Source: Actinomycetota bacterium (GTDB lineage Bacteria > Actinomycetota > Actinomycetes > S36-B12). Taken from it: 64,000 nucleotides of DNA. Positions 1-64,000 of this stretch are shown piece by piece; the stretch's first letter is position 1; the number at the start of each line of letters is the position of its first letter. The position numbers and the translations under genes are program-made. The notes below the pieces were generated by a model that had not been told where the DNA came from, ran no database searches, and worked only from the letters and a program-made list of their open reading frames with translations. The DNA is taken from contig WLOY01000001.1 in assembly GCA_009699015.1 (NCBI GenBank), forward strand, positions 414 through 64,413. The letters are read 5' to 3'.

Positions 1-13
1 CTAGGAGTTTTTC

Positions 14-514
14 GTGCGCGTAGGTCGAATCATCGCCATCGCAAGTGCCCTCGTCGCAATGACCGCCATCGCCCAGGGAGCCCCCGCGATCGCTGCAGAG
101 ATCCCCGCCGGGGCCACCACCCTCGTGCTGTTGAACGACATTCCCATGAGCACGACAATCCCCGGCCTCGGCGGTGCACCCGTCGGCACCGTGTCGATCC
201 ATGAAGCCATCCTGCGATCAAGCAAGGGCAAAGCTGTCGGTACATTCAACGTCGTCGTGACAACCGTCGACATGTCGGCCGGCGACGTCACCGAAGCCCG
301 CATGCGAAACGTGGTGTTTCGCTTGAAGGACGGCCAAATAATCGCCAGCGGCATCGGGCTCTACCTGAACACGGAGAAGTACCTTGCGGTGCAGGTTCCT
401 CATCGCATCGCCATTGTCGGTGGCACCGACAAGTACCTCGGTGCCCGAGGCGAGGTCACCACGACACGCAGCGCCGACGGCACTTACCGTCACGTCCTGA
501 CCCTTCTGAAGTAG
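14..514 (+). CDS. secreted hypothetical protein
   Basis: 166-aa GTG-started ORF. The N-terminus MRVGRIIAIASALVAMTAIAQGAPA looks like a Sec signal peptide. The mature part is beta-rich; no family recognised with certainty. Confidence 0.55.
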   Translation: MRVGRIIAIASALVAMTAIAQGAPAIAAEIPAGATTLVLLNDIPMSTTIPGLGGAPVGTVSIHEAILRSSKGKAVGTFNVVVTTVDMSAGDVTEARMRNVVFRLKDGQIIASGIGLYLNTEKYLAVQVPHRIAIVGGTDKYLGARGEVTTTRSADGTYRHVLTLLK

Positions 515-663
515 GGGGTCTGACACGTCAACATTGTGCCGACGTTGAGGTTGATGGGTTCAGAGCATCCATCGCCGGGTTACCATGGGCGAAGTCGATG
601 GACCTTCGCCAAGCAAGGCCCGGATATTCATCGAGCGGAAACACAACTTCAGATTGGATCCTC

Positions 664-1068
664 ATGGTCTTCAGGATGCTCACCGTCAGCAGCGCCATCG
701 CCATCATGTGCGTCGGAAGCCTCGCGCTCCCCGTCGCTGCGAGTGCCGCGCCGGCGCTACCCAAGGTGAGCAACTGCGGCGAGATCTCCGCGAAGCCGAC
801 CGGGCTCGTCCTCTCCTGCGCCGACGCAAACACCGCGCTCGAGATGCTCAAGTGGACCGCCTGGGGCCAGTCGACTGCCCGGGCAACCGGGACCTTCTCT
901 GAGAACGACTGCTCGCCGACCTGCGTGGAGGGCATGTACCACCGATACAAGGCAACTGTCACGCTGTCAGCCCCGAAGACCATCAACGGCAAGAAGGTCT
1001 TCACGAAGGCCCGGGTCGTCTTTCCCGGGATCACAGACCAGTCGAATCGCACGTTCACACTGAACTGA
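664..1068 (+). CDS. secreted hypothetical protein
   Basis: ORF 598-1068. The internal ATG at 664 gives MVFRMLTVSSAIAIMCVGSLALPVAASAAPA, a typical signal peptide. The mature part has 4 Cys; no family recognised. Confidence 0.5.
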   Translation: MVFRMLTVSSAIAIMCVGSLALPVAASAAPALPKVSNCGEISAKPTGLVLSCADANTALEMLKWTAWGQSTARATGTFSENDCSPTCVEGMYHRYKATVTLSAPKTINGKKVFTKARVVFPGITDQSNRTFTLN

Positions 1069-1139
1069 GTCTTTCCAACTTGGGAGGCCCGCCACACCCC
1101 ATACTGCCGTTTGGTGGTGGGTTCCCATGTGGTGTTCCG

Positions 1140-2201
1140 TCAGACGGGCCCTACGAACGCCGCAAACTCCGCCATGATGAATGCGGTGTGCTCACCTGGC
1201 TCTGGGGCTCGACCGACAGCATGGCCTGTTTCGCGTGTCGGAAGCCTGAAGCCCCCGTCCCCGAAGCCGGCGAGCGCCAATTGGGCAACCGCACGATCGT
1301 CCGCCTGCGCATGCGCGGTCGTAATGGGGAGGTCGTGCACCTGCGCCAGCGAAAGGATCTCACTCAACTGCAACTGGGCTATGCGCGCGCTGACACGTCC
1401 GTGAAGCTCCTCCGCGCGAATGACCCGGCCCGAGTAGTCGGCGAGGGCCGGATCCTGCCCAAGATCACCCAACTCAAGGGCGGTGCACAAGCGCGACCAG
1501 AAATGATCCTCCAGTACCGCAATAACAACTTCGTGATCATCGCACGTGCGGAAGACCCCGTAAGTCGGCTCCATCCCGGAGCGAGGCGGCTTCACCCGGG
1601 ACCAGCTGAGCGCGAGTTCGAGCATTGACACATCCAACTTGGCCCCGACTCCGAAATCCCTTGCGCGAACCCAAGCCGCCACGATGCTCAACGCGGCTGT
1701 CGTCCCCGTGCCTAGGTCCACCCAGGGAACTCCGATATGACCCGATGTGCGATGTGCCCCCGAAGGATCACCCCAGGCCATGAGATTGAGATCGTGAACC
1801 GGAACATGCGCGTATGGTCCGTCCGCGCCGAAGCCAGAAATCGAGCAATAGACCAAGCGCGAGTTCACTGCCTGGCATGCCGTCCAGTCGACACCTAGCC
1901 GGGCCATCACGCCCGGGCGAAAGCTCTCCACCACGACGTCCGAACCTTGGACAAGTCCCAGCGCCGCGGTGCGTCCGGACTCCGACTTCAGGTCAAGGGT
2001 CACCGACTCCTTTCCCGCGTTCACCCGGTCAAACATTTCCGGATCGAGGGTCCGACTCGGATCGCCCTGCGGCGGCTCGATTTTGATCACGCGGGCGCCA
2101 AGGCTCTTGAGCAGTGCTGTCGCGAATGGTCCTGGCAGTTGTTGAGTGAAGTCGAGGACGGTCAGGTCACGGAGCACGCCGGCACCATGGTCGGGGACCA
2201 T
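1140..2201 (-). CDS. family III CoA-transferase (CaiB/BaiF type)
   Basis: 353 aa. N-terminal LTVLDFTQQLPGPFATALLKSLGARVIKIEPPQGDPSR is the hallmark start of class III CoA-transferases. Confidence 0.85.
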   Translation of the reverse strand: MVPDHGAGVLRDLTVLDFTQQLPGPFATALLKSLGARVIKIEPPQGDPSRTLDPEMFDRVNAGKESVTLDLKSESGRTAALGLVQGSDVVVESFRPGVMARLGVDWTACQAVNSRLVYCSISGFGADGPYAHVPVHDLNLMAWGDPSGAHRTSGHIGVPWVDLGTGTTAALSIVAAWVRARDFGVGAKLDVSMLELALSWSRVKPPRSGMEPTYGVFRTCDDHEVVIAVLEDHFWSRLCTALELGDLGQDPALADYSGRVIRAEELHGRVSARIAQLQLSEILSLAQVHDLPITTAHAQADDRAVAQLALAGFGDGGFRLPTRETGHAVGRAPEPGEHTAFIMAEFAAFVGPV

Positions 2202-2228
2202 ACAACGCGTATTCGACGAGTCCGTGCA

Positions 2229-3173
2229 CTAGAAGACCGCCATCGCGTTCGCCGGAGAACCAACTCCGCCAGGGAGCCGAAAGGGCTTGGCAACGAAAAG
2301 GAACTCATATCTTGCCCTGCTCTTGCATTCGCGACTCAGATCGACGAGGTCGAAGAGCTCTCCCATGGTCAGGCCAAACAGACCCAGCAAAGCTGGGTGC
2401 AGACGGGTGTCCGGCCCTCTCGGAGGCGTCACCTCCACCCCAATATTGTCGGCGCAGATCGCGGCCACGTGCTTGTCCCACAGCCATTCGAGCGTGGTCT
2501 CGTCTTGCATCAGGCCCGGCGCCTCGTAGCGCATCTCAATACTGCCGGGCTTATCGATCAGCCGACGCAAGAAGGTATCGACCCCGAATCGGACGAGCAG
2601 TATGTCTCCCGTTTTGATCGTGACCCCTTGGCTCTCCGCCACGTCATCGAGGATTGCCGTCGAGATCTCACGGCGAGAGTTGGGCTCAATCGGATCACCG
2701 ATCGACGCCATGTACTCGCAGACGTCAAGCAGGACGCCCCGGCCGATGATGCCTGATTCCGCGACCTTGTCTATGCCAAGGAGCGATCGTGGGTTGAGGG
2801 AGTCCGCATCATTCACGAGATCGTTGTAAAAGCCATCCGGGGATCTCACATGCCGAAGACTGTCCCATTGACTCGAAAGTTGGGGTGCGAAATCGTCCAG
2901 CGTCTCATCAAGGTACCCCGGCATGATCTCGAAGACGTTGTGCTTGAACTTCGGGCGAAAATCGAAGATCTCCAGGGGAATGTCGAGCGGATGATCAAGG
3001 TTGATCGTCACTCCCTCTTCGACTAGTGCGGCAGCCGCACGCCTGCGCTCCGGGGTCAGCAATTCAAGGGTCCCGAGTTCAGAGTCCTTGCCAAACACCC
3101 CCCAGCCCGTGCGCCAAGGCGCTCCATTCTTTGAGAGGGGCAACTCGTTGTAACTCGGCAACTCGCCATTCAT
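2229..3173 (-). CDS. cyclase-family protein (kynurenine-formamidase-like fold), paralog 1
   Basis: 314 aa. GRGVLLDV, GDILLVRFG and the C-terminal PGGVGSPANAMAVF match the cyclase-family layout. GGAGGG RBS upstream of the ATG at 3173. Confidence 0.7.
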   Translation of the reverse strand: MNGELPSYNELPLSKNGAPWRTGWGVFGKDSELGTLELLTPERRRAAAALVEEGVTINLDHPLDIPLEIFDFRPKFKHNVFEIMPGYLDETLDDFAPQLSSQWDSLRHVRSPDGFYNDLVNDADSLNPRSLLGIDKVAESGIIGRGVLLDVCEYMASIGDPIEPNSRREISTAILDDVAESQGVTIKTGDILLVRFGVDTFLRRLIDKPGSIEMRYEAPGLMQDETTLEWLWDKHVAAICADNIGVEVTPPRGPDTRLHPALLGLFGLTMGELFDLVDLSRECKSRARYEFLFVAKPFRLPGGVGSPANAMAVF

Positions 3174-3205
3174 GCTCGTGTCCCTCCTACGTTCGCCCGC
3201 TTCAT

Positions 3206-3979
3206 TTAGGCGCTCGTGCCGCCGTCGACAGGAAGGTTCACTCCTGTGACGAATGCGGACAGATCGGAGGCGAAGAACAGGGCCGCCCGCGCGACGTCCT
3301 CCGCAGTGGCCAGGCGCCCCATGGGGATGCCAGCGGCCAACTCATCGCGGGACATGAGGCCACCTGACTCGTCCAGGAACTGGGGCAGCATCGGGGTGTC
3401 CGCCGCCACCGGGCACAGCGAGTTGACGCGCACTCCGAACGGGGCGAACTCTTTGGCCAGTGACCGTGTGAGCATCACAGCACCACCCTTGGCTGCCTGA
3501 TACCCGGAGTGGTTTGCCCGGCCCTTGAGACCAGAAAGCGACGCTGTGATGATCAGTGAGCCGCGCGAATCCTTGAGAGCTGGGGCTGCGTGCTTCGCCA
3601 GTAGCCATGGCCCCTTGATGTTCACGGCCATAAGGCGGTCGAAGAGGTCCTCGTCGTACGCCTCCACCGTGGCGAACGGTGCGGGCATGCCAGCATTTGC
3701 CCACGCGACATCGAGTTTCCCGAACTCCGCAATGGTGCCGGCAACAAGTCGCTCAGTGTCCGCCGAACTCGTGGCGTCGTAGCGGAAGGCCTTGCAAATA
3801 CCACCGGCTGCCACCACCTCTCGCTCAGTTTCGAGGGCTTGCTCTTCATTGAGGTCGGCCACGACGACCCGTGCACCCTCCTCCGCGAATATCCGAGCGC
3901 CGGCTCGGCCCATGCCGGATGCGCCACCTGTGATGATGATGACCTTGTCCTGTAAGAGATTCACTTCTCGTTCTCCCAT
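3206..3979 (-). CDS. short-chain dehydrogenase/reductase (SDR)
   Basis: ITGGASGMGRA glycine motif, NAG, S...YxxxK (YQAAK). An alternative GTG start at 3964 has a better-spaced GGAGAA RBS. Confidence 0.85.
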   Translation of the reverse strand: MGEREVNLLQDKVIIITGGASGMGRAGARIFAEEGARVVVADLNEEQALETEREVVAAGGICKAFRYDATSSADTERLVAGTIAEFGKLDVAWANAGMPAPFATVEAYDEDLFDRLMAVNIKGPWLLAKHAAPALKDSRGSLIITASLSGLKGRANHSGYQAAKGGAVMLTRSLAKEFAPFGVRVNSLCPVAADTPMLPQFLDESGGLMSRDELAAGIPMGRLATAEDVARAALFFASDLSAFVTGVNLPVDGGTSA

Positions 3980-3991
3980 GCCTCGACGGAT

Positions 3992-5443
3992 CTAGCTCTG
4001 GCCGACACTGATGATCGTGGTACGAACTTGCGTGTAGTGCTGTAGGGCCTCAAGGCCCTTTTCCCTCCCCATGCCGCTGTCCTTCCAGCCACCGAACGGA
4101 GTCTCGACACCGCCGCCGAACCAGTTGTTGATGAAGACCTGACCAGCCTCGAGCCCAGCCGAGAAGCGCAGCGCCCTATCGATGTCGCGCGTCCACACAC
4201 CGGCAACAAGCCCGTAATTCGACTCGTTGGCCATCTTCAGCGCCTGCTCATCCGTGGTAAATCGAGCTGTGACGAGCACCGGTCCAAAGATCTCCTCGCG
4301 AACCAAGCGAGAGTCCTGAGCGCACTCGAAGATGGCGGGGCCGACGTAGAACCCATCAGGGTGCCTGTCAAGAACAGTCGGCTTCACCTCAAGTATCGGT
4401 TTCCCGCCAAGCTCTACTGCCCTGTCAAGGTAGGACCTCACTCGGGCGAACTGTTCGCGAGTGGCGATCGGGCCGATGTCAGGGTCCTCGTCCGCCGCAC
4501 CGACACTGACCTCCAGAAGTCGCTCGCGCAGGCGAGTGGTGAACTCCTCGTAGATCGAATCCTCAACATAGAGCCTGCTGCCCGCCGAGCATGCCTGCCC
4601 GGAGTTGTAGGTAATCGCAAGAACGGTTCCGTCCACAGCGCGATCAAGGTCCGCGTCGGCGAAAACAATGTTGGGTGACTTGCCACCGAGTTCGAGCCCG
4701 ACGGGGATGAGTCGATCGGCGGCGGCGCGGGCGATGATCTTGCCCACTTCAACCGAACCGGTGAACATCAATCGCCGCACGCCCGGATCCGCCACGAGGG
4801 CCGCACCAGTGGTGGGCCCATCGCCGGGGATGACGTTCCACACGCCGGGCGGGAGGCCGCACTCAGTTGCGATCCGCGCCAGGATCGGGTTCGTCAGCGG
4901 TGCATCCTCGGCCGGCTTGACCACCACGCAATTGCCCGTGGCGAGTGCTGGCGCAACGCTGCGCGCGGCCTGCTGCAGTGGCGCGTTCCACGGGAGAATG
5001 ATGCCGATCACGCCGTACGGAGCATGTTCCGTGAACGCGTGGTAACTCGGCCCTAGGGGAATCACGTCACCGTGCAGTTTGTCTGCGGCCCCCGCGTAGA
5101 ACTCGAAGTATCTCGCGGTTGACTCGACGTCACCGAGTGCCATCGTCATTGGCTTGCCGGTATCAAGGCCTTCGATGCGCGCAAGTTCCGGGGCCTGCGC
5201 GCGAATCTCCTGGGCAATAGCGGTGAGAATCCGACCCCGGTCAGCAGGCTTCGTGGCAGCCCAACGAGGCTGCGCCAGCCGCGAGGACTCCACTGCTGCG
5301 TGCACATCAGCCGCGGTCGCCACGGGCGTGCTCGCGATGACCGCCCCGGTAGAGGGGTTGAGTGTGTCGTAGCGCTCGCCCGCCGGGAGTCGAAGGACTT
5401 CGCCGTCGATGTAGGCCTCTGTGATGAGCTCGAGATGCGCCAT
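3992..5443 (-). CDS. NAD(P)-dependent aldehyde dehydrogenase
   Basis: 483 aa. Contains FTGS, ELGGKSP, the catalytic-Cys context GQACSAGSR, and EEIFGPV. Confidence 0.9.
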   Translation of the reverse strand: MAHLELITEAYIDGEVLRLPAGERYDTLNPSTGAVIASTPVATAADVHAAVESSRLAQPRWAATKPADRGRILTAIAQEIRAQAPELARIEGLDTGKPMTMALGDVESTARYFEFYAGAADKLHGDVIPLGPSYHAFTEHAPYGVIGIILPWNAPLQQAARSVAPALATGNCVVVKPAEDAPLTNPILARIATECGLPPGVWNVIPGDGPTTGAALVADPGVRRLMFTGSVEVGKIIARAAADRLIPVGLELGGKSPNIVFADADLDRAVDGTVLAITYNSGQACSAGSRLYVEDSIYEEFTTRLRERLLEVSVGAADEDPDIGPIATREQFARVRSYLDRAVELGGKPILEVKPTVLDRHPDGFYVGPAIFECAQDSRLVREEIFGPVLVTARFTTDEQALKMANESNYGLVAGVWTRDIDRALRFSAGLEAGQVFINNWFGGGVETPFGGWKDSGMGREKGLEALQHYTQVRTTIISVGQS

Positions 5444-5511
5444 TGGTCACCTAACTGCGATCGGGCTGTTGAGCAGCCGTGATGGATGTGCGGAATGCAG
5501 GGTCATGGGAT

Positions 5512-6279
5512 TCACGCTTCGGCGGTCCGTGTGTCGAGCAATCCCATCGCTCCCGCAATGGCATCGCTGCAGGCGAGCATTTCCGTGATGATGCGGGGCC
5601 TGTCCTGGGATGAGACGAGGTCGCGGAAGGCCGAGACGTGAACGGCAGCGATGAGACGACCCGGTGCCCCCCACACGGGAACGGCAAAGCCGAAGATGCC
5701 TGAGATCGTTTCCTCATTACTGATTGAGTACCGCTGGTCCCGGATGGTCGCAAACTCGACCTCAAGGTCATCTGGGAGCCTGATCGTGTGACTCGTGAGT
5801 GCTGGCATCGGCGCCGTGAGGGTCGCGGCCTCGAGGTCCTGCGAGAAGGCGCAGTACAGTTTTCCTGCAGCGCTTGAATGCAAGGGCACCGGGTCACCAA
5901 GACGAATGTCAACGGCAGCACGCCCCTGGCCGGGAATTCGATCTACGTAGGTCACAGCATTGCCCACCCTGATCGCCAAATACACGTCGTGTCCCAAGTT
6001 GGACGCGAGCCTCTCGAGGTGCTGGTGGGCCAGCACCCGAACATCGAGGGACTGACCGGTCGCGAATGCGAGTTGAATGAATCGGGGACCGATGCGGTAG
6101 GTGCGCTCCTCGTCAACGCATATCAATTCTGCTTTCACCATGGAGCGAAGGAGATCATGCGTGCTGCTTATCGGATGATCGAGTACCTGGCACACTTCTG
6201 ACATTCGAACGCCGACCGATTTGCGGCTGAGGACGAGTTCAAGCACCTCGGCGATTCGCTCGACCTTGTCACCTGCCAC
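5512..6279 (-). CDS. IclR-family transcriptional regulator
   Basis: 255 aa, GTG start. N-terminal wHTH (VERIAEVLELVLSRKSVGVRMSEVCQVLDHPISSTHDLLRSM) plus a C-terminal IclR effector-domain pattern. Confidence 0.85.
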   Translation of the reverse strand: MAGDKVERIAEVLELVLSRKSVGVRMSEVCQVLDHPISSTHDLLRSMVKAELICVDEERTYRIGPRFIQLAFATGQSLDVRVLAHQHLERLASNLGHDVYLAIRVGNAVTYVDRIPGQGRAAVDIRLGDPVPLHSSAAGKLYCAFSQDLEAATLTAPMPALTSHTIRLPDDLEVEFATIRDQRYSISNEETISGIFGFAVPVWGAPGRLIAAVHVSAFRDLVSSQDRPRIITEMLACSDAIAGAMGLLDTRTAEA

Positions 6280-6281
6280 GT

Positions 6282-7892
6282 CTAGGTCCCCATATTCGAT
6301 CGGGTGGCAAGGATCCTTGCCTCCATTCGGGAGATCTTTCCTGTCGAGGTGAGCGGGAGCGAGTCAACGACGAGCACAATGGCCGGGACCTTGAACGCCG
6401 CGATACTCGACTTGCATTGCGAAATGAGGGCTGTCGGGTCAATCGTCCGTCCGGCGACAGGCTGCACGATCGCCACAACGACCTCCCCTCGAAGTTCGTT
6501 CGGAGCCCCCACGACAACGCAGCCTGCTACTTCGTCAAGGGAATTGATGAACTCCTCGACTTCAGCGGGAGAGACGTTGATCCCAGACGTCTTGATCATG
6601 TCGGTCGCCCTCGCGATGAATCGGAGTGAACCGTCCTCCAGCAGCACCCCAAGGTCACCCGTTCGATACCACGCATCCGTGGTAAAGGTCTTCGCATTGA
6701 GTTCAGGATCGTTGAGGTAGCCGCGCGTGACGTATCCCCGCACCTCGATGAGGCCTTGGCCCTCAGCTATCGGTTCTCCCGTCTGGGCATCGGTGATGCG
6801 GACTTCGACCCCCGGCAGGGGGGGGCCTTGGCATTCCGCTCGCTGTGCGAGGGGCATCTCACGCGGCGTGACGCAGCAGTTGCCGTAGATCTCGGTTGCT
6901 CCATAGATGTTGCAGATGCCGGAGATGCCGAGCTCAACGGCGAGGGAGATCTCGCCGGGGTTCCCAATCGTCAGCCCGGTTTGCAAGGATGCGAGCTTGG
7001 CACGTTCGCTCGACGGCAGCGCCGCCAGTTCATGAATGATCGTCGGAAGGAGATATGCGGCAGTGCAGCGCTCGCGAAAGATGAGGTCTGCGGCAGAGTT
7101 CGCGGTGTACTCCTCATGAAGCACGAGCGCTGCTCCATGAGTGAACACGGCCATCATCGCGTTGGCAATTCCGTAACTCCAAAAGAGCGGCGCACCAAGC
7201 CACACCCGGTCAGCCGGGGTGAGTTGCATACGCTCACCTATCGCGAACCCATTCTCGATCATGGCGTAGTGCGAAAGGGGTACGGCCTTCGGCCGAGCCG
7301 TGGACCCGGAGGTGTACACCACAACCGCATCATCAACAGCCGACGGGTAGCGGCGGTCAGGCCGGTCGGCATTGCCGGGTTCGCTCACCAGTGCTGACCA
7401 AGGCTCCGCGCCAACCGGCAACTCATCCCCGATGACGATTACCGATCGAAGACTCGGGAATCGCAAAGATGGAGCCCTTGAAAGATTTGTCTCCCAGATT
7501 TCGGGCACGATGTCCTGAAGAGTCGCGAGGAGGCGGTGCTTGCCGACAGTCGCTGCGATGACTAAGGCGGAACACTTTGAGTGCTCGAGCAGATATGCCA
7601 ACTCAAGGGGCTTCACGAAGGTGTTGAACGCCGAAAGCTGGGCACCAACGGCTTGAACTGCCAGTGCCGTTGGGATCCATTCACGAATATTCGGTGCAAG
7701 CAGCGCCACCACCGAACCGGGTCCGATTCCTCGATTCAGCAGTGACTCAGCGAGACCCTCCATCAGTTTCTCGAGCTCCGAGTACGTCATCGGAGCACCC
7801 GTCTCAGGAATGATTGCCGGTGCCTCGGGAGTAAGCGAACTCCACTCCTTCACGAGATCAGGCACGGTGCGTGCCCACGGCCGGCGACTCAC
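6282..7892 (-). CDS. AMP-dependent acyl-CoA synthetase/ligase
   Basis: 536 aa. YTSGSTARPKAV AMP-binding motif, GYVTRGY, TGDLG, and a C-terminal lysine context SLPLTSTGKISR. Confidence 0.9.
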   Translation of the reverse strand: MSRRPWARTVPDLVKEWSSLTPEAPAIIPETGAPMTYSELEKLMEGLAESLLNRGIGPGSVVALLAPNIREWIPTALAVQAVGAQLSAFNTFVKPLELAYLLEHSKCSALVIAATVGKHRLLATLQDIVPEIWETNLSRAPSLRFPSLRSVIVIGDELPVGAEPWSALVSEPGNADRPDRRYPSAVDDAVVVYTSGSTARPKAVPLSHYAMIENGFAIGERMQLTPADRVWLGAPLFWSYGIANAMMAVFTHGAALVLHEEYTANSAADLIFRERCTAAYLLPTIIHELAALPSSERAKLASLQTGLTIGNPGEISLAVELGISGICNIYGATEIYGNCCVTPREMPLAQRAECQGPPLPGVEVRITDAQTGEPIAEGQGLIEVRGYVTRGYLNDPELNAKTFTTDAWYRTGDLGVLLEDGSLRFIARATDMIKTSGINVSPAEVEEFINSLDEVAGCVVVGAPNELRGEVVVAIVQPVAGRTIDPTALISQCKSSIAAFKVPAIVLVVDSLPLTSTGKISRMEARILATRSNMGT

Positions 7893-7894
7893 GA

Positions 7895-8380
7895 TTAGGT
7901 GGGTTCGTTGTCTGAGAGCTCGAACCAGTAGTCGGTCACATCCCCCTTGGGCTGCGGGCTGAAATGGACGTTCACGCGCTTGCCGATCGCCAGTTGCTCC
8001 GTCGCCGACTTCACGTCTGTGAGATCAATCCCGTGGACGTAGCCGAGGAGCGCTGTGCTTGCTCCGTCGAGAAGGACGTAGGCAATCGCGTATGGCGGCG
8101 CCGGAAGCCCCTTGAACGGTTCGTAGACGATCGTCATCATCTCGATGACCCCTTCATTGGCCACCTCCTGCCAATCCCCGGTCTCCACGAAGCAGCGGTC
8201 GCAGTATGAACGCGGCGGGACGAGAACTCTGGAGCACTTCGGGCACTGACGGCCAAGGAGCTTCGCGTCACGCAGCCCGTCAAGGAACACCCCGACAGTC
8301 GCGCCGAGAGCGTGTCGGTAACTGAGGTCCCAGGTTTGCTCGTAGAAGCGAGCCGGGGCGGTTTCGCTTGCGGATGTCAT
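7895..8380 (-). CDS. DUF35 protein (rubredoxin-like Zn ribbon + OB fold)
   Basis: CPKC...CDRC Zn ribbon followed by an OB-fold segment. The start MTSASE at 8380 overlaps the upstream stop (ATGA). The longer ORF to 8566 is an Arg/Gly-rich artefact. Confidence 0.8.
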   Translation of the reverse strand: MTSASETAPARFYEQTWDLSYRHALGATVGVFLDGLRDAKLLGRQCPKCSRVLVPPRSYCDRCFVETGDWQEVANEGVIEMMTIVYEPFKGLPAPPYAIAYVLLDGASTALLGYVHGIDLTDVKSATEQLAIGKRVNVHFSPQPKGDVTDYWFELSDNEPT

Positions 8381-9576
8381 GGGTGTCCAATCGGATCGAG
8401 ATGGTTGGCAATGACGAAAGTCGAGTAGAACTGGTGGTCTCCACCAATGGCGCTGGCGATGGCTACCTTGGCCCCCGCCACCTGCCGATCGCCCGCACGG
8501 CCGAGAACCTGAGTCGCTGCCTCGATGACTCTCACCGTTCCGGTCACCGCGATGGGGTTCGTGCACTGGGTACCCCCGGAGGGATTGACGACGACTCCCT
8601 CGGCGCCTAGGTGGAAGGCACCGCCGGCGAGAAGCGCTGGCGCTTCACCCCGTCCACAGAGTCCGGCCGCCTCAATCACGTGGAATTCCACACTTGAGAA
8701 CGGCGCGTAGATTTCGGCCACATCGATCTGGGACGTTGGATCGGTGATTCCCGCCTGTGCATACGCGCGGTCAAAGGCGACGGCCAGGGCATCTGCGTCA
8801 GCGTGGTCACCCAGTGCCTGAGGACCGACGCGATCACCCATCCAGAAGGTCTCCGTGTTCTGGCCCAGTCCTCGGATCCAGGCCACCGGTTTCTTCAGGC
8901 GGGATGCATACTCCTCAGAGACGAGGATGAGCGCGGCTCCGCCAGTGGAGGATGGGCAGACATCGCCAAGTTTCAGCGGCCAGGCGAGAATCCTAGAGTT
9001 CAGGACGTCATCCTCGGTTACCAGTTCGCGCAGGTGTGCGTGGGGGTTGAGGGAAGCATGCCGACGGTTCTTCACCGTCACTCGCGCCATGTCACGCTCG
9101 TCAGCCCCGTACATGTGGTTGTAGCGCATCGCCGACATTGCGAGCATCGTTATGGTGTTTTGCGGATACGGGCGCTCGTAGGCCACGTCCCACATCTTGT
9201 TGAGAACAGATTGGGCTGAAAGCGACTCGCTCACTCGGTCAGCACCAGCAACGAGTACGACGTCAAAGAGGCCGGACGCAACGTGCATCCACGCAGCCTC
9301 AACGGCGCTCGCGCCAGTAGCGCCACCGTTGTTCACCCGCATAACGGGCTTGCCTGTGGCTCCGATCGATTCGATGAGCCACCGCTCGCCGTTTCCGATC
9401 CCGATGAGTGCATCAGGGGCAAGCGGCACGACGACCGCCTCGATGTCGGTCATCGACAGGCCGGCATCGTCGAATGCCAACTGCGCACCTTCACGGACGA
9501 GCTCTGGATACGTTACATCCGTTCGCTTGGTGACGAAGTCCGTCTGGCCGACTCCGAGTATCCCTACATTGCGCAT
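8377..9576 (-). CDS. thiolase-fold protein, SCP-x/Ltp-like, lacking the nucleophilic Cys
   Basis: 399 aa from MRNVGILGVGQTDF. The nucleophile loop reads VNNGGATGASAV (Gly where thiolases have Cys). C-terminal NPSGGTQCTNPIAVTG. Confidence 0.8.
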   Translation of the reverse strand: MRNVGILGVGQTDFVTKRTDVTYPELVREGAQLAFDDAGLSMTDIEAVVVPLAPDALIGIGNGERWLIESIGATGKPVMRVNNGGATGASAVEAAWMHVASGLFDVVLVAGADRVSESLSAQSVLNKMWDVAYERPYPQNTITMLAMSAMRYNHMYGADERDMARVTVKNRRHASLNPHAHLRELVTEDDVLNSRILAWPLKLGDVCPSSTGGAALILVSEEYASRLKKPVAWIRGLGQNTETFWMGDRVGPQALGDHADADALAVAFDRAYAQAGITDPTSQIDVAEIYAPFSSVEFHVIEAAGLCGRGEAPALLAGGAFHLGAEGVVVNPSGGTQCTNPIAVTGTVRVIEAATQVLGRAGDRQVAGAKVAIASAIGGDHQFYSTFVIANHLDPIGHP

Positions 9577-9580
9577 GTCC

Positions 9581-10594
9581 TCACACCTCCGAAAGATCTG
9601 ACATGAGCACAACGGTGACGCCCTGAGCCGCGAAGCCCAGTGTCGCGGCGGCGGCAGCAAAGTGCGGCGCGTTCGGCTGGACTGGACTCATCACGCGCTG
9701 GGCTGCTCGCCAAATGGCGAAGAGCCCCGCGGCGAAATCCGGATTGAGGCAATCGATGGATGGGAAAGACTCGGTCTTGTCGTCGCCGAGCAGGTGAGTA
9801 AGTCGTTGGGCGAGGCGGCGTTCGTTTGGCGCTCCGACGGCGAAGGCGTCAAGCGTGCCGATCGGTCCAAACGAGTCGCCAGCCTGCTTGAGGGCGAGTT
9901 CGGTCGCAGCGGTGAGTCCACCCGCCTCGATGTTGTCTCGATCCCCAAGGTCGTACCTGTCCATGGCCCATCCGACGCCCCGGACCCAGGCTCCCCCATC
10001 GACATGCCCGGGCTCGCGTGACTCGAGAACGATCGCGCATACGCCGTCTGCGTGATCTTGACAGTCCGACGCCGTCAGCGGCCATGAGATAAGCGGGTCG
10101 TTCGCTGATTCTGAGTGAGCGTTACTGCGCTCGGCCTCCGGCAGCACCGACGCCTGCAAGGCTGCCGCGATGATTCGATTCATCCCAATTGGCCGCACTA
10201 TGAAGGGATCGGCCGATACCAGTTCCGCATGCTCTGGAAAAACCGACTCGCTGGGCTTGCTCCAGCCCACGACCACGGCATTCTTGCCCTGGCCTGCGAG
10301 AAGTCGCAGGTAGGCGTATGCGAACGCGTGCTCCGGTCCGGAGGCAATGGTCGTCACGTTCTTGCCGACCCCGCCGACAGGTCCGGCGGTGACCATGCAG
10401 GAGATGATCCGTCCATCGGTCTGGTCGTTGCCACTCATCACAATCGCGTCCACCGACTCAGGTGCTATTCCCGCCTTGGCGATCGCCGTCGACACGGTCT
10501 CAAAGATCAATTCCTCGAGCGATGCCGTTTCGATCCTCTCACCGGCGATCTGATGTCCGGCGGTAATGACGACCATGTCCACGCGTTCCTTCAT
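9581..10594 (-). CDS. thiolase-fold partner subunit (Cys-less)
   Basis: The ATG at 10594 (MKERVDMVVITAGHQIAG) is preceded by an AAGGAGG RBS. Thiolase-like N- and C-halves with no Cys in the aligned nucleophile loop (TTIASGPEH). Confidence 0.7.
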   Translation of the reverse strand: MKERVDMVVITAGHQIAGERIETASLEELIFETVSTAIAKAGIAPESVDAIVMSGNDQTDGRIISCMVTAGPVGGVGKNVTTIASGPEHAFAYAYLRLLAGQGKNAVVVGWSKPSESVFPEHAELVSADPFIVRPIGMNRIIAAALQASVLPEAERSNAHSESANDPLISWPLTASDCQDHADGVCAIVLESREPGHVDGGAWVRGVGWAMDRYDLGDRDNIEAGGLTAATELALKQAGDSFGPIGTLDAFAVGAPNERRLAQRLTHLLGDDKTESFPSIDCLNPDFAAGLFAIWRAAQRVMSPVQPNAPHFAAAAATLGFAAQGVTVVLMSDLSEV

Positions 10595-10630
10595 CAGGAC
10601 GTCAATCCTCCTTCGCTGCACAATCGGGAT

Positions 10631-10652
10631 GAATTTCGATATATCGAAATTC
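10631..10652. promoter_or_regulatory. perfect 22-bp AT-rich palindrome GAATTTCGATATATCGAAATTC (candidate operator)
   Basis: Read directly; the reverse complement is identical. It lies 37-58 nt upstream of the 10594 start codon in the only sizeable gap of a 13-kb run of minus-strand genes. Confidence 0.55.
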
Positions 10653-10742
10653 ATTTCACATTAACGAAACATTATGGGGTGCGTCGTTGCCTGTCAACGG
10701 TTTCGGGCAACCCCTCTTCCGACCCCGCACCCCCCGATGGCG

Positions 10743-11639
10743 CTACCCAGCGAATCGATGACCGATCCGGCCACGAGCCCCGGGCCGCAGCCGAAACAGC
10801 GAGCCAGCAAGCGGCTGCTGTGCCATCTGATCTGCAGAGAGTCGGTGGCGTGACGTCGGAACGAACAGATCCGCGAGATCACGTCCGCCAAACGCCACGC
10901 TCGTCGTGCAACTCGCGGGCAGAAGTAATCGTTGGATCTCCGCACCTTGCTGGTCGAATCGTCTGACCTGTCCCCCGCCAAAGAAGGCGACCCACACACA
11001 CCCCTCGTCGTCGATCGTCAGTCCATCAGGCAATCCGTCAGCCGGGTCGAACTGCGCAAACGGGGTGCGCTCCCCAAGCCGCCCCTCAGGGGTCACCGGA
11101 TAGGTATCGATCCGATGCCGGCTGCTGTCGACATGCATGAGTGTCGAGGCGTCCGGCCAATCCATGCCATTGGAAATGGTGAGATCCCCGAGGACCTGCT
11201 CACAGGTCCCGTCCGGGTCGATCCGGTACAGGGCCGCCTCACCCGCAGGGCGGTATCCATCCGGGCGCTGGGAGCACATCGTCCCTGCCCACAGTCGTCC
11301 CTGTGCGTCACACACCGCATCGTTGAAGCGGTTGTAGGGATCTAGGGATGACAAGTCAACCAACGTCCGGCGAGATCCATCGGACTCCGTCAGCACGATG
11401 GTCAGGCCGATACCCATGACATACCCGCCCGAGCGACGCGGAATTGCAAAGCCAAGTGGTGTGTCAATCACCTGTGTCGACTGCTCCCCCGTCGCGGGAT
11501 CGCACAACCGAAGGAGCCCTGCATGGATGTCGACACGCGAGAGGATCCCGCTGTGCTCGTCCCAATGCGGTCCCTCGCCCAGCATGTCATCAGCGATGAA
11601 CACCGTGCAGTTCTCAAGCTGTTGCAGCTCATTCCACAT
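10743..11639 (-). CDS. SMP-30/gluconolactonase/LRE-family lactonase
   Basis: 298 aa. LGEGPHWDE near the N-terminus, repeated beta-propeller blades, and DGLTIDDEGCVWVA. Confidence 0.8.
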   Translation of the reverse strand: MWNELQQLENCTVFIADDMLGEGPHWDEHSGILSRVDIHAGLLRLCDPATGEQSTQVIDTPLGFAIPRRSGGYVMGIGLTIVLTESDGSRRTLVDLSSLDPYNRFNDAVCDAQGRLWAGTMCSQRPDGYRPAGEAALYRIDPDGTCEQVLGDLTISNGMDWPDASTLMHVDSSRHRIDTYPVTPEGRLGERTPFAQFDPADGLPDGLTIDDEGCVWVAFFGGGQVRRFDQQGAEIQRLLLPASCTTSVAFGGRDLADLFVPTSRHRLSADQMAQQPLAGSLFRLRPGARGRIGHRFAG

Positions 11640-12681
11640 TCATTCCTTCTTCCTCTTGTTCAGCCACAGGCGCCGATCCTCCCAATCGAAGGGACGGCAG
11701 TACGTTGTTCGAGATGTAGTCGAGTCGCCGGGACCCTGAGTCGACCGGCTCGCCGGGCAGGACCCCGTAGACGTGAAACTCGTGAACTCCGGCAGCCCCC
11801 GCGGTCCTGAGCCGGTCCAATGCGCCGTCGGCGTCGACGATGTCGAACTGGCCGTCGCGGATGAGATCGCGAGCGTCGGTGTATCGCGGCCTCTTCACGA
11901 AACCGTATTCGATGTACTCATTCACGTGGAAGAGCATGTGCTCGCTGAGTTCCTCCAGCGCCCGCTCTGGATCCTCATCGATAATCAACCGTGCCGTCCG
12001 CATGGTCTTCGCAGGCGCGTCCTCAAATCCGAGCTGCCGGCGCGCCGCAAGGTAGCCCGTTACGTCCTCATTGGACGAAGCCATGAATCCGTCGCCCTTT
12101 GCGGCCGCTCGCTCCAATGCGGGTCGAGCCCTGCCCCCCAGCCAGATCTCAGGTCCGCCAGGTCGCATTGGGCCGGGTGCGACGGTTAACTCAGGAAAGG
12201 ACCAGTGCCTGCCGGCGAAGGCGAATGGCTCACCCGCGAAGGCCTTTCGGATGATCGCGATCCCCTCGTCCATGAGACTCCCGCGATCGCCAAGCCAGAC
12301 GCCCAGTCCGGCGAACTCCTCTTCGCGGTAGCCGGCAGCAACACCCAGCCGGAAACGCCCCTGCGACAGGATGTCAACGGTCAGGGCATCCTCAGCGATC
12401 CTCAGTGGATGGTGGAGAGGCAACTGAATGATGTTCGTCGCAATGCCCACCCGCGAGGTGCGCGAGGCCACCGCCGCCGCGAGTACCAGCGGCGAAGGTG
12501 TCCAGCCGTCGTCGAGGAAGTGGTGTTCTGAGATCGAGACTTCGTCGAATGCGAGTTCCGCGTCCACCCACGCGATCTGATCGATGAGTTGCAGGTAACG
12601 CTCCGCCCATGGCTGACGCCACGCCGCTGGGTTTCGAAAGTCGTAGAAGACGCCGAACCTTCGAGGGTAGATGGTCTCCAT
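11629..12681 (-). CDS. luciferase-like (LLM class) flavin/F420-dependent oxidoreductase
   Basis: 350 aa. ISEHHF, a VGIATNIIQLPLHHPLRIAEDALTVDILSQGRFRLGVAAGY TIM-barrel pattern. Confidence 0.85.
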   Translation of the reverse strand: METIYPRRFGVFYDFRNPAAWRQPWAERYLQLIDQIAWVDAELAFDEVSISEHHFLDDGWTPSPLVLAAAVASRTSRVGIATNIIQLPLHHPLRIAEDALTVDILSQGRFRLGVAAGYREEEFAGLGVWLGDRGSLMDEGIAIIRKAFAGEPFAFAGRHWSFPELTVAPGPMRPGGPEIWLGGRARPALERAAAKGDGFMASSNEDVTGYLAARRQLGFEDAPAKTMRTARLIIDEDPERALEELSEHMLFHVNEYIEYGFVKRPRYTDARDLIRDGQFDIVDADGALDRLRTAGAAGVHEFHVYGVLPGEPVDSGSRRLDYISNNVLPSLRLGGSAPVAEQEEEGMNVE

Positions 12682-12687
12682 GTCCGA

Positions 12688-13455
12688 CTAGACCGCCGTG
12701 TATCCGCCGTCGACCGGCAGAGCCACACCGGTGAGGTAGCTCGACTCGTCGCCGGCGAGGAACAGTATCGATGCCGCAATCTCACTGGGCTCAGCAACGC
12801 GCCCAAGCGGCACGCGACTCGAATACAGCTCGGCCACTTCGTCAATCGATTCCTGCCCCTTGGCCATGAAGCCGGCCAGCATCGGAGTGCGGACCGGGCC
12901 GGGGCAGACGGCATTCACCCGGATCCCCTCCGGCGCCAGGACAACGCACAGCGATTTCGTGAGACCGATGAGACCCGCCTTCGTCAGCGAGTAGAGCGGG
13001 CTGGTGAAGGATCCCACGAGGCCTGCCGCAGACGAGGTGTAGATGATCGATCCGCCATTCCCTGTCCTTCGCATGAGCGGAAGCACCGCTTGGGTGAGGA
13101 AGAACCCGCTCTTGAGGTTCACGTCTACACTTTTCTCCCACTGTGCTTCGGAGATTCCATCAATTCCATGCGGATTGGGCATCCCCACATTGCTCACGAG
13201 AATGTCGACGTGGGGCACGACGCCGCCGATCTCGGCTGCAACGCGCTGGATCTGGTCAACGCAGCCGAGGTCTGCTTGGTGCGCTGAAGCTCGGCCGCCG
13301 GCCTCCACGATTTCACGTGCGAGCTCGCGAACAGAATCACCGTTGAGGTCGATGAGCGCCACGGTCGCGCCAGCGCCCGACAAGGCAATGGCGCTCATCC
13401 GGCCAATACCCGAGCCTGCAGCAGCGATGACCGCCACTTTGTCCTGCCAAGCCAT
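12688..13455 (-). CDS. SDR oxidoreductase
   Basis: AAGSGIGR motif, S...YSLTK triad, and the C-terminal YLTGVALPVDGG. Confidence 0.9.
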   Translation of the reverse strand: MAWQDKVAVIAAAGSGIGRMSAIALSGAGATVALIDLNGDSVRELAREIVEAGGRASAHQADLGCVDQIQRVAAEIGGVVPHVDILVSNVGMPNPHGIDGISEAQWEKSVDVNLKSGFFLTQAVLPLMRRTGNGGSIIYTSSAAGLVGSFTSPLYSLTKAGLIGLTKSLCVVLAPEGIRVNAVCPGPVRTPMLAGFMAKGQESIDEVAELYSSRVPLGRVAEPSEIAASILFLAGDESSYLTGVALPVDGGYTAV

Positions 13456-13498
13456 ACGTGTCCTTCCATCGATGCACTGGGGTTACAACTGCTCGGCG

Positions 13499-13948
13499 CT
13501 ACTCCACCGCATGGAGGCTTCGCTTGGCGGCAGGTTCGGAAGGCGTCCGAACCATGGGTGCATCCATCGAGACGTGTCGATGTCGTATCCGCCAATCATC
13601 GTCATGGAATTCGAAGACGTCTCGGTAGGTAGCGGTGAAGGCGATCGAGACACCCGCCTCAGTGGTCTGCAGCAAAGCGGCGGAACAACGGCCGGTGATC
13701 AAGTCGCCGTCCTGGGCAAGTTCGTGATGCCATGTGCTGTGGCGCGTTGGTCCCCGCTGGGCCAACAGCCAAAGGCGTCCGAACTCGATCAGGTTTTCAC
13801 GGCCCACGACGAGCAAGGGCCGGGTGGTCTCGAGTCTTCCGTCCGGGGTGAAGCACTCGGCCCAGCCTTCGATGTGCCCATCGTCCAGAAGGTGGGCGTA
13901 GGCGCTGTAGCGCGCCATGACACGTTCCCGGACCGCGTCGAGCACCAT
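13499..13948 (-). CDS. NTF2/SnoaL-like small protein
   Basis: 149 aa. YAHLLDDGHIEGWAECFTPDG is typical of SnoaL-like/ring-hydroxylating beta-subunit-like folds. Confidence 0.6.
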   Translation of the reverse strand: MVLDAVRERVMARYSAYAHLLDDGHIEGWAECFTPDGRLETTRPLLVVGRENLIEFGRLWLLAQRGPTRHSTWHHELAQDGDLITGRCSAALLQTTEAGVSIAFTATYRDVFEFHDDDWRIRHRHVSMDAPMVRTPSEPAAKRSLHAVE

Positions 13949-14031
13949 GGGACCACTGTAGGTTCGCTGACTCCCCGGTCGTGTCCCATCTTGAAACAGT
14001 CAATGCCCACGTTGCTGCATAGGCTCCTCTT

Positions 14032-14832
14032 GTGCCGACTCCACGACCCGACCCGAGTTCTCAGGACCATGCGCGAGGAGAGCTTCATGGACAGGTCGCC
14101 GTTGTCACAGGGGCCGGCAGTGGAATCGGGCGCGCCATCGCCGAACTCCTTGCCGTACACGGCGCTCATGTCGTGGGGGTCGATCGACGAAAGGAGCCCC
14201 TGACAGACCTCGTCGAAAGCATTGCGGCATCCGGGGGCTCGGCAGCGTTCATGACTGTAGACGTTGCTGAAGCCGAAAGCGTCGAGCGGTGCATCTCTGC
14301 CTCGCGAGAGAACCACGGCTCCTTGGACATCCTCGTGAACTGCGCCGGCGTCATAGTGCCACCAACTCCGATCGCGGAATTTGATGTACGCAGTTTCGAT
14401 TACATCATGGGCGTCAACGTGAAGGGTGTCTTCCTGTGCATGCGTTACGCCCTGCCAATCATGATCAATCAGGGGCGCGGCGTGGTGCTGAACATCGGCT
14501 CGGTGACCTCGGTGAAAACAATGGCCGACCTAGGGCCTTACGCCGCTTCGAAACGGGCCGTCACCGCACTCACCCGGGCGGCCGCCCTTGAGGTAGGACC
14601 GCAGGGGGTCAGGGTCAACGAACTGCTCCCGGGACCAACCCTGACGCGGATGGTCACCGGTCCGGTCGATGCGCAGACAGGGGCAGTCGCGTCGTTCGCC
14701 AGCAAGGTTCCCCTCGGGCGGGTATCCCTTCCAGCAGAACAGGCCGAGGCCGCGCTCTTCCTCGTCTCCGCTAGGAGCGCTTACGTCAACGGTGCATCAC
14801 TCCTCGTCGACGGCGGTCTTGCCTGGGCGTAG
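14032..14832 (+). CDS. SDR oxidoreductase
   Basis: VVTGAGSGIGRA, NCAG, S...YAASK, and the C-terminal YVNGASLLVDGG. GTG start uncertain. Confidence 0.85.
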   Translation: MPTPRPDPSSQDHARGELHGQVAVVTGAGSGIGRAIAELLAVHGAHVVGVDRRKEPLTDLVESIAASGGSAAFMTVDVAEAESVERCISASRENHGSLDILVNCAGVIVPPTPIAEFDVRSFDYIMGVNVKGVFLCMRYALPIMINQGRGVVLNIGSVTSVKTMADLGPYAASKRAVTALTRAAALEVGPQGVRVNELLPGPTLTRMVTGPVDAQTGAVASFASKVPLGRVSLPAEQAEAALFLVSARSAYVNGASLLVDGGLAWA

Positions 14833-14893
14833 TCGCGACGACGACCGCCGACCGTGCCACGTGCACCGGCTCCAGCGTCGGGGTGCCCCTCTT

Positions 14894-14913
14894 TACCAAC
14901 CAAGCGATTGGTA
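14894..14913. promoter_or_regulatory. inverted repeat TACCAA-N8-TTGGTA upstream of the regulator gene
   Basis: Read directly. It overlaps possible -10 hexamers TAGCAT/CATGGT and shares the TTGGTA core with boxes in other promoters of the island. Confidence 0.45.
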
Positions 14914-14926
14914 GCATGGTAGGGAG

Positions 14927-16672
14927 GTGTGGGGAGGGATTCCAGTGGAGACGGCTGTCAGGGCCCAGGCGCAAGAGCAGCTCCTTGCTCGCTCTTGGAC
15001 ACGGTCTCGCGCGTTTGGCCTTGATCAGGGAGCGCCCCTTGAGTTGCCGTTCCATGCCGGGGTCGAATCCGACAATCGATTCACGCGGACGGCCCGTCCC
15101 GTTCTCGACTACCTCGGGGATCTGCTACCAGGATGCGGCACCGCCGCGGTCCTCCTCGATGCTCAGGGATGCATCCTTGCCCGCGTCTGTGACGACGACT
15201 CGCTCCTTCGACGGATGGACAGCGGCAAGAGCGTCCCCGGCTTCGTGTGGAGGGAGGAGTACGCCGGCTGCAACGCTGTAGGCATTGCGCTGGAGGAACG
15301 TCTCCCCGCATGGACGAGCGGACAGGATCATTACATGGAGGTCTTGCGCGACCTGTCATGCGCAGCAGCACCGATCATCAACCCCCTCAGCCAGCGACTC
15401 GAAGGCGTCCTTGACCTCACGGCTAACCTCACATTCGCCCATCCGCTGATGCTGCCTTTAGCGATACAGGCAGCCAAGTCGATCGAGGAAAGGCTCGTCG
15501 CTGCTGGGTCGGCGACAGAACAATTGCTCCTCCGCCGCTTTCTCTCGGCCTCCCGACGGCCAGGTCAAATGGTCCTCGTCCTGAGTGAGCGATCCGAACT
15601 CAGCACCAAGGCCGCGGCCCGACGCCTCAGTGCGTCTGACCGGGCGGTGATCGCCCACGCGGCGAGCGAACAAGTCGATGGCACTGACTCGAACACCTTT
15701 GACCTCGCCCTCACGGATGGTGGAGCCGTATCGGTGCGCTGCGAGACCATCGAGGCCCAAGGCCGCAGGGTGGGCTCGGCCGTCACGATCACGAGTCGGG
15801 ATGCCGGTCGCACCACACGTCGAGGCCCTGCGGTCACGTCCGGGTCTTTGGGATCAATCTCCCCGAGCCCGGGCTTCCTAGGACGAAGCTCAGCGAGCCA
15901 ATCAGTCCGTCATGACGCCGGCGAACTGGCTACCGCAGCATTCCCGATACTGATCTCGGGCGAGTCTGGGGTGGGGAAGGTTCACCTCGCAAGCATCATC
16001 GGACGAAGCCTTCGAAACGTCCTCCTGCTCGACGCACGCACGTATTGCGAGGAAGGCGAGCGGGCGCTTCTTCGAGAGCTCTCTGCGTTCGTTCACAAGG
16101 CTCACACGTGCGTCATCGTCCGCAACATCGAGGTGCTGTCCGATCATGTCCTGAGAGAACTGGGCTCCGTCGCCCGCGTTGCCGAGGAGAATGGCTCTCG
16201 AGTCATCACCACGACCACGTCTACCTCCGATATCACCCGCGACAACCGACTGCCAATAGGAATCGGGATCCACATTCCTCCGCTCAGGGAACGACCGGAG
16301 GACATCTGGGACCTTACCCCAGCACTCCTCGCACGCAAGGGCTCGAATATCCGAACGGCAGCACCAGTATTGGAGGCCTTCATGCGCTATCCCTGGCCAG
16401 GCAACGTCAGTGAACTCGATACAGTGCTGTCCGCCATGTTGCACCGATGCCGCGGATCTCAACTCAGCCTTGCCGACCTTCCCGTTCAATACCATCGCGG
16501 CGGAAGGCGACTGCGCCGCATCGAGCACGTCGAGCGCGCAGCAATTGTGCAGGCCCTCGCGGAGGCAGGTGGTAACCGAACGAAGGCAGCGGGGATTCTC
16601 GAGATCGGCCGCGCCACGCTTTATCGAAAAATGCGTGTCTACGGACTCGGTCCAGACAGCGTCGCGATCTGA
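14927..16672 (+). CDS. GAF-AAA+-Fis(HTH_8) transcriptional activator with degenerate AAA+ module
   Basis: Walker A GESGVGK, PPLRERPEDI, WPGNVSELD, and the C-terminal HTH NRTKAAGILEIGRATLYRKM. The GTG at 14945 has a better-spaced GGGGAGGG RBS. Confidence 0.8.
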   Translation: MWGGIPVETAVRAQAQEQLLARSWTRSRAFGLDQGAPLELPFHAGVESDNRFTRTARPVLDYLGDLLPGCGTAAVLLDAQGCILARVCDDDSLLRRMDSGKSVPGFVWREEYAGCNAVGIALEERLPAWTSGQDHYMEVLRDLSCAAAPIINPLSQRLEGVLDLTANLTFAHPLMLPLAIQAAKSIEERLVAAGSATEQLLLRRFLSASRRPGQMVLVLSERSELSTKAAARRLSASDRAVIAHAASEQVDGTDSNTFDLALTDGGAVSVRCETIEAQGRRVGSAVTITSRDAGRTTRRGPAVTSGSLGSISPSPGFLGRSSASQSVRHDAGELATAAFPILISGESGVGKVHLASIIGRSLRNVLLLDARTYCEEGERALLRELSAFVHKAHTCVIVRNIEVLSDHVLRELGSVARVAEENGSRVITTTTSTSDITRDNRLPIGIGIHIPPLRERPEDIWDLTPALLARKGSNIRTAAPVLEAFMRYPWPGNVSELDTVLSAMLHRCRGSQLSLADLPVQYHRGGRRLRRIEHVERAAIVQALAEAGGNRTKAAGILEIGRATLYRKMRVYGLGPDSVAI

Positions 16673-18309
16673 TGGACGCGGCGTCAATTGACGGGTCCAC
16701 TCAGCATCCATCCCGACCCAAGCGTTTGATGACGTCCGCGAGCGTGATGAATGAGCCGAGCGTCGTGGGCGACATCACGACCATCTGGGCGCGACGAGAC
16801 CCGACGCGGGTAGCCCTACGCAACAAGGACGGCGTAGAGCGCACCTATGCCGAACTCGAGGATCGAACAACACGCATCGCCAACGGCCTGCTCGCCATGG
16901 GGCTAACCGCCGGCGATCGCATCGCAACCTGGATGGACGACTGCTTCGAATATGTCGAGGTGTACCTGGCCGCGGCAAAGGCGGGGCTGATCATCTGTCC
17001 CATCAATGCCCGACTCACCCCGGCCGAGGCCACCTACCTCCTCAATGACAGTGGCCCGCGGATCATCATCTGGACTGCGGATCTCGATGAGAAGGTGGCC
17101 GAACTTGATGATCGTGAAATGGTGGATCGACATCGCCTCCGAATCAATCCGGGTGGCGAATGCCAACTCGCGCGCCTCATCGAGGCCTCGCCTCCCAACC
17201 TCCAGCCCGTCGATGTCGATCCGGCCAGCCCGTTGATCCTGGGCTACACGAGCGGAACCACCGGGCGTCCAAAGGGAGCGATCCTCACCCACGAGTCCAT
17301 TCTCGCCCTGGGCCGAATCAACGCCACGTCATTCCGAATGACCGCCTACCCGCGAATGGCACTCACCGGCTCGATGTCGTTCGTCGCCGTGGTCCCTGCC
17401 CATGTGCTGTGCACGCTGAGACTTGGCGGCTGCCTCACAATGATGGGCAAATGGACAGTCGATGAACTGCTGGCGGTCCTTGAACGCGACCTGATCACCT
17501 TTACATACATCCCCTCCCCACTGATCACCGACGTTGCACGAGCGCTAGCCCAGCACCCACAGGCGTGGACAAACCTGCGCTCAGTCCTGCACTCCGCAAG
17601 CCGAGCACGACCGGACCAGTTACATGAACTCGTGACGGTGATCGGTACCCGCTTGGTTGAGGGCTGGGGGATGACCGAAAACTCGGGCGGCCTCATGACC
17701 GCCATGCTCGGACATGAGTATCTCGGCCGCGAGGTACACGACCCCGCGTTCACGTCGGTCGGGTTACCAGCCCTTGACATCTCCGTACGGGTCGTCGGCC
17801 CTGAGGGGCACGAACTTCCGCATGACGGTGAGAGCATCGGCGAGTTGGCCTTCTCCGGGCCGTCACTGATGACCGGCTACTGGAACCGCCCTGAAGAGAC
17901 GGCAAAGACTCTGCGGGACGGCTGGTTCTTCACCGGCGACTTGGGAAGTATCGACAGCGCCGGTTACGTGTACATCTCAGACCGTCGAACAGACCTCATC
18001 GTCAGCGGCGGCGCGAACGTCTACCCGAGCGAGGTCGAGGATTGCATCAGCCAGTTGGCAGGAGTGCGTGAGGTCGCAGTCGTCGGGGTTCCACATGAGC
18101 GCTGGGGCCAGACCGTAGTTGCGGCCATTGTGGTAGACGATGATTCCATCACCCAAGAGGTCGTGCTCGAGCACTGCCGGACGTTCTTGGCAAGCTACAA
18201 GAAACCCACTCGCGTCCTAATGATGGAGTCACTCCCCCGCACTGTCAGCCTCAAAATCTCGCGCGCTGCAGTCCGAACCATCGTCCTCGAGCAGGTTGAA
18301 CCGACGTGA
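16672..18309 (+). CDS. AMP-dependent acyl-CoA synthetase/ligase
   Basis: YTSGTTGRPKGA, GWGMTE, TGDLG, PRTVSLKISR. The ATG at 16672 overlaps the regulator stop (TGATG); an alternative ATG lies at 16729. Confidence 0.85.
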   Translation: MDAASIDGSTQHPSRPKRLMTSASVMNEPSVVGDITTIWARRDPTRVALRNKDGVERTYAELEDRTTRIANGLLAMGLTAGDRIATWMDDCFEYVEVYLAAAKAGLIICPINARLTPAEATYLLNDSGPRIIIWTADLDEKVAELDDREMVDRHRLRINPGGECQLARLIEASPPNLQPVDVDPASPLILGYTSGTTGRPKGAILTHESILALGRINATSFRMTAYPRMALTGSMSFVAVVPAHVLCTLRLGGCLTMMGKWTVDELLAVLERDLITFTYIPSPLITDVARALAQHPQAWTNLRSVLHSASRARPDQLHELVTVIGTRLVEGWGMTENSGGLMTAMLGHEYLGREVHDPAFTSVGLPALDISVRVVGPEGHELPHDGESIGELAFSGPSLMTGYWNRPEETAKTLRDGWFFTGDLGSIDSAGYVYISDRRTDLIVSGGANVYPSEVEDCISQLAGVREVAVVGVPHERWGQTVVAAIVVDDDSITQEVVLEHCRTFLASYKKPTRVLMMESLPRTVSLKISRAAVRTIVLEQVEPT

Positions 18310-18332
18310 AATGCAAAAACTGGGTTGGTCTC

Positions 18333-19025
18333 CTACTCGAGGTCTAGATCAGGTTCCAGATGGTTCGTGTCATTGAACCGTCTCAGAAGCCAGTCATCGC
18401 CCCGAACGACCAGGTGCGTCAAGGATGCGTTGTCGGACTCCGATAGGGAGTGCATCCGGCCACCCGTGGCCAGTGCCGAGATCATTCCGATGACGCCACC
18501 ATGGGTGAAAACGACCACCCGCTGATTCGGATGGTTTGACGCTATTCGCTTGATGGCACCAGTGAGACGTCTCGCAAAGTCGACTTCCTGCTCCGCCATG
18601 GGAATAACGTCCCAGGTCCTTTCAGCAAGCACACGCTGCCAGTCTGGGTGGTTCTCTTCACGACGAATTCGGTAGACGCCCCCCTCCCACTCACCGAGAA
18701 AGATCTCACGAACATCGGGCTCAACCATCGGAGTCAGCCCGGTAATCTCCGCCAACGGCGCAGCCGTCTGTGCCGTCCGCTGAAGGGTGCTCACGTAGAT
18801 CGCGTCAATCGGTTGCTTCGCAAGTCGCGCTGCGACCATGCCCGCCTGCACATGCCCTCGCGGATCAAGGGGCGGGTCACCGTGCCCGTCGACGAGCGGT
18901 TGGGGGTCGTCAAGACGAAATGGCCTGGATTCGCCATGGCGCACGATGAAGATGTGCGTGGCTCCTTCAGGCAGACTGAATCGATTTTGGCGGTATTCAA
19001 CCACAGCCGGCTCATCTTTTGTCAT
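18333..19025 (-). CDS. histidine phosphatase family protein (PGAM-like)
   Basis: IFIVRHGES catalytic RHG motif. The ATG at 19025 overlaps the upstream stop (ATGA). Confidence 0.8.
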   Translation of the reverse strand: MTKDEPAVVEYRQNRFSLPEGATHIFIVRHGESRPFRLDDPQPLVDGHGDPPLDPRGHVQAGMVAARLAKQPIDAIYVSTLQRTAQTAAPLAEITGLTPMVEPDVREIFLGEWEGGVYRIRREENHPDWQRVLAERTWDVIPMAEQEVDFARRLTGAIKRIASNHPNQRVVVFTHGGVIGMISALATGGRMHSLSESDNASLTHLVVRGDDWLLRRFNDTNHLEPDLDLE

Positions 19026-20467
19026 GACGGCAGATCCATTTCCCTTGACGATGCTGATGGAATATCCGGACGTGCCCAAGTCGCGGCACCCGAGCCCGCA
19101 ACACGACCGAAGACGAAGGCACTGGTAATCGAGTTTCCACTACCGACATAGACGTCGCCGACAACTCCCCCGGTGCACTCCCCTGCAGCGAATAGCCCCG
19201 GAACGGCAGCGCCCGAATCGGCAAGCACCCGCGCCTGCGAGTCGATTCGCAACCCCACCGCCGTCAGTGCGACATGCGCCATGCGGAGTTCGGTGGCGTA
19301 GAAGGGTGGCGTCTGGACCTTCCGCAGGACATCTGCACGCTTGCGGTAGTGACTGTCCTGCCCGGCAGTTACGTCGTGGTTGTATTCCTCAATCGTCCCA
19401 AGGAGCCGCTGTTCCGGGACTCCCATCAGGGCCGCCAGTTGCTCAAGGGAATCCGCCTTCAGCACTCTTCCTCGCTCGACCATCTCATCGAGCATCGCCT
19501 TCACCCACTTCTGCGCACGCCCGTCTCGTTTCCCCACCGAGACCTTCTTCGTAGCTTCGACGGTGTCAGGCGAAGACGAGTTCTTTGACTCCTCGTCGAA
19601 TACAGCAAAGACCGGGGCGCGCTGGCCCTCCAAGATGGGCTGAGTAACGCTGTAGGACGACGTCTCATCGTAAAAGCGTCGGCCCTCACCATTGACGATG
19701 ACGAGCCAACCGGGCAGGTACCCACCCTCAAGTACGTTTCCAAAATTTGGGGTAATCAACCGGGTCGCGCGACCCCCGCCTACAACTTGGGCGTCAACCT
19801 GCGCTCCAAGTTCGAACGCGCTCCCATCAGACGTTGCTGCACCGATGTACCAGTACCAGTCCTCATTCGCGAGTAAAGGCAGGTGCTTGCTCACCAACTC
19901 ACGGTTCGCTGCGAACCCGCCCGTCGCCATGACGACAGCTCCAACCGACAGTGTGTCTGCGCCTACGGCTAGGCCTACCACTTCGCCGTCTGCGACAAGC
20001 AACCTGTCAACCTTCATCCCCAACGCGAATTCAACGCCAATTCGCTTGGCCTCGCTCACGAGCGTCTGACTCACGGCCATCCCCTCACCCACCGTGATGT
20101 GCATACGCGCGGCGCGTTCTTCACCTGAGGTCATGACCCTGGAGTCGAAGGCCACCCCGATGTCCTGCAACCAGTCGATCGTCGCGCCCGATCGCTCACA
20201 GAGCGTCCGGATGACCGACGGCTCAAGCCGAAAGCGATTGAGCCCCATGTAGAAGCGGTACATGTCCTCGGGATCGTCCTCGATGCCAGCCTCTCGCTGC
20301 AAACGAGTGCAGGCTCCCATGAGCTTGCCTCCTGAGAGTCGGCTGGACCCCCCTAGCTCACCTGAACCCTCAAGAACGATGACTGATGCACCCTCAGCAC
20401 GCGCCGTGATTGCCGCGGTCAGCCCAGCGAATCCTGAGCCGATGACCGCAACGTCGAAGTCGGTCAT
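19022..20467 (-). CDS. FAD-dependent oxidoreductase, KstD/fumarate-reductase flavoprotein-like
   Basis: MTDFDVAVIGSGFAGLTAA dinucleotide fold, GELGGSS, and C-terminal GLFAAGECTGG. Start 20467 overlaps the upstream stop. Confidence 0.8.
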   Translation of the reverse strand: MTDFDVAVIGSGFAGLTAAITARAEGASVIVLEGSGELGGSSRLSGGKLMGACTRLQREAGIEDDPEDMYRFYMGLNRFRLEPSVIRTLCERSGATIDWLQDIGVAFDSRVMTSGEERAARMHITVGEGMAVSQTLVSEAKRIGVEFALGMKVDRLLVADGEVVGLAVGADTLSVGAVVMATGGFAANRELVSKHLPLLANEDWYWYIGAATSDGSAFELGAQVDAQVVGGGRATRLITPNFGNVLEGGYLPGWLVIVNGEGRRFYDETSSYSVTQPILEGQRAPVFAVFDEESKNSSSPDTVEATKKVSVGKRDGRAQKWVKAMLDEMVERGRVLKADSLEQLAALMGVPEQRLLGTIEEYNHDVTAGQDSHYRKRADVLRKVQTPPFYATELRMAHVALTAVGLRIDSQARVLADSGAAVPGLFAAGECTGGVVGDVYVGSGNSITSAFVFGRVAGSGAATWARPDIPSASSREMDLPS

Positions 20468-22359
20468 GACACTGCGCCGGTCAAGCGCGCACTCAGCAGA
20501 CGGGCGGCCCAAGAGTTGTCCCCGTCCGCGACAATCCCCGCCCACGGGCCGCCGGACGGGCGAAAGTCGATACCCGCAAGATTTCGAGGCAGGGTTATGA
20601 ACACTTCGGTGTCAGGGTCGGCTACCTCGAAGACACGATCGCAGGTGCGACTCAGCAGCGCCGCTGAATCAGCCCCCTCCCATGCCACATTGATCAACAC
20701 GGCCCTTGAGCCCTCACGGACGTCCTCCGGCACCGTGACCACGTGCAAATCTGCCCGAGGTGCAGCCAGCAGTGGAACCTGCCCCCTCTCGTCGCACCAG
20801 GCGAGGATGCGCGAAACCCACTCGCTCGCCACGGGGGCAGAAAACTCAGCGGCGCCGAGAAGGACGCGTCCGTCATCGCCCGACACGGTAATGAGGTCAC
20901 CCTCGTGGATAACCGCCCCAGACGCAAAGGAAACGGAGCGTTCCTCATGATGAATGGTCATCCCTGTCACTCCGCAGGAAGCCGGCTTGCCCATCCCTCG
21001 CGCAACGACGGCGGCATGACTCGCTCGTCCACCGAGGGCAGTGACGATGCCGGACGATGCGATCATGCCGCTGATGTCCTGCGGTGAGGTCGTGGGACAG
21101 ATGAGCACCGGCACAATGCCCTGCTCTGCCAATTCCTCAGCACGCGAGGAATCCAGGACGGCGCAACCGACCGCCGTCCCGGGAGATGCCGGAACACCCA
21201 CCCCGAGTTCGGTCAACCCCGCGAACGTCTCGCACACGGGCGCCTGCAGCATCTCAAGAGCGCTGAGCGACACTCGATCAAGCGCGGCCTCAACATCGAT
21301 CATGCCCTGATCAACGAGATCGACAGCTATACGTGCTGCCGCTGCAGGGCTCCGTTGACCCACCCTCGCCTGCAAAATCCAAAGCTTGCCATGTTGGATC
21401 GTGAACTCGACGTCACACATGTCCGTGTACTCATGCTCCAACTTGGTCAGGGCATCTTGGAGCGCCTCCCAGACCTCGGATGACTCGCGCCGCAACGAAT
21501 CGATCGACTCGGGAATCTGGGAACCATTCACGACGTCTTCGCCCTGCGCACAGCGCATGAAATCACCGTAGGCCGCTGGGTGACCGGTCGCGGGATCTCG
21601 GGTGAACACCACTCCGGTGCCCGAGTCATTATCAAGATTTCCGAACACCATTGCCTGCACCGTTACCGCAGTACCGAGGTCATCTGGGATTCCTCGGTAC
21701 TTCCGGTAGCGCTGGGCTCGTGGGCGATCCCACGAGCGCCAGACCGCCTCGATGGATTCGCGCACCTGACCCACGGCCTTCTGAGGGAATGGCGGTCCAT
21801 GCTGCTCGATGGCGTCCTTCCACAACTGGACACTTTCCGTATCGTCGGCGTGCTCAGCCCGCGAGTGCGCTCGGGCGAGCACGTCCGCCGGGAGTTCGCG
21901 TACGACCTCGGCGAAGGATGCCAGGAGACGGATATACGACTGCCAGGCGAAACGATCCGAGGTCCTCGCGGCCACGCCCACCACCACGTCGTCACTCATC
22001 CCGACATTGAGGACGGTATCCATCATCCCGGGCATCGACTGGGACGCACCCGATCGCACCGAGAGCAGGAGCGGATTATCAGGGTTGTCCAATTCCTTGT
22101 TGAGTCGTGCAGCCAGTTGAACGAGATGGAGGGTGATCTCGTCGCCCAGCACATCCGGGAGAACCGGCTCCTTCGTCGCGAATGCCTTCCATGCCTCGGT
22201 GGTGATGGTGAAGCCGGGAGGAACCGGAAGCCCGAGGGTCCCAGTCATCCTCGCCAGACTCGCCCCCTTGCCGCCAAGGTACATACGGTCGCTCAGGGGC
22301 GACTCGAACGTGTGAAGGTACTGCGGCGCAGTTCGGTCAGTCCTTGATTCGTCAGGCAT
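20464..22359 (-). CDS. PPDK/PEP-synthase-like protein: ATP-grasp N-domain + phosphohistidine swivel domain, no PEP/pyruvate barrel
   Basis: LGGKGASLARMTGTLGLPVPPGFTITTEA (PPDK N-terminus) and GGRASHAAVVARGMGKP (phosphohistidine motif). The last ~135 aa have none of the RTEHMF, GTNDL or CGE barrel motifs. The ATG at 22359 overlaps the LLM stop by 8 nt. Confidence 0.8.
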   Translation of the reverse strand: MPDESRTDRTAPQYLHTFESPLSDRMYLGGKGASLARMTGTLGLPVPPGFTITTEAWKAFATKEPVLPDVLGDEITLHLVQLAARLNKELDNPDNPLLLSVRSGASQSMPGMMDTVLNVGMSDDVVVGVAARTSDRFAWQSYIRLLASFAEVVRELPADVLARAHSRAEHADDTESVQLWKDAIEQHGPPFPQKAVGQVRESIEAVWRSWDRPRAQRYRKYRGIPDDLGTAVTVQAMVFGNLDNDSGTGVVFTRDPATGHPAAYGDFMRCAQGEDVVNGSQIPESIDSLRRESSEVWEALQDALTKLEHEYTDMCDVEFTIQHGKLWILQARVGQRSPAAAARIAVDLVDQGMIDVEAALDRVSLSALEMLQAPVCETFAGLTELGVGVPASPGTAVGCAVLDSSRAEELAEQGIVPVLICPTTSPQDISGMIASSGIVTALGGRASHAAVVARGMGKPASCGVTGMTIHHEERSVSFASGAVIHEGDLITVSGDDGRVLLGAAEFSAPVASEWVSRILAWCDERGQVPLLAAPRADLHVVTVPEDVREGSRAVLINVAWEGADSAALLSRTCDRVFEVADPDTEVFITLPRNLAGIDFRPSGGPWAGIVADGDNSWAARLLSARLTGAVS

Positions 22360-23350
22360 TCTCGGCTTCCATCTCGCGGATGAACGGCAGTACCCTCTCG
22401 GCAAAAAGGTTGAGGCTCGCCCAACCCACCTCCGGATCCAAGCCAGCGACCAGAGGATGAAGGGTGATAATCGTGTCTGGCGAGTACCCCTGCACGAGCT
22501 CAATTGCCTCGTCGGGCGTCACCACCAAGTACCGACCACCTGTTCGCAACTCCTCGATCGTTGGCGGGGTAACCCCCGCCGGTCCCGACATCGGCGTGTC
22601 GGTACTCGACCAACGTGCGTAATTGCCCGCCTCCAGCAGGAAGTGAGGGGCGAGGACCTCCCACGCAGAGTCAACGTCATCGGTCACATGAATGAGATGA
22701 GGACCGCCGCGCGAGTACTCCTTCGCCCTCGGTAATCCATTGGCGAGCCGCTCCTCTTGGAACACCTCGTATGCAGCCGCATTGAGCGGGAAGTACTCCA
22801 TCCCCAGTCGCACCGCACGCTTGGCAGCAGCTCCAGACGAGCCGCCAAGGATGAGTGGCGGACCACCCGGTGTCATCGGGCGCGGTGTCACGCGAAGGGT
22901 TCGACCTTGGTACTCAAACTCTTCGCCAATCCACGCCTGACGAAGAAGCCGCACTCCTTCCTCCATAAGCTGGCCTCGCTTGCTTCGGTCAACGCCGAAC
23001 ATCTCGAACTCGGCAGCGTTGTAGCCCGCAGCGACAACAACATCGAGCCGACCGCCGCTGAGGATGTCGAGGACAGCCAAGTCCTCCGCGACCATGATCG
23101 GATCGTGGAGCGGTAGAAGAACGGCCGACAGGTTGATGGTGATGCGCGAGGTGACCGCTGCAACCGCCGAGCCCAGAACCATGATCGATGGGCACCAGTT
23201 GTCCTCGGTGCCGTGGTGCTCCCCGATGCGGATCGCATCGAGCCCTTGATCGTCGGCCCAACGTGCCATCTGCAGACCCGCCGAGTAAACCTCTGATAGT
23301 GGCTTACCCCAATTCGGACTCTGCAGGTTGAGCCTCATATCGACGCGCAT
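22352..23350 (-). CDS. luciferase-like (LLM class) flavin/F420-dependent oxidoreductase
   Basis: 332 aa. IGEHHG and LLPLHDPIMVAEDLAVLDILSGGRLDVVVAAGY. Paralog of 11629-12681. Confidence 0.85.
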   Translation of the reverse strand: MRVDMRLNLQSPNWGKPLSEVYSAGLQMARWADDQGLDAIRIGEHHGTEDNWCPSIMVLGSAVAAVTSRITINLSAVLLPLHDPIMVAEDLAVLDILSGGRLDVVVAAGYNAAEFEMFGVDRSKRGQLMEEGVRLLRQAWIGEEFEYQGRTLRVTPRPMTPGGPPLILGGSSGAAAKRAVRLGMEYFPLNAAAYEVFQEERLANGLPRAKEYSRGGPHLIHVTDDVDSAWEVLAPHFLLEAGNYARWSSTDTPMSGPAGVTPPTIEELRTGGRYLVVTPDEAIELVQGYSPDTIITLHPLVAGLDPEVGWASLNLFAERVLPFIREMEAENA

Positions 23351-23414
23351 GACTAAACTCCCTCATTCATACGTTGGCAGCCGAGAAGCGGTAAGGCGCA
23401 GGTTGAAACGACGG

Positions 23415-25061
23415 TCAATGACCGGCACGGCGCCTTGCTGCCGCTTCCGCCCAGGTCGACTCTCCCGCCTCCTTGCGGATGCGATCAATGTCCGCCCGCA
23501 CGATGACCGATCCTCGACCCTTGAGAAGACGTGAGTACTCCTGCGTGTATCGGTACATGGCATCGACATCCGGATCCTGATACCCGTACTTCACTGATGC
23601 GTCGTCGAAATTGCGCCACGGTGCAGCCAGCAAGGGAGACGTGTAGCTGCGTGCCTTGGCATTGAGCTCATCCTCCGTCAGTCCGCCATCCAGGAATTGG
23701 TAGGTGCTCGACTTACGAGGGAGCTCAGAGCGACTTGATGACTCTCCATCACTGGCACGACGGGTGTAGTCATGATCGTTGAGCACATATGCCGGCACGA
23801 GTTGCGCGACACGACCAGCCTTCGGCAGGGACATGTTCGCCCCTGCCTTCCATGAACGGTAACTGTACGGATGGATGTAGTACTCACCCGCTGCACCATG
23901 GAGACCGTCAAAGGCGACGTAGTCACTCATGAAGGATGCGGTTCCGTACTCTTCGTTGAACACCGGCCACAGTCGTCGCACCCGGTCGTCGATGCCCTCC
24001 CACTCCGCCTGATCCCAGGTTCCGGACATGAACGAAACATCTGACAAGGCGTACACGTAGGCGAGGATTCCCGCCTCGGTCATCTCGTCGAAGTTCATCG
24101 CTGCAAAGCGTCGGTGCAGGGGAGTTATAGCCGCCTTCACCACATCTGCGATCTCATTGAGCGTCCGGATGAGTTCAGCCTTGCTGCTCATGCCGACCGG
24201 GATGAGTCGGTCGGTGAAGATGTCGGATGTGTACAGGCCGACTCCGATGACGTGCTGTTGGTAGGTCTCCGGCACGGTGTAGGCGCTGCCGAAATCCGTC
24301 ACCTCGATGCGCACATCGTCAGTAATGAGGGAGAGCGTTAGGTTCTGGTAGGGGATGTCCGCTGCCACGCCATCCATCCACGGCAGGCCACTTTCACCCA
24401 GAGTCAGGAAGTTCCGCACGTGAAGCATGCGCTGGTCGCCCAAGTTATAGGGACCATTTGCATCCATGCCCACGCGACTTTCGCAGTAGACGAGGAAGCT
24501 GTACTGGCTCGTCACGGCGCTGAATCGAGCCACCGCCGCCCGCAGTTCATCGTCGACCTCGTAGGCATCGGCCTCGAGAACTTGAAGGACTCGCTCGTCG
24601 AGCACCTGAGACATGTCGCCCGCAGCGTTCGTCCAGATGTGACCCTCGTTGCGTCGGTAGGTCGACATGACTCGCTCGTGCCAGTCGATGACGTACCAGA
24701 GGTCCTCAAGATTGTCCTCTGGTCGCAGGACTCCAAGCTTGATGAGCTCGACCCGCCCCTGGAGGTACAGCAATTGACCACCCATATTCGCGGCCAAAGT
24801 TCCGAGTTGAATGCTCGAGTTGCGCATCCGATGGCCTACGTCCTCGGGACTGATGTGCTCAGAGGCTTTGCGGAGAATCCCGGGGTACATGTAATACGCC
24901 TGCATGAAGGACATCATGAAATACGGAAGCATTGGGAATAGCTTAGATTCTTGGGCCGTTCGCGTGAGCAAGTTCGGCACGATGGTGTCGTCATGCTCGG
25001 CCAGAGCCGTGTTGACGAGGTGAAGTTGCGCTTCGCTGATTCGCCACTCGCTCACTGTCAT
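23415..25061 (-). CDS. hypothetical protein, 548 aa, no family recognised
   Basis: Long uninterrupted ORF whose amino-acid composition is unlike the Arg/Pro-rich antisense artefacts. Its ATG at 25061 overlaps the stop of the swivel-domain gene (ATGA). Confidence 0.7.
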   Translation of the reverse strand: MTVSEWRISEAQLHLVNTALAEHDDTIVPNLLTRTAQESKLFPMLPYFMMSFMQAYYMYPGILRKASEHISPEDVGHRMRNSSIQLGTLAANMGGQLLYLQGRVELIKLGVLRPEDNLEDLWYVIDWHERVMSTYRRNEGHIWTNAAGDMSQVLDERVLQVLEADAYEVDDELRAAVARFSAVTSQYSFLVYCESRVGMDANGPYNLGDQRMLHVRNFLTLGESGLPWMDGVAADIPYQNLTLSLITDDVRIEVTDFGSAYTVPETYQQHVIGVGLYTSDIFTDRLIPVGMSSKAELIRTLNEIADVVKAAITPLHRRFAAMNFDEMTEAGILAYVYALSDVSFMSGTWDQAEWEGIDDRVRRLWPVFNEEYGTASFMSDYVAFDGLHGAAGEYYIHPYSYRSWKAGANMSLPKAGRVAQLVPAYVLNDHDYTRRASDGESSSRSELPRKSSTYQFLDGGLTEDELNAKARSYTSPLLAAPWRNFDDASVKYGYQDPDVDAMYRYTQEYSRLLKGRGSVIVRADIDRIRKEAGESTWAEAAARRRAGH

Positions 25062-25792
25062 GCTCCTTCGTTTGCTGGGAGAATGAGGGCCCGTGGCTTG
25101 CGGTCCTCTTCGAGAAATGCCTCAGCGTCCTGCGCCTCGGTCGAGTACTTCACCGTCACTCGTTCGCCATCCACGAGAGGTCGGCTCAGGCGAGATGCCA
25201 TGAGCGTCGGGACCCCAAATTCACGGCCAAGAATGCCAAGGTGACTCCGCACCGTCCCCGCCAGGCAGATAACGGCCTCGAAGTCGGGAAGCAAGGGTGC
25301 CGTAAGCGTGCCGCCGCTGTCATCGATCACCGCAATGGTGCCTTCCGGCACACCATCGTCGATGAGCCGATTCACGTCAGCCACCTTGCGGATCACGAGC
25401 ACGTTTCCGGTGACATCCTCAGTCCGGAATACATTGTCGCCGTCGCCAATCGCCCCCGTCGCGAACTCGGAAGCGTCGTAGTAGGTGTCACCGTCAGAAC
25501 GAAGGACGTACATGTGCGGCTTGTCCAGAACGGAGATCTCGGCCCCCGCATAGAACTTGCGCCCTTGCGACGCCTGAAACTCGGTCAGGATCCCATCGGC
25601 AATCGCCTGCGTCTGCTCCCGAGTGAGGAGTTGTGCCCAATGCTGGCCAACAAGTTCCGACCAGGCGCGACCCGACTTCTCAAGGTTGTCGTTCACCTGG
25701 GAAATCACCTTGCTCCGGGTCATTCCGGTAAGGACGCCGCCTAGCGTGTCCTCGGCGAAGCTCCATTTTGGTTGACCAGTTGCGTACTTCAT
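25058..25792 (-). CDS. PEP-utilising-enzyme mobile (swivel) domain protein
   Basis: 244 aa from MKYATGQ, with GGGAAAGG upstream. The C-terminal half GTIAVIDDSGGTLTAPLLPDFEAVICLAGTVRSHLGILGREFGVPT matches the phosphohistidine swivel domain. Confidence 0.75.
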   Translation of the reverse strand: MKYATGQPKWSFAEDTLGGVLTGMTRSKVISQVNDNLEKSGRAWSELVGQHWAQLLTREQTQAIADGILTEFQASQGRKFYAGAEISVLDKPHMYVLRSDGDTYYDASEFATGAIGDGDNVFRTEDVTGNVLVIRKVADVNRLIDDGVPEGTIAVIDDSGGTLTAPLLPDFEAVICLAGTVRSHLGILGREFGVPTLMASRLSRPLVDGERVTVKYSTEAQDAEAFLEEDRKPRALILPANEGA

Positions 25793-25866
25793 TTCGCGCC
25801 TTTCCCTATTTGCCTTAAGGAATATGTCACGTGAGAACAAGGTAGTCGAGCTTGGCTCGACACCGC

Positions 25867-25906
25867 CTTGTCTGCCCCGCCCTGAAGATTGGGCGAGGCA
25901 GACAAG
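25867..25906 (-). terminator. intrinsic-terminator-like hairpin after the SBP gene
   Basis: CTTGTCTGCCCCGCCC / GGGCGAGGCAGACAAG forms a 16-bp stem (1 mismatch) with an 8-nt loop, 14 nt past the stop at 25920. A second 7-bp hairpin lies at 25845-25861. No U-tract. Confidence 0.6.
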
Positions 25907-25919
25907 ACTGATGAAACTG

Positions 25920-27125
25920 CTACTTGGCGAAGGCTGCTGTCGCCTCTTCCTTGGTGAGAGCACCTGACATGTCCGCACTTGGCGGGAACGTGTTGTCACA
26001 CGCTGGCAGAACGCCCTCGAGGGTGTTGATGTAGGACGGGTACGCGATCAGCGTGTCCCCATCCGTCGGGCCGAGTTCCGGTGCAGCGATCCCCTGGAAC
26101 GCTGCGAACAGCTTGGCCAGGCTAAGCGCATGCAGGTTCTGCGAACCGTCGAGGCTCTGAACCTGGAACTTCGGATCCTTCTTCACGGCCTTGTTAATCT
26201 CGCACACAGTCTCCATGGAGGCAGACTGACCGGTGATCGCCGGGTACGGCACGCCCGCTGCTTCGTACGCGCGCATGATCGCCGGAATCGTGGCGGTGTA
26301 GGTCGAGATGATCCCGTTGATGCTCGGGTCCTTCTGAAGGAGACCGGTCACTGCCTGCTGGGTTGCTGCGGGATCCCAGTTGCCGGCAACCGGCTCGGGG
26401 GTCACAACAGTGATGCCTGAACCCTGATTGGCGATCGCCTTGTTCACTGCTGCGAGCGACGGGACATCAAAGAGGTTTCCGGCCGGACCACCGATGTAGG
26501 CGACCTTGCCAGCGTTGTTCGTGGCCTTGGTCAGCCACTCGACCCACATCTCCGCCTCCTGCTGCATATCGGGGATCACGTTGGCCGTGACATCAGCGGG
26601 AACCTTGGCATCACCGGGAATGGCATTGCCGTTTCCGATGAGCACGCCGGCTGCCTGAGCCTTCTTGAACGCCTCGACCGGCGCCTGTCCGAAGGCATCG
26701 AACGTCTCGATGACATTGGCACCCTGCGCGACAAGGCTGTCTACACCGGCGATGTACTGCTGAACATCGAAGTTCGAATCGACGTAGAGGACGTCGGTAA
26801 CGTTCGGGCACTGAGCAGAAAGCTTCTCCAGGATGGCCTTCTTGCCTACCGCCCAGCCGTTGCCGCCGTATGCATCGAGGATGCCGACGACCATTGGCTT
26901 GGTGCCGCAGTAGTTGGTGATGTCAAAAGGCAACTCACCGAGCATGATTTGTGTGCCGTCTACAGCTGGTGCCGCCGCTTCGCTCGAAGCAGGGGCTGCC
27001 GCCTGGCTCGAAGCTGGAGCCGCAGCCTCGCTCGGTGTTGTCGACGTGGACGACGAGCTACAGGCCGAGGCCAGCAGCAGCAGTCCGACGGCCGGAATTA
27101 TCGCGGCCGCATGCATTTTTCGCAT
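25920..27125 (-). CDS. ABC transporter substrate-binding lipoprotein (CUT2/PBP1 sugar-type)
   Basis: Signal peptide plus lipobox LLLLASAC, then an Ala/Pro/Ser linker and a periplasmic-binding-protein type 1 pattern. AAGGAG RBS. Confidence 0.85.
   Translation of the reverse strand: MRKMHAAAIIPAVGLLLLASACSSSSTSTTPSEAAAPASSQAAAPASSEAAAPAVDGTQIMLGELPFDITNYCGTKPMVVGILDAYGGNGWAVGKKAILEKLSAQCPNVTDVLYVDSNFDVQQYIAGVDSLVAQGANVIETFDAFGQAPVEAFKKAQAAGVLIGNGNAIPGDAKVPADVTANVIPDMQQEAEMWVEWLTKATNNAGKVAYIGGPAGNLFDVPSLAAVNKAIANQGSGITVVTPEPVAGNWDPAATQQAVTGLLQKDPSINGIISTYTATIPAIMRAYEAAGVPYPAITGQSASMETVCEINKAVKKDPKFQVQSLDGSQNLHALSLAKLFAAFQGIAAPELGPTDGDTLIAYPSYINTLEGVLPACDNTFPPSADMSGALTKEEATAAFAK
26965..27035. 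repeat. three tandem 24-nt repeats inside the SBP linker
   Basis: The units gctggtgccgccgcttcgctcgaa / gcaggggctgccgcctggctcgaa / gctggagccgcagcctcgctcgg encode (E/Q)AAAPASS x3 on the minus strand. Confidence 0.8.
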
Positions 27126-27156
27126 TTAATCTCCTTAACTTGGATTGAGTTGAGAC

Positions 27157-27179
27157 CCTGGACACTCGAAGTGTCCAGG
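27157..27179. promoter_or_regulatory. perfect 9-bp inverted repeat CCTGGACAC-N5-GTGTCCAGG in the SBP 5' region
   Basis: Read directly. Lies 32-54 nt upstream of the SBP ATG (27125). Confidence 0.4.
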
Positions 27180-27483
27180 CCGCTTCGTTCCCTGCAACCT
27201 GCCCTTCACTTCGAAAACCAAAGTCAAGATGGCCATGCACGCACTGCATCATCCATGAGGAGGACGAATCGGAACCTACCTGCCGTTTGGTTTGAAATCA
27301 AGAGTTATTCGAAACTTGGAGTAACTTCTTGATAACGACGTGTCGAGCGAACCGTAGATCGACCTAGCGCCTGACCACAGCAATCGTGGGACGACATCGG
27401 GGGGTGCAACTGCCTGAAGGGAGCGTTGTCGCAGATTTCGCATCTGCCTACCTCATCGCCGGTGACTGATTTCCGTGGGGTAC

Positions 27484-27511
27484 TTGACACCGAACGACCG
27501 TTTGGTAAGTT
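27484..27511 (+). promoter_or_regulatory. candidate promoter TTGACA-16 nt-TAAGTT with CGTTTGGT box in the spacer
   Basis: -35 at 27484-27489 and -10 at 27506-27511, about 29 nt upstream of the GTG at 27540, which has a GGAG RBS. Confidence 0.5.
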
Positions 27512-27539
27512 CAAGGCACCACAACATTTGGAGCGGGTA

Positions 27540-28487
27540 GTGCAGTCCTACGAAGGGTCCATCTGGACCGAATACGACGAGTTACCAATCCACGAGGGGC
27601 TCGGTCTGCGCCACTCTTGGGGGCTCTTGGACTCCAACCTCGGATCACTGACCTTCTTGAGTCCTCTCGATCTCGTCGCTGCATCCACGGGGGTTACCGA
27701 AGGTGAGGCCATTCCGCTCAACATCTCACTGGGGCTTATCGACCCGCCTATGTTCGGGCGGGTGGCATGGAAACACACCGTTGAAGCCGCCGATAGAAAC
27801 ACGTTCGAGGACGTCCTCGACAACTACAACCCGCAGTCGTCCTCGCAGTGGGACGGCTTTCGGCATGTGCGGGCAAGGGAGGCTGGCTTCTTCGGCGGCA
27901 TCACCGAGTTCGCTGAAGGTGACATTGAGTCCTTAAGCATCGAGCACCTTGCGCGCCGAGGCATTGCAGGACGTGGCGTGCTACTCGACGTTGCTGGGTG
28001 GCTCGACTCACGGGGTACCCCCCTCGATCCCCTTTCGGGTGACCTCGTTGAGGCGAGCACCCTCGAGATGGTGGCTGAAGCACAGGGTGTGTCCCTCCAG
28101 CAAGGGGACATCCTGTGCATACGACTTGGCTGGGTTGGTGCCTATCGGCTCATGTCCATCGAGCAGCGCGCGTCACCCGAAGTCTCCGGACGATTCACCG
28201 GCCTACGCTCGAACGAGGACACCGTGCGCTTCCTGTGGAACAACCGGATAGCGGCTGTATGTACCGATAATCCGGCTGTTGAAAGCGCGCCTGGCAATCT
28301 TGAAGACGGTTCCCTGCACCGGCGTCTCATCCCGATGCTCGGCATGGTCTTCGGCGAGTTGCTCGACCTCGACCCACTGGCCCGACGATGCGCAAGCATC
28401 GGGCGCTACGACTTCCTCTTCGTGGCCGTTCCGCTGCCCATCCCGGGTGGCCTCAGCTCCCCAGCGAATGCGATGGCGATTCTATGA
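27540..28487 (+). CDS. cyclase-family protein, paralog 2
   Basis: ~60% identical by eye to 46761-47684. GRGVLLDV, GDILCIRLGW and C-terminal PGGLSSPANAMAIL. The GTG at 27540 was chosen by N-terminal alignment with the paralogs; the ORF is open from 27426. Confidence 0.7.
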   Translation: MQSYEGSIWTEYDELPIHEGLGLRHSWGLLDSNLGSLTFLSPLDLVAASTGVTEGEAIPLNISLGLIDPPMFGRVAWKHTVEAADRNTFEDVLDNYNPQSSSQWDGFRHVRAREAGFFGGITEFAEGDIESLSIEHLARRGIAGRGVLLDVAGWLDSRGTPLDPLSGDLVEASTLEMVAEAQGVSLQQGDILCIRLGWVGAYRLMSIEQRASPEVSGRFTGLRSNEDTVRFLWNNRIAAVCTDNPAVESAPGNLEDGSLHRRLIPMLGMVFGELLDLDPLARRCASIGRYDFLFVAVPLPIPGGLSSPANAMAIL

Positions 28488-28993
28488 ATGATTCAGGCCT
28501 CCAAAATTCCGATGGACTGCCGGATCCGCTGGTGGCGGACGCTGCTGCCCAGTGCTGGTTTGAGGACATGACCGTGGGTCGCCGCTGGGTCACGCAGCGG
28601 CGAACGATCACCGAGGCTGACGTTGTTGCCTTCGCCGGACTTTCGGGTGACTTCAACCCCTTGCATGTCGACGAGGTGTTCGCCGCAGCAGGGCCGTTTG
28701 GGCGTCGGGTTGTTCACGGCCTTCTCGTCCTGTCAATCGCGACGGGACTTCGGCAGCAAAGTGGTGTCTTCTACGGAGTCATCAAGGCCTTTGCCGAGGT
28801 CAAGTCATGGAACTTCAAGCGCCCAGTATTCATCGGCGACACAGTCACCGCGGTCACGACGGTGCTCGAGGCCCGACCCACCTCCAAGCCCGGTCAAGGC
28901 ATCGTTGAGCAAAGGGTTGACGTGGTGAACCAAGGCGGCGACATCGTCCAGTCAGGGATCTTCGTCACCCTCGTATCGGCGCGCCCCACATGA
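28484..28993 (+). CDS. MaoC-like (R)-specific enoyl-CoA hydratase / hot-dog dehydratase
   Basis: ITEADVVAFAGLSGDFNPLHVDEVFA hydratase-2 motif. The ATG at 28484 overlaps the cyclase stop (ATGA). Confidence 0.85.
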   Translation: MNDSGLQNSDGLPDPLVADAAAQCWFEDMTVGRRWVTQRRTITEADVVAFAGLSGDFNPLHVDEVFAAAGPFGRRVVHGLLVLSIATGLRQQSGVFYGVIKAFAEVKSWNFKRPVFIGDTVTAVTTVLEARPTSKPGQGIVEQRVDVVNQGGDIVQSGIFVTLVSARPT

Positions 28994-29355
28994 CGACCGT
29001 GATCCGCCAGCGGCCCTGCAATTCGCTGGACGACATCAGCCGCCAGCTCCGTGAAGCATTCCTGGCACTCCGACAGGCAATCGCGACCGAGAGCCCGGTC
29101 GTCATCGTCGTCAGTGCCCCCGACCTCCTCGGGCAGGACTCCCTCGAAGGGGCTGCTTTGGCAACGGGACTTGTCGGCCTCATGCGTGCTGCGACATTCG
29201 AGGGCAGCAGCAAGGGGTGGCACGTCAACGTACTTGCGGTCAACCCTGAAGAGGAGCCAGCAGCTGAGATGATCGAAATCGCATCGCAACACGGCTCGCT
29301 CAAGGGTCAGATTCTCAATCTCAGTTCCGGCCAGTTCGGAAAGATCGTTCCATGA
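28990..29355 (+). CDS. 121-aa SDR-like remnant lacking Rossmann N-terminus and catalytic Tyr/Lys
   Basis: ATGA overlaps at both ends. The region EGAALATGLVGLMRAATFEGSSKGWHVNVLAVNPEE aligns to the SDR YxxxK...RVNxVxPG segment, but Tyr and Lys are replaced. Confidence 0.55.
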   Translation: MTTVIRQRPCNSLDDISRQLREAFLALRQAIATESPVVIVVSAPDLLGQDSLEGAALATGLVGLMRAATFEGSSKGWHVNVLAVNPEEEPAAEMIEIASQHGSLKGQILNLSSGQFGKIVP

Positions 29356-30077
29356 TAAAGCCATGCGCACTCGTCACCGGTGCCGCCGGGGGCCTCGGAT
29401 TCGCGATTGCCCGACGACTTTCAGAAGCCGGATATGCCCTTCTCCTCGTTGACATGAAGCCAGCTGTGTCCGATGTGGCAGCCCGTCTCGGGAGTACCGG
29501 GGCGAGGTTCGATCACTGTGTGGCAGATCTCTCGACCCAAGATGGCATCTCCGCCGTTTCTGATGCGGCGCTTGCGACCGGTCTCCCCCTCCACCTTCTC
29601 GTAAACAACGCCGGGATCACTCGTGATGCAAGGCTCGAAAAGATGTCCTCCGAGAATTTTGACCTGGTGATCGAAGTCAATCTCCTCGCCGCGATGCGAC
29701 TGACGATCGGCCTATCCGACCAGTTCGTCCACGGTTCGTCAGTTGTTTCGCTGAGTTCGAGGGCGGCACTGGGGAACTTTGGACAGGCCAACTATGTGGC
29801 CTCCAAATCGGGCCTTATCGGGTTCACCAGGGCACTCGCTCAACAATGGTCGCCTCGGGTGCGGGCCAATGTCGTGTCACCCGGTCTCGTCGATACACCG
29901 ATGACCCAGGCCATGCCGGACGACGTCCTAGCGAAGCTCGTCGAGAAGGTCCCCACTGGCCGCATCGGCACTCCGGAGGACGTCGCAAACGCCGTAGCCT
30001 TTCTTGCTTCCGAGCAGGCGTCCTATGTCACCGGGCAGGTTTTGACCGTCTGCGGGGGCAGGAGTCTGGCTCCTTAG
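29352..30077 (+). CDS. SDR, FabG-like 3-oxoacyl/3-hydroxyacyl reductase
   Basis: VTGAAGGLGFA, NNAGI, S...YVASK, and C-terminal YVTGQVLTVCGG. Confidence 0.9.
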   Translation: MIKPCALVTGAAGGLGFAIARRLSEAGYALLLVDMKPAVSDVAARLGSTGARFDHCVADLSTQDGISAVSDAALATGLPLHLLVNNAGITRDARLEKMSSENFDLVIEVNLLAAMRLTIGLSDQFVHGSSVVSLSSRAALGNFGQANYVASKSGLIGFTRALAQQWSPRVRANVVSPGLVDTPMTQAMPDDVLAKLVEKVPTGRIGTPEDVANAVAFLASEQASYVTGQVLTVCGGRSLAP

Positions 30078-30188
30078 CAAGACATGACCCGGCGGCACAC
30101 TTGAACGAGGAGACAGCTTCATGCACGCCCCAGCCACAGCACACATCCAGCTCTCGAGAACGAATATCAAGACCCGGATGATCAGCGC

Positions 30189-30992
30189 GTGACCACGCCC
30201 ACCGATGAGGAACCCCTTCTCGTCCACTTCGCCGACGGAGTACTCCGCATCCAGTTGAACCGTCCGAAGGCCCGAAATGCAATCAACTGGGCCATGCGCA
30301 GAGAACTCCACCGGATCCTCGGTGATGCGTCCAACGACAATTCGGTTCGCGTTGTCGTCCTCGCGGGTGATGAGCGTGCCTTTTGTTCTGGTGGCGATGT
30401 AAAGCAGATGGGCGGAGGCGACTCCGACACCTCGGACAAGTTGATCATGATGAAAGCGATAAGTGAGACCGTGACGGGCATGCTGAAGCCGGTCGTGGCC
30501 GAAGTTCGGGGTCATGCTGCCGGCGCGGGGTTTGGTCTGGCCCTCATGTGTGACCTCGTCCTCGCTGACGAGACCGCCGTCTTCACATCCACGTTTATCC
30601 GAATCGGACTCGTACCTGACCTCGGGCTCGCTTATTGGCTGCCACGTCAGGTCGGACTGCACCGCGCGAAGGAGATCATCCTGACCGGGCGCCCAATCGG
30701 TGCCCATGAAGCACTCGCCCTCGGACTCGTCGCGCGCGTCTGGGCAACCGACACCTTCCGTTCTCGTGCAGACGAATTCATCGCCGAACTCTCCGCCCAA
30801 CCCGGTGTCGGAATGGGGTTGACCAAACCACTGCTCAATCAGACGTTTGAGACCAGCCTCTCGGCAACCCTGGACTCGGAGCGCTTGGCCCAGATCACCG
30901 CCGCACATTCGCACGAGCATCAGTCGTATCTAGCTGGGCTGCGCTTAGGAAGGTCTGTTGCCCAAACAGCGGATCTACGTCCAAAGATCTAA
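30189..30992 (+). CDS. enoyl-CoA hydratase/isomerase (crotonase)
   Basis: RPKARNAI, FCSGGD, and the oxyanion-hole segment GHAAGAGFGLALMCD. GTG start. Confidence 0.85.
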   Translation: MTTPTDEEPLLVHFADGVLRIQLNRPKARNAINWAMRRELHRILGDASNDNSVRVVVLAGDERAFCSGGDVKQMGGGDSDTSDKLIMMKAISETVTGMLKPVVAEVRGHAAGAGFGLALMCDLVLADETAVFTSTFIRIGLVPDLGLAYWLPRQVGLHRAKEIILTGRPIGAHEALALGLVARVWATDTFRSRADEFIAELSAQPGVGMGLTKPLLNQTFETSLSATLDSERLAQITAAHSHEHQSYLAGLRLGRSVAQTADLRPKI

Positions 30993-31001
30993 ACGACCGT
31001 A

Positions 31002-31054
31002 TTGACAGACCAAACACGACCGCTATCATTACATTACCAAACAGTTGTTTGGCA
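31002..31054 (+). promoter_or_regulatory. candidate promoter TTGACA-16 nt-TATCAT followed by inverted repeat CCAAACA-GT-TGTTTGG
   Basis: -35 at 31002-31007 and -10 at 31024-31029. The 7-2-7 inverted repeat at 31037-31052 sits just downstream of the -10 and 20 nt upstream of the ATG at 31073. Confidence 0.55.
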
Positions 31055-31072
31055 ACCGGGAGAGGGTGCGGG

Positions 31073-32191
31073 ATGACTCCGCTTGATCACCAGCAGTCAT
31101 TTCTGGAAGGCGCACGCGCGTGGCTCAGTACAAGCGTGCCCGATCGCTGGCGCCAAGAGCGCGGCGCTCTCAGCGAGGATGAGATCGTCGAAATCAGGCA
31201 TGAGTGGGACCGGCGACTTTTCGCCGGTGGATACTCAGGTCTGTCCATTCCGACGGTGTATGGCGGGCAAGGCTTGGGGCTACGCCAGGAGGTGCTCTTC
31301 CATGAGGCTGCGGCTCAGGCCCACGCCCCCGAAGGGATCGGGCGCATCGGCAAGATCCTCACCGTGCCAACCCTCGTGGCTCACGGTAGTGAGGAGCAAC
31401 GCGCCAAGTACATCCCCGGCATCATGGCCGGAACTGAGGTGTGGTGTCAGGCATTCTCCGAGCCAGGCGCCGGCTCAGATCTCGCCAACGTGGCCACATT
31501 CGCCCGCAAGACCGAAGGGGGCTACTTGGTTACGGGGCAGAAAATATGGACGAGTTTCGCGCAGTACGCAGAGCGCGCCATTCTCCTGGCAAAGACGAGT
31601 CAAACCGATCCTCGCTACCGAAATCTCAGCTTCTTCCTCCTCGACATGAAGCAGCCCGGTATCGCGCTGCGAACAATCCGCCAGATCTCTGATACATCGC
31701 ATTTCTCCGAGGTCTTCTTGGACTCGGCATTTGTGGCCGACTCAGATCTGGTCGGCGAGGAGGGCGATGGCTGGAACATCGCCATGACCACCTTGACGTC
31801 CGAGCGCGGCGGGGTCGAAGCCATTACCCGGTATGTAGAGGTCCGCGGCGATCTCGACACGCTCATGCACTGCTGTGCAACAGGTTCTGATGTCGACACA
31901 CAGGTGAAACAACTCGACACTCGTCTTGAGCTCGTGCGATGGCAGGTCATGAAGGCCCTCGACTATGTCGAGGATGATCTCGAATTCTTCCGGAGGACCT
32001 GCATGCTCAAGATCATGTGGAGTGAACTCTGGCAGGAGGTCACCCAGTTGGCTGTTTCCCTCAACTGCCGCGCTCATCAAGAGCACTGGCGAAATCAATA
32101 CCTGGAGACGCGTGCAGTGTCCATCTACTCAGGATCCAATGAGATCCAGCGAAACATCATCGGCGACCGAGTGTTGGGCCTCCCCCGATGA
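31073..32191 (+). CDS. acyl-CoA dehydrogenase (alpha-type subunit)
   Basis: 373 aa. AFSEPGAGSD, GQKIWTS, and C-terminal IYSGSNEIQRNIIG. Confidence 0.85.
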   Translation: MTPLDHQQSFLEGARAWLSTSVPDRWRQERGALSEDEIVEIRHEWDRRLFAGGYSGLSIPTVYGGQGLGLRQEVLFHEAAAQAHAPEGIGRIGKILTVPTLVAHGSEEQRAKYIPGIMAGTEVWCQAFSEPGAGSDLANVATFARKTEGGYLVTGQKIWTSFAQYAERAILLAKTSQTDPRYRNLSFFLLDMKQPGIALRTIRQISDTSHFSEVFLDSAFVADSDLVGEEGDGWNIAMTTLTSERGGVEAITRYVEVRGDLDTLMHCCATGSDVDTQVKQLDTRLELVRWQVMKALDYVEDDLEFFRRTCMLKIMWSELWQEVTQLAVSLNCRAHQEHWRNQYLETRAVSIYSGSNEIQRNIIGDRVLGLPR

Positions 32192-33075
32192 CCGCCACGA
32201 TGCTGCCCACTGAGGTCGGTCAAATGTCCGCGGTTGCACTGGCGGAGATCATCGAGCGTTCGATTGACGGAAACCCAGTTGCGGATTATGCCGAACGGGA
32301 GTCGCTTGCTTGGTCTGTCATCGAGGATGGCGGCTGGGACTGCATCGCCGTTGCGGAGGAATTCGATGGTGGGGGCGCCAGCCTCAGAGACCTCGTCGAA
32401 GTGGCGCAGGTATGGGGGGCGGCCAACATCCCCCAACCGCTGCTGGAGACGATCTGGGCCAAGCGTTGGTCAGCGCAGGCGCGCGAGCGCAGCGGACCGA
32501 TGTCGGTGTCCGTGCGCCGCCTAGGCGTGAGCGACGGCAGCGGTCTTGCCCCGTTCGCAGCCCTCGCGGCAACCGGAATCGCCCGATCGATCGGGGCTGC
32601 CACGGACGAATTCGACGTCGCACCTCTAGGTGAGGCCGACGCGTTCACTCCCGCCCTTCGCCCATCAGTGCTCCCCTGGACCACCAAGATCGAGGCCGAG
32701 GCGGCGCGTGAGCTTGGGGTGATCTGGGCAGCCGAGGTGGTCGGAGCCGCACAGAAGCTCGTCGACCTTTCAGTCGCCTACGCCAAGACACGCGAACAAT
32801 TCGGCAAGCCGATCGGTAGTTTTCAGGCAATCAAGCATCGACTTGCGGACATGCATTCACAGGCGCAGTACGCGCAAACTGCAGTGATTTGGGCGAGCCT
32901 TGAACCCACGAATTCGCAGAGGGCGTGCCATTACGCAGTGGGTATTTCAATTTCGCTTGCCGAGCAATCCATTCAGATCCACGGAGGCATGGGCTTCACT
33001 TGGGAGATGGGCCTCCATTACTACCTGCGCACGATGCTCACCCGCCGGGAACTCATCGCCGGCCTTTGGCCCTAA
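32188..33075 (+). CDS. acyl-CoA dehydrogenase-like beta-type subunit
   Basis: 295 aa, ATGA overlap with the upstream ACAD. The C-terminal helical domain is conserved (FGKPIGSFQAIKHRLADM, IQIHGGMGFTWE) and the N-terminal part is shortened. Confidence 0.7.
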   Translation: MTATMLPTEVGQMSAVALAEIIERSIDGNPVADYAERESLAWSVIEDGGWDCIAVAEEFDGGGASLRDLVEVAQVWGAANIPQPLLETIWAKRWSAQARERSGPMSVSVRRLGVSDGSGLAPFAALAATGIARSIGAATDEFDVAPLGEADAFTPALRPSVLPWTTKIEAEAARELGVIWAAEVVGAAQKLVDLSVAYAKTREQFGKPIGSFQAIKHRLADMHSQAQYAQTAVIWASLEPTNSQRACHYAVGISISLAEQSIQIHGGMGFTWEMGLHYYLRTMLTRRELIAGLWP

Positions 33076-33135
33076 TTGAGGATCTCGGTAACTGACCTGA
33101 CCAGATCGAGGAGATAGCAGGTCGCTTTAAAGTCC

Positions 33136-33835
33136 CTAGCGCATATTCGCCAAGTGTGCGGCGTACGGATCTCTAGGTGATTGCCATGACAGTACTGCCA
33201 TGGGTCGGTCGCGCTTGCGCTGGGAGATGCGTCGGCGGTGGGCGGGGGCGTGGTCCAGTTCGGTTTCCTTGGGCATGTGTTGTCGCGAGACTCCGTTGCT
33301 GTTCTCATCGGATCGGCGCTGCCATGGCGAGTGGGCCTCGGCGAAGTAGATGTCGATGCCCAGTTGCCTGGCGAGTTCGTGGTGATCGGACATTTCCTTG
33401 CCCTGGTCCCAGGTGATGGAGATGACGTGCCAGGCCCGCATGCGCCGGGTGGACACCTTGACGGGGATGGTGATCCTGGTGACTCGGCAGGCGAGGGTCG
33501 CGAGCGCGGTTCGGTCGCCTGCTCCCGCGGGGCGCTTGTCGATCATGGTCATGTCCATGATCCTTCCGCTGCCGCAGTCGGTTTTCGCCCTGGGCTGCCG
33601 CCGGGTCCGGGGCCTCGTCATGAGACTGCGGATGAACTTTCTGTCGTGGGTGTCGCCGGCGTAGAGCCAGTCGCAGACGCACCTGCGGGCTGATCGTCGG
33701 CAGGTGCGGGCACGGCCGGGCGGCATGCGTCCCGGACCGGCGACGCATCTCCTGGGAGATCGTGGACTGATCGGCACCGACCGCCGCACCGATGGCCTCA
33801 CGCAGTGGCAAGGTCAGACGGGCAACCTTGATCAT
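33136..33835 (-). mobile_element. IS30-family transposase pseudogene (frameshifted, shortened)
   Basis: The N-terminal HTH (AIGAAVGADQSTISQEMRRR) is in one frame. The DDE core (ITWDQGKEMSDHHELARQLGIDIYFAEAHSPWQRRSDENSNG) is in another. Total length is only ~700 nt. Confidence 0.75.
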
Positions 33836-33882
33836 GGCGAACGCTTCTTCGGTTGGTGGTACTTCCGAAAGTAGCGTTCGCC
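33836..33882. other. long hairpin abutting the transposase start codon
   Basis: GGCGAACGCT...AGCGTTCGCC is a perfect 10-bp stem, extended by TTCGG/CCGAA. It starts 1 nt from the ATG at 33835. Confidence 0.5.
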
Positions 33883-33955
33883 GCCTGCTGTTGCCTCGAG
33901 TTATGCACTGCGGGCTTTAACGAGCCCGCTCAACCCTCAGCACACCATCGCACTG

Positions 33956-35101
33956 CTACGGCGCGAACTCCCTGCCCAGCAATTGGCGGGCGGCGATGAG
34001 CTTTGACACCTGCGCGGTACCGTCGCCGATCTCCATGGCCATGATGTCCCGCATGCGCTGCGCGTGCGGGAAATCCTCCGAGTAGCCCAACTGGCCGAAG
34101 GTGAGCAGTGCTTGATGGGCGGCATCATGTGAAAGTCGCGGTGCCCACCATTTGACCATGGCACCCTCGGCGGTGTGCGGCAGTCCTTTGTCCTTGCGCC
34201 ACAACACCTCATATGACAGCAGCCTCGCCGCTCGTAGATGGGTGGAGAACTCAATAAGAGGGAAGGTAACCCCTTGGAATTTGCCGATCGGTTGCCCGAA
34301 TGCGTGCCTCAGTTTCGAATACTCCAGAGCTTCGTCAATCGATGCCTGGCCACTGCCAATGCACAGGAGTCCGATCAACGCTCGCGAGTAGTCAAACCCT
34401 TGCATGACCGTGCTGAATCCCTTGTTCTCTGCGCCCAACATGTCCTCCGCGGCTACAGGCAGTCCATCGAAGTGAATGGATGCTCGGCCTATGGCACGGC
34501 CACCGACGTCACGATAAGCCGTCCTGCTGACCTCCTTGTCTGTCAACCGAACGTAGAACCCACTAACCCCGCCAGCTCCAGGACCTCCGGTCCTTGCGAA
34601 GACCAGCGCATACTCAGCATGCATCCCCAACGAGATGGATGTCTTTTCGCCCGTCAATCGCCAGATACTCCCATCGCGTTCGGCGCGCATCTCCAGCGCC
34701 CCCGCGTCAGTTCCATGGCCAGGCTCTGTGAGGCAGATGGCGGGAACTTGCTCTCCTGAGGCGATCGGCGGGAGCCAACGCTTCTTCTGGGCTTCACTAC
34801 CGTGAGTATTGATGATGTCGCTCAGCAACAGCGAGTTGGTGACGAGCCAGCCGGCATTGAAGTCCGCCCGGGCGATCTCCTCGCATGCCATCCCGGACGT
34901 CACGTACTTCGCCGCCTGACCACCCAGCGATTCAGGGATCAGCAGACCGAAGAGGCCAAGTTCAGCCAACTGCTTGTGCAATCCCTCATGGAAACGGCCC
35001 TCCCGATCATCCGACTGGTAATGGGGGGCCAATTCGCTCTGCGCAAAATCCTTGAGGTACTGACGAAAGGCTTCGGTATCATCATCGAATTCGAAGTTCA
35101 C
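33956..35101 (-). CDS. acyl-CoA dehydrogenase
   Basis: 381 aa. LTEPGHGTDAG, GEKTSIS, and C-terminal EIGDGTAQV. Confidence 0.9.
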   Translation of the reverse strand: MNFEFDDDTEAFRQYLKDFAQSELAPHYQSDDREGRFHEGLHKQLAELGLFGLLIPESLGGQAAKYVTSGMACEEIARADFNAGWLVTNSLLLSDIINTHGSEAQKKRWLPPIASGEQVPAICLTEPGHGTDAGALEMRAERDGSIWRLTGEKTSISLGMHAEYALVFARTGGPGAGGVSGFYVRLTDKEVSRTAYRDVGGRAIGRASIHFDGLPVAAEDMLGAENKGFSTVMQGFDYSRALIGLLCIGSGQASIDEALEYSKLRHAFGQPIGKFQGVTFPLIEFSTHLRAARLLSYEVLWRKDKGLPHTAEGAMVKWWAPRLSHDAAHQALLTFGQLGYSEDFPHAQRMRDIMAMEIGDGTAQVSKLIAARQLLGREFAP

Positions 35102-35177
35102 GGCTTCTCCGGTTTCAGCGTCGTCAACATTTCCGGCTCACTCACAGCCAGCACGATCAGCGCGCTGGCTGTTCGTC

Positions 35178-35978
35178 CTACACGTACCGGCCGAAGTCCG
35201 GCGGCCGCTTCTCACTGAACGCTGCCGCACCTTCACGACCCTCGTCACTGTTGACGAATAGGTCGAGCCCTGCACCAGCCATCTTTTCAAAGCCTGACTG
35301 ATGATCGCTATCCGCGTTGAATGACGCTTTGAGGAAGCGAATTGCGGTGGGGCTCATGACCGAGATCTCTTGTGCCCAGGACTTGGCCTCAGTCATGAGA
35401 TCGGGTCCCGGTACAACCTTGTTCACGAGACCCCATTCAAGAGCCTGTGCCGCGCTGTATTGACGACAGAAGTACCAAATCTCGCGAGCGCGCTTTTGCC
35501 CGACGACTCGAGCGAGGTACGTCGTGCCGAACCCGGCGTCAAAGGATCCAACCCTCGGGCCAGCCTGGCCAAACGTCGCGTGCTCGGCGGCAATGCTGAT
35601 GTCGCAAAGCACATGGAAGACGTGACCGCCACCGATCGCCGCCCCGTTCACGGCCGCAATAACCGGCTTGGGCACGTCACGGATCAGGCGATGCAGATAG
35701 TCCGTGTCGAGGATCCCATCCTTCGTCGGCCCGTAATCACCAGTCTCGGCCCGTTGCTTGACGTCGCCCCCGGCACAGAAGGCTTTATCCCCAGCCCCCG
35801 TCCAGATGATGCACCGCACAGTTCGATCGGCCCACGCGCGCCGAAAAGCATGCACCAGTTCGTCAACAGTCCGGCCTCGAAACGCGTTATATCGCTCGGG
35901 TCGGTTGATTGTGATGATCGCCGTCGTTCCATCGACTTCGTACAGCACATCCGTGTACTCGGTACTCGTGTCGTTCAC
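35178..35978 (-). CDS. MenB/BadI-family crotonase (naphthoate-synthase-like; possible beta-ketoacyl-CoA ring hydrolase)
   Basis: Colinear with MenB by eye: FCAGGD, PKPVIAAVNGAAIGGGHVFHVLCD, FGQAGPRVGSFDAGFG, GQKRAREIWYFCRQY, EKRPPDF. Confidence 0.8.
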   Translation of the reverse strand: MNDTSTEYTDVLYEVDGTTAIITINRPERYNAFRGRTVDELVHAFRRAWADRTVRCIIWTGAGDKAFCAGGDVKQRAETGDYGPTKDGILDTDYLHRLIRDVPKPVIAAVNGAAIGGGHVFHVLCDISIAAEHATFGQAGPRVGSFDAGFGTTYLARVVGQKRAREIWYFCRQYSAAQALEWGLVNKVVPGPDLMTEAKSWAQEISVMSPTAIRFLKASFNADSDHQSGFEKMAGAGLDLFVNSDEGREGAAAFSEKRPPDFGRYV

Positions 35979-36018
35979 AGTAGGCCTCTCAGCTCGTCTC
36001 GTTGGTCAGATCGGGTTC

Positions 36019-36768
36019 TTAAGCCATTGTCAGGCCACCGCTGACACTCAGCGTTTGCCCAGTGATGTAGGAGCTGTCTGGGCTGGCAAAGAATCGCACC
36101 GCGTTCATGATGTCCTCAGGTTGGGCAAGGCGCCGGGCGGGGATCACGCCTTTGAGCGCATCCGTGAGCTTGGTGGGAGCATCACGCAGCAGAGGGGTGT
36201 CAGTCGGCCCAGGGCAGACGCAGTTGGACGTAATCTCATGGCGAATGATCTCTCGTGCCAGCGCTTTCGTGAATCCGATGATTCCGCCTTTCGCCCCCGA
36301 GTACACAACCTCCCCCGAACTGCCAACCCGACCGGCGTCACTCGAAATGTTCACGACGCGCCCTCCGCTCCCTGCGTCGATCATCGCTGGCAGGAACGCG
36401 TGTGTCACCGCGATGGGGCCGAGCAAGTTGATACCGAGGATCTTCTGCCAAAAATCACTGGAGGTGTCCATGAACCGGTGGATCTCCTCCCAGCCGGCGT
36501 TGTTGACGAGCACCTGACATGGGCCAAATCTCGCTTCGACTTGATCGCGCACCGCCGTCACTGAATCAAGGTCAGCGATGTCAACGAAGAATCCCTCCGC
36601 CTTGCCGCCGGACTCAACGATCGTCGTGGCGGTGTCCCGAGCCAAATCCTCGCGAATATCGAGGATGGCCACCGTTCTCCCCTGCTGAGCCAACCCAGCC
36701 GCGATCGCTCTGCCGATACCTGCTCCTCCACCCGTCACGACCGCCAGTGAGTCCAAGGAAACTGTCAT
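36019..36768 (-). CDS. SDR oxidoreductase
   Basis: Start MTVSLDSLAVVTGGGAGIGRA, then NNAG, S...YSGAK, and C-terminal YITGQTLSVSGG. Confidence 0.9.
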   Translation of the reverse strand: MTVSLDSLAVVTGGGAGIGRAIAAGLAQQGRTVAILDIREDLARDTATTIVESGGKAEGFFVDIADLDSVTAVRDQVEARFGPCQVLVNNAGWEEIHRFMDTSSDFWQKILGINLLGPIAVTHAFLPAMIDAGSGGRVVNISSDAGRVGSSGEVVYSGAKGGIIGFTKALAREIIRHEITSNCVCPGPTDTPLLRDAPTKLTDALKGVIPARRLAQPEDIMNAVRFFASPDSSYITGQTLSVSGGLTMA

Positions 36769-36781
36769 CGTCTGCTCATCC

Positions 36782-37540
36782 CTATCGGGAACCGGCAAGG
36801 AAGCTCTGAAGCCGGTCCGTGGTGTCTGGTTGTGCAAGAAGGTCTTTCGTCAATGCGATCTCGAGATCGAATCCGGCGTCACCAACCTGGGCCGCCGTGA
36901 CGCACTGCTTGACCGCAGCCAGTGCGCCGGGCGCGAGCTCTGCTAGTCGGTGCGCAAGACCAACCGCGAACTCATCAACGTCATCGTTCGGGCAGACCCA
37001 CTGAGCGAGCCCGAGTCGAACAGCCTCATCGCCCTTCACAAGTTCTCCGAGCATGATGAGGCGCAAGGCTGTCCCTCGGCCCGCCAAGCGAGTCAGGCGT
37101 TGAGTGCCGCCACCACCCGGGATCAATCCCAGCTTGCTCTCCGGAAGTCCAAACGAAGATTTCATGCCGACCACCCGGAAGTCACACGCCAAGGCGAGTT
37201 CGAACCCGCCGCCCACGGCCGAACCCCGCAATGCTGCGATCGTCGGGATCGGTAGGACTTCCAGCGCGCCGACCACGCTCTGCAACTCGGTACCGAATGC
37301 AGCAATCTGGTCGAACCCTCCGTCGGAGGAGGCCACCTCGGCGATCATGGAAACATTCACGCCACCGCTGAAGAAGCGCTCCGCGCCGCGCAGGAGGAGA
37401 ACACGCGCTGCGCCCGGTGACTCGGCAAGGTCTTCAATGAGGTGGTGCAATGCCTGAAGCTCAGCAGGGCCGAGGGCATTTGCGGGCGGCGAGTCGAGCA
37501 CAGCCGTGAGGATGGGGCCGTCAAGATTCACGTGCAGCAT
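36782..37540 (-). CDS. enoyl-CoA hydratase/isomerase (crotonase)
   Basis: Start MLHVNLDG with a GAAGGGA RBS. FFSGGVN and GSAVGGGFELALACD. Confidence 0.8.
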   Translation of the reverse strand: MLHVNLDGPILTAVLDSPPANALGPAELQALHHLIEDLAESPGAARVLLLRGAERFFSGGVNVSMIAEVASSDGGFDQIAAFGTELQSVVGALEVLPIPTIAALRGSAVGGGFELALACDFRVVGMKSSFGLPESKLGLIPGGGGTQRLTRLAGRGTALRLIMLGELVKGDEAVRLGLAQWVCPNDDVDEFAVGLAHRLAELAPGALAAVKQCVTAAQVGDAGFDLEIALTKDLLAQPDTTDRLQSFLAGSR

Positions 37541-37602
37541 GTCTATCCCTTCAGCCCGATCCAAATCCCCCGGAAAGTTCACTACCGGACGTTTGATTGG
37601 TA

Positions 37603-37631
37603 ATCGTAAGAGTCCCACTCCGTGCTGTCAA
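37603..37631 (-). promoter_or_regulatory. candidate promoter TTGACA-17 nt-TACGAT (minus strand) followed by TACCAATCAAACG box
   Basis: The plus strand shows tgtcaa at 37626-37631 and atcgta at 37603-37608. The box lies at 37590-37602. The ATG at 37540 is downstream. Confidence 0.5.
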
Positions 37632-37662
37632 ACATGGCAGGAGACTCGGTCTTTTGAAGACC

Positions 37663-37697
37663 AAGGGGCCCTGGCGAACACGTCGCCAGGGCCCCTT
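37663..37697 (-). terminator. perfect 15-bp stem / 5-nt loop hairpin after the cupin gene
   Basis: AAGGGGCCCTGGCGA-acacg-TCGCCAGGGCCCCTT, 14 nt past the stop at 37711. No U-tract. Confidence 0.65.
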
Positions 37698-37710
37698 CGA
37701 ACTGTCTTGG

Positions 37711-38247
37711 TCAGTAGTCGAGGTCCAACGCCTCGATGCCGTTTGCCTCGCAGTAGTCGCGGTACATCTTGGTGAACGAGAGCACGTCATCGAAGCCGAT
37801 GACATGATCGTCGTCATTCAGGTAGAAGAGCGGACCCTCCATGAGGAACAGCGTCGTCGTCCCTTCCGGGTTGGTGACCAGCGTGTGGATATCACCGGGC
37901 GGCTCCCAGATCATCATTCCCGCACGGGCGACCCAGTCACGCTCCCTGTAAAACCAACTGCCCTCCAGCACGTACCCCACAACCGACGAACCGTGATAGT
38001 GCCGGCCGACAACGCCACCACCAACAACCCGCGTGAGGTTGACCCAGATGCCAGTCTTGCGATTCAGTCGAAGCGGCTTGACATCCACCCCTTCGATGTA
38101 GGGCACCCACGGGATCAGATCGGGGTCAATCACCCGTTCTCCGACAGTGAGGGCGGTGAGAGCGGCGAGGTTGAACCCGTCCGGCGATGCCTTATGCGCG
38201 GTGGTGGTGTCTGTTTCCAAGGAACTATCCGAAGCTAGAGCCGTCAT
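37711..38247 (-). CDS. ChrR-like cupin protein (2,4'-dihydroxyacetophenone-dioxygenase-like)
   Basis: 178 aa. The pattern IPWVPY...GVDVKPL...GRHYHGSSVVGYVLEGSW...GDIHTL fits the cupin_7/ChrR-like family as I recall it. Confidence 0.6.
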   Translation of the reverse strand: MTALASDSSLETDTTTAHKASPDGFNLAALTALTVGERVIDPDLIPWVPYIEGVDVKPLRLNRKTGIWVNLTRVVGGGVVGRHYHGSSVVGYVLEGSWFYRERDWVARAGMMIWEPPGDIHTLVTNPEGTTTLFLMEGPLFYLNDDDHVIGFDDVLSFTKMYRDYCEANGIEALDLDY

Positions 38248-38253
38248 AACTTC

Positions 38254-38283
38254 AACCTAACGTATGGTAGGGAATGTTGTTAA
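38254..38283 (-). promoter_or_regulatory. candidate promoter TTAACA-18 nt-TAGGTT, ATG 6 nt after the -10 (leaderless?)
   Basis: The plus strand shows tgttaa at 38278-38283 and aaccta at 38254-38259. The 12-mer tcaacctaacgt (38252-38263) is identical to 43877-43888. Confidence 0.5.
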
Positions 38284-38392
38284 TAACGTAAGGCCAACCT
38301 TGGGTTTTGGCAAGAGTCCAGCCCTGCGAATTCTGCGCCGCGCAGGATCGTCTGTCTGTCCACCGCTACGCATCTCGGCGCTTGCGGTCAGG

Positions 38393-40189
38393 CTACGAGA
38401 CGTTCAACCCCTCGAAGTCGCCCGCATCGCGCCACACCCGCCAGGATCGGAAGAACTGAGGCGACGGTCTATAAGAGCCTGTAGCAATACCCGACCGAGT
38501 GTCGCCCTTCATTCCCTCTGCATTGAAATATCCCGGGGTGCATTGCTCTTGGAAAGGTGCACGAGCAACGTTCACGGCAGCGATCTCGAGTTGCCACGCC
38601 TCTTCCGCTGCAGCCGTTGCCTCAACTTGAGTCAGGCCTTCAGCGAGCATCCGCGCCACGATGTAGGTGACGTGCTCCGCCTGTTCCCGCAGCATGTGTG
38701 GAACATTCGTCGTGGTCCCACCCTGTGTGAGGCCCAGAAAGAAGAGATTAGGAAAGTCCTTGCTGAAAAGTCCGTGGAACGTCTTCATTCCTTGAGCAAA
38801 CTTCTCCGACACTCGAAGCCCGCCCCGCCCGATCACGTCGTAGCCAGCTCTATGGCTCCACGTCGTGCCGAGCTCGAAACCCGTTGCGAACACGATGCAA
38901 TCAAGTGGGTATTCGACGCCACCGACCACAACGCCCGCCTTGGAGATCGCGTCGATGCCTGAGCTCACGTCCACGAGCGAGACACTGTCGCGGTCCATCG
39001 CCGGAAGATAGTCGTCGCTGAAGCCCGGACGTTTGCACATCGTTCGGTAATACGCTTTCAGAAGCCGAGCCTTCTCTGGGTCTTTCACGTAGTCATCAAC
39101 TCGAGCACGAACGAGTTCGTTATGCTTGAAATCCGCCAACTCTTTCGCAGCCTCGATGTCCTCGGCGCTCCCAGCGTCCTCAGGCAGGCTCTTCACAGCG
39201 TCAAGTAGCCGACGGAAGAACCTCGTCCACCCGTCATCGATGTCGCAGTCGACGTCCTCCCCATTCACCAGATTGTTGAAGGCGACTTGGCGCTCTTGTT
39301 GCCACCCCGGGCTCAGCGCCGAAAACCAATCTGTGTCGGTCGGGGCATTGTCCCGCACACCCACAGCCGTCGGCGTGCGCTGGAAGATGCGCAACTCTGA
39401 CGATGCCCTCGCTAGCTCGGGAACGATCTGCAGTGCGGTAGCACCGGTACCAATGACACCGACGCGCTTGTCACGAAGGCCGACCAGATCACCGCCCGAA
39501 TCACCTCCCGTATACCCGTAATCCCACCGCGCACTGTGGAAGATTGTCCCCTCGAAGTCCTCGATGCCGGGGATTGCCGGCAGTTGCGGGCGATCGAAAA
39601 TCCCGCTCTGCGTCGTCACGAATCGAGCCCTGAGGACGTCTCCCCTCTCCGTTGACACCTGCCACCGAGAGTCCGCGTCGTCCCATGTCATGCCGTTGAC
39701 CTTTGTCTGGAACAGCGAGCGCTCATACAGGTTGAAGTGGCGACCGAGGAGTTGGCAGTACTCGAAGATCTCGCGTCCCCGGACGTAACGTTCCGTCGGA
39801 ACGTAACCCGTATCTTCAAGGAAAGGAAGGTAGATGTAGGACTCGATGTCGCATCGAATGCCTGGATATCGGTTCCAATACCAGGTGCCTCCGAAGTCGG
39901 CCGCCCAATCAAGGATGCGGAAATTCGTCACACTCGCACTGGCGAGGGTAGCCCCGACTGAGATGCCTCCAAAACCCGCTCCGATGACCAGCACATCGAT
40001 ATCCTCGAAGACAGGATCGCGGTGAACTCCTGGTACCGAATATGGGTCCTCCGCGAAACGAGCGAACCTACCCTCAGCGAATACATATTGATCGGTCCCT
40101 GCGGACCGCCGACGCTTATCTCGTTCCGCGCGATACGTCTCGCGAAGAGCCTCAACGTTGAGTTCCGCGCCGAGAGTTGGATCTGCCAT
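38393..40189 (-). CDS. type I Baeyer-Villiger monooxygenase (FAD/NADPH)
   Basis: VLVIGAGFGG, the BVMO fingerprint FEGTIFHSARWDY, and VGVIGTGATALQ. The ATG at 40189 has a GGAGG RBS; the ORF is open to 40252. Confidence 0.9.
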   Translation of the reverse strand: MADPTLGAELNVEALRETYRAERDKRRRSAGTDQYVFAEGRFARFAEDPYSVPGVHRDPVFEDIDVLVIGAGFGGISVGATLASASVTNFRILDWAADFGGTWYWNRYPGIRCDIESYIYLPFLEDTGYVPTERYVRGREIFEYCQLLGRHFNLYERSLFQTKVNGMTWDDADSRWQVSTERGDVLRARFVTTQSGIFDRPQLPAIPGIEDFEGTIFHSARWDYGYTGGDSGGDLVGLRDKRVGVIGTGATALQIVPELARASSELRIFQRTPTAVGVRDNAPTDTDWFSALSPGWQQERQVAFNNLVNGEDVDCDIDDGWTRFFRRLLDAVKSLPEDAGSAEDIEAAKELADFKHNELVRARVDDYVKDPEKARLLKAYYRTMCKRPGFSDDYLPAMDRDSVSLVDVSSGIDAISKAGVVVGGVEYPLDCIVFATGFELGTTWSHRAGYDVIGRGGLRVSEKFAQGMKTFHGLFSKDFPNLFFLGLTQGGTTTNVPHMLREQAEHVTYIVARMLAEGLTQVEATAAAEEAWQLEIAAVNVARAPFQEQCTPGYFNAEGMKGDTRSGIATGSYRPSPQFFRSWRVWRDAGDFEGLNVS

Positions 40190-40312
40190 CGGACCTCCGG
40201 TCAATGCTTCGCGAACCTGACTCACGCGCGATTGGAGTATGTCCCCAAACATCGCCCTCGCACTGTCTCAATTAGGGCAACAGATCCGTCTCAATGTGAT
40301 TCATCCCCGACA

Positions 40313-41332
40313 TCAAGACACGGCGATGGCTGGGTCTCCTGAACGCTGGCTCCTGCGGAGGTGCTGACGCAGCGCTGTCAGGCCGGGGCCGGTGCCGATA
40401 GCGAGGGCGATCGCGGCGCTTTGCACGAGCAGTTGAGTCGATGGTGGTGCCCCGAGGGAACTCAACAGGCTGTTGAGGAGGCTGAGGAAAACCGCTGCCA
40501 CGGCAGTGCCAGCGAGACGCGCTCTACCTCCACCGAACGCCGTGCCCCCGATGACGACAGCGGTGATTGAGGAGAGTAGGTACGGATTCCCGACGGACGG
40601 CCCCGGCGCGACCACATACCCGGCCAGCATGATGCCCGCCACCCCGTAGCAGAGTGCCGCAATCATGTAAGTGCCAACGAGATACCTTGTCACTGGAAGG
40701 CCCATCGCCCGAGAAGCCGCAGGGCTGGCCCCGATCAAGATGAATCGACGCCCCACGACCGTACGGTTTTGAACGACAATCGTGATCGTCACGAACACCA
40801 CGGCGATCCACACGGTATTGGGAACGCCAAGTGCCCGGCCCACTGCGAAACTGCTGAGGCTGGACGTCGCCGACTTAGGTGATGCGCTCGTGTAGGCGAG
40901 CACGGCACCGATAAGCAACGCATTGACCGCAAGCGTGGCAATGATCGGCGTGATGTTGAGCCATGTGATGGCAAGACCGCTGAGGAGTCCCGCGACGAGT
41001 ACCGCGAGCAGCGCCACCACGATGCCGAGCCCAAGTTTGGATTCATCTCCGTTTGGCAAACCTGTGACCACAACCGCTGCCAGGGTCATCGCCCCTGGGA
41101 CTGCGAAGTCGATGCCGCCCTGCTGAATCGTCAGGCTTTCACCCACAGCGGCGACGGCGAGAATGGCAGTGACCGGAAGCATTGCGAGCAGCGCCGTGCT
41201 GGTGAGGGTCCCAGGGGCAAGGATCCAGCAAGCGATGACCAAGCCAAGCAATGCGATCCAGATTCTGGCGCTTTCGCTCCGTAGCCAGGTAAGTGCCCTG
41301 TTTCCTTCAGTTGTGTTCTGCATCTCATCCAT
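40313..41332 (-). CDS. ABC transporter permease (CUT2, RbsC-like)
   Basis: 339 aa, about 9-10 hydrophobic helices. Overlaps the upstream gene by 8 nt. Confidence 0.85.
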   Translation of the reverse strand: MDEMQNTTEGNRALTWLRSESARIWIALLGLVIACWILAPGTLTSTALLAMLPVTAILAVAAVGESLTIQQGGIDFAVPGAMTLAAVVVTGLPNGDESKLGLGIVVALLAVLVAGLLSGLAITWLNITPIIATLAVNALLIGAVLAYTSASPKSATSSLSSFAVGRALGVPNTVWIAVVFVTITIVVQNRTVVGRRFILIGASPAASRAMGLPVTRYLVGTYMIAALCYGVAGIMLAGYVVAPGPSVGNPYLLSSITAVVIGGTAFGGGRARLAGTAVAAVFLSLLNSLLSSLGAPPSTQLLVQSAAIALAIGTGPGLTALRQHLRRSQRSGDPAIAVS

Positions 41333-43829
41333 GGTTTCGACCTCCTCGCACCTTTGAGTAGAAACCAGCGGCGATGAGCGTCAGACCGCCGAGGAGGAAG
41401 TACTGCCAGGCAATCTCGATTCCGAGAAAGATGGTCGACGTGTTGATCTGCTGAATGAGCAGTGCGCCGGCGAGGGCTCCGATGAACGCTCCGCGCCCCC
41501 CGAAGATGCTCGCTCCACCGAGGATCGCCGCCGTAATGCCAGCCAACGTGTAGGTGCTCCCCACCGTTGCGTCTCCCGAACCGATCTGGCCGATGAGCAG
41601 CATGCCTGCGATAAAGACGAGTGCACCAGCCGCCAGGTGTGCACTCAACCGAATCCAGCGCACCCGGATCCCGACGTCATGGGCTGCCTTTTCGCCTGAG
41701 CCAATCGCACGCAGTTGCGCACCCCACGGTGTACGTCGCAGCACTATTTCCAATCCGAGCGCACACACAACAGCCGCCACCGCCGCCCAAGGCAACCAGC
41801 CGATGCTCGACCGGAGGAAGGTGAGGATGCCCGGAGCGAATGCGCCACCGTATGTGGGACGCAGAAGCAGTGAGAAACCGGAAAGCGCGGTGAAGGTAAC
41901 GAGCGTCACGAGGAACGAAGGGATTCCAAAGAGGCTCGGGAACCAGTTCAAGAAGCCCACAAGGCAACAGATGCCCAGCAGGAGCAGGAATCCAAGAAGG
42001 AGAATGAGAGGCGAGGAGTCTGGCAGAAGTACGAACGATCCCACGACGAGCACGAACGTCATCAAAGGGCCCACCGAGAGGTCAATTCCTCCGGTAATCA
42101 TGATCATCTGTTGGGCCATCGCAGCGAAGGCGAGGACCGCGAAGAGCGTGAGCATGCTGTTGAAGCTGCCTGCGGATGCGTACCGATCATTGTGCAGGGC
42201 CGTATACAAACCGAGGAGGGCAATGGCACATGCGACGAGTGCTGCTGGCGCGAGGTCGCCCCTCAGTACGCGTCGGAGCCAAGAGCTCTGAGTTGCTATC
42301 GGTCCCGACTTATGTGCCGTGTTCGCCGTGAGTGCGGCCTGGGTCATCGCATGCTCGGTGACCATGTCGCCGGTGAGTTCCCGCGCGATGGTTCCGCGCG
42401 ACATCACCAGTACTCGATCGCACAGGCCTTCGAGCTCGGCAGCATCAGACGAGACAACAACGGCGGTCGCTCCGTCATTCACCGCGTTGCGCAACAGTCG
42501 ATAGATACCCAGGCGCGCCCCCACGTCGACGCCCTGGGTGGGCTCGTGGGCAAGGATCACCCGAGGAGTCGAGAGCAGTGCGCGCGCAAACACCACCTTC
42601 TGCTGATTACCTCCCGAAAGACTCTCGATAGTCGTCTCGAGACTCGGAGTCTTCACATCGAGGGCTGCTGCGCTCTCAGAGGCCCGCTCATACTCGCGCC
42701 TTGAAGATAGGAAGCCCAGGCGCGATACCTCACCAATTGTGGTCGCCGAGATGTTCTCGCGCACGCTCAACGTTGGCAGAATGCCCTCGTTCTTTCGATC
42801 TGCCGGCAGGTACGCCAGCCCAGCGCTCTCGGCGCTCATCGCACTCGATAAGCGCACGGCCTTCCCGTCGACCGCAACGACGCCCTTGCTCTGAATCAGG
42901 CCAGCAAGGGCCCTGATCGTCTCGCGCTGCCCATTTCCCTCGACCCCGGAAATTCCGATGATCTCCCCCGCGTGAGCCACGAAGTCGATGCTCCCAAAGT
43001 GATCTCCGCTGAACTCTGTCACCTGAAGGACCGGATCCACCGGTTGCGCGTCCGTCGCACGCTTCGGTGGAAACACCATCTCCAATGGTGTTCCAACGAT
43101 CGCTTCAACGATCTGGTCTTCGGATACGTCCGCAGTTTGGTGGGTACCGCGCAGGACACCGTCACGAAGGACGCTCACCCGGTCGCTGATGCGGAGAACG
43201 TCGGGAATGCGATGAGAGATGTACACGACCGCCGTTCCCGTGTCGGCGAGGGCGCGAACTCGAGCGAAGAGGATCTCGATCTCTTCGAGTCCAAGTGATT
43301 CGGTCGGCTCGTCCAGAAGGAGTACCCGTGGGTTCTGACTGATCGCCTTGCTGATCTCCACCATGAACCGCGCAGCGGGATCAAGTTCGCGCGCGGGCGT
43401 CCGCGGGTCGATCGCACGATTCTTTGCCCAGACGGCCAAGCGATCCTTCGACCATCGCGAGATCTTGGGCCAGCCCGGTCGCTGATCCTTCGACACCCCC
43501 ACGGCTAGGTTTTCGGCGACTGAGAGATCTGGCATCAGCGCCGGCTCCTGGCGGACGATAGCAAGACCGAAATTACGGGCGACATTTGGTGAGGCGTGCG
43601 AGAGCACGTGACCGTCAATTATGACAACACCCGAATCGGCGGCCTGAGCACCGGAAGCAATACCCATGAGGGTCGACTTACCCGCCCCGTTCTCACCAAC
43701 GATCGCGTGCACCTCACCCCGGAACACGACCAAGGAGATATCGCTCAGTGCCTGAACACCAGGGAAAGCCTTGGAAATCCCCTGAAAGGTAAGTGCCGCA
43801 CCGAAAGCTGGTGCGCTCCCCTCACTCAT
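41325..43829 (-). CDS. fused ABC transporter: tandem ATPase domains + permease domain
   Basis: 834 aa in one frame. NBD1 GENGAGKST, NBD2 GVEGNGQ, LSGGNQQK signature and EPTQGVD, then ~330 aa of membrane helices. Confidence 0.85.
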   Translation of the reverse strand: MSEGSAPAFGAALTFQGISKAFPGVQALSDISLVVFRGEVHAIVGENGAGKSTLMGIASGAQAADSGVVIIDGHVLSHASPNVARNFGLAIVRQEPALMPDLSVAENLAVGVSKDQRPGWPKISRWSKDRLAVWAKNRAIDPRTPARELDPAARFMVEISKAISQNPRVLLLDEPTESLGLEEIEILFARVRALADTGTAVVYISHRIPDVLRISDRVSVLRDGVLRGTHQTADVSEDQIVEAIVGTPLEMVFPPKRATDAQPVDPVLQVTEFSGDHFGSIDFVAHAGEIIGISGVEGNGQRETIRALAGLIQSKGVVAVDGKAVRLSSAMSAESAGLAYLPADRKNEGILPTLSVRENISATTIGEVSRLGFLSSRREYERASESAAALDVKTPSLETTIESLSGGNQQKVVFARALLSTPRVILAHEPTQGVDVGARLGIYRLLRNAVNDGATAVVVSSDAAELEGLCDRVLVMSRGTIARELTGDMVTEHAMTQAALTANTAHKSGPIATQSSWLRRVLRGDLAPAALVACAIALLGLYTALHNDRYASAGSFNSMLTLFAVLAFAAMAQQMIMITGGIDLSVGPLMTFVLVVGSFVLLPDSSPLILLLGFLLLLGICCLVGFLNWFPSLFGIPSFLVTLVTFTALSGFSLLLRPTYGGAFAPGILTFLRSSIGWLPWAAVAAVVCALGLEIVLRRTPWGAQLRAIGSGEKAAHDVGIRVRWIRLSAHLAAGALVFIAGMLLIGQIGSGDATVGSTYTLAGITAAILGGASIFGGRGAFIGALAGALLIQQINTSTIFLGIEIAWQYFLLGGLTLIAAGFYSKVRGGRNHG

Positions 43830-43878
43830 GGGGCGGGCAGTTGCGAGGTGTCATAGAGCCATTCGAAATCACTCCGTC

Positions 43879-43907
43879 AACCTAACGTCGGTTTGGTAGA
43901 CCGTCAA
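43879..43907 (-). promoter_or_regulatory. candidate promoter TTGACG-17 nt-TAGGTT with CTACCAAACC box in the spacer
   Basis: The plus strand shows cgtcaa at 43902-43907 and aaccta at 43879-43884. It shares the 12-mer tcaacctaacgt with the cupin promoter. Confidence 0.5.
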
Positions 43908-43999
43908 GCACTTTCCAGAGACGACCCTCTGTTCATACAGCTCACGCCACAAAGGTCTCGTCAATCGCTGGCCGCCTTCTCGCGAGAACGGTGCCCCCG

Positions 44000-45523
44000 C
44001 TATCCCAGCTTAAATTTCTGCACCTTCCCCGACATCGTTCGGGGCAGTGGCGTTTGCGTGAACTCGAAGATTCTGGGCACCTTAAACGAGGCGAGCTGGG
44101 TCCTCAATTCGACGATGAGCGTGCCCTCGTCCAATATCTCGCCCGGTTTGAGAACAATTACCGCCTTACCGATCTCTCCCCATTCGACATCGGGGACCGG
44201 TATGACGGCAACCTCCTGTACCTCGGGGCGCTGCTCGATGAGCTGCTCGATCTCAGCCGGATACACATTGAGTCCGCCCGTAAGGATCATGTCCTTCGCA
44301 CGGCCAGTGATGTAGACGAAGCCGTCCTCATCAACACGAGCGAGATCACCCGTGTGTAGCCATCCATCTTTGAGGGTCTTCGCTGTGGATTCCGGATCTT
44401 GGTAATAGCCGACGGTGATGGCCGGCGACTTACAAATGATCTCCCCGACCTCGTTCACGTTGGTATCAGCTCCACTTTCATCGACGACGCGAACTTCCGC
44501 CGCACGACAAGCCTTACCCACAGACCCTGCCTTCGACTTCGCATCATCAGCAGACAGCCACAGCATCATTGTCGGGAACTCGCTCATGCCGTATGCCTGC
44601 TGCAGATGGCAGGTGGGAATGCGTTCGTGAAGCGTGTGAATTGCGGCGACCGGCACCGGCTCGCCACCACTGAGAATGAGCCTCAGTGACCTCAGATCGT
44701 GCTGTTCGAGGTGCTCATATGCAAGAACTCGCCTCAGGACAGTCGGGACAAGCAGAACCGTGGTGACCTTGTACTTTTCGACGGACGTCGCAAAGTCCTC
44801 CGCCTCGAAGGTGCCTGTCGGATGCAAGACCAACTGCCCTCCGGACCAGAGAGTCGCAATCGCAAAATCGTGGAAGCCCGCGATCCATCCGAGTGCAGGA
44901 AGGATCATGTAGACGTCGTCTACCGTGACACCGAACTCAGGCAGTTGGTAGAAGGAATTCCAAAGAACCGTGGAGTGCGTGTGCATCGCCCCCTTCGGCC
45001 GGCCTGTCGTTCCGGAGGTGTACTGCAGGAGGAACAAGTCGTTCACGTCAACGTCCACCGCGACCCCGCCGTGGGCGCTCGCCACGACTGACTCATACCC
45101 AAGGGCCAGATCGGCCTCCGTGTCCATCACCACGTAGGTTCGACCATCTCCAACCGTACGGATTCCTTCGAACATCTCCCAGAACCGCTTCTCGGTAATG
45201 ACCCAATTGGCACCACTGTCCTGAAGGATGTGTTCCACCTCGCGTTCGCGCAGGAGATGATTCACCGGCACGAGGACCCCGCCCAACTTGGCGAGGGCGA
45301 AGAAGATTTCGATCCATTCCGGGCGGTTGACCATCATGACCGCTACCCGGTCGCCTTTCGCAAACCCCGCGAGTTGTAACCCGCAAGCCAACCTGTCGGA
45401 GCGCTCGTCCAGCTCCTCATAGGTGATGGCGCGCTCGCCGAAGTGCACCGCGATGCCTCGCTCATTGATTCGCTGGCTCGTCCTGGTCTTCCGGAGAACA
45501 TCGGCAATCGTGTAGTTGTTCAT
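44000..45523 (-). CDS. AMP-dependent acyl-CoA synthetase/ligase
   Basis: Start MNNYTIAD overlaps the SDR stop (ATGA). YTSGTTGRPKGA, TGDLA, PRTMSGKVQK. Close paralog of 56969-58510. Confidence 0.9.
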   Translation of the reverse strand: MNNYTIADVLRKTRTSQRINERGIAVHFGERAITYEELDERSDRLACGLQLAGFAKGDRVAVMMVNRPEWIEIFFALAKLGGVLVPVNHLLREREVEHILQDSGANWVITEKRFWEMFEGIRTVGDGRTYVVMDTEADLALGYESVVASAHGGVAVDVDVNDLFLLQYTSGTTGRPKGAMHTHSTVLWNSFYQLPEFGVTVDDVYMILPALGWIAGFHDFAIATLWSGGQLVLHPTGTFEAEDFATSVEKYKVTTVLLVPTVLRRVLAYEHLEQHDLRSLRLILSGGEPVPVAAIHTLHERIPTCHLQQAYGMSEFPTMMLWLSADDAKSKAGSVGKACRAAEVRVVDESGADTNVNEVGEIICKSPAITVGYYQDPESTAKTLKDGWLHTGDLARVDEDGFVYITGRAKDMILTGGLNVYPAEIEQLIEQRPEVQEVAVIPVPDVEWGEIGKAVIVLKPGEILDEGTLIVELRTQLASFKVPRIFEFTQTPLPRTMSGKVQKFKLG

Positions 45524-46341
45524 TCCAATCTGCCCTTGCTGGTACTCGTTGCCCCTGCAATGCCGATGAACCGTTCGACCGGCTCGGTGACAAGCGTGAA
45601 GCCCCCATCCGCCACGATCACCTGACCCCGGATCCATCGTGATGCCGGCGATGCGAGAAAGTCGATGATCCGGCCGATGTCCTCCGGGGTACCGACCCTT
45701 CCTGCCGGGGTCCTCTCAATCCACTCACGTTCCATCTCGGGCCAGCGCAAACCCGCGTAGTGCCGGGAAGAGTCGGTGTCGACCGGACCAGGAGCAACAG
45801 CGTTGACGGCAATATCCACAGGCGCCAGTTCTACCGCCAAGCTTCGGACGAGTGCCTCAAGGGCCGCCTTGGCTGCCCCGAGGAGACCATGATTACTGGT
45901 CGCCCGCTGCGTATCGATTCCCGAGACGGCGACAATCGAGCCTGGTCGACCTGCCATGAGCGGAACGGACTCTTGAACCAGTTGCACAAATGAGTTCACC
46001 GTGACGGCCATTGTCCTGGAGAGATGATGCTGGCCGAGGTTGAGGATCGGCTTTGGGACGGTGGCAGCAGCATTGGCGACGAGCACGTCCAGCCGTCCGA
46101 ACTCATCACCGACGGCTCGCAGAGTGGTCGTGATATCAGAAGCCTCTTCGAGGTCGATGCGGGCCACCATAGAGCGGGCATCCATCTGGCTCAGGAGGTC
46201 CTGAACCTCGCAGGCCGCAGCATGATCGCGCTTGTATCCGATGACGACGGTGTGACCCGATTGACCAAGGGCCAACGCGGCAGCACGGCCGATGCCTCTT
46301 GAACCACCCGTTATGAGTGCCACCGGAGCGTGTTCGGTCAC
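45520..46341 (-). CDS. SDR oxidoreductase
   Basis: ITGGSRGIGRA, NAA, and C-terminal WIRGQVIVADGG. GTG start overlapping the upstream stop. Confidence 0.9.
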   Translation of the reverse strand: MTEHAPVALITGGSRGIGRAAALALGQSGHTVVIGYKRDHAAACEVQDLLSQMDARSMVARIDLEEASDITTTLRAVGDEFGRLDVLVANAAATVPKPILNLGQHHLSRTMAVTVNSFVQLVQESVPLMAGRPGSIVAVSGIDTQRATSNHGLLGAAKAALEALVRSLAVELAPVDIAVNAVAPGPVDTDSSRHYAGLRWPEMEREWIERTPAGRVGTPEDIGRIIDFLASPASRWIRGQVIVADGGFTLVTEPVERFIGIAGATSTSKGRLE

Positions 46342-46712
46342 GATTCCCCGCCGGTGTATTTATCGGTAAGACTCGAGAAGAACCACGCCTGCGGGAGTCC
46401 CTCGAATACATCAAGCCTTCCGATAACCGGATCGCGCCCGGCCGCGAGGGCTTCAACGCGCTCCTCCCCTTGCCACTTCATCGCGGCCTGCGCCTCGGCA
46501 AGCCTGCCCTCGGGAATCCAGTAGAGCGCCATGTACTTATACGGTGCATCAACCTCTCGGTGGACCCCAGCTAGAACGAACCGCTGCGCGGACTCGATGG
46601 GGTCGAGCTTGTCCACGAGTTCGACGATGTGGACATTGCTGTACCAGTCGTTGAACGCCTCCTCCAATTCAGGCTTGGCGTTACTCAGCACCATCATCAA
46701 GTGCTCCGGCAT
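46338..46712 (-). CDS. hypothetical small protein (possibly dimeric alpha/beta-barrel, EthD-like)
   Basis: 124 aa, translationally coupled to the SDR. The family guess rests only on size and the N-terminal MMVLSNAKPELEEAFNDWY pattern. Confidence 0.45.
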   Translation of the reverse strand: MPEHLMMVLSNAKPELEEAFNDWYSNVHIVELVDKLDPIESAQRFVLAGVHREVDAPYKYMALYWIPEGRLAEAQAAMKWQGEERVEALAAGRDPVIGRLDVFEGLPQAWFFSSLTDKYTGGES

Positions 46713-46760
46713 GGCCTCCTCCTTCCTGTAATCGTGATGCCTGACGAGACTCGTGGTGAA

Positions 46761-47684
46761 TTACAGCACCGCAATCGCATTCGCTGGCGAGCTGAGCCCA
46801 CCGGGAATCGACAGAGGGACCGCGACGAATTGGAACTCGTAACGATCGATGGCCGCGCAGGCCGTGGCCAACAATTCAAAATCAAGTAATTCCCCGATGA
46901 CAAATCCGAGCATGGGCAACAGCTTCCGGTGCAGGAATCCGTCCTCCGGGCGTGCAGGCACGCACTCGAATCCAGGATTGTCGATCGTCACTGCAGCCGA
47001 GCCGCTATCCCACAGGAATCGTGCCATGTCATCATTGGCCCGAAGCCCGATGAACCGAGCAGACAAGTCGGATGAGCCGCGCTCGGCGACCGTCAAGCCC
47101 CGGTAGCCAGCAACCCAACCAGTCCGGATGCACAGGATGTCACCGCTTCGAAACGTGACCCCCTGAGTCACCGCCACTTCCAGCAAGGTCTCGGCCTCAA
47201 TCGGTTGACCCGCAAACGGATCCAACGGTCTACCCTGGCCTTGCGCCCATCGAGCGACATCGAGCAGAACTCCCCTACCCACGATGCCGCGCTGAGCCAG
47301 GTGCTCGATGCTCAGAGCATCTCCCGCCGATTTCAGGTCAGTAATTCCGCCGTAGAACCCACGCTCACGGGCGCGCACGTGTCGAAAGCCATCCCATTGT
47401 GAGGAGCATTGGGGGTTGTACGAGTCGAGAACATCCTCGAACTCATTGCGGCCCGTGGCGTGAACTGAATGCCGCCATTGCTCCCGCCCGAATAGCGGCG
47501 GCTGAATTTCGCCCAGAGATAGATTGAGGGGAATCGCCTGACCGAGGGTCACGGTCGCTGCTGAAGCAACGATGGCATCCTGAGTGATGCGCGAAAGGGT
47601 CCCAAGGTTCGGATCAAGAAGGCCCCACGAATGGGGCATCCCCAAGACCTCGTCAACGGGGAGATCGTCGTACCGCGTGGTCAT
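46761..47684 (-). CDS. cyclase-family protein, paralog 3
   Basis: 307 aa. SSQWDGFRHV, GRGVLLDV, GDILCIRTGW, and C-terminal PGGLSSPANAIAVL. Confidence 0.75.
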   Translation of the reverse strand: MTTRYDDLPVDEVLGMPHSWGLLDPNLGTLSRITQDAIVASAATVTLGQAIPLNLSLGEIQPPLFGREQWRHSVHATGRNEFEDVLDSYNPQCSSQWDGFRHVRARERGFYGGITDLKSAGDALSIEHLAQRGIVGRGVLLDVARWAQGQGRPLDPFAGQPIEAETLLEVAVTQGVTFRSGDILCIRTGWVAGYRGLTVAERGSSDLSARFIGLRANDDMARFLWDSGSAAVTIDNPGFECVPARPEDGFLHRKLLPMLGFVIGELLDFELLATACAAIDRYEFQFVAVPLSIPGGLSSPANAIAVL

Positions 47685-47729
47685 GGTCGAGTCGTTCGCA
47701 AGGAATCACGCCACCCCATACTGATGAAG

Positions 47730-47757
47730 GCCATCGCCCGCATGTGGTGGCGATGGC
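47730..47757 (-). terminator. hairpin GCCATCGCC-N10-GGCGATGGC after the TetR gene
   Basis: 9-bp perfect stem, 14 nt past the stop at 47772. Confidence 0.5.
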
Positions 47758-47771
47758 TAGGGCCAGGGTGA

Positions 47772-48440
47772 CTACTGATTACGCGCTCCGCATGCCCGCA
47801 GTGCAAATTCGACATATGCCGAGGCAACCTGTTCAGGTCCCATCTTCGAGCCAGCGCTGTACCAGTCAGGGATTCCGGTAAAGGCGGCCCAGATGAACAG
47901 GGATGCCATGCGCGGGTCGACGTCCACATCAAGATCGCCTTCGTCCTGACCGGCACTGATGAGTTTACGCAAGCTTCGATCGTAATAGCGCTGTTGTTCC
48001 AAGAGTGAGGAGCGCGAAGAGTCCGACGCATAGCGCCACTCGCGCGAGTACAGACCAGCGCGCTCAAGGTGCGTGAGTGTCCACATGGCGTAGTCGTGCA
48101 GGAAGCGGGTCAGCCGTACAACTGCGGCACCTTCGCCATCCGTCGCCTCCTTCGTGAACTTCATGAGGTCGTCATGAGAGTCCTCAAAGATCTTGTCCAG
48201 CAGGCTCTCTTTTGAATCGATGTAGTAATAGAGGCTGCCCTTGAGCATCCCCAGTGCATCGGCGACGTCCTGAACCGAGGCGCTTGCGTAGCCCTTCTCC
48301 CAGAAGATCTGAATCGCAACGTCGATGACCTCGCGATCACGCGCACGTTCTCCGTTAAGAGACCCAGTGGTTGATCTCTTGGGCTTCCGTGTGACCTTTG
48401 GGGAGCGCTTGGAGCTAGCGTCCGGCTGGTTCGATGCCAT
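47772..48440 (-). CDS. TetR-family transcriptional regulator
   Basis: VIDVAIQIFWEKGYASASVQDVADALGMLKGSLYYYIDSKESLL is a canonical TetR HTH. Confidence 0.9.
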   Translation of the reverse strand: MASNQPDASSKRSPKVTRKPKRSTTGSLNGERARDREVIDVAIQIFWEKGYASASVQDVADALGMLKGSLYYYIDSKESLLDKIFEDSHDDLMKFTKEATDGEGAAVVRLTRFLHDYAMWTLTHLERAGLYSREWRYASDSSRSSLLEQQRYYDRSLRKLISAGQDEGDLDVDVDPRMASLFIWAAFTGIPDWYSAGSKMGPEQVASAYVEFALRACGARNQ

Positions 48441-48540
48441 CTTGTCCCTTCCGACGATCTGCTACGGCACAACAGTGCGCTCCGGCCAACACTTTAATCC
48501 CCACGAGCAGCGCCCGTTGGAGAAGTCACACGGCCGTCCC

Positions 48541-49926
48541 TCATCGAGAGTTCCCTTCCCAGCCAGGAAGGAAGGTCTCCTCGATCCAGCGGGTGGTGAT
48601 CGGCTCCGTTCTGAATCCCTCATCCTCCACGATCGATCGGTGGAGGGGGGCGGTCGTGGACACTCCGTCAATTCGCAAGCGGTCAAGGGCACGTGCCATG
48701 AGCCGGAGCGCCGCGGGACGGTCGAGAGCATGAACGATCAACTTCGCGACCATCGAGTCATAGTGGGGCGGGATTTGCACGCCCGACTGTACGAACGTGT
48801 CGACTCGAATCCCCTCTCCTTGTGGCGCCACCCACTCCAGTATGAGGCCGGGATTCGGCATGAAGTTTGCCCGCGGGTCCTCCGCATTGATACGGCACTC
48901 AATGCTGTGTCCCGAAATGGAAACCTCGGACTGGGTGAACCACAGTGGTTCGCCCTGCGCGATGCGCAACTGCGCACGAACAATGTCGACGCCGGTCACC
49001 ATCTCCGTCACGGGGTGCTCGACCTGCACTCGGGCATTGAGCTCTAGGTACAAGAAGTCTTGGCGATCAACGTCAACGAGGAACTCAATGGTTCCCGCTC
49101 CAACATAGTCAAGTTCCTTCGCGAGCGAAACTGCCGCAGACCGCATCGCCTCGATGAGCTCAATCGGAAGCGCAACTGCGGGGGCCTCTTCGATGAGCTT
49201 TTGATGCCGACGCTGTGCGCTGCAGTCTCGCTCTCCCAGGTGAATGACGTTTCCATAATGGTCAGCAAGAACCTGCACCTCGATGTGGCGGGCATGTTCG
49301 ACGTAGCGTTCGAGGTAGACCGTCCCATCACCAAAGGCCATAAGCGCCTCTTGCTTCGAGGTTTCAAAGGATCGTTCCAACTGGGCGGTGTCTCGAACGA
49401 TCGTCATGCCTCGACCACCACCGCCTGCCGACGCCTTGAGAATGTATGGGAACGCATCAAGCCGAAGTGCCGCTTCGACGGCAGCCTCGAGGGAGTCGAG
49501 TCCCTGCGTCCCCCCACCCGTGGGAATACCTAGGTGGACGGCGACCTCACGTGACTTCAGCTTGTCACCGGACCGACGCATGACGTTCCCTGGTGGGCCG
49601 ACGAATACGAGCCCGTGCTCCTCACAGGCTTCCGCCAACTCTGGACGTTCTGAAAGGAATCCGTAACCAGGATGGATGGCGTCACACCCTGATGCAAGGG
49701 CTGCGGCAACAATCCGTTCAACCGAGAGATAGCTCTCCTGGGCCGACGCAGGCCCAATGACCACCACCCCGTCCGCCAACCGTGCAGCAAGGGTGCCCTT
49801 ATCTGCCTCCGAAGCGGCGACGATGGATTCCAGCTCCTCGTCGAAACAGGCCCGCACGATTCGCACGGCGATCTCACCGCGATTCGCTACAAGGACGCGT
49901 CGAAAGGGACGATGCTTCACGCTCAC
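48541..49926 (-). CDS. biotin carboxylase subunit (ATP-grasp)
   Basis: RVLVANRGEIAVRIVRAC, ASAGGGGRGM, and EHPVTE. GTG start at 49926/49920 inferred; the ORF extension to 50130 overlaps the crotonase gene. Confidence 0.9.
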   Translation of the reverse strand: MSVKHRPFRRVLVANRGEIAVRIVRACFDEELESIVAASEADKGTLAARLADGVVVIGPASAQESYLSVERIVAAALASGCDAIHPGYGFLSERPELAEACEEHGLVFVGPPGNVMRRSGDKLKSREVAVHLGIPTGGGTQGLDSLEAAVEAALRLDAFPYILKASAGGGGRGMTIVRDTAQLERSFETSKQEALMAFGDGTVYLERYVEHARHIEVQVLADHYGNVIHLGERDCSAQRRHQKLIEEAPAVALPIELIEAMRSAAVSLAKELDYVGAGTIEFLVDVDRQDFLYLELNARVQVEHPVTEMVTGVDIVRAQLRIAQGEPLWFTQSEVSISGHSIECRINAEDPRANFMPNPGLILEWVAPQGEGIRVDTFVQSGVQIPPHYDSMVAKLIVHALDRPAALRLMARALDRLRIDGVSTTAPLHRSIVEDEGFRTEPITTRWIEETFLPGWEGNSR

Positions 49927-49987
49927 GTTGCCAACCGCTCTGCACTTGGGCTCATCGATCCGCTCACCCGGTGACAATCCCTTTGGG

Positions 49988-50788
49988 TCAGGTACCGTTG
50001 AAGACAGCTGGACGCTTCTCAGCGAACGCCGACAGGCCCTCGCGATGATCAGCCGATGCTCGGCAAACCGCTTGAGAGAATCCCTCCAGCTCTGACATCT
50101 GCTCGAGCGACTGCTGCCACGATTGATCAACGAGATTCTTCGTCATGGCCAACGCAACAGTTGCCCCGGAGGCCAGACTGCGCGCCGACGTGGTCGCAAT
50201 CTCCATCAACTCAGCAGCCGGCACAGCCTGGGCGATAAGGCCCATTGCCAGTGCGTCGAGAGCGTTGAACCGGCGACCCGTGAGGAGGAGTTCCTTCGCC
50301 CGAGCTGTCCCGACAATTCGCGGCAGAAAATGGAGCACCCCGCAGTCTGGTACCAATCCGCGATGGACGTAGCCGAGCGACATCTGCGCATCTTCTGCAG
50401 CAATGACGATGTCGCATGCCAAGGCCAAGCTCAGTCCACCACCGTGCGCATGGCCGTTGACGGCAGCAATCACGGGTTTGGGTAACTGAGCGAGTGGTAT
50501 GAACACGGACTTCAGCAAGTGGTCCTGTCGCATCCGAGCACGTTCTGGAGATAGATCGGGATCCATCTCGGACAGATCGCCTCCCGCGCAGAACGCGCGT
50601 CCGGCACCTGTGATGAGCACCGCTCGGATGCTGTTGTCGTACCTGACATCATCAAGCCATCCAGCCAATGCGCGCTTCAAGTCCATGTTCAAGGAGTTGA
50701 GCGCCTCGGGCCGATTGAGGGTCACGGTCGCCAGACCGTCCTCAACGCGAACGTCGAGGACGTCCGAGCTACTCATCAGCTGGACCAT
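49988..50788 (-). CDS. enoyl-CoA hydratase/isomerase (crotonase)
   Basis: RPEALNSL, FCAGGD, and NGHAHGGGLSLALACD. AAGGTGA RBS before the ATG at 50788. Confidence 0.85.
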   Translation of the reverse strand: MVQLMSSSDVLDVRVEDGLATVTLNRPEALNSLNMDLKRALAGWLDDVRYDNSIRAVLITGAGRAFCAGGDLSEMDPDLSPERARMRQDHLLKSVFIPLAQLPKPVIAAVNGHAHGGGLSLALACDIVIAAEDAQMSLGYVHRGLVPDCGVLHFLPRIVGTARAKELLLTGRRFNALDALAMGLIAQAVPAAELMEIATTSARSLASGATVALAMTKNLVDQSWQQSLEQMSELEGFSQAVCRASADHREGLSAFAEKRPAVFNGT

Positions 50789-51713
50789 CGATCACCTTGA
50801 AGAAGTCGATGTCGCTGAGGCTTCCCGTCCTGCGATCACTCCAAACTGCCTGAACTCGTGAACCGGGGTGCACCGATCCCGAGCGTAAGGCTTCCGCAGA
50901 AAGCCCGCCCACCGTGTGGATGAGCCGTGTAGACGTGCCATCAAGGACGATCTCCGCATATACGTATGGCGGTGGGACTCGCTGGCCGATGAACTCAATG
51001 TGCACAACCGAGCACGCTTGAAGCACTCCGGTATCGGGCACATCCACCCAGTCGCCTGTACGAACGAAACACGCCTCGCAGTAAGCCCTCGGCGGCACGA
51101 GGACATTGCGACACGATGGGCACCGCACACCGCGGATTCGCCGGTCGTTCTTAATCCCGTCGAATAGGGAACCATAGAAGTGGCCGTAGGCATGCTGGTA
51201 GTCGAGGACCATCTGGTAGTTCAGCTGTTCGATCGGAGTCGCGGTTTCACCTGCCTCTTCCACCGCATGGACGGGCTCGCTCGGTGCAAGCGCGAAGCCC
51301 ATCAAATCCATGACCGCGCCCTGCGGTTCAGCGGCCCAGACCGCAGTAACCCTCGCCCCCATGCTGAGGGCAGCCGGGTCGCCCTCGACCACTTGGTGCA
51401 GAAAGGGAATGTCAGTGCCATCAAGCAGCACGAGCGCAACCGTTCCCTGATCGGTAACGGTCCAAGCCAGAAGATCGCCGGACGGCGGCACGATGACGAG
51501 GTCGTGAGCGTCACCACCGCAGTCACCGCAGAAGTCCTGCGCAGGAACGCGAATGGTCTCGCATGCCGAACATCGCGTCCCGACAATTCGCTGTTGCGCC
51601 AATTCGGCAAGAAATACCCCCGTAGCGGCTCCCGCCGTCAGGGTGTACGGCATCGAGAGCCGGGCATCCATCGCACCCATGACTTCCCTGGGCAACCCCG
51701 CAGTTGTGGTCAT
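50769..51713 (-). CDS. tandem DUF35 protein (two Zn-ribbon + OB-fold units)
   Basis: Two copies of the module: CSAC...CGDC then an OB fold, and CPSC...CEAC then an OB fold. Confidence 0.75.
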   Translation of the reverse strand: MTTTAGLPREVMGAMDARLSMPYTLTAGAATGVFLAELAQQRIVGTRCSACETIRVPAQDFCGDCGGDAHDLVIVPPSGDLLAWTVTDQGTVALVLLDGTDIPFLHQVVEGDPAALSMGARVTAVWAAEPQGAVMDLMGFALAPSEPVHAVEEAGETATPIEQLNYQMVLDYQHAYGHFYGSLFDGIKNDRRIRGVRCPSCRNVLVPPRAYCEACFVRTGDWVDVPDTGVLQACSVVHIEFIGQRVPPPYVYAEIVLDGTSTRLIHTVGGLSAEALRSGSVHPGSRVQAVWSDRRTGSLSDIDFFKVIDGPADE

Positions 51714-51723
51714 CGAATCCCTC

Positions 51724-52881
51724 TCAGTCCTTAGTCGCGCCGACGACGGCTACACCACGAAGGTTTGCCCAGCCTCCGCCTGCCTGCACAAGCGCAAGTT
51801 CTGCGCCGCCTATCTGGTGTGCCCCAGCCTTACCTGTCACCTGCATTGCGGCTTCCGCCAATCGGATGAGGGCCGTTGCGCCAATCGGGTTCGCTCCCAT
51901 GCATCCACCAGAGGGGTTCACCGGAATATCGCCGCTCATCTCCGTGGCACCTGAAGCGATGAGTTCGGCGGCCCCACCCTCTGGGCAAAGACCGAGCCCC
52001 TCGTAGTAGCTCAACTCAAAGCACGTGTAAGGCTCCTGAAGTTCCGCAACATCGAACTGCCTGCGCGGATTGGTCACTCCGGCATTCTGGTAGACGCGGG
52101 CTGCGGCTACTTTAAGTGGCACTGACTGAAGCATCGATCGGTTCGGGCCGTTGTCTGCTTCCGAGTAGTAAGCCATGCCCCGGATCCATGCGGGCCGGTC
52201 AGTAATCGCCGCGGCATCATCCTCGGCCGCGAGAATCACCGCACATGCGCCGTCCGATATTGGCGGCACATCGAGGAGTTTGATCGGCCAGCAGAGTGGC
52301 TTGGACGCAAGCACTTCCTCGACCGTGACCTCCTTTTTCACATGAGCCTTGGGGTTGAGCATGGCGTTCTTTCGATTCTTGACAGACACCATGGCCGCGG
52401 CTTCCTCGGTATGCCCAAGTTTGTCCATTCGAGCACGCCAATAGGCGGCAGAGAATCCCATGATTCCGACCGCGAATTCTCGCCCCCAGAACGGGTCGTA
52501 CAGCGTTGAAATCGAGGCCTGAAGCGCGCCCTCGGACAACTTGTCATAGGCAACGACGAGGACCCGCCTCGCCAAGCCCGCCTTTATCTGGTTCATTGCC
52601 TGAAGTGCTCCCGCAAGTCCGGTTCCACCACCGCTTGTGACTCTCACCACCGGCTTGTAGCGGGCGCCAAGCGCATCCACGAGCCACTTTTCGGGCTGGT
52701 TCACCGAACCGAACATGGCTGGTCCGCTCGCCACGACTACGGCATCAATGTCGTCCATGCCCAGACCAGCGTCAAGCAGCGCCTCAGTGACGGCCTCGCG
52801 AGCCAAGCCCGCCTGGCTCACATCGAGCCGACGGCGTGAGTGCACCGTCTGGCCTGTACCGACGATTGCGATCTGAGTCAT
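51724..52881 (-). CDS. thiolase-fold protein, SCP-x/Ltp-like, lacking nucleophilic Cys
   Basis: Start MTQIAIVGTGQT overlaps the upstream stop (ATGA). The nucleophile loop reads VTSGGGTGLAGA. C-terminal NPSGGCMGANPIGATA. Confidence 0.8.
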   Translation of the reverse strand: MTQIAIVGTGQTVHSRRRLDVSQAGLAREAVTEALLDAGLGMDDIDAVVVASGPAMFGSVNQPEKWLVDALGARYKPVVRVTSGGGTGLAGALQAMNQIKAGLARRVLVVAYDKLSEGALQASISTLYDPFWGREFAVGIMGFSAAYWRARMDKLGHTEEAAAMVSVKNRKNAMLNPKAHVKKEVTVEEVLASKPLCWPIKLLDVPPISDGACAVILAAEDDAAAITDRPAWIRGMAYYSEADNGPNRSMLQSVPLKVAAARVYQNAGVTNPRRQFDVAELQEPYTCFELSYYEGLGLCPEGGAAELIASGATEMSGDIPVNPSGGCMGANPIGATALIRLAEAAMQVTGKAGAHQIGGAELALVQAGGGWANLRGVAVVGATKD

Positions 52882-54011
52882 GAGGTCTCCAAGGTGACGA
52901 CGCAATGGTTCTGCATACCGATACCGCCGGCGCCATGCGCCAGACCGGTGGTGGCGCCTGTTGGTCCGTGAGCGGATCGGCCCCCCAACTGCGATGCCAC
53001 CTCATGCAGCCGAACGAGTCCCGTCGCCATGACAACATCGGCCGGAAGCGACCCTCCGGAAGCGTTGAGGCCGGGGGCGGAGCCCGGAGCGTACAGGTCC
53101 ATCGCTCGTCCAGGCTCCGCGAGTCCAATCGCCTCAAGCACCATCAATTCCCCAACAGTGGAGCCGGCTGAGACTTCTACTACGTCAAAGTCGCGTGCAC
53201 TCGACGCACCTGACATTCGAAAGGCATTCGCGGCGGCTGCTGCTGCTGCTGGGAAAGATGTGGCATCGCGAGCAGCTAGGAAATGCTGGTCAATCGCGGA
53301 TCCCATCCCCGTGATCCAAACCGGCCTATTGGTGACCTGACGAGCGACATGCTCCGCGGCAACCACAAGCGCTACCGCCCCGTCAACTGGTCGCGCCATG
53401 TCGCGGCGACGGAGCGGTGTGGCCACGAACTCCTCCCAGTAAGGATCGGCGAGCATCGCGTGTTTTGCGTCGACCCAAGAGTTGTCACTCGCCGCCGCCC
53501 ACGCCCGATCACTCACCGCACGCAGGGCCTCCGGATCGATTCCATACCGAGCGAGGTAACGCTGCGCATAGAGGCCCGCGGCCGAATGCTGGTCAAGGCC
53601 AACTGGACGTTGGGTGAATGGCTCCGCGAGCGTGGACCAGAAGTTTCGCGGGTCACTTTCCGAAGACTTCGAGTAGGCGACCACGAGGCCGACAGATCCA
53701 GAGCCTGCGAGGATCTTCGTCGTGGCGTACACCGCCGACCACAGGCCATCCTCCTCGACCCGTGATTCCTCTTTGTGGTGAGCACCCATGGCTCCAAGGA
53801 AGCCGCAGTTGGAGATGCTCCTGCCGTCTAGAAAGTCGCTTCCCGAATCAATGACGAAATCGACATCCGCCATTCGAAGCCCGGTGCCCAGGAGCGCCTG
53901 AGATACGGCCTGGGTGATCAGGTCAACGTGCTGGCGGTCGGACCACGCGCCCCTGAATTCTGTCTGCGCGCTCCCCACCACCGCCGCGCGATTCTTCATA
54001 TCTGTGCCCAT
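52878..54011 (-). CDS. thiolase-fold partner subunit (Cys-less)
   Basis: AAVVGSAQTEF N-terminus and C-terminal NASGGSLPADVVMATG. Start at 54011 or 53999 is uncertain. Confidence 0.7.
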   Translation of the reverse strand: MGTDMKNRAAVVGSAQTEFRGAWSDRQHVDLITQAVSQALLGTGLRMADVDFVIDSGSDFLDGRSISNCGFLGAMGAHHKEESRVEEDGLWSAVYATTKILAGSGSVGLVVAYSKSSESDPRNFWSTLAEPFTQRPVGLDQHSAAGLYAQRYLARYGIDPEALRAVSDRAWAAASDNSWVDAKHAMLADPYWEEFVATPLRRRDMARPVDGAVALVVAAEHVARQVTNRPVWITGMGSAIDQHFLAARDATSFPAAAAAAANAFRMSGASSARDFDVVEVSAGSTVGELMVLEAIGLAEPGRAMDLYAPGSAPGLNASGGSLPADVVMATGLVRLHEVASQLGGRSAHGPTGATTGLAHGAGGIGMQNHCVVTLETS

Positions 54012-54180
54012 GGCACTATTCAACCATTCGTTTGGTTGAGCGCGCAAGTCACGCTTTTAGCTTGATCCGGAATCATTCAAACTCCCGTTTGGTTGCTATT
54101 TAGCCGCCAGCCCGCTATGTTGCTCCCCCTCAGAGCAACGTGAGCTGGGTGGATGCCGACAGTCGGAGGACAGACTCACC

Positions 54181-54696
54181 ATGACAGAGAACGCAAGTGC
54201 CAAGGACCTGAGATCGCTGCTCAAAAGCGTAGAGACTGCCGGATGGGATTACGCACGCATTGAACTTGACGGTCTCACGATTGTCGTCTCGAAGGACGCG
54301 GATCCCGGCATTCATACAGTCATTCCGGCTACGGCCGAGGTGGCAAGAGAGCAAGGACTCGGCAACGTCCCGGTCTCACCCTCGCCTTCGATTCCGGCCA
54401 AGGCTCCCATCGCTTCACCAACCATGCCCACGGAAGCGCCTAGCTTCGAAGACGCCACCACTGTGGGATCTCCATCGATTGGATTGTTCTGGCGATCTCC
54501 GAAGCCGGGCGCGCCGCACTTCATCGAAGTCGGACAGGAAGTCTCGGCCGATGACACCGTCTGCATCATTGAGGTTATGAAGCTCATGACGCACGTCAGA
54601 GCGGGCCACGACGGAACAATTGCACGTATCCACCCTTCAAACGGCGACATGGTCGAGTATGGAACACCCCTCGTCGACATCGTTCCAAAGAAGTAG
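54181..54696 (+). CDS. biotin carboxyl carrier protein (BCCP)
   Basis: 171 aa. Pro/Ala-rich linker, then the biotinyl domain with CIIEVMKLM (the biotin-attachment Lys in the EVMKL motif). Confidence 0.85.
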   Translation: MTENASAKDLRSLLKSVETAGWDYARIELDGLTIVVSKDADPGIHTVIPATAEVAREQGLGNVPVSPSPSIPAKAPIASPTMPTEAPSFEDATTVGSPSIGLFWRSPKPGAPHFIEVGQEVSADDTVCIIEVMKLMTHVRAGHDGTIARIHPSNGDMVEYGTPLVDIVPKK

Positions 54697-54748
54697 TGCT
54701 TTGTTTCACTTCTGCAACCATGCTTTCGGCTGAATTGAGGATGGATCG

Positions 54749-56221
54749 ATGACCGATCACGTCGAGTTCATTGACACGACAATGCGCGATGGGCAACAGA
54801 GTCTCTGGGGCATGCGCATGCAAGGACGCCACCAGTTGGCGCTCGCTGACGACATCGACCGTGTGGGCTACAGCGTCGTCGATATGGTCGTGAGCAATGT
54901 CTTTGAGGCTCAGGTGCGGTTCGGCAAGGAGGACCCCTGGCAGAACCTTGATCACGTGCGCGCCGCAATGCCGAACAGCAAACTCCGCGCAGGAATGCGA
55001 AGTTTCGCACTTGTCGGCTTCAGCAAGAATCCGGATTCCCTCGTCGAACTGTGGGTAAGAACGCTCGCGAAACACGGTGTCGGCAGCTACTGGTTGGTCG
55101 ACTGCCTATTCGACATGGCGAAGATGCAATGGATTGCCGACATCGTCCACGACACAGGCTCTGATGTGGTGCCGTGCCTCATGTACGCCAATAGTCCCGT
55201 GCACACCGACGAATACATAGCAAACATCGTGCGCCAAATGGCCAGCTTCAAGAACGTTGACAGCATCATGTTTGCGGATGAAGCCGGTGTCCTTCGACCC
55301 GAGGGTGCTCGCACTCTCCTTCCTGCCCTCGTCGACGCCGCCGGCGATGTCCCACTGGAAATGCACTGTCATAACACGACCGGACTGGCGCCGCTGAACT
55401 ATCTGATCGCCATCGAGGCAGGCGTGCGGATTCTTCACACCGCCAGTCGACCCCTCGCCAATGGCCCATCACTACCATCGATTGAGGGCATGCTTGACAA
55501 CCTCAAGCACACAGGGCATTCACACCAATTGAGGACGGCGCCACTCACCCGAATCGCTGAAACCCTCACATACATCGCAGGGATGGAAGATCGACCGCTT
55601 GGGGTCCCAAGTGAGTATCGGGAGTTCACCTACAAGCACCAACTGCCCGGGGGGATGACCGGCACTCTTCTCGCTCAGTTGTCGCAGTACGGCATGAGTG
55701 ACCGTCTTGAAGAGGTACTCGAGGAGGCTGCGGTCGTACGCACCGAGGTCGGCTACCCCCCGAGCGCCACTCCCTTCTCTCAGTTGATCGGCATTCAAGC
55801 GGTCCTCAATGTCGTAACCGGAGAGCGCTACAAGATCGTTCCCGACGAGATGATCCTCTACGCGCTCGGTCACCTCGGGACTCCAGCCGCGCCCTTCGAT
55901 CAAGATGCCCTCGACTCAATTCTCTCGTCGCCCCGGGGTAAGGACTTCATCTCGTGGGAGCAGCCCCAGCCATCCCTCAAGGAACTTCGTCATGAATATG
56001 GTGAGAATCTCTCGGACGAGGAACTCATCCTCCGTGCGGTGATGCCCAAGGAGGATGTGGACGCGGCACTCGGAAACGGGCCCGCCAACATGGAAATCGC
56101 GCCACCACCCGGAACACGCGCCGCGGCCATCGCCAAGGACATCATCGAACGCTCGACCGCCAATTTCGTCCAAGTTCAGCAACCCGGCCTCAACATGACC
56201 CTCAAGCGCGGATGTCTCTGA
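54749..56221 (+). CDS. carboxyltransferase, 5S / pyruvate-carboxylase-B / oxaloacetate-decarboxylase-alpha type, without biotinyl domain
   Basis: FIDTTMRDGQQSL, EDPWQNL, and the metal site EMHCHNTTGLAPLNYLIAIEAG. No AMKM motif at the C-terminus. Confidence 0.85.
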   Translation: MTDHVEFIDTTMRDGQQSLWGMRMQGRHQLALADDIDRVGYSVVDMVVSNVFEAQVRFGKEDPWQNLDHVRAAMPNSKLRAGMRSFALVGFSKNPDSLVELWVRTLAKHGVGSYWLVDCLFDMAKMQWIADIVHDTGSDVVPCLMYANSPVHTDEYIANIVRQMASFKNVDSIMFADEAGVLRPEGARTLLPALVDAAGDVPLEMHCHNTTGLAPLNYLIAIEAGVRILHTASRPLANGPSLPSIEGMLDNLKHTGHSHQLRTAPLTRIAETLTYIAGMEDRPLGVPSEYREFTYKHQLPGGMTGTLLAQLSQYGMSDRLEEVLEEAAVVRTEVGYPPSATPFSQLIGIQAVLNVVTGERYKIVPDEMILYALGHLGTPAAPFDQDALDSILSSPRGKDFISWEQPQPSLKELRHEYGENLSDEELILRAVMPKEDVDAALGNGPANMEIAPPPGTRAAAIAKDIIERSTANFVQVQQPGLNMTLKRGCL

Positions 56222-56292
56222 ACCCCACGCACCACAACGGGCTTCGCGCTAGACCCCGTCTCACCCCGACACCTGAGAAAGGAACGAGCCGC

Positions 56293-56871
56293 ATGAGCAC
56301 GGTATTGCAGGCACTCCGGCTGAAGGGCCGCGCTACTGCCGGCGAACTTGCCATTTCGATGGGAAGTTCGCTCAGTGAGGTCGAACAGGAGTTAGAGACC
56401 CTTGCACAGGATCACTTGGTGGTCGAACGGACGACCGGCAAGAGGCCGGGATGGATGCTCACCGGCGAAGGTCGCGAACGCTACGACGCCTCGCTGGTGG
56501 AACTGCGAACCCCCGAAGTCATCGAACGACTATCCGAGACCTATGGCGAGTTCCTTCATCACAATGCACCCGTCAAGGAGCTCTGTGCCCGCTGGCAGTC
56601 AGTGTCCGAAGACGCCGACCGATTCGAGATCATCGATGAACTCGCAGAGATTCAGGAGAAGGTTGGTCCAAGCCTCCTCAGTGCCGGCGAAGTTATCTCG
56701 CGATTCGGCGCATATCCCCATCGTCTCACCGCCGCCATGCTCAAGGCTTCCGACGACCATCGGTTCGTCGTGAGCCCGACCGTCGATAGCTTTCACACTG
56801 TCTGGTTCGAGTGCCACGAGGACTACCTTCTAATGCTCGACCGTTCGCGTGAGCAGGAAGGCTCTTGGTAG
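56293..56871 (+). CDS. hypothetical winged-helix protein
   Basis: 192 aa from MSTVLQALRLKGRATAGELA (wHTH-like N-terminus). The C-terminal ~120 aa were not recognised. Confidence 0.5.
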   Translation: MSTVLQALRLKGRATAGELAISMGSSLSEVEQELETLAQDHLVVERTTGKRPGWMLTGEGRERYDASLVELRTPEVIERLSETYGEFLHHNAPVKELCARWQSVSEDADRFEIIDELAEIQEKVGPSLLSAGEVISRFGAYPHRLTAAMLKASDDHRFVVSPTVDSFHTVWFECHEDYLLMLDRSREQEGSW

Positions 56872-56968
56872 GACGGCACGATTCAGGCATCCAGCACGGG
56901 TAACGCGCACGATGTACTGAAGTACTCACCCTGCTCGCAACGTACTCAACTTGAAGGGGAATGGTCAC

Positions 56969-58510
56969 ATGGGCGGCTTCACGCTCGACAGCATTCTGGC
57001 GAAGAACCTTCCTGCACAGGGCGCCGAGGCCAACCGAGTTGCCCTTGTCTTCCAGGATCGCGAGTACACGTTCGAAGAGCTCGACTCCGGTTCCGAGATG
57101 CTCGCCCACGGACTCCTCAAGCAGGGCTTCTCCAAGGGCGATCGCATGTGTGTTCTCGCCAAGAATCGAGCCGAATGGTTTGAGATTCTCTTCGCACTCG
57201 CGAAGATCGGCGGCGTTCTCGTGCCAGTGAACTACCTCTTGAAAGCAAGAGAGGTTCAACACATCGTTGAAGACTCCGGCGCCACGTGGTTCCTTGGCGA
57301 GGACATCCTCTGGTCGACTATCGACGGATTTCGTGACGACGCGGGCCCGCACCTGCGATACATCAGCGTTGGTGACGACCAATCAGGTGCGATCCCATAC
57401 GCATCCCTTCGCGTCGAGTTGCCACCGATCCGCAGGGAAGTGGCAGTGTCGTCGGGCGACCTTGCGCTGCTGCAATACACGTCTGGAACCACAGGATTTC
57501 CCAAGGGCGCCATGCACACCCACTCCACAATCCTGTGGAACACAATTCATCAGATTCCCGACTTCGGAATCAACCGCGACGACGTACACCTCGTCATTCC
57601 GGCGATGTGCTGGGCGGCCGGGTTCCACAGCTTCACGTTGGCCGTCATGTGGGCCGGTGGCAAGATCGTGCTGAATCCCAGCCGGAATTTCGATGCACAC
57701 GAGTTCGGAGCGACCGTGACCCGCCACCGGGTGACAAAGACGATTCTCGTTCCCTCGGTGCTTCGAATTGTTCTGGACTCCGATGCCCTTGAGCGACACG
57801 ATCTGTCGTCCCTGAATCTCGTCCTGAGCGGCGGCGAACCGGTGCCCGTCGAGGCAATCTCCGACTGGAACCGCAGGGTTGCCTCCTGCCACCTCGTACA
57901 GGGCTATGGCATGGGCGAATTTCCCACCCTCATGCTCTATCTGTCTCCAAAGGTTGCAGTTCGCAAGGCAGGCGCCGCGGGCAAACCCTGCCTCGTAGCG
58001 CAGGTCCGTGTGGTCGATGAGACATTTCAGGACACGTCGGTTGGTCAGGTCGGCGAAATCGTCGCCCTATCTGAGGCGTGCATGGTGGGCTATTACGGAA
58101 AGCCTGAGGCCACAGCCCAGGCCTTCAACGACGGCTGGATGCGAACCGGTGACCTCGCCTTCAAGGACGAGGAGGGCTACGTTCACATTGCCGGACGCGC
58201 AAAGGAAATGATCATCAGCGGGGGCTTGAACGTCTACCCGGCTGAGGTGGAGCGCGTTATCCTCACCGTTGCAGGCGTTGCCGAGGCGGCCGTCGTGGGT
58301 GAGCCCGACGAGAAGTGGGGCGAGATCATCCACGCCTACATCGTCGTCCCACCGGGAGGCACGGTCGAGGTTGCACTTCTTGAGTCGACATGTCGAGACG
58401 AACTCGCGAACTACAAGGTTCCTCGGCAATGGACGTTTCGGGAAGAACCACTGCCACGCACGACCTCTGGAAAGATCCAAAGACACGCGCTATCGGTGAC
58501 AAACCCCTGA
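56969..58510 (+). CDS. AMP-dependent acyl-CoA synthetase/ligase
   Basis: The ATG at 56969 lies 9 nt after AAGGGGA. YTSGTTGFPKGA, TGDLA, PRTTSGKIQR. Confidence 0.9.
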   Translation: MGGFTLDSILAKNLPAQGAEANRVALVFQDREYTFEELDSGSEMLAHGLLKQGFSKGDRMCVLAKNRAEWFEILFALAKIGGVLVPVNYLLKAREVQHIVEDSGATWFLGEDILWSTIDGFRDDAGPHLRYISVGDDQSGAIPYASLRVELPPIRREVAVSSGDLALLQYTSGTTGFPKGAMHTHSTILWNTIHQIPDFGINRDDVHLVIPAMCWAAGFHSFTLAVMWAGGKIVLNPSRNFDAHEFGATVTRHRVTKTILVPSVLRIVLDSDALERHDLSSLNLVLSGGEPVPVEAISDWNRRVASCHLVQGYGMGEFPTLMLYLSPKVAVRKAGAAGKPCLVAQVRVVDETFQDTSVGQVGEIVALSEACMVGYYGKPEATAQAFNDGWMRTGDLAFKDEEGYVHIAGRAKEMIISGGLNVYPAEVERVILTVAGVAEAAVVGEPDEKWGEIIHAYIVVPPGGTVEVALLESTCRDELANYKVPRQWTFREEPLPRTTSGKIQRHALSVTNP

Positions 58511-58579
58511 GCTCGAACCCCTGTTCCCTTCCAAGGAGGAATCGTCGCTGACCTTCTAACTCAACTGAACGGTGGATCG

Positions 58580-59023
58580 TTAGCCCGCGCGGAGAACCAG
58601 CAGGAACTGACCACCGCCCGGCTCAATGCGGGTCGTCACCGAAAAATCGGGCGCCAGTCTCGACAGCCGGTCGACAAGCCACGTGGCGGCTTCGTCAGCA
58701 TCGCCTTGAGTCGGGCAGCGAGCCACCACCTCCTGACCGCCCTTGCGGGTTAGCCGATCGACCGTGCCGACGATGGGTGCCGGGTCGATGACGAAGAGTT
58801 GAGGAGCCCACGGAACGACAGGCTGCACCTTCCCCTTACGGGTGTTGCATGCCCGGTGCGCGAGCCGTTCGGCGGATGCCAATGACTTCTTGCCTTTCGC
58901 CACCCCCCAGGAATCGACGCTCGGACCACGATCGGCATTGACGGACGCTTCGGAATCCACCGGCTCGTCGCACAGCCAGCAGCGCCAACCGTCACGATCG
59001 CCGACAACATTGAGGTCACTCAT
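58580..59023 (-). CDS. HNH-like small protein (degenerate motif)
   Basis: CWLC ... LAHRACNTRKG resembles the HNH Zn-finger/Asn part, but the usual HxDH reads SVDS. Confidence 0.45.
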   Translation of the reverse strand: MSDLNVVGDRDGWRCWLCDEPVDSEASVNADRGPSVDSWGVAKGKKSLASAERLAHRACNTRKGKVQPVVPWAPQLFVIDPAPIVGTVDRLTRKGGQEVVARCPTQGDADEAATWLVDRLSRLAPDFSVTTRIEPGGGQFLLVLRAG

Positions 59024-59098
59024 GACTGCAGGCTACGGCTTGTCCGCCGGATCTGGAATCTGCCTCGTCCGCAGCCATCCGGCGAATAGGCTGCCAAC

Positions 59099-59533
59099 GT
59101 GGAATCGCCATTCGTGGTCCGGGCAATCAGGGGCCTGCTCGCCGTCGGGTCACTCGTCTTCGCGCTGAGCGCCCTCGCCCTCCTCATCATGCCATCGGCC
59201 TTCGCGACGCTGCTCGGTCTTGCGCCGTCGAGCGACCTCGACTGGGCCCTGCGCATGATGGGCGCCATCCTCGTTGCCCTCGCCGGACAGATGTGGCTCG
59301 TGCGGCACACCCCGGACCCGTCGACCCGCGGGGCTGCGGCCGTCATGGTGATCGGAGGCGGGCTCATGACGGTCATGACCGTCTGGCTGCCCGGTGAGTG
59401 GAGCACGCTGCGCTGGACCTACCTCGGGTTTGGCCTCAGCTTCGCCCTGCTCTATCTCATCCTCCTGCTCGTCGGCCTCAGGGACGCCCCGCAGCATCGG
59501 GACGCCTACGCGGTGGAGGACGACGAAGAATAG
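59099..59533 (+). CDS. hypothetical membrane protein
   Basis: 144 aa, four hydrophobic segments, acidic C-terminus. GTG start. Confidence 0.5.
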   Translation: MESPFVVRAIRGLLAVGSLVFALSALALLIMPSAFATLLGLAPSSDLDWALRMMGAILVALAGQMWLVRHTPDPSTRGAAAVMVIGGGLMTVMTVWLPGEWSTLRWTYLGFGLSFALLYLILLLVGLRDAPQHRDAYAVEDDEE

Positions 59534-59536
59534 GAG

Positions 59537-60628
59537 CTAAGTTGCGGCCGGGGCCGGTTCAGGATCGTCAGCGAACGGGTGCTCCGGATCTCGGCCCGTC
59601 ACGTATTTCGCGATCCCGTAGACGGCCCCTGCGATCGGCACCGCGATGAGTGCCCCGACGATGCCGAGGGCGATGGCACCCGCAGCGATCGCGATGACGA
59701 TCGCGAGCGGGTGGAGATTGACGGCCTTGCCCATGACGAGGGGCTGCATGACGTCGCCATCGAATGAGCCGACGATGATCGTCAGGACGATGACGAGCAC
59801 GGCGATCAACGGACCCTTCTCCGCAAGTGCCACGATCGCCGCGAAGAAGGTCGCGACCGGGGCGCCGATGACCGGGATGAAGGCGCCGATGAATACGACC
59901 GCAGCGAGTGCCGGCGCGAGAGGAACCCCGAGGATTTCCAGCCCGATGAAGACGAGCAGGGCGTCGAGGAAGGCGACGATGACGATGCCGCGCGTGTAGC
60001 CCGAGATAGATTCCCAGGCGATGCGACCTGCCACATCGATGTGGTGGCCGGACTTCTTCGGGATCCAGGAGATCACCCACGCCCAGATCGCGGCGGGGGC
60101 CATGAGGAAGAAGATCACGCCGAAGATGAAGACCGAGCCGGCGATGATGAGGGTTCCGATCGAACCGGCCGCGCCAAGCGCATCACCGAGCACGCCCTTC
60201 GCAACATTCGCGCCAACGCCCTTGGCCTGATCCAGCAGGTTGCTGATGTCTGCGTCATCGAGCCCGAGGGGACCTGTCTTCATCCAGTTCTCGATCTCCG
60301 CGAACCCGCTCTGGATCGACGCGGCGAGTTTCGGGCCCTCGCTGATCGTCGATGAGATCACGCTGTAGAGGACGAGGATGATCGCCGTGCCGATGGCCAG
60401 GAGCGCGAGGATCATCGCGAGGACCTTCGGCATGATCTTGTTGAAGACATTCATCACCGGCGAGGTCCACGCGGTGACGAGCATCGCGAAGAAGAGTGCG
60501 AACACGACGGGGAAGATCGTATTGAAGACAATCCCTATCAGGACGAACCCCGCCACGAGCACGAGCAGTCGCCATGTGATGCCGGAAAGCCGCTTCAAGG
60601 TATCGGGGATGCCATCGTCAGAGTCCAT
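59537..60628 (-). CDS. AI-2E family transporter (PerM/YhhT-like)
   Basis: 363 aa polytopic membrane protein with the typical central loop and a C-terminal helix bundle. Confidence 0.75.
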   Translation of the reverse strand: MDSDDGIPDTLKRLSGITWRLLVLVAGFVLIGIVFNTIFPVVFALFFAMLVTAWTSPVMNVFNKIMPKVLAMILALLAIGTAIILVLYSVISSTISEGPKLAASIQSGFAEIENWMKTGPLGLDDADISNLLDQAKGVGANVAKGVLGDALGAAGSIGTLIIAGSVFIFGVIFFLMAPAAIWAWVISWIPKKSGHHIDVAGRIAWESISGYTRGIVIVAFLDALLVFIGLEILGVPLAPALAAVVFIGAFIPVIGAPVATFFAAIVALAEKGPLIAVLVIVLTIIVGSFDGDVMQPLVMGKAVNLHPLAIVIAIAAGAIALGIVGALIAVPIAGAVYGIAKYVTGRDPEHPFADDPEPAPAAT

Positions 60629-60710
60629 GCTTGAACCCTATTGCCCGTCCGGTCGATCGAATCTGCGCATCGGGGATTCGGGATGACCGCTTTGCTGTGA
60701 GAATTGGCCC

Positions 60711-61469
60711 ATGCCTGCCACCCGCAGATCAATACTCGTCACCGGAGGCTCACGAGGCATCGGTGCCGCGGTAGCCCTCGAGTTCGCCACGATCGGTGAC
60801 CGGGTGGCCGTTCACTACGGTGCATCGAGGCACGCCGCCGAAGCGGCCCTCGCCGCCCTGCCCGGCGACGGCCACGTCATCGTTCAGGCCGATCTCCGCG
60901 ACCCCGAGGCAGTCCGCCGCATGGTCGACGAGGCCGCCGCTTCCCTGGGCGGCATCGACATCCTCGTGAACAACGCCGGCGTCTTCTTCCCGCATCCCAT
61001 CGAGGCCTCCACCTACGAGGAGTGGCAGCAGGGCTGGCGCGACACGATCGACATCAACCTCATCGGCGCCGCGAACGCCGCCTGGTGCGCGCTCCAGCAC
61101 ATGCCCCGGGGCAAGGACTCCCGCATCGTCAACGTCGGATCGCGCGGCGCCTTTCGCGGGGAGCCCGACAGCCCCGCCTACGGCGCCAGCAAGGCAGCCC
61201 TCGGTGCCTTCGGACAGTCCATCGCCAAGTCGCTCGGCGTCCTCGGCATCGCCGTCACCACCCTGGCCCCCGGCTTCGTCGACACCGAGATGGCCGCCGC
61301 GTCCCTTGCCGGGTCGGGTGGCGATGAGATCAGGGGCCAGAGCCCGTTCAATCGGGTCCCGTCGGCCCAGGAGGTAGCCAAGGCGGTCGTGTTTCTCGCA
61401 TCGCCGGCCGCCGAGTGGGCAAGCGGGGGCATCCTCGACTTCAACGGTGCCTCGTACCTGCGGATGTAG
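60711..61469 (+). CDS. SDR oxidoreductase
   Basis: VTGGSRGIGAA, NNAG, S...YGASK. Confidence 0.9.
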   Translation: MPATRRSILVTGGSRGIGAAVALEFATIGDRVAVHYGASRHAAEAALAALPGDGHVIVQADLRDPEAVRRMVDEAAASLGGIDILVNNAGVFFPHPIEASTYEEWQQGWRDTIDINLIGAANAAWCALQHMPRGKDSRIVNVGSRGAFRGEPDSPAYGASKAALGAFGQSIAKSLGVLGIAVTTLAPGFVDTEMAAASLAGSGGDEIRGQSPFNRVPSAQEVAKAVVFLASPAAEWASGGILDFNGASYLRM

Positions 61470-61537
61470 GCCCGGTGTGACGAGTTCCGCCGACAGCACG
61501 ACATGACGCAGGACTTCGCGGCGGACACCTTCGCCCC

Positions 61538-62224
61538 ATGACAGCGGACGACTGGGTCGGGGCGGTGAAGGCTGCCCTGCTCCCGCATGCCCAGCCCGCT
61601 GATGCCAGCCAGATGGCCGGGTACATGAAACACGTCGCCCCATTCCTTGGCATCAGGGCTCCAGACCGCAGGCGTGCGGTCCTCGCCTCGATCAAGAACC
61701 GTCCGCCGCCTTCGGAGGAGTGCCTGCACGACATCGTCCTGGCCCTGTGGGCTGAACCCGAGCGCGAGTACCAGTACGCCGCATGCGACCTCCTCACTCG
61801 CTTCGCACCACTCCTCTCGGACGGGTTTCTCGCCGACCCGACCGAACGCCTCCTCAAGGCGAAGCCTTGGTGGGACACAGTCGATTTCCTCGGCAGCGCC
61901 GTCGTTTCACCCCTCACTGCACGCTACCCAGCGGCACTCGACCTCATGTGGCAGTGGTGCCGGTCCGGTGATCGGTGGCTCATTCGCGCGGCCATCCAGC
62001 ACCAGCGCGGGCGACGCGGACGCACTGACATGGGGGTGCTCACGGCGATGAGCGCGCTGCACGCCGCGGATGGGGAGTTCTTCGTGTCAAAGGCGATCGG
62101 CTGGGCCATGCGCGACACCTCCCGCTGGTTTCCTTGCGAGGTGCGGGCGTTCATCGATGATCACCCTGATCTGTCCCCTGTGGCCCGCCGCGAAGCAGAG
62201 CGCGGGCTGGCAAGGGTCGGATAG
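61538..62224 (+). CDS. DNA alkylation repair protein (AlkD/HEAT-like repeat family)
   Basis: MAGYMKHVAPFLGIRAP and FVSKAIGWAMRD are typical of this family. Confidence 0.7.
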   Translation: MTADDWVGAVKAALLPHAQPADASQMAGYMKHVAPFLGIRAPDRRRAVLASIKNRPPPSEECLHDIVLALWAEPEREYQYAACDLLTRFAPLLSDGFLADPTERLLKAKPWWDTVDFLGSAVVSPLTARYPAALDLMWQWCRSGDRWLIRAAIQHQRGRRGRTDMGVLTAMSALHAADGEFFVSKAIGWAMRDTSRWFPCEVRAFIDDHPDLSPVARREAERGLARVG

Positions 62225-62233
62225 CGTGCCCTT

Positions 62234-62689
62234 ATGCGCCGCCTGATTGAACTCTCCCGCTTCGCCGTCGCGGTCCCGGCCGTGACGTCGATCGTCGCCT
62301 CCTTCGTGCTGATGGGCATCGGGGTCTGGGAAGTCGTGATGTCGATCGTCCACCTCATCGACACGAGCGTGAGCATCAAGCTCACCGTGGTGGCGATCCT
62401 CACGGCGGTCGACACCTTCCTCCTCGCGACCGTGCTCCTCGTCATCGGATACGGGCTCTACGAGCTCTTCGTCGACAATGAGGTGAAGCTGCCCGAGTGG
62501 CTCGAGATCCGCTCGCTTGACGACCTGAAGACGAAGCTCATCGGGGTCATCGTCGCCATCCTCGCCGTCGTGTTCCTCGGGGCGCTCGTCGATCGCAGTG
62601 ACGCGAACTCGGTCATGCTCATCGGCGCGGGGGTCGGCGCCGTGGTCATCGGCCTCGCGGCCTTCACCTTCGCGACGAAGCGAAAGTAG
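62234..62689 (+). CDS. YqhA/UPF0114 family membrane protein
   Basis: 151 aa. The pattern GYGLYELFV...LDDLKTKLIGVIV. Confidence 0.6.
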   Translation: MRRLIELSRFAVAVPAVTSIVASFVLMGIGVWEVVMSIVHLIDTSVSIKLTVVAILTAVDTFLLATVLLVIGYGLYELFVDNEVKLPEWLEIRSLDDLKTKLIGVIVAILAVVFLGALVDRSDANSVMLIGAGVGAVVIGLAAFTFATKRK

Positions 62690-62698
62690 GGCGGCGGC

Positions 62699-63046
62699 AT
62701 GCGGCTCAACCCTGCAGCCATCGTCTACCTCGGCCTCGCGGCCATCGGACTCGTCGGCACGGCGTATTTCAACGTCACGGGGTTCACTGGGCTCAGCGGC
62801 AACTTCTTCGCGGCGTGGTTTGCGAACCCGGCGGTCTCATCGCTCAGCGTCGACCTCCTCGTTTCGGCCAGTGCCGCCTCGATCTTCATCATCCTCGAGG
62901 GCAGCCGGCTGGGCATGAAGTGGCCGTGGCTCTACGTGCTCGGCTCCTTCGTCACGGCAGTCGCGTTCACCCTCCCGCTCTTCCTCGCCATGCGCGAACG
63001 GCATTTGAGCGCCGACTCCGGTGGCCGACTCGATTCAGCCGACTAG
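62699..63046 (+). CDS. small membrane protein (DUF2834-like)
   Basis: 115 aa, four hydrophobic helices; the family guess is weak. Confidence 0.45.
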   Translation: MRLNPAAIVYLGLAAIGLVGTAYFNVTGFTGLSGNFFAAWFANPAVSSLSVDLLVSASAASIFIILEGSRLGMKWPWLYVLGSFVTAVAFTLPLFLAMRERHLSADSGGRLDSAD

Positions 63047-63052
63047 GGTCAG

Positions 63053-63733
63053 GTGGTGGCAAAGTCCCTCGAAGAGCTCGTGCACCCAACCTGGCTCCCC
63101 GTCCTTTGGGAGCAGCAGGAGAACCTGACCCAGATCGGCGAGTTCCTGCGCAGCGAGCAGGCTGCTGGCCGGCCTTGGTGCCCTGGCGGCCAGCACATCC
63201 TTCGCGCCTTCGAGCAGCCCCTGACGGACGTGCGCGTCCTCATCACGGGCCAGGATCCGTATCCCACGCCGGGCCACGCCGTCGGACTGTCGTTCTCGGT
63301 CGCGGCCGACGTCCGGCCCCTTCCCCGCAGCCTGCAGAACATCTTCAAGGAGCTCGCAAGCGACCTCGACGTCGCTATCCCGTCCAGCGGCGACCTCACC
63401 CCCTGGGCCGAGCAGGGTGTTCTTCTCCTCAACCGCGTGCTCACGGTCGGGTCAGGCGAGCCCGGTAGTCACCGCGGGATCGGGTGGGAGGCCTTCACCG
63501 AGGCAGCCATCCGAGGCCTCGTCGAGCGGCTCGAGGAGCCCCTGGTCGCGATTCTGTGGGGCAAGGACGCCCAGTCGCTCACCGGAATCCTCGAGGACGT
63601 GCCGGTCATCGAGAGCGCCCACCCCAGCCCGCTGTCAGCGGACCGCGGGTTCTTCGGGAGCCGGCCGTTCAGCCAGGCGAACGAGTTCCTCGACGATCTC
63701 GGCGGCGAGCCAGTCAGTTGGGCGTTGCCGTAG
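63053..63733 (+). CDS. ung: uracil-DNA glycosylase (family 1)
   Basis: [18 protein letters not shown] water-activating loop and the HPSPLSA motif. Confidence 0.9.
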
Positions 63734-63998
63734 CCATCCGCGCAGCAACGTCCTTATGGACGAAGCGCTCCGCGACGAACGACATGAACGGCACCGTGCC
63801 GGCCAGCAGGATGAGCACGGTCTTGCCCAGCGGATACCGAAGCCGGAATGCCAGGTCGACGCCGACGATCAGGTAGATGAAGTACAGCCAGCCGTGCGCG
63901 GTCCAGAGGCTGCGGTAGAGCCCGGGCTTCACATCGGTATTCGCGTAGTCGAGGAAGCCGTAGCCGACCACGAGCCAGATGGTGAGTGCGCCGAGCAC
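63714..63998 (-). CDS. DUF3817-like integral membrane protein (start may lie beyond the window)
   Basis: Hydrophobic helices, [12 protein letters not shown] motif. The ORF runs to the window edge. Confidence 0.45.
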
Positions 63999-64000
63999 GA

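Follow-up and report, generated by a model that had tools for sequence, protein, structure and literature searches.

A recurring 18-bp palindrome, ACCAAAC-N4-GTTTGGT (cross-species consensus ctACCAAACGnnCGTTTGGTag), marks a probable regulon of a familiar kind in the window, the 64,000-nucleotide stretch of DNA that was analysed. Nine strong copies were present, all located in non-coding DNA and all overlapping the -35, -10 or +1 regions of promoters. Judged from sequence, the box is predicted to be the operator of the island's own KstR2-like TetR-family repressor (47772-48440, minus strand), with a probability of roughly three in four. Its 18 bp agree with the symmetric operator of about 14-24 bp expected for a TetR repressor. 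The sites support a predicted regulon of nine transcription units between about 14.9 and 58.5 kb, an island of roughly 44 kb. No box was found in the left 14 kb (genes 1140-13948, including the IclR gene) or in the DNA beyond 58.5 kb. The island was read as one for the degradation of lipid or alicyclic compounds in a freshwater actinobacterium.

Every site string listed in the initial annotation was recovered at its position, and together the listed sites formed one 18-bp palindromic family. The GAF-AAA+-HTH_8 regulator gene begins with a GTG 15 nt downstream of the first candidate operator, ACCAACCAAGCGATTGGT (14895-14912, score 22.4), which coincides with the TACCAA-N8-TTGGTA reported at 14894-14913. 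ACCTACCTGCCGTTTGGT (27274-27291, score 19.2) covers, on the minus strand, the spacer and -10 of TTGATT-17-TAGGTT, which is directed at a binding-protein gene (25920-27125) with the dikinase gene string behind it. The split-dikinase operon had been described as lacking a clear copy and as having TCACGTGA at 25827, which is present; the 27274 box, however, overlaps a promoter directed at the binding-protein gene that heads this minus-strand string. The operon may therefore be part of the regulon. The cyclase2/MaoC/SDR/crotonase operon, whose start was refined to the GTG at 27540, has the promoter TTGACA-16-TAAGTT, and the spacer of this promoter is occupied by ACCGAACGACCGTTTGGT (27489-27506, score 21.6). 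The two-subunit acyl-CoA dehydrogenase (ATG 31073) has the promoter TTGACA-16-TATCAT (31002-31029), with ACCAAACAGTTGTTTGGC (31036-31053, score 24.7) 7 nt downstream of its -10; this site holds the reported CCAAACA-GT-TGTTTGG (31037-31052). The ACCAAAC at 31009-31015, inside the spacer of the same promoter, exists as claimed but is a lone half-site. The 9-mer AACGACCGT was found at both 27493 and 30992, the second copy within a weak 18-mer (30988-31005, score 6.0).

The crotonase/SDR/crotonase/ACAD operon (ATG 37540) is preceded on the minus strand by TTGACA-17-TACGAT (37631-37603), with ACCGGACGTTTGATTGGT (37584-37601, alternative frame 37580-37597, score 18.3) 2 nt downstream of the -10 and the reported CGTTTGATTGGTA at 37590. 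TTCAACCTAACGTATGGT (38251-38268, alternative frame 38255-38272, score 18.8; TATGGTAG at 38263) covers the minus-strand spacer and -10 of TTAACA-18-TAGGTT. It lies only 6 nt before the cupin ATG (38247), so the cupin transcript is probably leaderless. ACCTAACGTCGGTTTGGT (43880-43897, score 21.0; CGGTTTGGTAG at 43889) likewise covers the minus-strand spacer and -10 of TTGACG-17-TAGGTT, the promoter of the operon for the ABC importer, permease and PtlE-like Baeyer-Villiger monooxygenase (BVMO). The divergent region carries two sites. On the minus strand, TTCAACCATTCGTTTGGT (54019-54036, score 24.9) overlaps the -10 TTGAAT 6 nt before the thiolase-like ATG at 54011, at the head of a ten-gene operon that includes the TetR gene. 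On the BCCP side, TTCAAACTCCCGTTTGGT (54076-54093, score 21.5) heads the BCCP/5S carboxyltransferase/219-aa protein/CoA-ligase operon. The string CGTTTGGT was confirmed at 27284, 27499, 54029 and 54086. A tenth, weak copy, CCCATACTGCCGTTTGGT (1098-1115, score 12.8), is situated outside the range covered by the initial annotation, between convergent genes after the CoA-transferase gene; no clear promoter is nearby and its function is doubtful. Two promoters, those of the acyl-CoA dehydrogenase and crotonase operons, passed a consensus scan; in both, the box follows the -10 at a distance of 2-7 nt. The other hexamers were assigned by eye. The placement on or between -35, -10 and +1 agrees with the proposal that the boxes are repressor-type operators on core promoters.

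With refined start codons, non-coding DNA comprised 3,451 of the 64,000 bases (5.4%). The cross-species matrix returned nine matches of at least 18.3 in the window, all non-coding, and the next match scored 12.8. When the whole 3.76-Mb genome was scanned with a matrix built solely from sites of other organisms, 12 matches of at least 18 were obtained, compared with none in a Markov-simulated genome of equal size. A count of coding against non-coding copies had been proposed as a check, and it favoured the regulon: the strong boxes were all non-coding and nine of the 12 genome matches fell in the window. The statement that every clear copy is non-coding held for the nine strong boxes but not for three GTTTGGT 7-mers in coding DNA (30530, 30822 and 43135), each without a partner half-site. 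The window contains 11 copies of GTTTGGT, whereas its dinucleotide shuffles had 4.09 +/- 1.78 and none of 100 reached 11; the whole genome contains 110. With up to two mismatches, CAAACNNNNGTTTGGT gave 20 matches where 2.46 were expected, a number reached by none of 100 shuffles. The exact dyad CAAAC-N4-GTTTG was present three times in the genome, always in non-coding DNA; two of these copies lie in the window, where it was the only 5-mer dyad occurring twice in non-coding DNA. Chance recurrence, or a short dispersed repeat of the REP or MITE type, could draw on the lower GC content of the window (about 61% versus 65.6% for the genome), a composition that makes A/T-rich words more common. However, far fewer matches were obtained when the window itself was shuffled, the nine strong copies are confined to 5.4% of the DNA, their flanks are not conserved, and orthologous promoters keep the sites in genomes of 45-72% GC. 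This explanation is effectively refuted.

Dozens of loci from other Actinomycetota, both metagenomic and genomic, carried the box at the heads of orthologous operons, with host genomes ranging from 45 to 72% GC. In 25 non-redundant loci, chosen by thiolaseB2 regardless of TetR, it stood at a fixed position before the start of the thiolase-like gene; in loci chosen in this way the ACAD, BCCP, cyclase and TetR genes were also preceded by a box. Only three of 65 sites lay inside annotated genes without a gene start nearby. Across other organisms, 65 non-redundant sites showed 98-99% conservation at C3/G16 and C7/G12. The central G8/C11 (57%) and the flanking c/t positions were non-random though barely weighted by the search matrix, while the further flanks were random. 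Despite changes in gene order, the box was kept in loci whose TetR was 49-75% identical, including a Nocardioides MAG. One palindromic family, conserved at orthologous promoters, bears out the claim that a single regulon joins the sub-operons.

De novo k-mer counts in 55 thiolaseB1 upstream regions gave CCAAACG as the top 7-mer (19/55) and CAAAC-N4-GGTAG as the top dyad. That this dyad is common across species would also suit a shared promoter element, for instance a TAGGTT -10 and an alternative-sigma recognition sequence, with no transcription factor involved; one half of the box does fall on the -10 in four promoters (TAGGTT at 27274, 38251 and 43880; TTGAAT at 54019). The motif is two-fold symmetric with equally conserved halves, however, and its position relative to -35 and -10 varies between the spacer, the -10 and downstream of it. 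Moreover, the acyl-CoA dehydrogenase and crotonase promoters have separate hexamers of good consensus beside the box. A promoter element is accordingly very unlikely.

A transcription-factor operator leaves the question of the binding protein. The TetR at 47772-48440 contains PF00440 (TetR_N, E 1e-12) and PF17932 (TetR_C_24, E 1e-22), carries the recognition helix GMLKGSLYYYIDSKE and is the sole member of its subfamily in the assembly. Four local regulators had been named as candidates (TetR, IclR, wHTH and GAF-AAA+); only TetR was found in box-bearing loci outside the genus, and this co-occurrence supports it but not the other three. Its helix, LKGSLY(Y/H)Y, was kept in all box-bearing loci holding a TetR of the same subfamily, while in distant loci lacking the box the helix was of the PVSSIYEY type and the upstream motif was another one. 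Among 61 relatives, the four largest box excesses over a reversed-pattern control were all TetR-positive (Mann-Whitney p = 0.0035), an association that rests largely on three near-identical genomes of the same genus, the two independent TetR-positive genomes alone giving p = 0.23. By blastx within +/-10 kb, TetR was detected in eight of 18 long box-bearing metagenomic loci, which was not significant (Fisher p = 0.15); the islands exceed these fetched flanks, making absence of TetR weak evidence.

The ten loci without a visible TetR leave some room for another binder: the GAF-AAA+-HTH_8 protein (14927-16672), the 219-aa ArsR-like protein (56212-56871), the IclR (5512-6279) or a factor encoded elsewhere. 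A box directly upstream of the GAF-AAA+ gene and a weak ArsR/SmtB HTH match in the 219-aa protein point the same way. Against this, box-bearing loci outside the genus yielded no homologue of the three proteins at E < 1e-6, the IclR gene belongs to the box-free left module, and it is the TetR recognition helix that co-varies with the motif. For the GAF-AAA+ protein, the genome, which is 92.6% complete, yielded no Sigma54_DBD, and the boxes lie over core promoters, unlike the upstream sites of enhancer-type activators. A site for a sigma-54 enhancer-binding protein was rejected on the same absence and on the overlap with sigma-70-type hexamers. Another regulator is unlikely, and the TetR is retained as the probable binder. 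In the window, the 100 nt leading up to the TetR gene contained no box, so autoregulation would depend on co-transcription from 54011. In two other loci, L035 and L044, the box stands directly upstream of the TetR gene.

From these features we infer binding, repression and induction as follows. A TetR dimer would bind the palindrome ACCAAAC-N4-GTTTGGT, which at nine sigma-70-type promoters lies within the spacer between -35 and -10 or covers the -10 or the +1. Because of this overlap, the bound protein would block access of RNA polymerase, and about 40 genes would stay silent. These would include CoA ligases, crotonases, acyl-CoA dehydrogenases, thiolase-like/DUF35 proteins, the three-part biotin carboxylase, the ABC importer, the BVMO, the GAF-AAA+ regulator gene and TetR's own operon, and probably the split-dikinase operon. 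The repressor would be released by a pathway intermediate, probably an acyl-CoA, by analogy to KstR2 and its CoA thioester.

The box provides an objective, sequence-based definition of joint action for nine units and about 40 of the roughly 60 island genes. Through it, unusual enzymes (the split dikinase, 5S-type carboxylase and Cys-less thiolase/DUF35 pairs) would belong to a single co-regulated pathway, which many uncultured Actinomycetota share. As proposed, the parts of this pathway comprise Ltp2/DUF35-type aldolase-like pairs, heteromeric ACADs, a three-part biotin carboxylase with 5S carboxyltransferase, a PtlE-like BVMO and a split PPDK-like dikinase. Tentatively, the box and an LKGSLYYY-type TetR might mark a conserved regulon for an uncharacterised catabolic pathway that is widespread in Actinomycetota (45-72% GC; freshwater, soil and marine metagenomes), with the box map as a tool for delineating the pathway and a pathway acyl-CoA as effector. 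The TetR and its 18-bp operator offer a handle to screen CoA-thioester inducers, and hence for the pathway substrate.

Among characterised systems, KstR2 (Rv3557c) of actinobacterial cholesterol ring C/D catabolism resembles the island in having a TetR repressor gene inside a large lipid-type catabolic island and a palindromic operator at several promoters. It is the closest characterised solved relative among the matches listed (4w97; 57 bits, E 2e-14). The DNA-binding domains are alike, with very similar recognition helices (GILSGSLYHHFASKE in KstR2, GMLKGSLYYYIDSKE here). Orthology was rejected, since the match is just 57 bits and two uncharacterised TetRs score higher. Published KstR2 sites have ACCAA/TTGGT-type outer bases (PMC3068626), but the operator is 14 bp with a CAAG-N2-CTTG core, whereas here ACC and GGT are 12 bp apart within 18 bp. 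With the window matrix no published site scored above 14, and with the cross-species matrix their scores were negative. Membership in the KstR2 regulon was likewise rejected on the operator AnCAAGnnCTTGnT, which is fitted by the 14895 site alone (ACCAAGCGATTGGT), with one mismatch in the 14-bp consensus. This site and C5:1658 suggest that one TetR may read both the 18-bp and the 14-bp, KstR2-like spacings. Unlike the KstR2 regulon, the island includes a biotin carboxylase, a PtlE-like BVMO, cyclase-family proteins and a split dikinase.

PsrA of Pseudomonas, a fatty-acid-responsive TetR-family repressor that controls beta-oxidation genes and represses by promoter occlusion, binds C/GAAAC-N2-4-GTTTG/C, with TTCAAAC-N4-GTTTGAA at P. 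putida rpoS (PMC13104628). The box has the same core: CAAAC-N4-GTTTG occurs without mismatch at 31038 and 54078 and with one or two mismatches elsewhere, and the 54076 site reads TTCAAAC-TCCC-GTTTGGT. PsrA comes from a different phylum, while the best solved relatives of the island TetR are actinobacterial KstR2-type proteins; no PsrA entry appeared among the 60 PDB matches listed for it and no PsrA model among its NCBIfam matches. The likeness is probably convergent or a shared HTH flavour. In Mycolicibacterium neoaurum, the TetR repressor KstR3 shares an operon with a DUF35 protein and a thiolase-like aldolase (PMC10398937), similar in content to the order thiolase-like, thiolase-like, DUF35, crotonase ... 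TetR seen here. That comparison is one of gene content, as the paper gives no operator, and the KstR3 regulon is one small operon versus nine units. KstR (Rv3574), whose regulon was defined by motif and comparative genomics (PMC1995591), has, as here, one TetR repressor and palindromic operators, dozens in its case, across a lipid/steroid catabolic island; its operator TnnAACnnGTTnnA was rejected for the box, as half-site spacing and sequence differ. The proposed mechanism would be an ordinary one, a TetR repressor with a multi-operator regulon, as in KstR and KstR2.

The recurrent promoter element of the island was resolved, by alignment of the window sites, as an 18-bp palindrome, ACCAAAC-N4-GTTTGGT, termed the box. 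The initial annotation had listed several separate boxes. All of its strings were present at the positions given, but they proved to be halves or parts of this one palindrome. TACCAA-N8-TTGGTA at 14894 was one complete site, AACGACCGT at 27493 formed the centre of the site starting at 27489 and TATGGTAG at 38263 was the right half of the site at 38251. A half-site stood alone at 31009. For the sites at 37590 and 38263, a GTTTG-anchored alignment was replaced by the better frames ACCGGAC-GTTT-GATTGGT and TTCAACC-TAAC-GTATGGT, respectively, and the matrices still favoured frames shifted by 4 nt. The register of these two sites is ambiguous, because the half-site holds an internal ACC/AAC repeat. 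A 22-bp model, TTCAACCAAAC/GTTTGGTTGAA, matched the site at 54019, but not those at 54076 or 31036, and was dropped as a general model.

The heptamer GTTTGGT/ACCAAAC occurred 11 times in the window versus 4.1 ± 1.8 times in shuffles, with only 110 copies in the whole genome. CAAACNNNNGTTTGGT gave 20 matches with up to two mismatches, compared to 2.5 expected. In an unbiased listing of all 5-mer inverted dyads with 0–10 nt spacing, CAAAC-N4-GTTTG was the only dyad found twice in the non-coding DNA of the window. It had three copies genome-wide, none of them in coding DNA. A 22-bp matrix was built from foreign sites alone and compared with a first-order Markov genome of equal size. At scores of at least 18, there were 12 matches in the genome and none in the Markov genome; nine of the 12 were window sites. 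These nine scored at least 18.3 and all lay within the 3,451 non-coding bases that make up 5.4% of the window. The next window match, at 1098, scored 12.8; matches from this score downwards were mostly located in coding DNA. Four boxes at first seemed to overlap the 5' codons of genes. With refined starts (cyclase2 GTG 27540, thiolaseB1 ATG 54011, crotonase ATG 37540 and ACAD ATG 31073), the nine strong copies were all non-coding, in agreement with the earlier claim for every clear copy. The box is thus not a chance occurrence and is largely confined to the island.

The assembly comprised 3.76 Mb in 280 contigs with 65.6% GC and 92.6% completeness, and the window covers almost the whole of contig C1. 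Gene relatives came from MAGs labelled Nanopelagicales, Sporichthyaceae, Frankiales, Actinomycetota and Nocardioides, so the host is an uncultured and probably freshwater actinobacterium. The GC content of the window was about 61%, and that of the island was some 4–5% below the genome value. According to Pfam and NCBIfam, the window contains a dense catabolic island. At least four CoA ligases and numerous crotonases and SDRs are encoded, along with MaoC, a PimC-like acyl-CoA dehydrogenase of two subunits, three proteins of the cyclase family and two thiolase-like/DUF35 modules. Also present are a biotin carboxylase, BCCP and a 5S-type carboxyltransferase, an ABC importer, a PtlE-like Baeyer–Villiger monooxygenase and a PPDK-like split dikinase operon. 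The monooxygenase (38393–40252, minus strand) matched the PtlE model for neopentalenolactone/pentalenolactone D synthase with 665 bits and an E value of 8e-200, short of the model cutoff of 1100 bits. This hints at a cyclic terpenoid-type ketone as substrate. A 221-aa ORF (33136–33801, minus strand) between the ACAD pair and the next operon had a partial integrase core (rve, E value 3e-4) as its sole match and may be a transposase remnant within the island. Four putative regulators were annotated: IclR (5512–6279), GAF-AAA+-HTH_8 (14927–16672), TetR (47772–48440, 222 aa) and a 219-aa protein with a weak ArsR-type match (56212–56871).

The boxes overlapped core promoter elements, as initially annotated, lying in the spacer, on the −10 or just downstream of it. 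Two promoters were obtained in a consensus scan: TTGACA-16-TATCAT (31002–31029), with box 31036 7 nt downstream, and TTGACA-17-TACGAT (37631–37603, minus strand), with box 37584 2 nt downstream. The other hexamers were assigned by eye. Box 27489 fills the spacer of TTGACA-16-TAAGTT. Boxes 43880, 38251 and 27274 each cover the spacer and a TAGGTT −10, with −35 hexamers TTGACG, TTAACA and TTGATT, respectively, at 17–18 nt. Box 54019 overlaps a TTGAAT −10. The ATGs of the cupin gene and of thiolaseB1, the thiolase-like gene heading the operon that includes the TetR gene, follow 6 nt after the −10, so their transcripts are probably leaderless. A dimer bound at any of these box positions would exclude RNA polymerase. 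The split-dikinase operon had been noted to lack a clear copy of its own. It may nonetheless belong to the regulon by co-transcription, since the 27274 promoter faces the binding-protein gene (27125) that heads a minus-strand string ending in this operon. The stretch from the cupin gene to the promoter of the crotonase operon contains a GC-rich hairpin with perfect pairing, GGGGCCCTGGCGAC...GTCGCCAGGGCCCC (37660–37700). It is likely a terminator separating two box-controlled units and was missed by the terminator scan because it has no T tract.

Conservation of the box extended to other organisms. In loci L004–L008, fetched through TetR (49–71% identity), the box was present although gene order was rearranged. 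It preceded thiolaseB1 in L005 and in L008, a Nocardioides MAG, ACAD in L004 and cyclase2 in L006 and L007. An independent sample of 80 metagenomic loci was fetched through thiolaseB2, and about 35 of these, with 45–72% GC, held sites scoring at least 15. In 25 non-redundant loci, the box had a fixed place before thiolaseB1, its centre about 16–24 nt from the ATG. Other genes preceded by a box were those for ACAD, BCCP, cyclase, crotonase and SDR; in L035 and L044, the gene for TetR had one as well. A matrix-free k-mer count of 55 thiolaseB1 upstream regions returned CCAAACG (19/55) and ACCAAAC (15/55) as top 7-mers and CAAAC-N4-GGTAG as top dyad. From other organisms, 65 non-redundant sites were gathered, only three of which lay within annotated genes without a nearby gene start. 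Positions C3/G16 and C7/G12 were kept in 98–99% of these sites; the central G8/C11 and two flanking bases (c/t) were also non-random, despite their scant weight in the search matrix. The cross-species consensus was ctACCAAACGnnCGTTTGGTag. Positions beyond the two flanking bases were random, and this end of conservation at the box and its immediate flanks argues against a dispersed repeat.

Outside the genus, TetR alone among the four local regulators had homologues in loci with the box. The assembly encoded no other protein of its subfamily, and no second KstR2-like paralogue that could own 14-bp-type sites was found there. TetRs of box-bearing loci scored 220–293 bits in the profile search and all retained the recognition helix G(M/V/I)LKGSLY(Y/H)Y. 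In more distant, box-less loci, TetRs reached 160–202 bits and had helices of the P(V/L)SS(I/L/V)Y(E/D)Y type, e.g., PVSSIYEY. There, another conserved motif, CCGAT(A/G)AAA(C/T)(A/G)TCGA, was located upstream of the thiolaseB1 homologues, immediately before the TTGACA −35 (L058, L061, L066, L073, L085, L090, L097, L098, L100 and L102), apparently a sister regulon in another lineage. Helix and operator change together, as expected if TetR reads the box. TetR was present in five of 61 related genomes, and the island is almost identical in three of these. Relative to a reversed-pattern control, the five had box excesses of +9, +8, +5, +5 and −1, whereas the remaining genomes averaged −0.3 and did not exceed +4 (p = 0.0035); same-genus genomes without TetR showed no excess. 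The helix comparison and genome-level counts were used because a co-occurrence table of TetR and box within ±10 kb was not significant taken alone. The GAF-AAA+ protein was rejected as a classical enhancer-binding activator of the box promoters, since sigma-54 was missing from the 92.6% complete genome. Its gene looks like a target of the regulon instead.

The proposal of one regulon spanning the island was right in substance and the recurrence of the box is real. It held for nine transcription units at about 14.9–58.5 kb, but not for the left module (genes 1140–13948), which includes IclR, a second thiolase/DUF35 pair, a lactonase and LLM. Its promoter regions 13949–14031 and 10655–10742 were without a box, and the module is probably under separate regulation, perhaps by IclR. 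Two boxes outside the window are plausible additional members. The best, CTACCAATCGCTTGGTTGATAC at C5:1658–1679 (score 21.3), lies in the divergent region between genes for a DUF1996 secreted protein and a DMT_YdcZ exporter. A weaker one at C204:55995 (score 16.4) lies in the divergent promoter region of a paralogous PNPOx/SnoaL/PEP-utiliser cluster. The C204 genes at 55449–59169 encode PNPOx-like and SnoaL-like proteins, a 577-aa protein with a PEP-utiliser domain and a histidine phosphatase, a second copy of the dikinase/phosphatase theme. Two other high-scoring matches were judged to be outside the regulon: C96:1995 is AT-rich and adjoins a resolvase-like gene, and C112:64733 belongs to a different family, GAAC-N4-GTTC.

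Other repeated elements were observed in the genome. A second palindrome family, (T/A)TCGAAC-N4-GTTCGAA, was mostly non-coding (C112:64668 and 64735, C209:13968, C36:5096, C90:4241 and C264:4140) and probably serves a different regulator as operator; the KstR motif differs from it in its 2-nt spacing. A genome-wide dyad scan yielded the nested dyads CCCCT-N9-AGGGG (27 non-coding/3 coding), CCCTT-N7-AAGGG (28/0) and CCTTC-N5-GAAGG (29/22), which suggests a stem-loop element of the REP or terminator type with about 28 intergenic copies.

No description of the ACCAAAC-N4-GTTTGGT box was found in the literature searched. The best solved relatives of TetR were two uncharacterised actinobacterial TetRs, along with SCO3833 and KstR2. 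KstR2 has an HTH close to that of the island TetR, but it binds AnCAAGnnCTTGnT, unlike the 18-bp box. In published KstR2 sites, the outer bases resemble ACCAA/TTGGT (PMC3068626), but these sites scored poorly with the matrices used for the island box. Only 14895 (ACCAAGCGATTGGT) and C5:1660, within the C5:1658–1679 box, fitted the 14-bp KstR2 consensus with one mismatch. KstR and BkaR bind different motifs, TnnAACnnGTTnnA and GTTA-N-T-N4-A-N-TAAC, respectively. KstR3 of M. neoaurum is a TetR within an aldolase/DUF35 operon, for which the source paper states no operator. The PsrA operator of Pseudomonas, C/GAAAC-N2-4-GTTTG/C, reads TTCAAAC-N4-GTTTGAA at rpoS (PMC13104628). Its core equals the CAAAC-N4-GTTTG of the island, although the proteins are not close. 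Based on the sequence evidence, we infer a regulon with multiple operators under a KstR2-like TetR, which would bind the boxes as a repressor with an acyl-CoA as the presumed effector. The system is a further example of a well-known kind of regulon, chiefly valuable for mapping a conserved, uncharacterised actinobacterial catabolic pathway.

Follow-up and report, generated by a model that had tools for sequence, protein, structure and literature searches.

A putative multi-component dikinase with an orphan acceptor subunit in a catabolic island of an Actinomycetota bacterium

What is phosphorylated by a kinase that has the ATP-grasp and phosphohistidine modules of PPDK, and in which an orphan protein stands where the substrate domain would be expected? 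This question is raised by a six-gene operon of a freshwater actinobacterium, for which a sequence-only reading had suggested a split PPDK-type phosphotransfer system.

Operon organization

In the window, i.e. the whole stretch of 64,000 nucleotides that was analysed, six translationally coupled genes occupy 25792-18333 of the minus strand. The ORFs and overlaps described earlier for this packed operon are exact:

25058-25792, minus strand, gene (i), 244 aa
23415-25061, minus strand, gene (ii), the orphan, 548 aa
22352-23350, minus strand, gene (iii), 332 aa
20464-22359, minus strand, gene (iv), 631 aa
19022-20467, minus strand, gene (v), 481 aa
18333-19025, minus strand, gene (vi), 230 aa

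From (i) to (vi) the junctions are -4 (ATGA), +64, -8, -4 (ATGA) and -4 (ATGA) nt. The six-gene order is repeated in three other assemblies (L005, L006 and L007) with 64-98% amino-acid identity, and the arrangement appears to be more than chance. The operon is flanked by the following elements:

25867-25906, minus strand, GC-rich hairpin with a 16-18 bp stem, between the SBP gene and gene (i)
25920-27125, minus strand, lipoprotein-type periplasmic binding protein (Peripla_BP_4, Pfam), immediately upstream of the operon
14927-16672, plus strand, AAA+ sigma-54-activator-type regulator with HTH_8 (Pfam), syntenic in L005

The hairpin, read earlier as a terminator, is strong (dG -41.5 kcal/mol, z -7.85 against shuffles, with 0 of 200 shuffles folding as well), but it has no T-tract and for this reason was missed by a simple terminator scan. 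It is likely a factor-independent terminator or a boundary; therefore, transcription of the operon probably starts from a separate promoter within 25793-25866. The Peripla_BP_4 gene is syntenic in L005, L007 and L008, while L003 has the same family, and its product is a candidate uptake component. The AAA+/HTH_8 protein is a candidate regulator of the locus.

The truncated PPDK

Protein (iv) contains PPDK_N and PEP-utilizers domains (Pfam) and aligns with residues 20-540 of the 875 of PPDK (E 1e-116), where the alignment ends. TIGR01828 matches it over positions 3-533 of 865 only, NF004531/PRK05878 scores 440.9 bits, just under the cut-off of 456, and the C-terminal ~100 residues are without a match. 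Across the six-gene operon, Pfam detects no TIM barrel of the PEP-utilizers_C type. The His motif is GGRASH448, with GG(R/S)(A/T)SHAAVV(A/S)R present in 21 of 25 homologues, and Ala replaces the regulatory Thr of PPDK. By its domain content (iv) is thus assigned as a VadK-like truncated PPDK, with an ATP-grasp domain and its own predicted swivel His448, and lacking the PEP/pyruvate TIM barrel.

VadK (Rv1127c) of M. tuberculosis autophosphorylates on His with ATP/Mg (PMC13400623). [quoted passage not shown]

The swivel protein and the orphan

Protein (i) is built of a ~125-aa N-terminal region and a PEP-utilizers mobile domain (PF00391), which is its sole Pfam domain and a marginal one (25.4 bits, cut-off 23.1). 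In NCBIfam it matches PEP synthase and the C-terminal part of family PRK08296. His184, in the motif TVRSH184, and the surrounding C..GT.RSHL.I..RE.G.P.LM are invariant in 53/53 homologues. Protein (i) is therefore best described as a predicted stand-alone swivel phosphohistidine carrier with His184 as the catalytic residue. The profile searches agree with the domains foreseen from the letters alone (PPDK_N and PEP-utilizers, no PEP-utilizers_C, no match for the orphan), and both anticipated His motifs, in (i) and (iv), are found.

The orphan (ii) has no match in Pfam, NCBIfam or PDB sequences. For its AF2 model (pLDDT 84, pTM 0.86) Foldseek against the PDB returns nothing at E<0.6. An RPH/HpeH-type acceptor (RIF-binding/Rph_4th) domain was considered and rejected: hhalign against HpeH/RPH-like proteins gives a probability of 0.07%, and Foldseek gives no match to 5FBS/5HV1. 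The family comprises 463 cluster representatives at E<1e-3 and keeps 100+ invariant residues over ~550 aa, including RTAQESKLFP, DNLEDL, CESR and GPY. We propose that it is a new, widespread ~550-aa family acting as the acceptor-site (substrate-binding/catalytic) subunit.

The gene immediately preceding the orphan is a small swivel gene in 34/37 long related loci, which, as for all counts out of 37 given here, are phylogenetically non-independent; the adjacency spans Actinomycetota, Alpha- and Gammaproteobacteria. Natural single-chain swivel::orphan-like fusions exist (P0136, P0197, P0200). A 542/577-aa protein pair of Rhodococcus, the 542-aa member of which has an N-terminal swivel domain, looks like further fusions of this type; A2, which holds both of these swivel-bearing proteins, gives a match of 97.9% with A1, and the clean HpeH-like A3 does not match it. 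A shorter sister family (~380 aa) is likewise preceded by a swivel gene, of 117 aa, and two orphan paralogues often co-occur. In 22/37 loci a homologue of (iv) lies no more than 10 kb from the orphan; in five loci (iv) immediately precedes an orphan paralogue, and the small swivel gene is missing from between the two. Because of the strict adjacency, the natural fusions and the invariant His, the assignment of the orphan as a dedicated partner of swivel proteins is strongly supported at the sequence level, in line with the split system suggested at the outset.

The winged-helix protein c5, a probable partner

56293-56871, plus strand, c5, 192 aa (longest ORF from 56212), winged-helix and helical domain

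The protein that we call c5 has no Pfam match. Two orphan fusions, P0124 (2e-12) and P0200 (2e-26), carry a C-terminal extension homologous to c5, and P0126 is a further orphan::c5 fusion. Its AF2 model (pLDDT 94) has a wHTH that resembles ArsR/MarR/AspA, and homologues are annotated as MarR/ArsR in the source records. The gene occurs in 29/37 loci, usually adjoining the truncated PPDK or the orphan, and in mycobacteria homologues of 201 aa immediately follow truncated PPDK genes; within the window c5 sits 30 kb away. Because of the fusions and the presence in 29/37 loci we count c5 as part of the system, probably as a fourth dikinase subunit or as a partner protein.

The conserved gene set and the catabolic island

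Of the six genes, wide co-travel is confined to (i), (ii) and (iv), which are accompanied by c5 and an acyl-CoA ligase. The expected co-occurrence of all six genes thus holds for (i), (ii) and (iv), but not for the two redox enzymes and the His phosphatase, which are syntenic only in L005-L007. Frequent further companions are a thiolase, a BC/BCCP/PycB-type CT carboxylase set and a phosphatase whose family differs between loci. Outside the operon, the window holds these members of the set:

16672-18309, plus strand, AMP-binding acyl-CoA ligase (Pfam), convergent with the operon
48541-50130, minus strand, biotin carboxylase (Pfam; longest ORF, start probably near 49910), 55% identical to the BC of L032
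50769-54047, minus strand, DUF35 (ChsH2-type OB-fold/zinc-ribbon) and two thiolase-like proteins (Pfam)
54181-54696, plus strand, biotin carboxyl carrier protein with the biotinylation motif EVMKLM (tblastn, 42% identity to the L044 BCCP)
54749-56221, plus strand, carboxyltransferase of pyruvate-carboxylase/oxaloacetate-decarboxylase type (HMGL-like and PYC_OADA, Pfam)
56951-58510, plus strand, second AMP-binding CoA ligase (Pfam), downstream of c5

The most regular neighbour is an AMP-binding ligase, which 30/37 loci carry no more than 10 kb from the orphan, often immediately before the swivel gene. The window CT is 43-47% identical to CT genes inside the swivel-orphan operons of L032 and L045. 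We propose that the DUF35/thiolase-like proteins perform the cleavage of a beta-ketoacyl-CoA; L032, L038 and the Rhodococcus operons likewise have DUF35 and thiolase genes after the carboxylase. The carboxylase/CoA ligase/thiolase/c5 set as a whole lies at 48.5-58.5 kb, 23-33 kb from the operon, and was missed in the sequence-only reading. In the DNA examined of L005-L007 this carboxylase set shows no synteny with the operon.

On the plasmids pRB98 of R. oxybenzonivorans and pA of R. pyridinivorans the whole set forms one 12-gene operon, in the order swivel, orphan, AMP ligase, c5, truncated PPDK, BCCP, BC, CT, DUF35, thiolase, Y_phosphatase3, SRPBCC. All its gene families are also found in the window, and the gene set is repeated in Nanopelagicales and proteobacterial loci. 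About 20 loci of the Solirubrobacterales type have PTE, LLM and HAD genes and no carboxylase within 10 kb; therefore, the coupling to carboxylation is not universal. No obvious aromatic ring-cleavage genes are seen in the window island, and the neighbouring Pfam content supports the acyl-CoA/ketone catabolic setting recognised earlier.

Redox enzymes and phosphatase

Protein (iii) (Bac_luciferase PF00296, 153 bits; best NCBIfam match TIGR03619, below its cut-off) is predicted to be a luciferase-like (LLM) flavin/F420-type oxidoreductase; it is syntenic in L005-L007, and LLM genes recur in 15/37 related loci. Protein (v) (FAD_binding_2 PF00890, 166 bits; all NCBIfam equivalogs below their cut-offs) is by family a flavoprotein of the fumarate-reductase/KstD/vinyl-phenol-reductase type. 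Protein (vi) (His_Phos_1 PF00300, 152 bits) belongs to histidine phosphatase branch 1, with the motif RHGES, and is the proposed dephosphorylation step. In other loci its place is taken by HAD, Y_phosphatase3 or PTE genes. The phosphatase had been seen as part of the logic from the start, and a phosphoesterase from one of four superfamilies accompanies 24/37 loci.

Proposed mechanism

We lean towards the view that (i), (ii), (iv) and the distantly encoded c5 make up an ATP-dependent dikinase of several components, belonging to the PEP-utilising-enzyme superfamily, that phosphorylates a catabolic intermediate, most likely a hydroxylated or enolisable ketone phosphorylated transiently during its breakdown. 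By analogy with the autophosphorylation of its homologue VadK, (iv) would bind ATP in the ATP-grasp domain and become phosphorylated on its own swivel His448. The phosphoryl group would then pass to the active site of the orphan, directly or via His184 of (i). The orphan, as adjacency and fusions suggest, would bind the small-molecule intermediate and catalyse its phosphorylation.

We suggest an Hpe/Acv-type logic for the whole route, because the set of dikinase, carboxylase, phosphatase and ligase matches. Step 1 would be the kinase reaction, followed in step 2 by redox tailoring with the LLM enzyme (iii) and the flavoprotein (v). Step 3 would be biotin-dependent carboxylation by the BC/BCCP/PycB-type CT encoded at 48.5-56.2 kb, and step 4 dephosphorylation by (vi). 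CoA ligation (step 5) and thiolytic cleavage (step 6) would complete the presumed order.

A swivel His is present on both the donor and the acceptor module, a point against the dikinase model for which it does not account. The winged-helix fold of c5, typical of transcription factors, and the reading of VadK as a regulatory kinase also speak against it. Further points against it are the remoteness of the carboxylase set in the window and its lack of synteny in L005-L007, the loci with no carboxylase nearby, the lack of obvious ring-cleavage genes, the non-independence of the loci counted and the marginal Pfam score of (i).

Alternative explanations

The same proteins might instead form a regulatory phosphorelay, in which (iv), via (i), controls the orphan and/or c5, senses a metabolite and regulates expression or activity of the island with no pathway intermediate phosphorylated, as in PTS regulatory branches or DhaKLM-DhaR. 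The architecture of c5, an ArsR/MarR-type winged helix with a helical domain as in GntR-FCD regulators, agrees with this, and so does its annotation; the fusions orphan::c5 and swivel::orphan::c5 look like one-component sensor-output proteins, and the VadK study points the same way with its proposed regulatory histidine kinase and tightly bound Rv1126c. We nevertheless consider a relay unlikely. Translational coupling ties the genes into enzyme operons which already have dedicated regulators (TetR, GntR, LuxR, PucR and sigma-54-type), phosphoesterases of four superfamilies fit a phosphorylated metabolite better than a phosphoprotein, and more than 100 invariant residues over 550 aa with frequently two paralogues are more typical of an enzyme; the section heading on VadK likewise denies transcriptional control of the methylcitrate cycle genes.

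Activation for elimination keeps the dikinase and changes its purpose: an unactivated hydroxyl, such as that of a hydroxyacyl-CoA formed by the neighbouring ligase and SDRs, would be phosphorylated and the phosphate would leave to give C=C, carboxylation being separate or unrelated. The models are levulinate lva and the 25-hydroxysteroid kinase/lyase, the latter giving a kinase and lyase precedent in steroid side-chain degradation (PMC11061730). The constancy of the ligase, the abundance of SDR, ADH, ACAD and ECH genes around the loci, the loci lacking a nearby carboxylase and the APH-family (LvaA-like) kinases recurring in 12/37 loci would all suit such a scheme. It appears improbable, since elimination needs no phosphatase, no candidate lyase travels with the core genes, and in the complete Rhodococcus and Nanopelagicales operons the dikinase genes are flanked by the ligase on one side and by BCCP/BC/CT on the other, which matches the Hpe/Acv composition. 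Because phosphatases and carboxylases recur, the lva analogy of the sequence-only reading, with phosphate as a leaving group, is less favoured. An ordinary PPDK/PEP synthase, split and with the orphan replacing the PEP/pyruvate domain, would explain why (iv) is so much closer to PPDK than to other families; PPDK chemistry is reversible, so the enzyme could also make ATP from a high-energy phospho-intermediate. This we regard as very improbable given the missing TIM barrel, an orphan with neither sequence nor fold similarity to the PEP/pyruvate domain, the Thr-to-Ala change in (iv) and a context of peripheral catabolism that includes catabolic plasmids.

Comparison with known systems

The earlier statement that no characterised system has this composition stands for the acceptor pair (i)+(ii), which is uncharacterised, but is too strong for the overall logic and for (iv) with its resemblance to VadK. 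HpeHI/AcvAB with BCCP/BC/PycB-like CT, phosphatase and CoA ligase constitute the characterised hydroxyphenylethanone pathway (PMC12167813; PMC12624787; bioRxiv 10.1101/2022.04.28.489975). In Hpe/Acv/Xcc the kinase is encoded with this same set, which also surrounds the orphan family. As in the system proposed here, HpeHI, AcvAB, CreHI, PpsAB and RPH pair an ATP-grasp module and a phosphohistidine swivel with a distinct acceptor-binding domain; apart from the single-chain RPH, these modules are distributed among several polypeptides. However, HpeI, AcvB and PpsB have no swivel His, whereas the ATP-grasp protein here is of PPDK type with its own. The acceptor swivel here is a separate small protein before the acceptor domain, not after it as in that group; the acceptor domain is unrelated to RIF-binding/Rph_4th, c5 is an extra component, and a thiolase/DUF35 pair stands in place of the beta-ketoacyl-CoA hydrolase.

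VadK resembles (iv) in having ATP-grasp and His domains and no TIM barrel, and the VadK-Rv1126c operon resembles the mycobacterial truncated PPDK-c5 gene pairs, so that Rv1126c is, by position, a candidate c5 relative. Unlike VadK, the kinase here is conserved along with putative dedicated acceptor proteins and extends ~100 residues further at the C-terminus, and c5 is encoded 30 kb away in the window. With PPDK and PEP synthase it shares the N-terminal ATP-grasp and central swivel, alignable residue by residue, and probably the transfer of the ATP beta-phosphate to His; it differs in lacking the TIM barrel and the regulatory Thr and in its peripheral catabolic context.

In PTS Enzyme I-HPr/DhaKLM the phosphoryl group is handed along separate His-carrying proteins to a small hydroxy-ketone bound by a dedicated subunit, and the subunits are also regulatory. 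The relay proposed here, in which His-to-His transfer is hypothetical, is similar, but its donor is ATP via ATP-grasp rather than PEP, and HPr, EIIA and DhaK/DhaL folds are absent. That the kinase step of a kinase-carboxylase-phosphatase route is open to unrelated kinase families is illustrated by the acetovanillone kinase MarK (UPF0261; PMC12624787), a single protein that makes ADP and is unrelated in sequence to the dikinase suggested here.

Operon layout and the surrounding catabolic island

The putative dikinase operon consists of six minus-strand genes, which are found where the sequence-only reading had drawn them, with gene junctions of -4 (ATGA), +64, -8, -4 (ATGA) and -4 (ATGA) nt. 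The operon spans 25792-18333 (minus strand) and encodes:

(i) small swivel protein, with a PEP-utilizers swivel domain only (Pfam, NCBIfam)
(ii) orphan protein
(iii) luciferase-like oxidoreductase (LLM)
(iv) truncated PPDK
(v) FAD_binding_2 flavoprotein
(vi) branch-1 histidine phosphatase

The hairpin proposed between the operon and the upstream binding-protein gene is present at 25867-25906 and is strong (dG -41.5 kcal/mol, z -7.85). It has no T-tract and was therefore missed by the simple terminator scan; simple terminator and promoter scans gave nothing informative, and no RNA family was found in the window with Rfam.

The operon had also been placed in a catabolic island, and the genes of both flanks bear this out. 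They encode SDRs, acyl-CoA dehydrogenases, enoyl-CoA hydratases, thiolase/DUF35 pairs and four AMP-binding ligases, together with a BVMO-like flavoprotein, LLMs, cyclase-type hydrolases, a lactonase and an ABC importer. These gene types are alicyclic/acyl-CoA-type rather than those of aromatic ring cleavage, and suggest ketones of alicyclic, terpenoid or acyl-CoA type, and not classical aromatics, as possible substrates of the pathway. The proteins of the window share 95-99% identity with those of the ‘Candidatus Nanopelagicales’ MAG contig L005.

Several other genes of the island deserve a description. Two ‘putative cyclase’ (kynurenine-formamidase-like) hydrolases are encoded at 27426-28487 and 46761-47684 and an SMP-30/gluconolactonase-like protein at 10743-11639; with the LLMs and the BVMO-like enzyme they hint at lactone or cyclic-ketone chemistry. 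The stretch 38393-43829 holds the BVMO/FMO-like flavoprotein (619 aa), a permease and an unusual 834-aa ABC ATPase::BPD_transp_2 permease fusion, and these genes may form, with the SBP at 25920-27125, an uptake system for the substrate of the dikinase pathway. A sigma-54-activator-type AAA+ regulator with HTH_8 (14927-16672) is syntenic in L005; such regulators of Actinomycetota usually work without sigma-54. The stretch 33136-33801 matches the C-terminal end of an integrase core domain (rve) weakly, below the cut-off, and may be a mobile-element remnant inside the island.

The truncated PPDK and the small swivel protein

Profile HMM searches of the operon proteins (Pfam, NCBIfam) recover the domains predicted for them, with the orphan left without a match and no match to the PEP/pyruvate TIM barrel (PEP-utilizers_C, PF02896) in any of the six. 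Protein (iv) carries a PPDK_N domain (PF01326, 156 bits) and can be aligned to PPDK residues 20-540 of 875 (E 1e-116), while the TIGR01828 model is matched only as far as position 533/865. Its swivel motif is GGRASH448AAVVARG, and the PPDK-type His448 motif is kept in 21/25 homologues. In the small swivel protein the motif TVRSH184 and its surroundings are invariant (53/53 homologues).

The domain architecture of (iv) is hence ATP-grasp and His domain only, as in the VadK-type truncated PPDK. Against the NF004531/PRK05878 equivalog model it scores 440.9 bits, with the cut-off at 456, and judged by this near-miss (iv) appears to belong to a related subfamily rather than to be a VadK-type equivalog. 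The C-terminal tail of (iv) (window 20464-20862, about 100-130 aa past the swivel domain) has no Pfam match and lies outside the PPDK alignment. It is covered by tblastn alignments in Solirubrobacterales homologues, and the alignments end before it in the distant clade; the tail might be a docking domain.

The orphan family

The orphan finds no match in Pfam, NCBIfam, PDB sequence and PDB profile searches, and the members of its family are always annotated as hypothetical. The family is nevertheless large: a word-indexed search gives 186 matches, and an exhaustive profile search 463 representatives of 50%-identity clusters. It ranges over Actinomycetota, Alpha- and Gammaproteobacteria and catabolic megaplasmids, with short-form relatives in Betaproteobacteria. 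Invariant in the family are RTAQESK, CESR and an Arg cluster. The AF2 model of the orphan is confident (pLDDT 84, pTM 0.86). Foldseek against the PDB returns nothing under E 0.6 for it, with only faint partial START/Bet v1-like matches, on which we do not rely, and no likeness to PEP-utilizers_C is seen by sequence or fold. The predicted fold thus appears to be novel.

We also considered the orphan as a divergent RPH/HpeH acceptor domain and rejected this. A first comparison of the orphan profile (A1) with an HpeH/RPH-like profile (A2) gave 97.9% probability, with A2 contaminated by two apparent swivel::orphan fusion proteins of Rhodococcus. The cleaned HpeH/RPH-like profile (A3), which as a control finds RPH 5FBS at 1e-46, gives 0.07% probability against A1 in hhalign, and RPH is not among the Foldseek matches of the orphan model. 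The Pfam copy used was apparently without PF27448, and a protein annotated with Rph_4th matched PEP-utilizers only.

Many Solirubrobacterales have two orphan paralogues, as seen in an NJ tree. The small swivel gene is followed by paralogue A. Paralogue B is found either as a second tandem copy or directly after the truncated PPDK without a small swivel gene between. Thus each swivel may have an orphan protomer of its own to dock on. The clade of the window has a single orphan.

The orphan as the partner of the swivel

The sequence-only reading had named the orphan as partner of the swivel, and natural fusions, gene adjacency and the invariant His184 support this. In three database proteins (P0136, P0197 and P0200) an N-terminal PEP-utilizers domain is fused to an orphan-like domain. 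The two Rhodococcus plasmid proteins of A2 (542 and 577 aa) are apparent swivel::orphan fusions too: the 542-aa protein has its swivel domain at the N-terminus, and the match to the orphan profile is made by the profile that holds these proteins and not by the clean one. In locus L048 an ORF that looked like a swivel::orphan fusion proved to be a frame artefact of ORF calling and was discarded.

The same pairing recurs in a sister family of about 380-400 aa, which matches orphan positions ~12-355 (the first two-thirds) and is preceded by a minimal swivel gene of 117-125 aa. Such pairs of a short orphan-like protein and a minimal swivel are encoded at:

L061 1062-2559
L062 287-1784
L063 7878-12248

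On the Rhodococcus plasmids the genes after the sister pair encode a swivel::orphan fusion and a DUF7065 protein, and the main 12-gene operon lies a short way downstream. On plasmid RPME01 of Methylibium petroleiphilum PM1 (L064 9956-12172) a 415-aa short orphan-like protein stands with a protein of 153 aa and a swivel protein of 149 aa. These genes adjoin a MarR gene and the cluster for 2-hydroxyisobutyryl-CoA mutase of this MTBE degrader (B12-binding subunit, AMP ligase, MeaB and mutase), and a histidine phosphatase gene is close by.

To our knowledge, swivel domains serve solely as phosphoryl shuttles between two active sites. Hence the orphan is most simply the second active site of the swivel.

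Genes that travel together

A one-genome-per-species scan with the orphan returned 55 loci, from Solirubrobacterales, Nanopelagicales, Frankiales, Pseudonocardia, Rhodococcus, Alphaproteobacteria (Marinibaculum, Sneathiellaceae) and Gammaproteobacteria. These and later additions were searched with the window proteins and with neighbour-gene seeds.

Gene families at the 37 orphan loci of at least 17 kb; the loci are not phylogenetically independent, so that the counts are descriptive and not statistics
Small swivel gene: 34/37 (immediately before the orphan gene in almost every case)
AMP-binding ligase: 30/37
c5 (winged-helix protein): 29/37
Any phosphoesterase family: 24/37
Truncated PPDK: 22/37
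LLM: 15/37
FAD enzyme: 2/37
His phosphatase: 2/37

All six window families occur together only in L005, L007 and the shorter contig L006. The six-gene unit of the sequence-only reading therefore stands in part: (i), (ii) and (iv) are the conserved core, (iii) recurs loosely, and (v) and (vi) are clade-specific additions.

At 12/37 loci the dikinase genes have APH-family kinase genes nearby, which are paired with genes of DUF7064/DUF7065 proteins (examples: L002 13816-15869; L067 1072-3151; L020, L023, L019 and L022). Some forms of the pathway may accordingly include another phosphorylation step, independent of the first. Two of the GTDB records are labelled Bifidobacterium breve. One of them, L008 (‘MAG: Bifidobacterium breve’), shares 95-99% identity with the window proteins, in line with the Nanopelagicales contig L005; the other, L035, groups with the Nanopelagicales loci in the orphan tree and has the same gene order. 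Both titles look wrong.

c5, the carboxylase set and the phosphatase slot

The operon as first drawn left out two components that lie beyond its coordinates, c5 and a carboxylase set. The c5 protein, of about 200 aa, recurs beside the truncated PPDK or the orphan and has no Pfam and no PDB sequence match. As a C-terminal extension it is also fused to the orphan in P0124 and P0126 and to swivel and orphan in the triple fusion P0200 (swivel::orphan::c5), and the c5 of the window matches such extensions at 2e-12 (P0124) and 2e-26 (P0200). Its model (pLDDT 94) combines an ArsR/MarR/AspA-like winged helix, the only part recognisable by fold, with a helical domain that has no clear PDB match. In many loci c5 adjoins the truncated PPDK; in the window they are 30 kb apart.

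The neighbours of the orphan in its distant clade are genes of biotin carboxylase (BC), biotin carboxyl carrier protein (BCCP), pyruvate-carboxylase-type carboxyltransferase (CT), AMP ligase and thiolase. In the window the corresponding genes are:

48541-50130, BC
50769-54047, DUF35 and thiolases
54181-54696, BCCP
54749-56221, CT
56293-56871, c5
56951-58510, ligase

All families of the Hpe/Acv/Xcc gene set (kinase, BCCP, BC, PycB-like CT, phosphatase and CoA ligase) are thus within the window, split between 18-26 kb and 48.5-58.5 kb; in L031-L047 the set is clustered. Plasmids pRB98 of R. oxybenzonivorans and pA of R. pyridinivorans carry the whole set as one operon in the order swivel, orphan, AMP ligase, c5, truncated PPDK, BCCP, BC, CT, DUF35, thiolase, Y_phosphatase3, SRPBCC. 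The pRB98 orthologues of (i), (ii), (iv) and c5 fall in the locus-tag range CBI38_RS33580-33600.

The phosphatase slot is filled by His_Phos_1 in the window, HAD in L001 and L002, Y_phosphatase3 in L003 and Rhodococcus, and PTE in many Solirubrobacterales. Such non-orthologous replacement speaks for a metabolite that is phosphorylated and has to be dephosphorylated later.

Proposed mechanism and alternatives

The domains found, the residues that are conserved, the linkage of the genes and the fusions lead us to suggest the following scheme.

Step 1: ATP would phosphorylate His448 of (iv), possibly with the help of c5.

Step 2: The phosphate would pass to the active site of the orphan, directly or via His184 of (i), and a small-molecule intermediate would then be phosphorylated.

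Step 3: The phosphorylated compound would be tailored by (iii) and (v) and then carboxylated, (vi) would remove the phosphate, and ligation to CoA and thiolysis would come last.

A more specific version, which we put forward tentatively as one possibility, is an ATP-driven small-molecule relay resembling the PTS, in which the phosphate goes from the VadK-type kinase (with c5) to its own swivel His, on to the stand-alone swivel carrier and from there to the new-fold acceptor. It is worth considering since the VadK-like and c5 donor adjoins two unrelated acceptor types. It is even conceivable that the beta- and gamma-phosphates of a single ATP are both captured by the two swivel His residues.

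The winged helix of c5, and the regulatory interpretation given to VadK, would fit a regulatory phosphorelay rather than phosphorylation of a metabolite. However, the genes are translationally coupled within enzyme operons that already hold dedicated regulators, phosphoesterases recur, and the conservation of the orphan is enzyme-like, so that we consider a regulatory role unlikely. We are equally doubtful that the metabolite is phosphorylated for elimination, by the logic of the lva pathway or of 25-hydroxysteroid kinase: the ligase is ubiquitous and some loci are without carboxylase, as expected for it, but the recurrent phosphatases speak against it. An APH (LvaA-family) gene has no match anywhere in the 64 kb (tblastn, APH seed from L048), and in the 12/37 related loci with APH genes these stand alongside the dikinase and do not replace it. 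The 25-hydroxysteroid kinase was taken as a mechanistic analogue only. That the system is an ordinary split PPDK is highly improbable, given the absent TIM barrel and the genomic context, both of which count heavily against it.

Comparison with known systems

No description of the swivel, orphan (and c5) gene set was found in the literature searched, and a 2-HIBA/acetone paper proved irrelevant as precedent, its ‘dikinase’ being SelD. PPDK and PEP synthase have the ATP-grasp and swivel phosphohistidine domains in common with (iv); their C-terminal TIM barrel is missing here. The levulinate lva system combines the APH-family LvaA with LvaB and an LvaC-type acyl-CoA-dehydrogenase-like, phosphate-eliminating enzyme, a combination that the window does not have.

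The system would work like the two-component dikinases of the Hpe/Acv/Pps/Cre group and shares their pathway logic. HpeHI and AcvAB phosphorylate hydroxyphenylethanones before biotin-dependent carboxylation, with dephosphorylation and CoA ligation afterwards (PMC12167813; bioRxiv 10.1101/2022.04.28.489975; PMC12624787). Both subunits of the window system nevertheless fall outside these families. In PpsAB, CreHI, HpeHI, AcvAB and RPH the acceptor has an RPH-type (RIF-binding/Rph_4th) domain followed by a C-terminal swivel, and the orphan has neither; the ATP-grasp subunit of the four split enzymes is of the PEP-synthase type without a swivel, whereas (iv) is of the PPDK type with its own swivel His. 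We propose a new dikinase architecture, which is found in a broad range of bacteria and also on plasmids from Rhodococcus that can be cultured, and in which a large, widespread family with a novel-looking fold and without a Pfam, NCBIfam or PDB relative is the probable catalytic or acceptor subunit. The kinase-biotin carboxylase-phosphatase scheme of ketone catabolism, described in 2022-2025 for Hpe/Acv, would gain a third, unrelated kinase solution. It would also extend to abundant freshwater Nanopelagicales and soil Solirubrobacterales, which points to an unrecognised substrate class, and the Rhodococcus plasmid operons offer culturable, genetically tractable hosts for experiments.

VadK of M. 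tuberculosis shares the domain architecture of (iv), which has about 100 extra C-terminal residues without a match. This truncated PPDK autophosphorylates its swivel His, His422, in the presence of ATP/Mg, and it forms a tight complex with Rv1126c, the partner encoded in its operon (PMC13400623). When Rv1126c was checked as a c5 homologue, M. tuberculosis was not among the 120 matches listed. In Mycobacterium lentiflavum (L067 6380-14298) and Gordonia westfalica (L068 10001-16706) the genes of a VadK-like truncated PPDK and of c5 overlap and are operonic with HpeH/RPH-like proteins of 537-553 aa (Rph_4th and a C-terminal swivel). The VadK-like and c5 donor therefore pairs with a second, unrelated acceptor type, and the double-swivel design of the window, with a swivel His in the donor module and another in the acceptor module, is found in these two species also and looks like a feature of VadK-type systems. 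This pairing bears on the phospho-acceptor of M. tuberculosis VadK. Since VadK relatives are co-encoded with dedicated swivel-bearing acceptor enzymes, the question raised in 2026 of what VadK phosphorylates gains a testable answer. If the relay reading is true, the VadK family, including this virulence factor, would be the ATP-side modules of split small-molecule dikinases and not protein kinases.

Follow-up and report, generated by a model that had tools for sequence, protein, structure and literature searches.

Gene content of the locus

The window, which is the whole stretch of 64,000 nucleotides analysed from a freshwater actinobacterium, contains a three-part biotin-dependent carboxylase divided between two divergent operons, one of which also encodes thiolase-like proteins. 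Pfam and NCBIfam models and sequence motifs bear out the gene content and coordinates that an earlier note had assigned to both from the sequence. These genes, and the others on which the argument draws, are as follows.

18333–19079, minus strand: histidine phosphatase (Pfam His_Phos_1, 3e-44)
19022–20545: FAD-dependent oxidoreductase gene between the phosphatase and the kinase-like set
20464–25999, minus strand: PEP-synthase-like kinase set as a whole (Pfam matches)
20464–22503, minus strand: PPDK_N/PEP-utilizer protein of the kinase set (Pfam)
22352–23350: luciferase-like gene interposed in the kinase set
23415–25061, minus strand: 548-residue protein of the kinase set, without an assigned family
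25058–25999, minus strand: PEP-utilizer protein of the kinase set (Pfam)
46761–47684, minus strand: PF04199 "cyclase"-family metal hydrolase (Pfam match)
47772–48440, minus strand: TetR regulator downstream of BC (Pfam TetR_N and TetR_C_24)
48541–49926, minus strand: biotin carboxylase (BC), begins with GTG and closes the thiolase-like operon (Pfam CPSase_L_D2, 5e-68, with Biotin_carb_N and Biotin_carb_C)
49988–50788, minus strand: crotonase-fold protein, apparently of PaaG type (Pfam ECH_1, 2.5e-62)
50769–51713, minus strand: tandem DUF35 protein (Pfam zf-ChsH2 twice, and OB_ChsH2_C)
51724–52905, minus strand: thiolase-like ThlB2 (Pfam Thiolase_C_1 and Thiolase_N)
52878–54047, minus strand: thiolase-like ThlB1 (Pfam Thiolase_C_1, 1.5e-15)
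54012–54180: divergent intergenic region separating the two operons, read from sequence
54181–54696, plus strand: stand-alone BCCP with the EVMKL biotinyl-lysine motif (Pfam Biotin_lipoyl, 1.1e-18)
54749–56221, plus strand: carboxyltransferase (CT) with motifs DTTMRDGQQS and HCHNTTG (Pfam HMGL-like and PYC_OADA)
56293–56871, plus strand: 192-residue winged-helix protein; the longest reading frame begins at 56212, and homologues have 192 residues
56951–58510, plus strand: AMP-forming acyl-CoA ligase of the CT operon (Pfam AMP-binding, 5.7e-77)

ThlB1 has an alternative ATG start at 54011, and the true start of ThlB2 is probably the ATG at 52881 since its homologues are 384–385 residues long. 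Within the divergent intergenic region (54012–54180) the sequence CGTTTGGTTG occurs twice, one copy lying within the palindrome TCAACCA-N6-TGGTTGA, a candidate operator; no match to the sigma-70 consensus was found in this region. BC scores 583.6 bits against PRK08591 (NCBIfam cut-off 597) and BCCP 98.6 bits against TIGR00531. BC, BCCP and CT each occur once in the 64 kb, and a tblastn search with a Carboxyl_trans-containing query matched the window at the BC region only, so that the AccA/AccD-type transferase which the earlier note had reported missing is indeed absent from it.

A remodelled carboxyltransferase

The best Pfam, NCBIfam and PDB matches of the CT are to PycB, OadA and 5S, and its AlphaFold2 model (pLDDT 88.7) aligns by Foldseek with 5ks8, 1rqb and 2nx9 at a TM of about 0.8. 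In common with these enzymes it has an HMGL-like TIM barrel with PYC_OADA, the metal ligands (Asp and two His) and the Arg-Asp...Gln pattern, but identity to them is only 31–34%: the carbamylated Lys has become Ala, with Glu178, two residues on, in its place, the catalytic Thr/Ser is Gly, RDAHQS reads RDGQQS and a Tyr is Phe. The CT carries no biotinyl domain, and unlike in the PycB, OadA and 5S systems no fused BCCP domain or membrane beta subunit is found in the window. Because the CT scores under every NCBIfam cut-off (294, where the PycB equivalog requires 734) and has a remodelled active site, the view that it differs from ordinary PycB, OadA or 5S members is supported, and with the Gly at the catalytic Thr/Ser and the carbamylated Lys missing its chemistry may differ from that of any characterised CT. 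An ordinary three-subunit anaplerotic pyruvate carboxylase, lying near a catabolic operon by accident, would account for the best matches and for the bare BCCP-BC-CT trios seen among some family members (as at locus L003). Such a reading seems extremely improbable given the scores below all curated cut-offs, the replacement of carbamylated Lys, catalytic Thr/Ser and RDAHQS His alike, the location of BC inside the thiolase-like operon, and a conserved TetR-regulated catabolic context, the TetR gene being syntenic in L001, L053, L054 and L085.

The earlier note had proposed placing the CT in a phylogeny, and neighbour-joining trees (200 bootstraps), made with proxy sequences rather than the real HpeA, AcvE or XccA, put it in a family that is monophyletic (99%) and sister to the Hpe/Acv-like CT proxies (99%). 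By these trees the window CT appears to be a member of a large Lys-less family, sister to the CTs of Hpe/Acv-type ketone carboxylases. Its identity to the proxies is 32–36% in an alignment covering residues 5–486, and so the C-terminal extension is common to both.

Known three-part ketone carboxylases

HpeCBA of Rhodococcus rhodochrous GD02 carboxylates 4-phospho-acetophenone with the use of one ATP (PMC9618137); AcvCDE of Sphingobium sp. SYK-6, whose AcvE is PycB-like, and XccABC of Aromatoleum aromaticum are likewise three-part ketone carboxylases (bioRxiv 10.1101/2022.04.28.489975). The marK operon encodes a further BC, BCCP and PycB-type CT, and its MarK-BCCP-BC-CT-HAD arrangement, in which the Hpe/Acv-like proxy CTs also sit, has been tied experimentally to acetovanillone catabolism (PMC12624787). 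Action of a separate BC, BCCP and PycB/5S-type CT on a substrate other than a 2-oxoacid, namely phosphorylated aryl methyl ketones, is thus already known. The earlier note had offered either recruitment of such a CT to a new substrate class or a pathway through a 2-oxoacid or ketone enolate; the ketone enolate now fits best, and recruitment is, in view of HpeCBA, AcvCDE/XccABC and marK, not new in principle.

HpeCBA, AcvCDE and XccABC resemble the window system in their separate BC, BCCP and PycB-like CT without a biotinyl domain, in the C-terminal extension of the CT, in catabolic surroundings that include a CoA ligase, and in having a kinase and phosphatase encoded for the same pathway. The differences are in the active site, where the window CT has FADEAG without a carbamylatable Lys against IKDPSG in the proxies, and Gly against their Ser/Thr, and in the partners, which are Cys-less thiolase-like, DUF35 and PaaG-like proteins in the window and a HAD phosphatase and CouO-type hydrolase in the known systems. 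The scan of window reading frames of at least 180 residues detected no aromatic-ring pathway.

The CT retains Arg13, Asp14, Gln17 and Arg84, as do its clade and most other family members. We take Arg84 to be the equivalent of the pyruvate carboxylase (PC) Arg that binds the pyruvate carboxylate, and in the active-site alignment the Hpe/Acv-like proxies have Thr there, so the substrate may yet be a 2-oxoacid. In that event the system would be a pathway-specific, non-anaplerotic carboxylase that modifies its 2-oxoacid intermediate at C3, in the way PC carboxylates pyruvate, and the match of the CT fold and funnel domain to PC, 5S and OadA would be in keeping with it. We regard this as rather unlikely, because the nearest characterised relatives act on ketones, the ligase two genes downstream of CT fits a beta-keto acid better, and the context is one of CoA ligases, thiolases, SDRs, kinases and phosphatases without aminotransferases or 2-oxoacid dehydrogenases.

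The thiolase-like, DUF35 and crotonase module

The thiolase-like pair proves to be Cys-less, as the earlier note had it: neither protein has the nucleophilic Cys or the GHP His, the motifs at those sites being EEDGLW and ADVVMATG in ThlB1 and SGGGTG and GANPIG in ThlB2. The best NCBIfam model for ThlB1 is PRK07937 (189 bits, cut-off 419), and ThlB2 scores 362 bits against PRK08313 (cut-off 514). ThlB2 is very strongly conserved (82–87% identity across actinobacterial orders), and ThlB1 is about 64% identical in syntenic loci. The DUF35 protein has two zinc-ribbon and OB-fold repeats, both ribbons (CxxC...CxxC) retaining four Cys, is syntenic in L001, L053, L054, L078, L079 and L083–L085, and is presumed to be a scaffold for the pair. 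As in Ltp2-ChsH2(DUF35) and Sal-Shy(DUF35), a Cys-less SCP2-thiolase fold is encoded beside a DUF35 protein; the window differs in its two different thiolase-like subunits and free-standing tandem DUF35, and its thiolase-like operon has no MaoC hydratase, unlike the Ltp2/Sal steroid side-chain aldolase systems. At the SCP2-thiolase HDCF position ThlB2 has QEPY, the catalytic motif of Ltp2 (YDHF) or Sal (YDCY) not being found in register, and so the "Ltp3/Ltp4-like aldolase" of the earlier note stays an analogy.

The crotonase fits PaaG (1,2-epoxyphenylacetyl-CoA isomerase) best, by NCBIfam (TIGR02280, 217 bits, cut-off 345) and among PDB matches (6sl9, 3hrx and 4fzw_C, all PaaG). Ser120 and Tyr140 occupy the two hydratase Glu sites and, with the PaaG Asp148 retained, give the Ser, aromatic, Asp active-site pattern of PaaG; this Ser/Tyr/Asp pattern is common to all module-linked crotonase orthologues; no other paa-type genes were found among the scanned window genes. 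Judged by these residues the protein is isomerase-like and of PaaG type, not a canonical hydratase, so the crotonase fold holds while the hydratase role, with both glutamates missing, is unsupported.

This bears on the Atu/Liu-type sequence of the earlier note, in which an enoyl-CoA with a 3-alkyl branch, such as a C24-branched sterol or isoprenoid side chain, would undergo gamma-carboxylation and then crotonase hydration and thiolase-like retro-aldol cleavage. Every neighbour being acyl-CoA directed, the "lipid-transfer protein" models PRK08313 and PRK07937 being the top ones for the thiolase-like proteins, and the tight linkage of module and carboxylase in several orders would all suit it. 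It is nonetheless improbable: we know of no PycB-fold CT acting on a CoA thioester, the PaaG signature stands in every module-linked crotonase orthologue, ThlB2 is without the Ltp2/Sal motif, the import genes encode an ABC system, its binding protein being of the Peripla_BP_4 family, and not a sterol Mce system, and the acyl-CoA ligase two genes downstream of CT, in the same operon, suggests a free-acid product.

Conservation of the linkage

Linkage of carboxylase and module, which the earlier note had set as a test, is conserved: the whole block recurs at L001, with a CT 77% identical, and the module with a carboxylase recurs across actinobacterial orders, so the arrangement is not chance. 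At five other loci in four genera the module forms a single co-directional operon with (BCCP-)BC-CT at its end, but the CTs there belong to another clade (clade A, which holds the other module-linked loci; the window CT is of clade B), and orthology of the window CT with them received 0 of 200 bootstraps. The window system is thus chimeric, and its BC is 65–72% identical to clade-A-linked BCs and 54–61% to clade-B-linked ones. Two unrelated systems side by side, with BC serving another partner and BCCP-CT-ligase using a BC encoded elsewhere, would explain so mixed a set, and BCCP-CT pairs without an adjacent BC do exist (L002). The presence of only one BC, BCCP and CT in 64 kb, the retention of the divergent layout in L001 and L004 (the contig of L005 breaks off about 675 bp upstream of BCCP and shows the BCCP-CT side only) and the clade-A loci, whose thiolase-like operon includes BC, BCCP and CT together, make this very improbable.

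Flanking the CTs of the family are acyl-CoA ligases, Cys-containing true thiolases, SDRs, PPDK-like kinase sets and phosphatases, and these neighbourhoods appear to match the Hpe logic of kinase, carboxylase, phosphatase, ligase and cleavage. The window ligase is syntenic in L001, L004 and L005 and is presumed to activate the carboxylated product. The 192-residue protein (pLDDT 93) combines an all-helical domain with a winged helix, the N-terminal wHTH, to which its PDB matches are confined; within the CT family it is conserved adjoining ligase and PPDK-like genes, and "hyp202" of the kinase-containing clusters is a homologue. The PF04199 hydrolase is a recurrent clade-A CT neighbour, adjoining CT or BC in L053, L060, L063, L065, L068, L072, L077, L085 and L088. 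Compared with an R. oxybenzonivorans set operonic with BCCP-BC-CT, the three kinase-set proteins show identities of 39%, 36% and 41%, and such sets stand complete or partial beside clade-B CTs in about 20 loci. In the window the set and the histidine phosphatase two genes from it lie 29–36 kb from the carboxylase, the set outside the carboxylase operons; phosphatases accompany both the Hpe/Acv and the clade-B systems.

A candidate route through a carboxylated ketone

The reading we prefer, with about an even chance of being right, is an enzyme that uses ATP and biotin to carboxylate a ketone at its alpha-carbon, the substrate possibly phosphorylated and the beta-keto acid product activated by the ligase. 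BC from the thiolase-like operon, BCCP and CT would form one three-component enzyme built like HpeCBA, AcvCDE and XccABC, in which BC would carboxylate the BCCP biotin and the CT metal site would enolise a carbonyl compound, most likely a ketone, before CO2 passes to its alpha-carbon. The ketone may bear a phosphate from the kinase set at 20.4–26.0 kb, and the beta-keto acid would be activated by the same-operon ligase (56951–58510). The Cys-less pair, tandem DUF35 and PaaG-like crotonase would act on pathway CoA thioesters through non-thiolytic C-C chemistry and through isomerisation of double bonds, either making the ketone by a retro-aldol-type cleavage or processing the carboxylated CoA ester. 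Downstream of the ThlB1/ThlB2/DUF35 module at L084 come an esterase and a BVMO in place of a carboxylase, which fits a ketone product.

If this ketone reading is right the net reaction is that of the acetone and acetophenone carboxylases (Acx, Apc), ATP-dependent conversion of a ketone to a beta-keto acid and then CoA activation (PMC5214803), although those enzymes are biotin-independent, hydantoinase-like and without homology to any window part. A ketone-type carboxylase together with Cys-less thiolase-like genes points to a candidate breakdown route for a carbonyl compound. The surrounding island holds a BVMO, luciferase-like monooxygenases, lactonases, a KstD-like flavoprotein, many SDRs, ACADs, five CoA ligases and the ABC importer, and this content makes a hydroxy-ketone or acid of alicyclic or isoprenoid-like type a candidate substrate.

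Judged from its sequence, the CT (PycB/5S-fold carboxyltransferase) encoded in the window belongs to a widespread, uncharacterised sister family of the HpeCBA and AcvCDE ketone carboxylases, one whose metal and catalytic site has been remodelled. In the window this family is wired to a Cys-less thiolase-fold module, which comprises ThlB1, ThlB2, a tandem DUF35 protein and a PaaG-like crotonase.

Gene organisation

The gene content and coordinates claimed by the earlier note were all borne out by ORF listing and by Pfam and NCBIfam scans, and one biotin carboxylase (BC), one biotin carrier (BCCP) and one CT are found in the whole 64-kb window.

Genes of the two divergent operons
52878-54047, minus: ThlB1, thiolase-like; first gene of the minus-strand operon
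51724-52905, minus: ThlB2, thiolase-like; second in the operon, probable start 52881
50769-51713, minus: tandem DUF35; third
49988-50788, minus: crotonase; fourth
48541-49926, minus: BC; GTG start, last of the operon
54181-54696, plus: BCCP; EVMKL motif, across the intergenic region from ThlB1
54749-56221, plus: CT, 490 aa; HMGL-like and PYC_OADA domains, without a biotinyl domain
56293-56871, plus: 192-aa protein; winged helix and all-helical domain, model pLDDT 93

After BC come a TetR protein, a PF04199 'cyclase', a 124-aa protein, an SDR and a CoA ligase, in that order, and on the plus-strand side a second CoA ligase follows the 192-aa protein. The operons are separated by 133-169 nt (54012-54180), where promoter and terminator scans and an inverted-repeat search gave nothing exceeding chance. 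Two copies of CGTTTGGTTG were spotted there by eye, the first within the palindrome TCAACCA-N6-TGGTTGA, a candidate operator at which the TetR or the winged-helix protein could bind.

By Pfam scans the window is a catabolic island, with five CoA ligases, several ACADs and crotonases, many SDRs, a BVMO, two luciferase-like monooxygenases, an SGL lactonase, a KstD-like flavoprotein, three PF04199 paralogues, a second Cys-less thiolase-like/DUF35 set and an ABC importer with a Peripla_BP_4 binding protein. The CT gene has a 99% match to the MAG 'Candidatus Nanopelagicales bacterium EUL_266'. A steroid-specific reading of the island was set aside on two grounds: its importer is of the Peripla_BP_4 ABC kind, and ring-cleavage genes did not appear among the window genes scanned.

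A carboxyltransferase with a remodelled active site

The TIM barrel and PYC_OADA fold with its Asp/His/His ligands is present in CT by Pfam, alignment and Foldseek, and the AF2 model (pLDDT 88.7) superposes on 5S, PycB, OadA and the CT domains of pyruvate carboxylase (PC) with a TM of about 0.8. CT scores under every curated NCBIfam cut-off of the PycB/OadA/5S type, both for the equivalogs (PRK14041, 294 against 734; TIGR01108, 290 against 757; PRK12330, 228 against 827) and for the domain model PRK09282 (333 against 402). Alignment to the PDB references 5ks8, 2nx9 and 1s3h locates the differences.

Active-site positions of CT
Metal ligands: D14, H206 and H208 kept
Other residues kept: Arg13, Gln17, Arg84
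RDAHQS: RDGQQS in CT; RDGHQS in 9 of the 120 closest homologues
Tyr of the GY motif: Phe in CT
Carbamylated-Lys motif xKDMAG: FADEAG in CT, with Ala176 at the Lys position and Glu178 two residues on; Lys in 3/3 PDB references
Thr/Ser of PGGM(x)(S/T)N: Gly in CT (PGGMTGTL)

The replacements recur among the 120 closest homologues and the sampled family members. Most of the family has Glu at the Lys position, and the full-length members compared have either Glu, or Ala, Ser or Gly with a downstream Glu, or Tyr. Gly occupies the Thr/Ser site, that of the PC catalytic residue T882/T908 (PDB 3hbl being the T908A mutant), in every sampled family member; of the 120 closest homologues one has Ser there (PGGMTSTL) and the others Gly. 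At 50% clustering 383 clusters match CT at E<=1e-30, among which the stand-alone CTs of about 490 aa are widely varied at the active-site positions.

An anaplerotic role is very unlikely, the active site and the gene context both speaking against an ordinary PC. A Na+-pumping decarboxylase was set aside, since the scanned neighbouring genes showed no OadB- or GcdB-like membrane subunit and the window encodes a BC.

In one subclade of family CTs the Lys/Met positions are Tyr/Thr, and Asn takes the place of the second metal His (L024, 2957-4399; L049, about 2880-4340, with tblastn hits 3003 and 4340; L075 and L076, 10001-11449; all numbered relative loci). Many of these CTs are second copies adjoining a normal CT and, from their sequences, may be non-catalytic partners.

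Relation to the known ketone carboxylases

Three-component biotin carboxylases using a PycB-like CT on ketones are already known. In R. rhodochrous GD02 the substrates of HpeCBA are 4-phospho-acetophenone and 4-phospho-acetovanillone, which it carboxylates with the use of 1 ATP, acting after the kinase HpeHI and before the phosphatase HpeD, ligase HpeE and hydrolase HpeF (PMC9618137). AcvE of Sphingobium SYK-6 shares 26% identity with PycB and has XccA and ApkA/HpeA as homologues (bioRxiv 10.1101/2022.04.28.489975), and in N. aromaticivorans the operon reads MarK-AcvC-AcvD-AcvE-AcvF (PMC12624787). The window system shares with Hpe, Acv and Xcc a separate BC, BCCP and PycB-like CT without a biotinyl domain.

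The MarK-type arrangement is exactly matched on plasmids of bisphenol-degrading P. putida and S. bisphenolicum, and the CTs of these plasmids (L091 and L092) served as proxies for HpeA/AcvE/XccA. They align with the window CT over the full length at 36% and 32% identity. The proxies keep the Lys and the Ser/Thr and have Thr at the Arg84 position, whereas the window CT is Lys-less and has Gly and Arg84. Because Arg84 is retained, action on a 2-oxoacid is the main rival to action on a ketone. The phylogenetic placement that the earlier note had called for puts CT outside PycB, OadA and 5S alike. In an NJ tree with 200 bootstraps, in which the proxies represent the Hpe/Acv side, the Lys-less CTs are monophyletic (198/200, 99%) and sister to the proxies (99%), the window CT not lying inside the proxy clade. 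Next out come canonical-site CT-BCCP-BC trios of Burkholderia and Arthrobacter plasmids, and outermost PycB, OadA and 5S.

The Burkholderia and Arthrobacter trios, with canonical Lys and Ser (L093, 6980-10392; L094, 6932-10330), adjoin carbonic anhydrase, acetate symporter and biotin synthesis or transport genes, and by sequence they may be true three-part PC-like enzymes.

Conservation of the linkage

A scan of species-representative genomes confirmed at least 565 CT relatives, and the best 80 of these loci are mostly from Actinomycetota, including abundant freshwater lineages. That conservation of the linkage between carboxylase and thiolase/DUF35 operon might fail in related genomes had been raised as a refutation; the synteny survey finds it conserved. 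The complete block recurs in L001, where CT is 77% identical, and in five other loci (a Streptomyces strain, two Nocardioides, Acrocarpospora and Microbispora) the module is followed by (cyclase)-(BCCP)-BC-CT as one operon.

Identity across these loci is 77-87% for ThlB2 and 68-72% for BC, and only 47-49% for CT. Their CTs fall in clade A, which has 100% support, the window clade being included in 0/200 bootstraps, and the window CT falls in a separate clade B. The window BC is 65-72% identical to clade-A-linked BCs versus 54-61% to clade-B-linked ones, and with a clade-B CT the window system is therefore chimeric. Since the module has been joined to such a carboxylase via two CT lineages, the link would seem functional and not an accident.

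The module also occurs without the carboxylase, in Salinibacterium with a CoA-transferase, two ACADs, an SDR and a MaoC protein, and in Leucobacter with an esterase and then a BVMO downstream, esterases and BVMOs being typical ketone-processing enzymes. Cyclase genes often adjoin clade-A CTs, as in the TetR-CT-cyclase order of Saccharopolyspora spinosa and Amycolatopsis.

A kinase-like gene set

Clade-B CTs have as neighbours acyl-CoA ligases, SDRs and thiolases that retain Cys and His and are in some cases paired with a DUF35 protein. At about 20 loci in Actinomycetota and Proteobacteria they stand next to a conserved set, whole or partial, made up of a PEP-utilizer protein, a protein of about 525 aa, a ligase, a protein of about 200 aa and a PPDK_N/PEP-utilizer protein, often with a phosphatase. 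By analogy, set and phosphatase appear to mirror the Hpe logic of kinase, carboxylase, phosphatase, ligase and cleavage.

Homologues of the set at 36-41% identity lie in the window at 20464-25999, as a minus-strand trio of a 679-aa PPDK_N/PEP-utilizer protein, a 548-aa protein and a PEP-utilizer protein, with a luciferase-like gene interposed. The trio is followed, within 18333-25999 on the same strand, by the KstD-like flavoprotein gene and then by this phosphatase:
18333-19079, minus: His phosphatase, His_Phos_1

These PPDK-like and phosphatase genes are 29-36 kb from the window carboxylase; in clade-B relatives they are operonic with BCCP-BC-CT in many genomes.

The 192-aa protein is a homologue of the roughly 200-aa component and keeps its place between ligase and PPDK-like genes in genomes that include those of Mycobacterium and Gordonia. 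Searching the PDB by fold gave a generic wHTH match only, the helical domain matching nothing. Because one homologue (P0481) has a PEP-utilizers domain, the 192-aa protein may be a kinase subunit and not a regulator.

The thiolase-like pair and the crotonase

The claim that the thiolases are Cys-less holds: aligned to SCP2 thiolases, both ThlB1 and ThlB2 are without the nucleophilic Cys and the GHP His. Loss of this Cys and a DUF35 partner are shared with the Ltp2/Sal aldolases. At the HDCF position of the SCP2 thiolases, ThlB2 reads QEPY and ThlB1 SAGS (ungapped register), TcLtp2 and CtSal having YDHF and YDCY (PMC12329534). QEPY fails the Ltp2/Sal motif, and an Ltp-like aldolase is for ThlB2 no more than an analogy.

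A second set on the minus strand, at 6282-10654, is paralogous to ThlB1, ThlB2 and DUF35:
9581-10654, minus: ThlB1-like ORF, no Pfam match, 34% identical to ThlB1
8377-9660, minus: ThlB2-like, Cys-less, 38% identical to ThlB2
7895-8566, minus: single DUF35
6282-7892, minus: CoA ligase

Canonical enoyl-CoA hydratases use two catalytic Glu, in GGGxE and PE motifs (E144 and E164 in rat ECH), whereas the window crotonase has neither. Its top matches in NCBIfam and the PDB are PaaG isomerases; Ser120 and Tyr140 stand at the Glu positions with Asp148 kept as in PaaG, a pattern conserved in nine orthologues and in every module-linked one. The hydration step that the earlier note had assigned to the crotonase is for this reason unsupported.

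Proposed pathway and its significance

From the parts observed, the fold, the residues retained or replaced and the conserved linkage, a pathway can be drawn up. BC would put CO2 on BCCP-biotin, and CT would enolise a metal-bound carbonyl and carboxylate its alpha-carbon, the substrate most likely being a ketone, possibly with a phosphate handle. A ligase would activate the beta-keto acid, and the thiolase-like, DUF35 and PaaG-like proteins would cleave C-C bonds without thiolysis, and isomerise, CoA esters belonging to this pathway.

Gamma-carboxylation of the Atu/Liu type, with crotonase and aldolase candidates in the same operon, is less likely. MCC/GCC-type carboxylases have a crotonase-fold Carboxyl_trans CT, whereas tblastn at E<=10 found no Carboxyl_trans (PF01039) homologue in the window, in line with the absence of an AccA/AccD-type CT stated in the earlier note. 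Literature searches for a carboxylase gene for C24-branched sterol degradation, and for DUF35 with a biotin carboxylase, returned nothing relevant. Taken overall, the observation in the earlier note stands and its interpretation is supported in part, the linkage proving conserved and the hydration step being unsupported.

The first demonstration of ketone carboxylation by a biotin enzyme with a PC-type transferase dates from 2022 and is confined to lignin-derived aryl ketones, and the window CT family is a much larger sister family of those enzymes, its active site lacking two residues treated as essential in every characterised relative. Should it carboxylate non-aromatic ketones, it would provide a new CO2-fixing step in the breakdown of alicyclic or branched organic matter and a biocatalyst for beta-keto acids, and would show Glu replacing a carbamyl-Lys metal site.

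A broader and rather improbable reading is a general bypass of skeletons that block beta-oxidation, in which a Cys-less thiolase-fold lyase would free a ketone from a branched or ring-bearing acyl-CoA, the Lys-less PycB-type biotin carboxylase would carboxylate it, and ligation and cleavage would return it to CoA metabolism. If true, this would be an oxygen-independent alternative to Baeyer-Villiger routes, built on a new metal-site design with Glu in place of carbamyl-Lys. Bicarbonate-dependent removal of C24 alkyl and isoprenoid methyl branches has long been postulated, and the bypass would have retro-aldol cleavage come first and ketone carboxylation second. Since there are cultured carriers (Nocardioides carbamazepini, Microbispora, Acrocarpospora, a Streptomyces strain and Rhodococcus plasmids), substrate and chemistry are testable by experiment.

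Minor features of the island

The PF04199 'cyclase' paralogues lie at 2229-3173, 27426-28487 and 46761-47684, the second sharing 61% identity with the third and having a MaoC dehydratase (28388-28993) after it. The 124-aa protein (46338-46712, minus) has no Pfam match; its syntenic counterparts measure 121 aa in L001 and 122 aa in the Salinibacterium module that lacks the carboxylase. Within the island, a stretch with a weak integrase-core (rve) match (33136-33801, minus) may be the remnant of a mobile element. A sigma-54-activator-like AAA+/HTH_8 protein (14927-16672, plus) adjoins a CoA ligase in this actinobacterial MAG.
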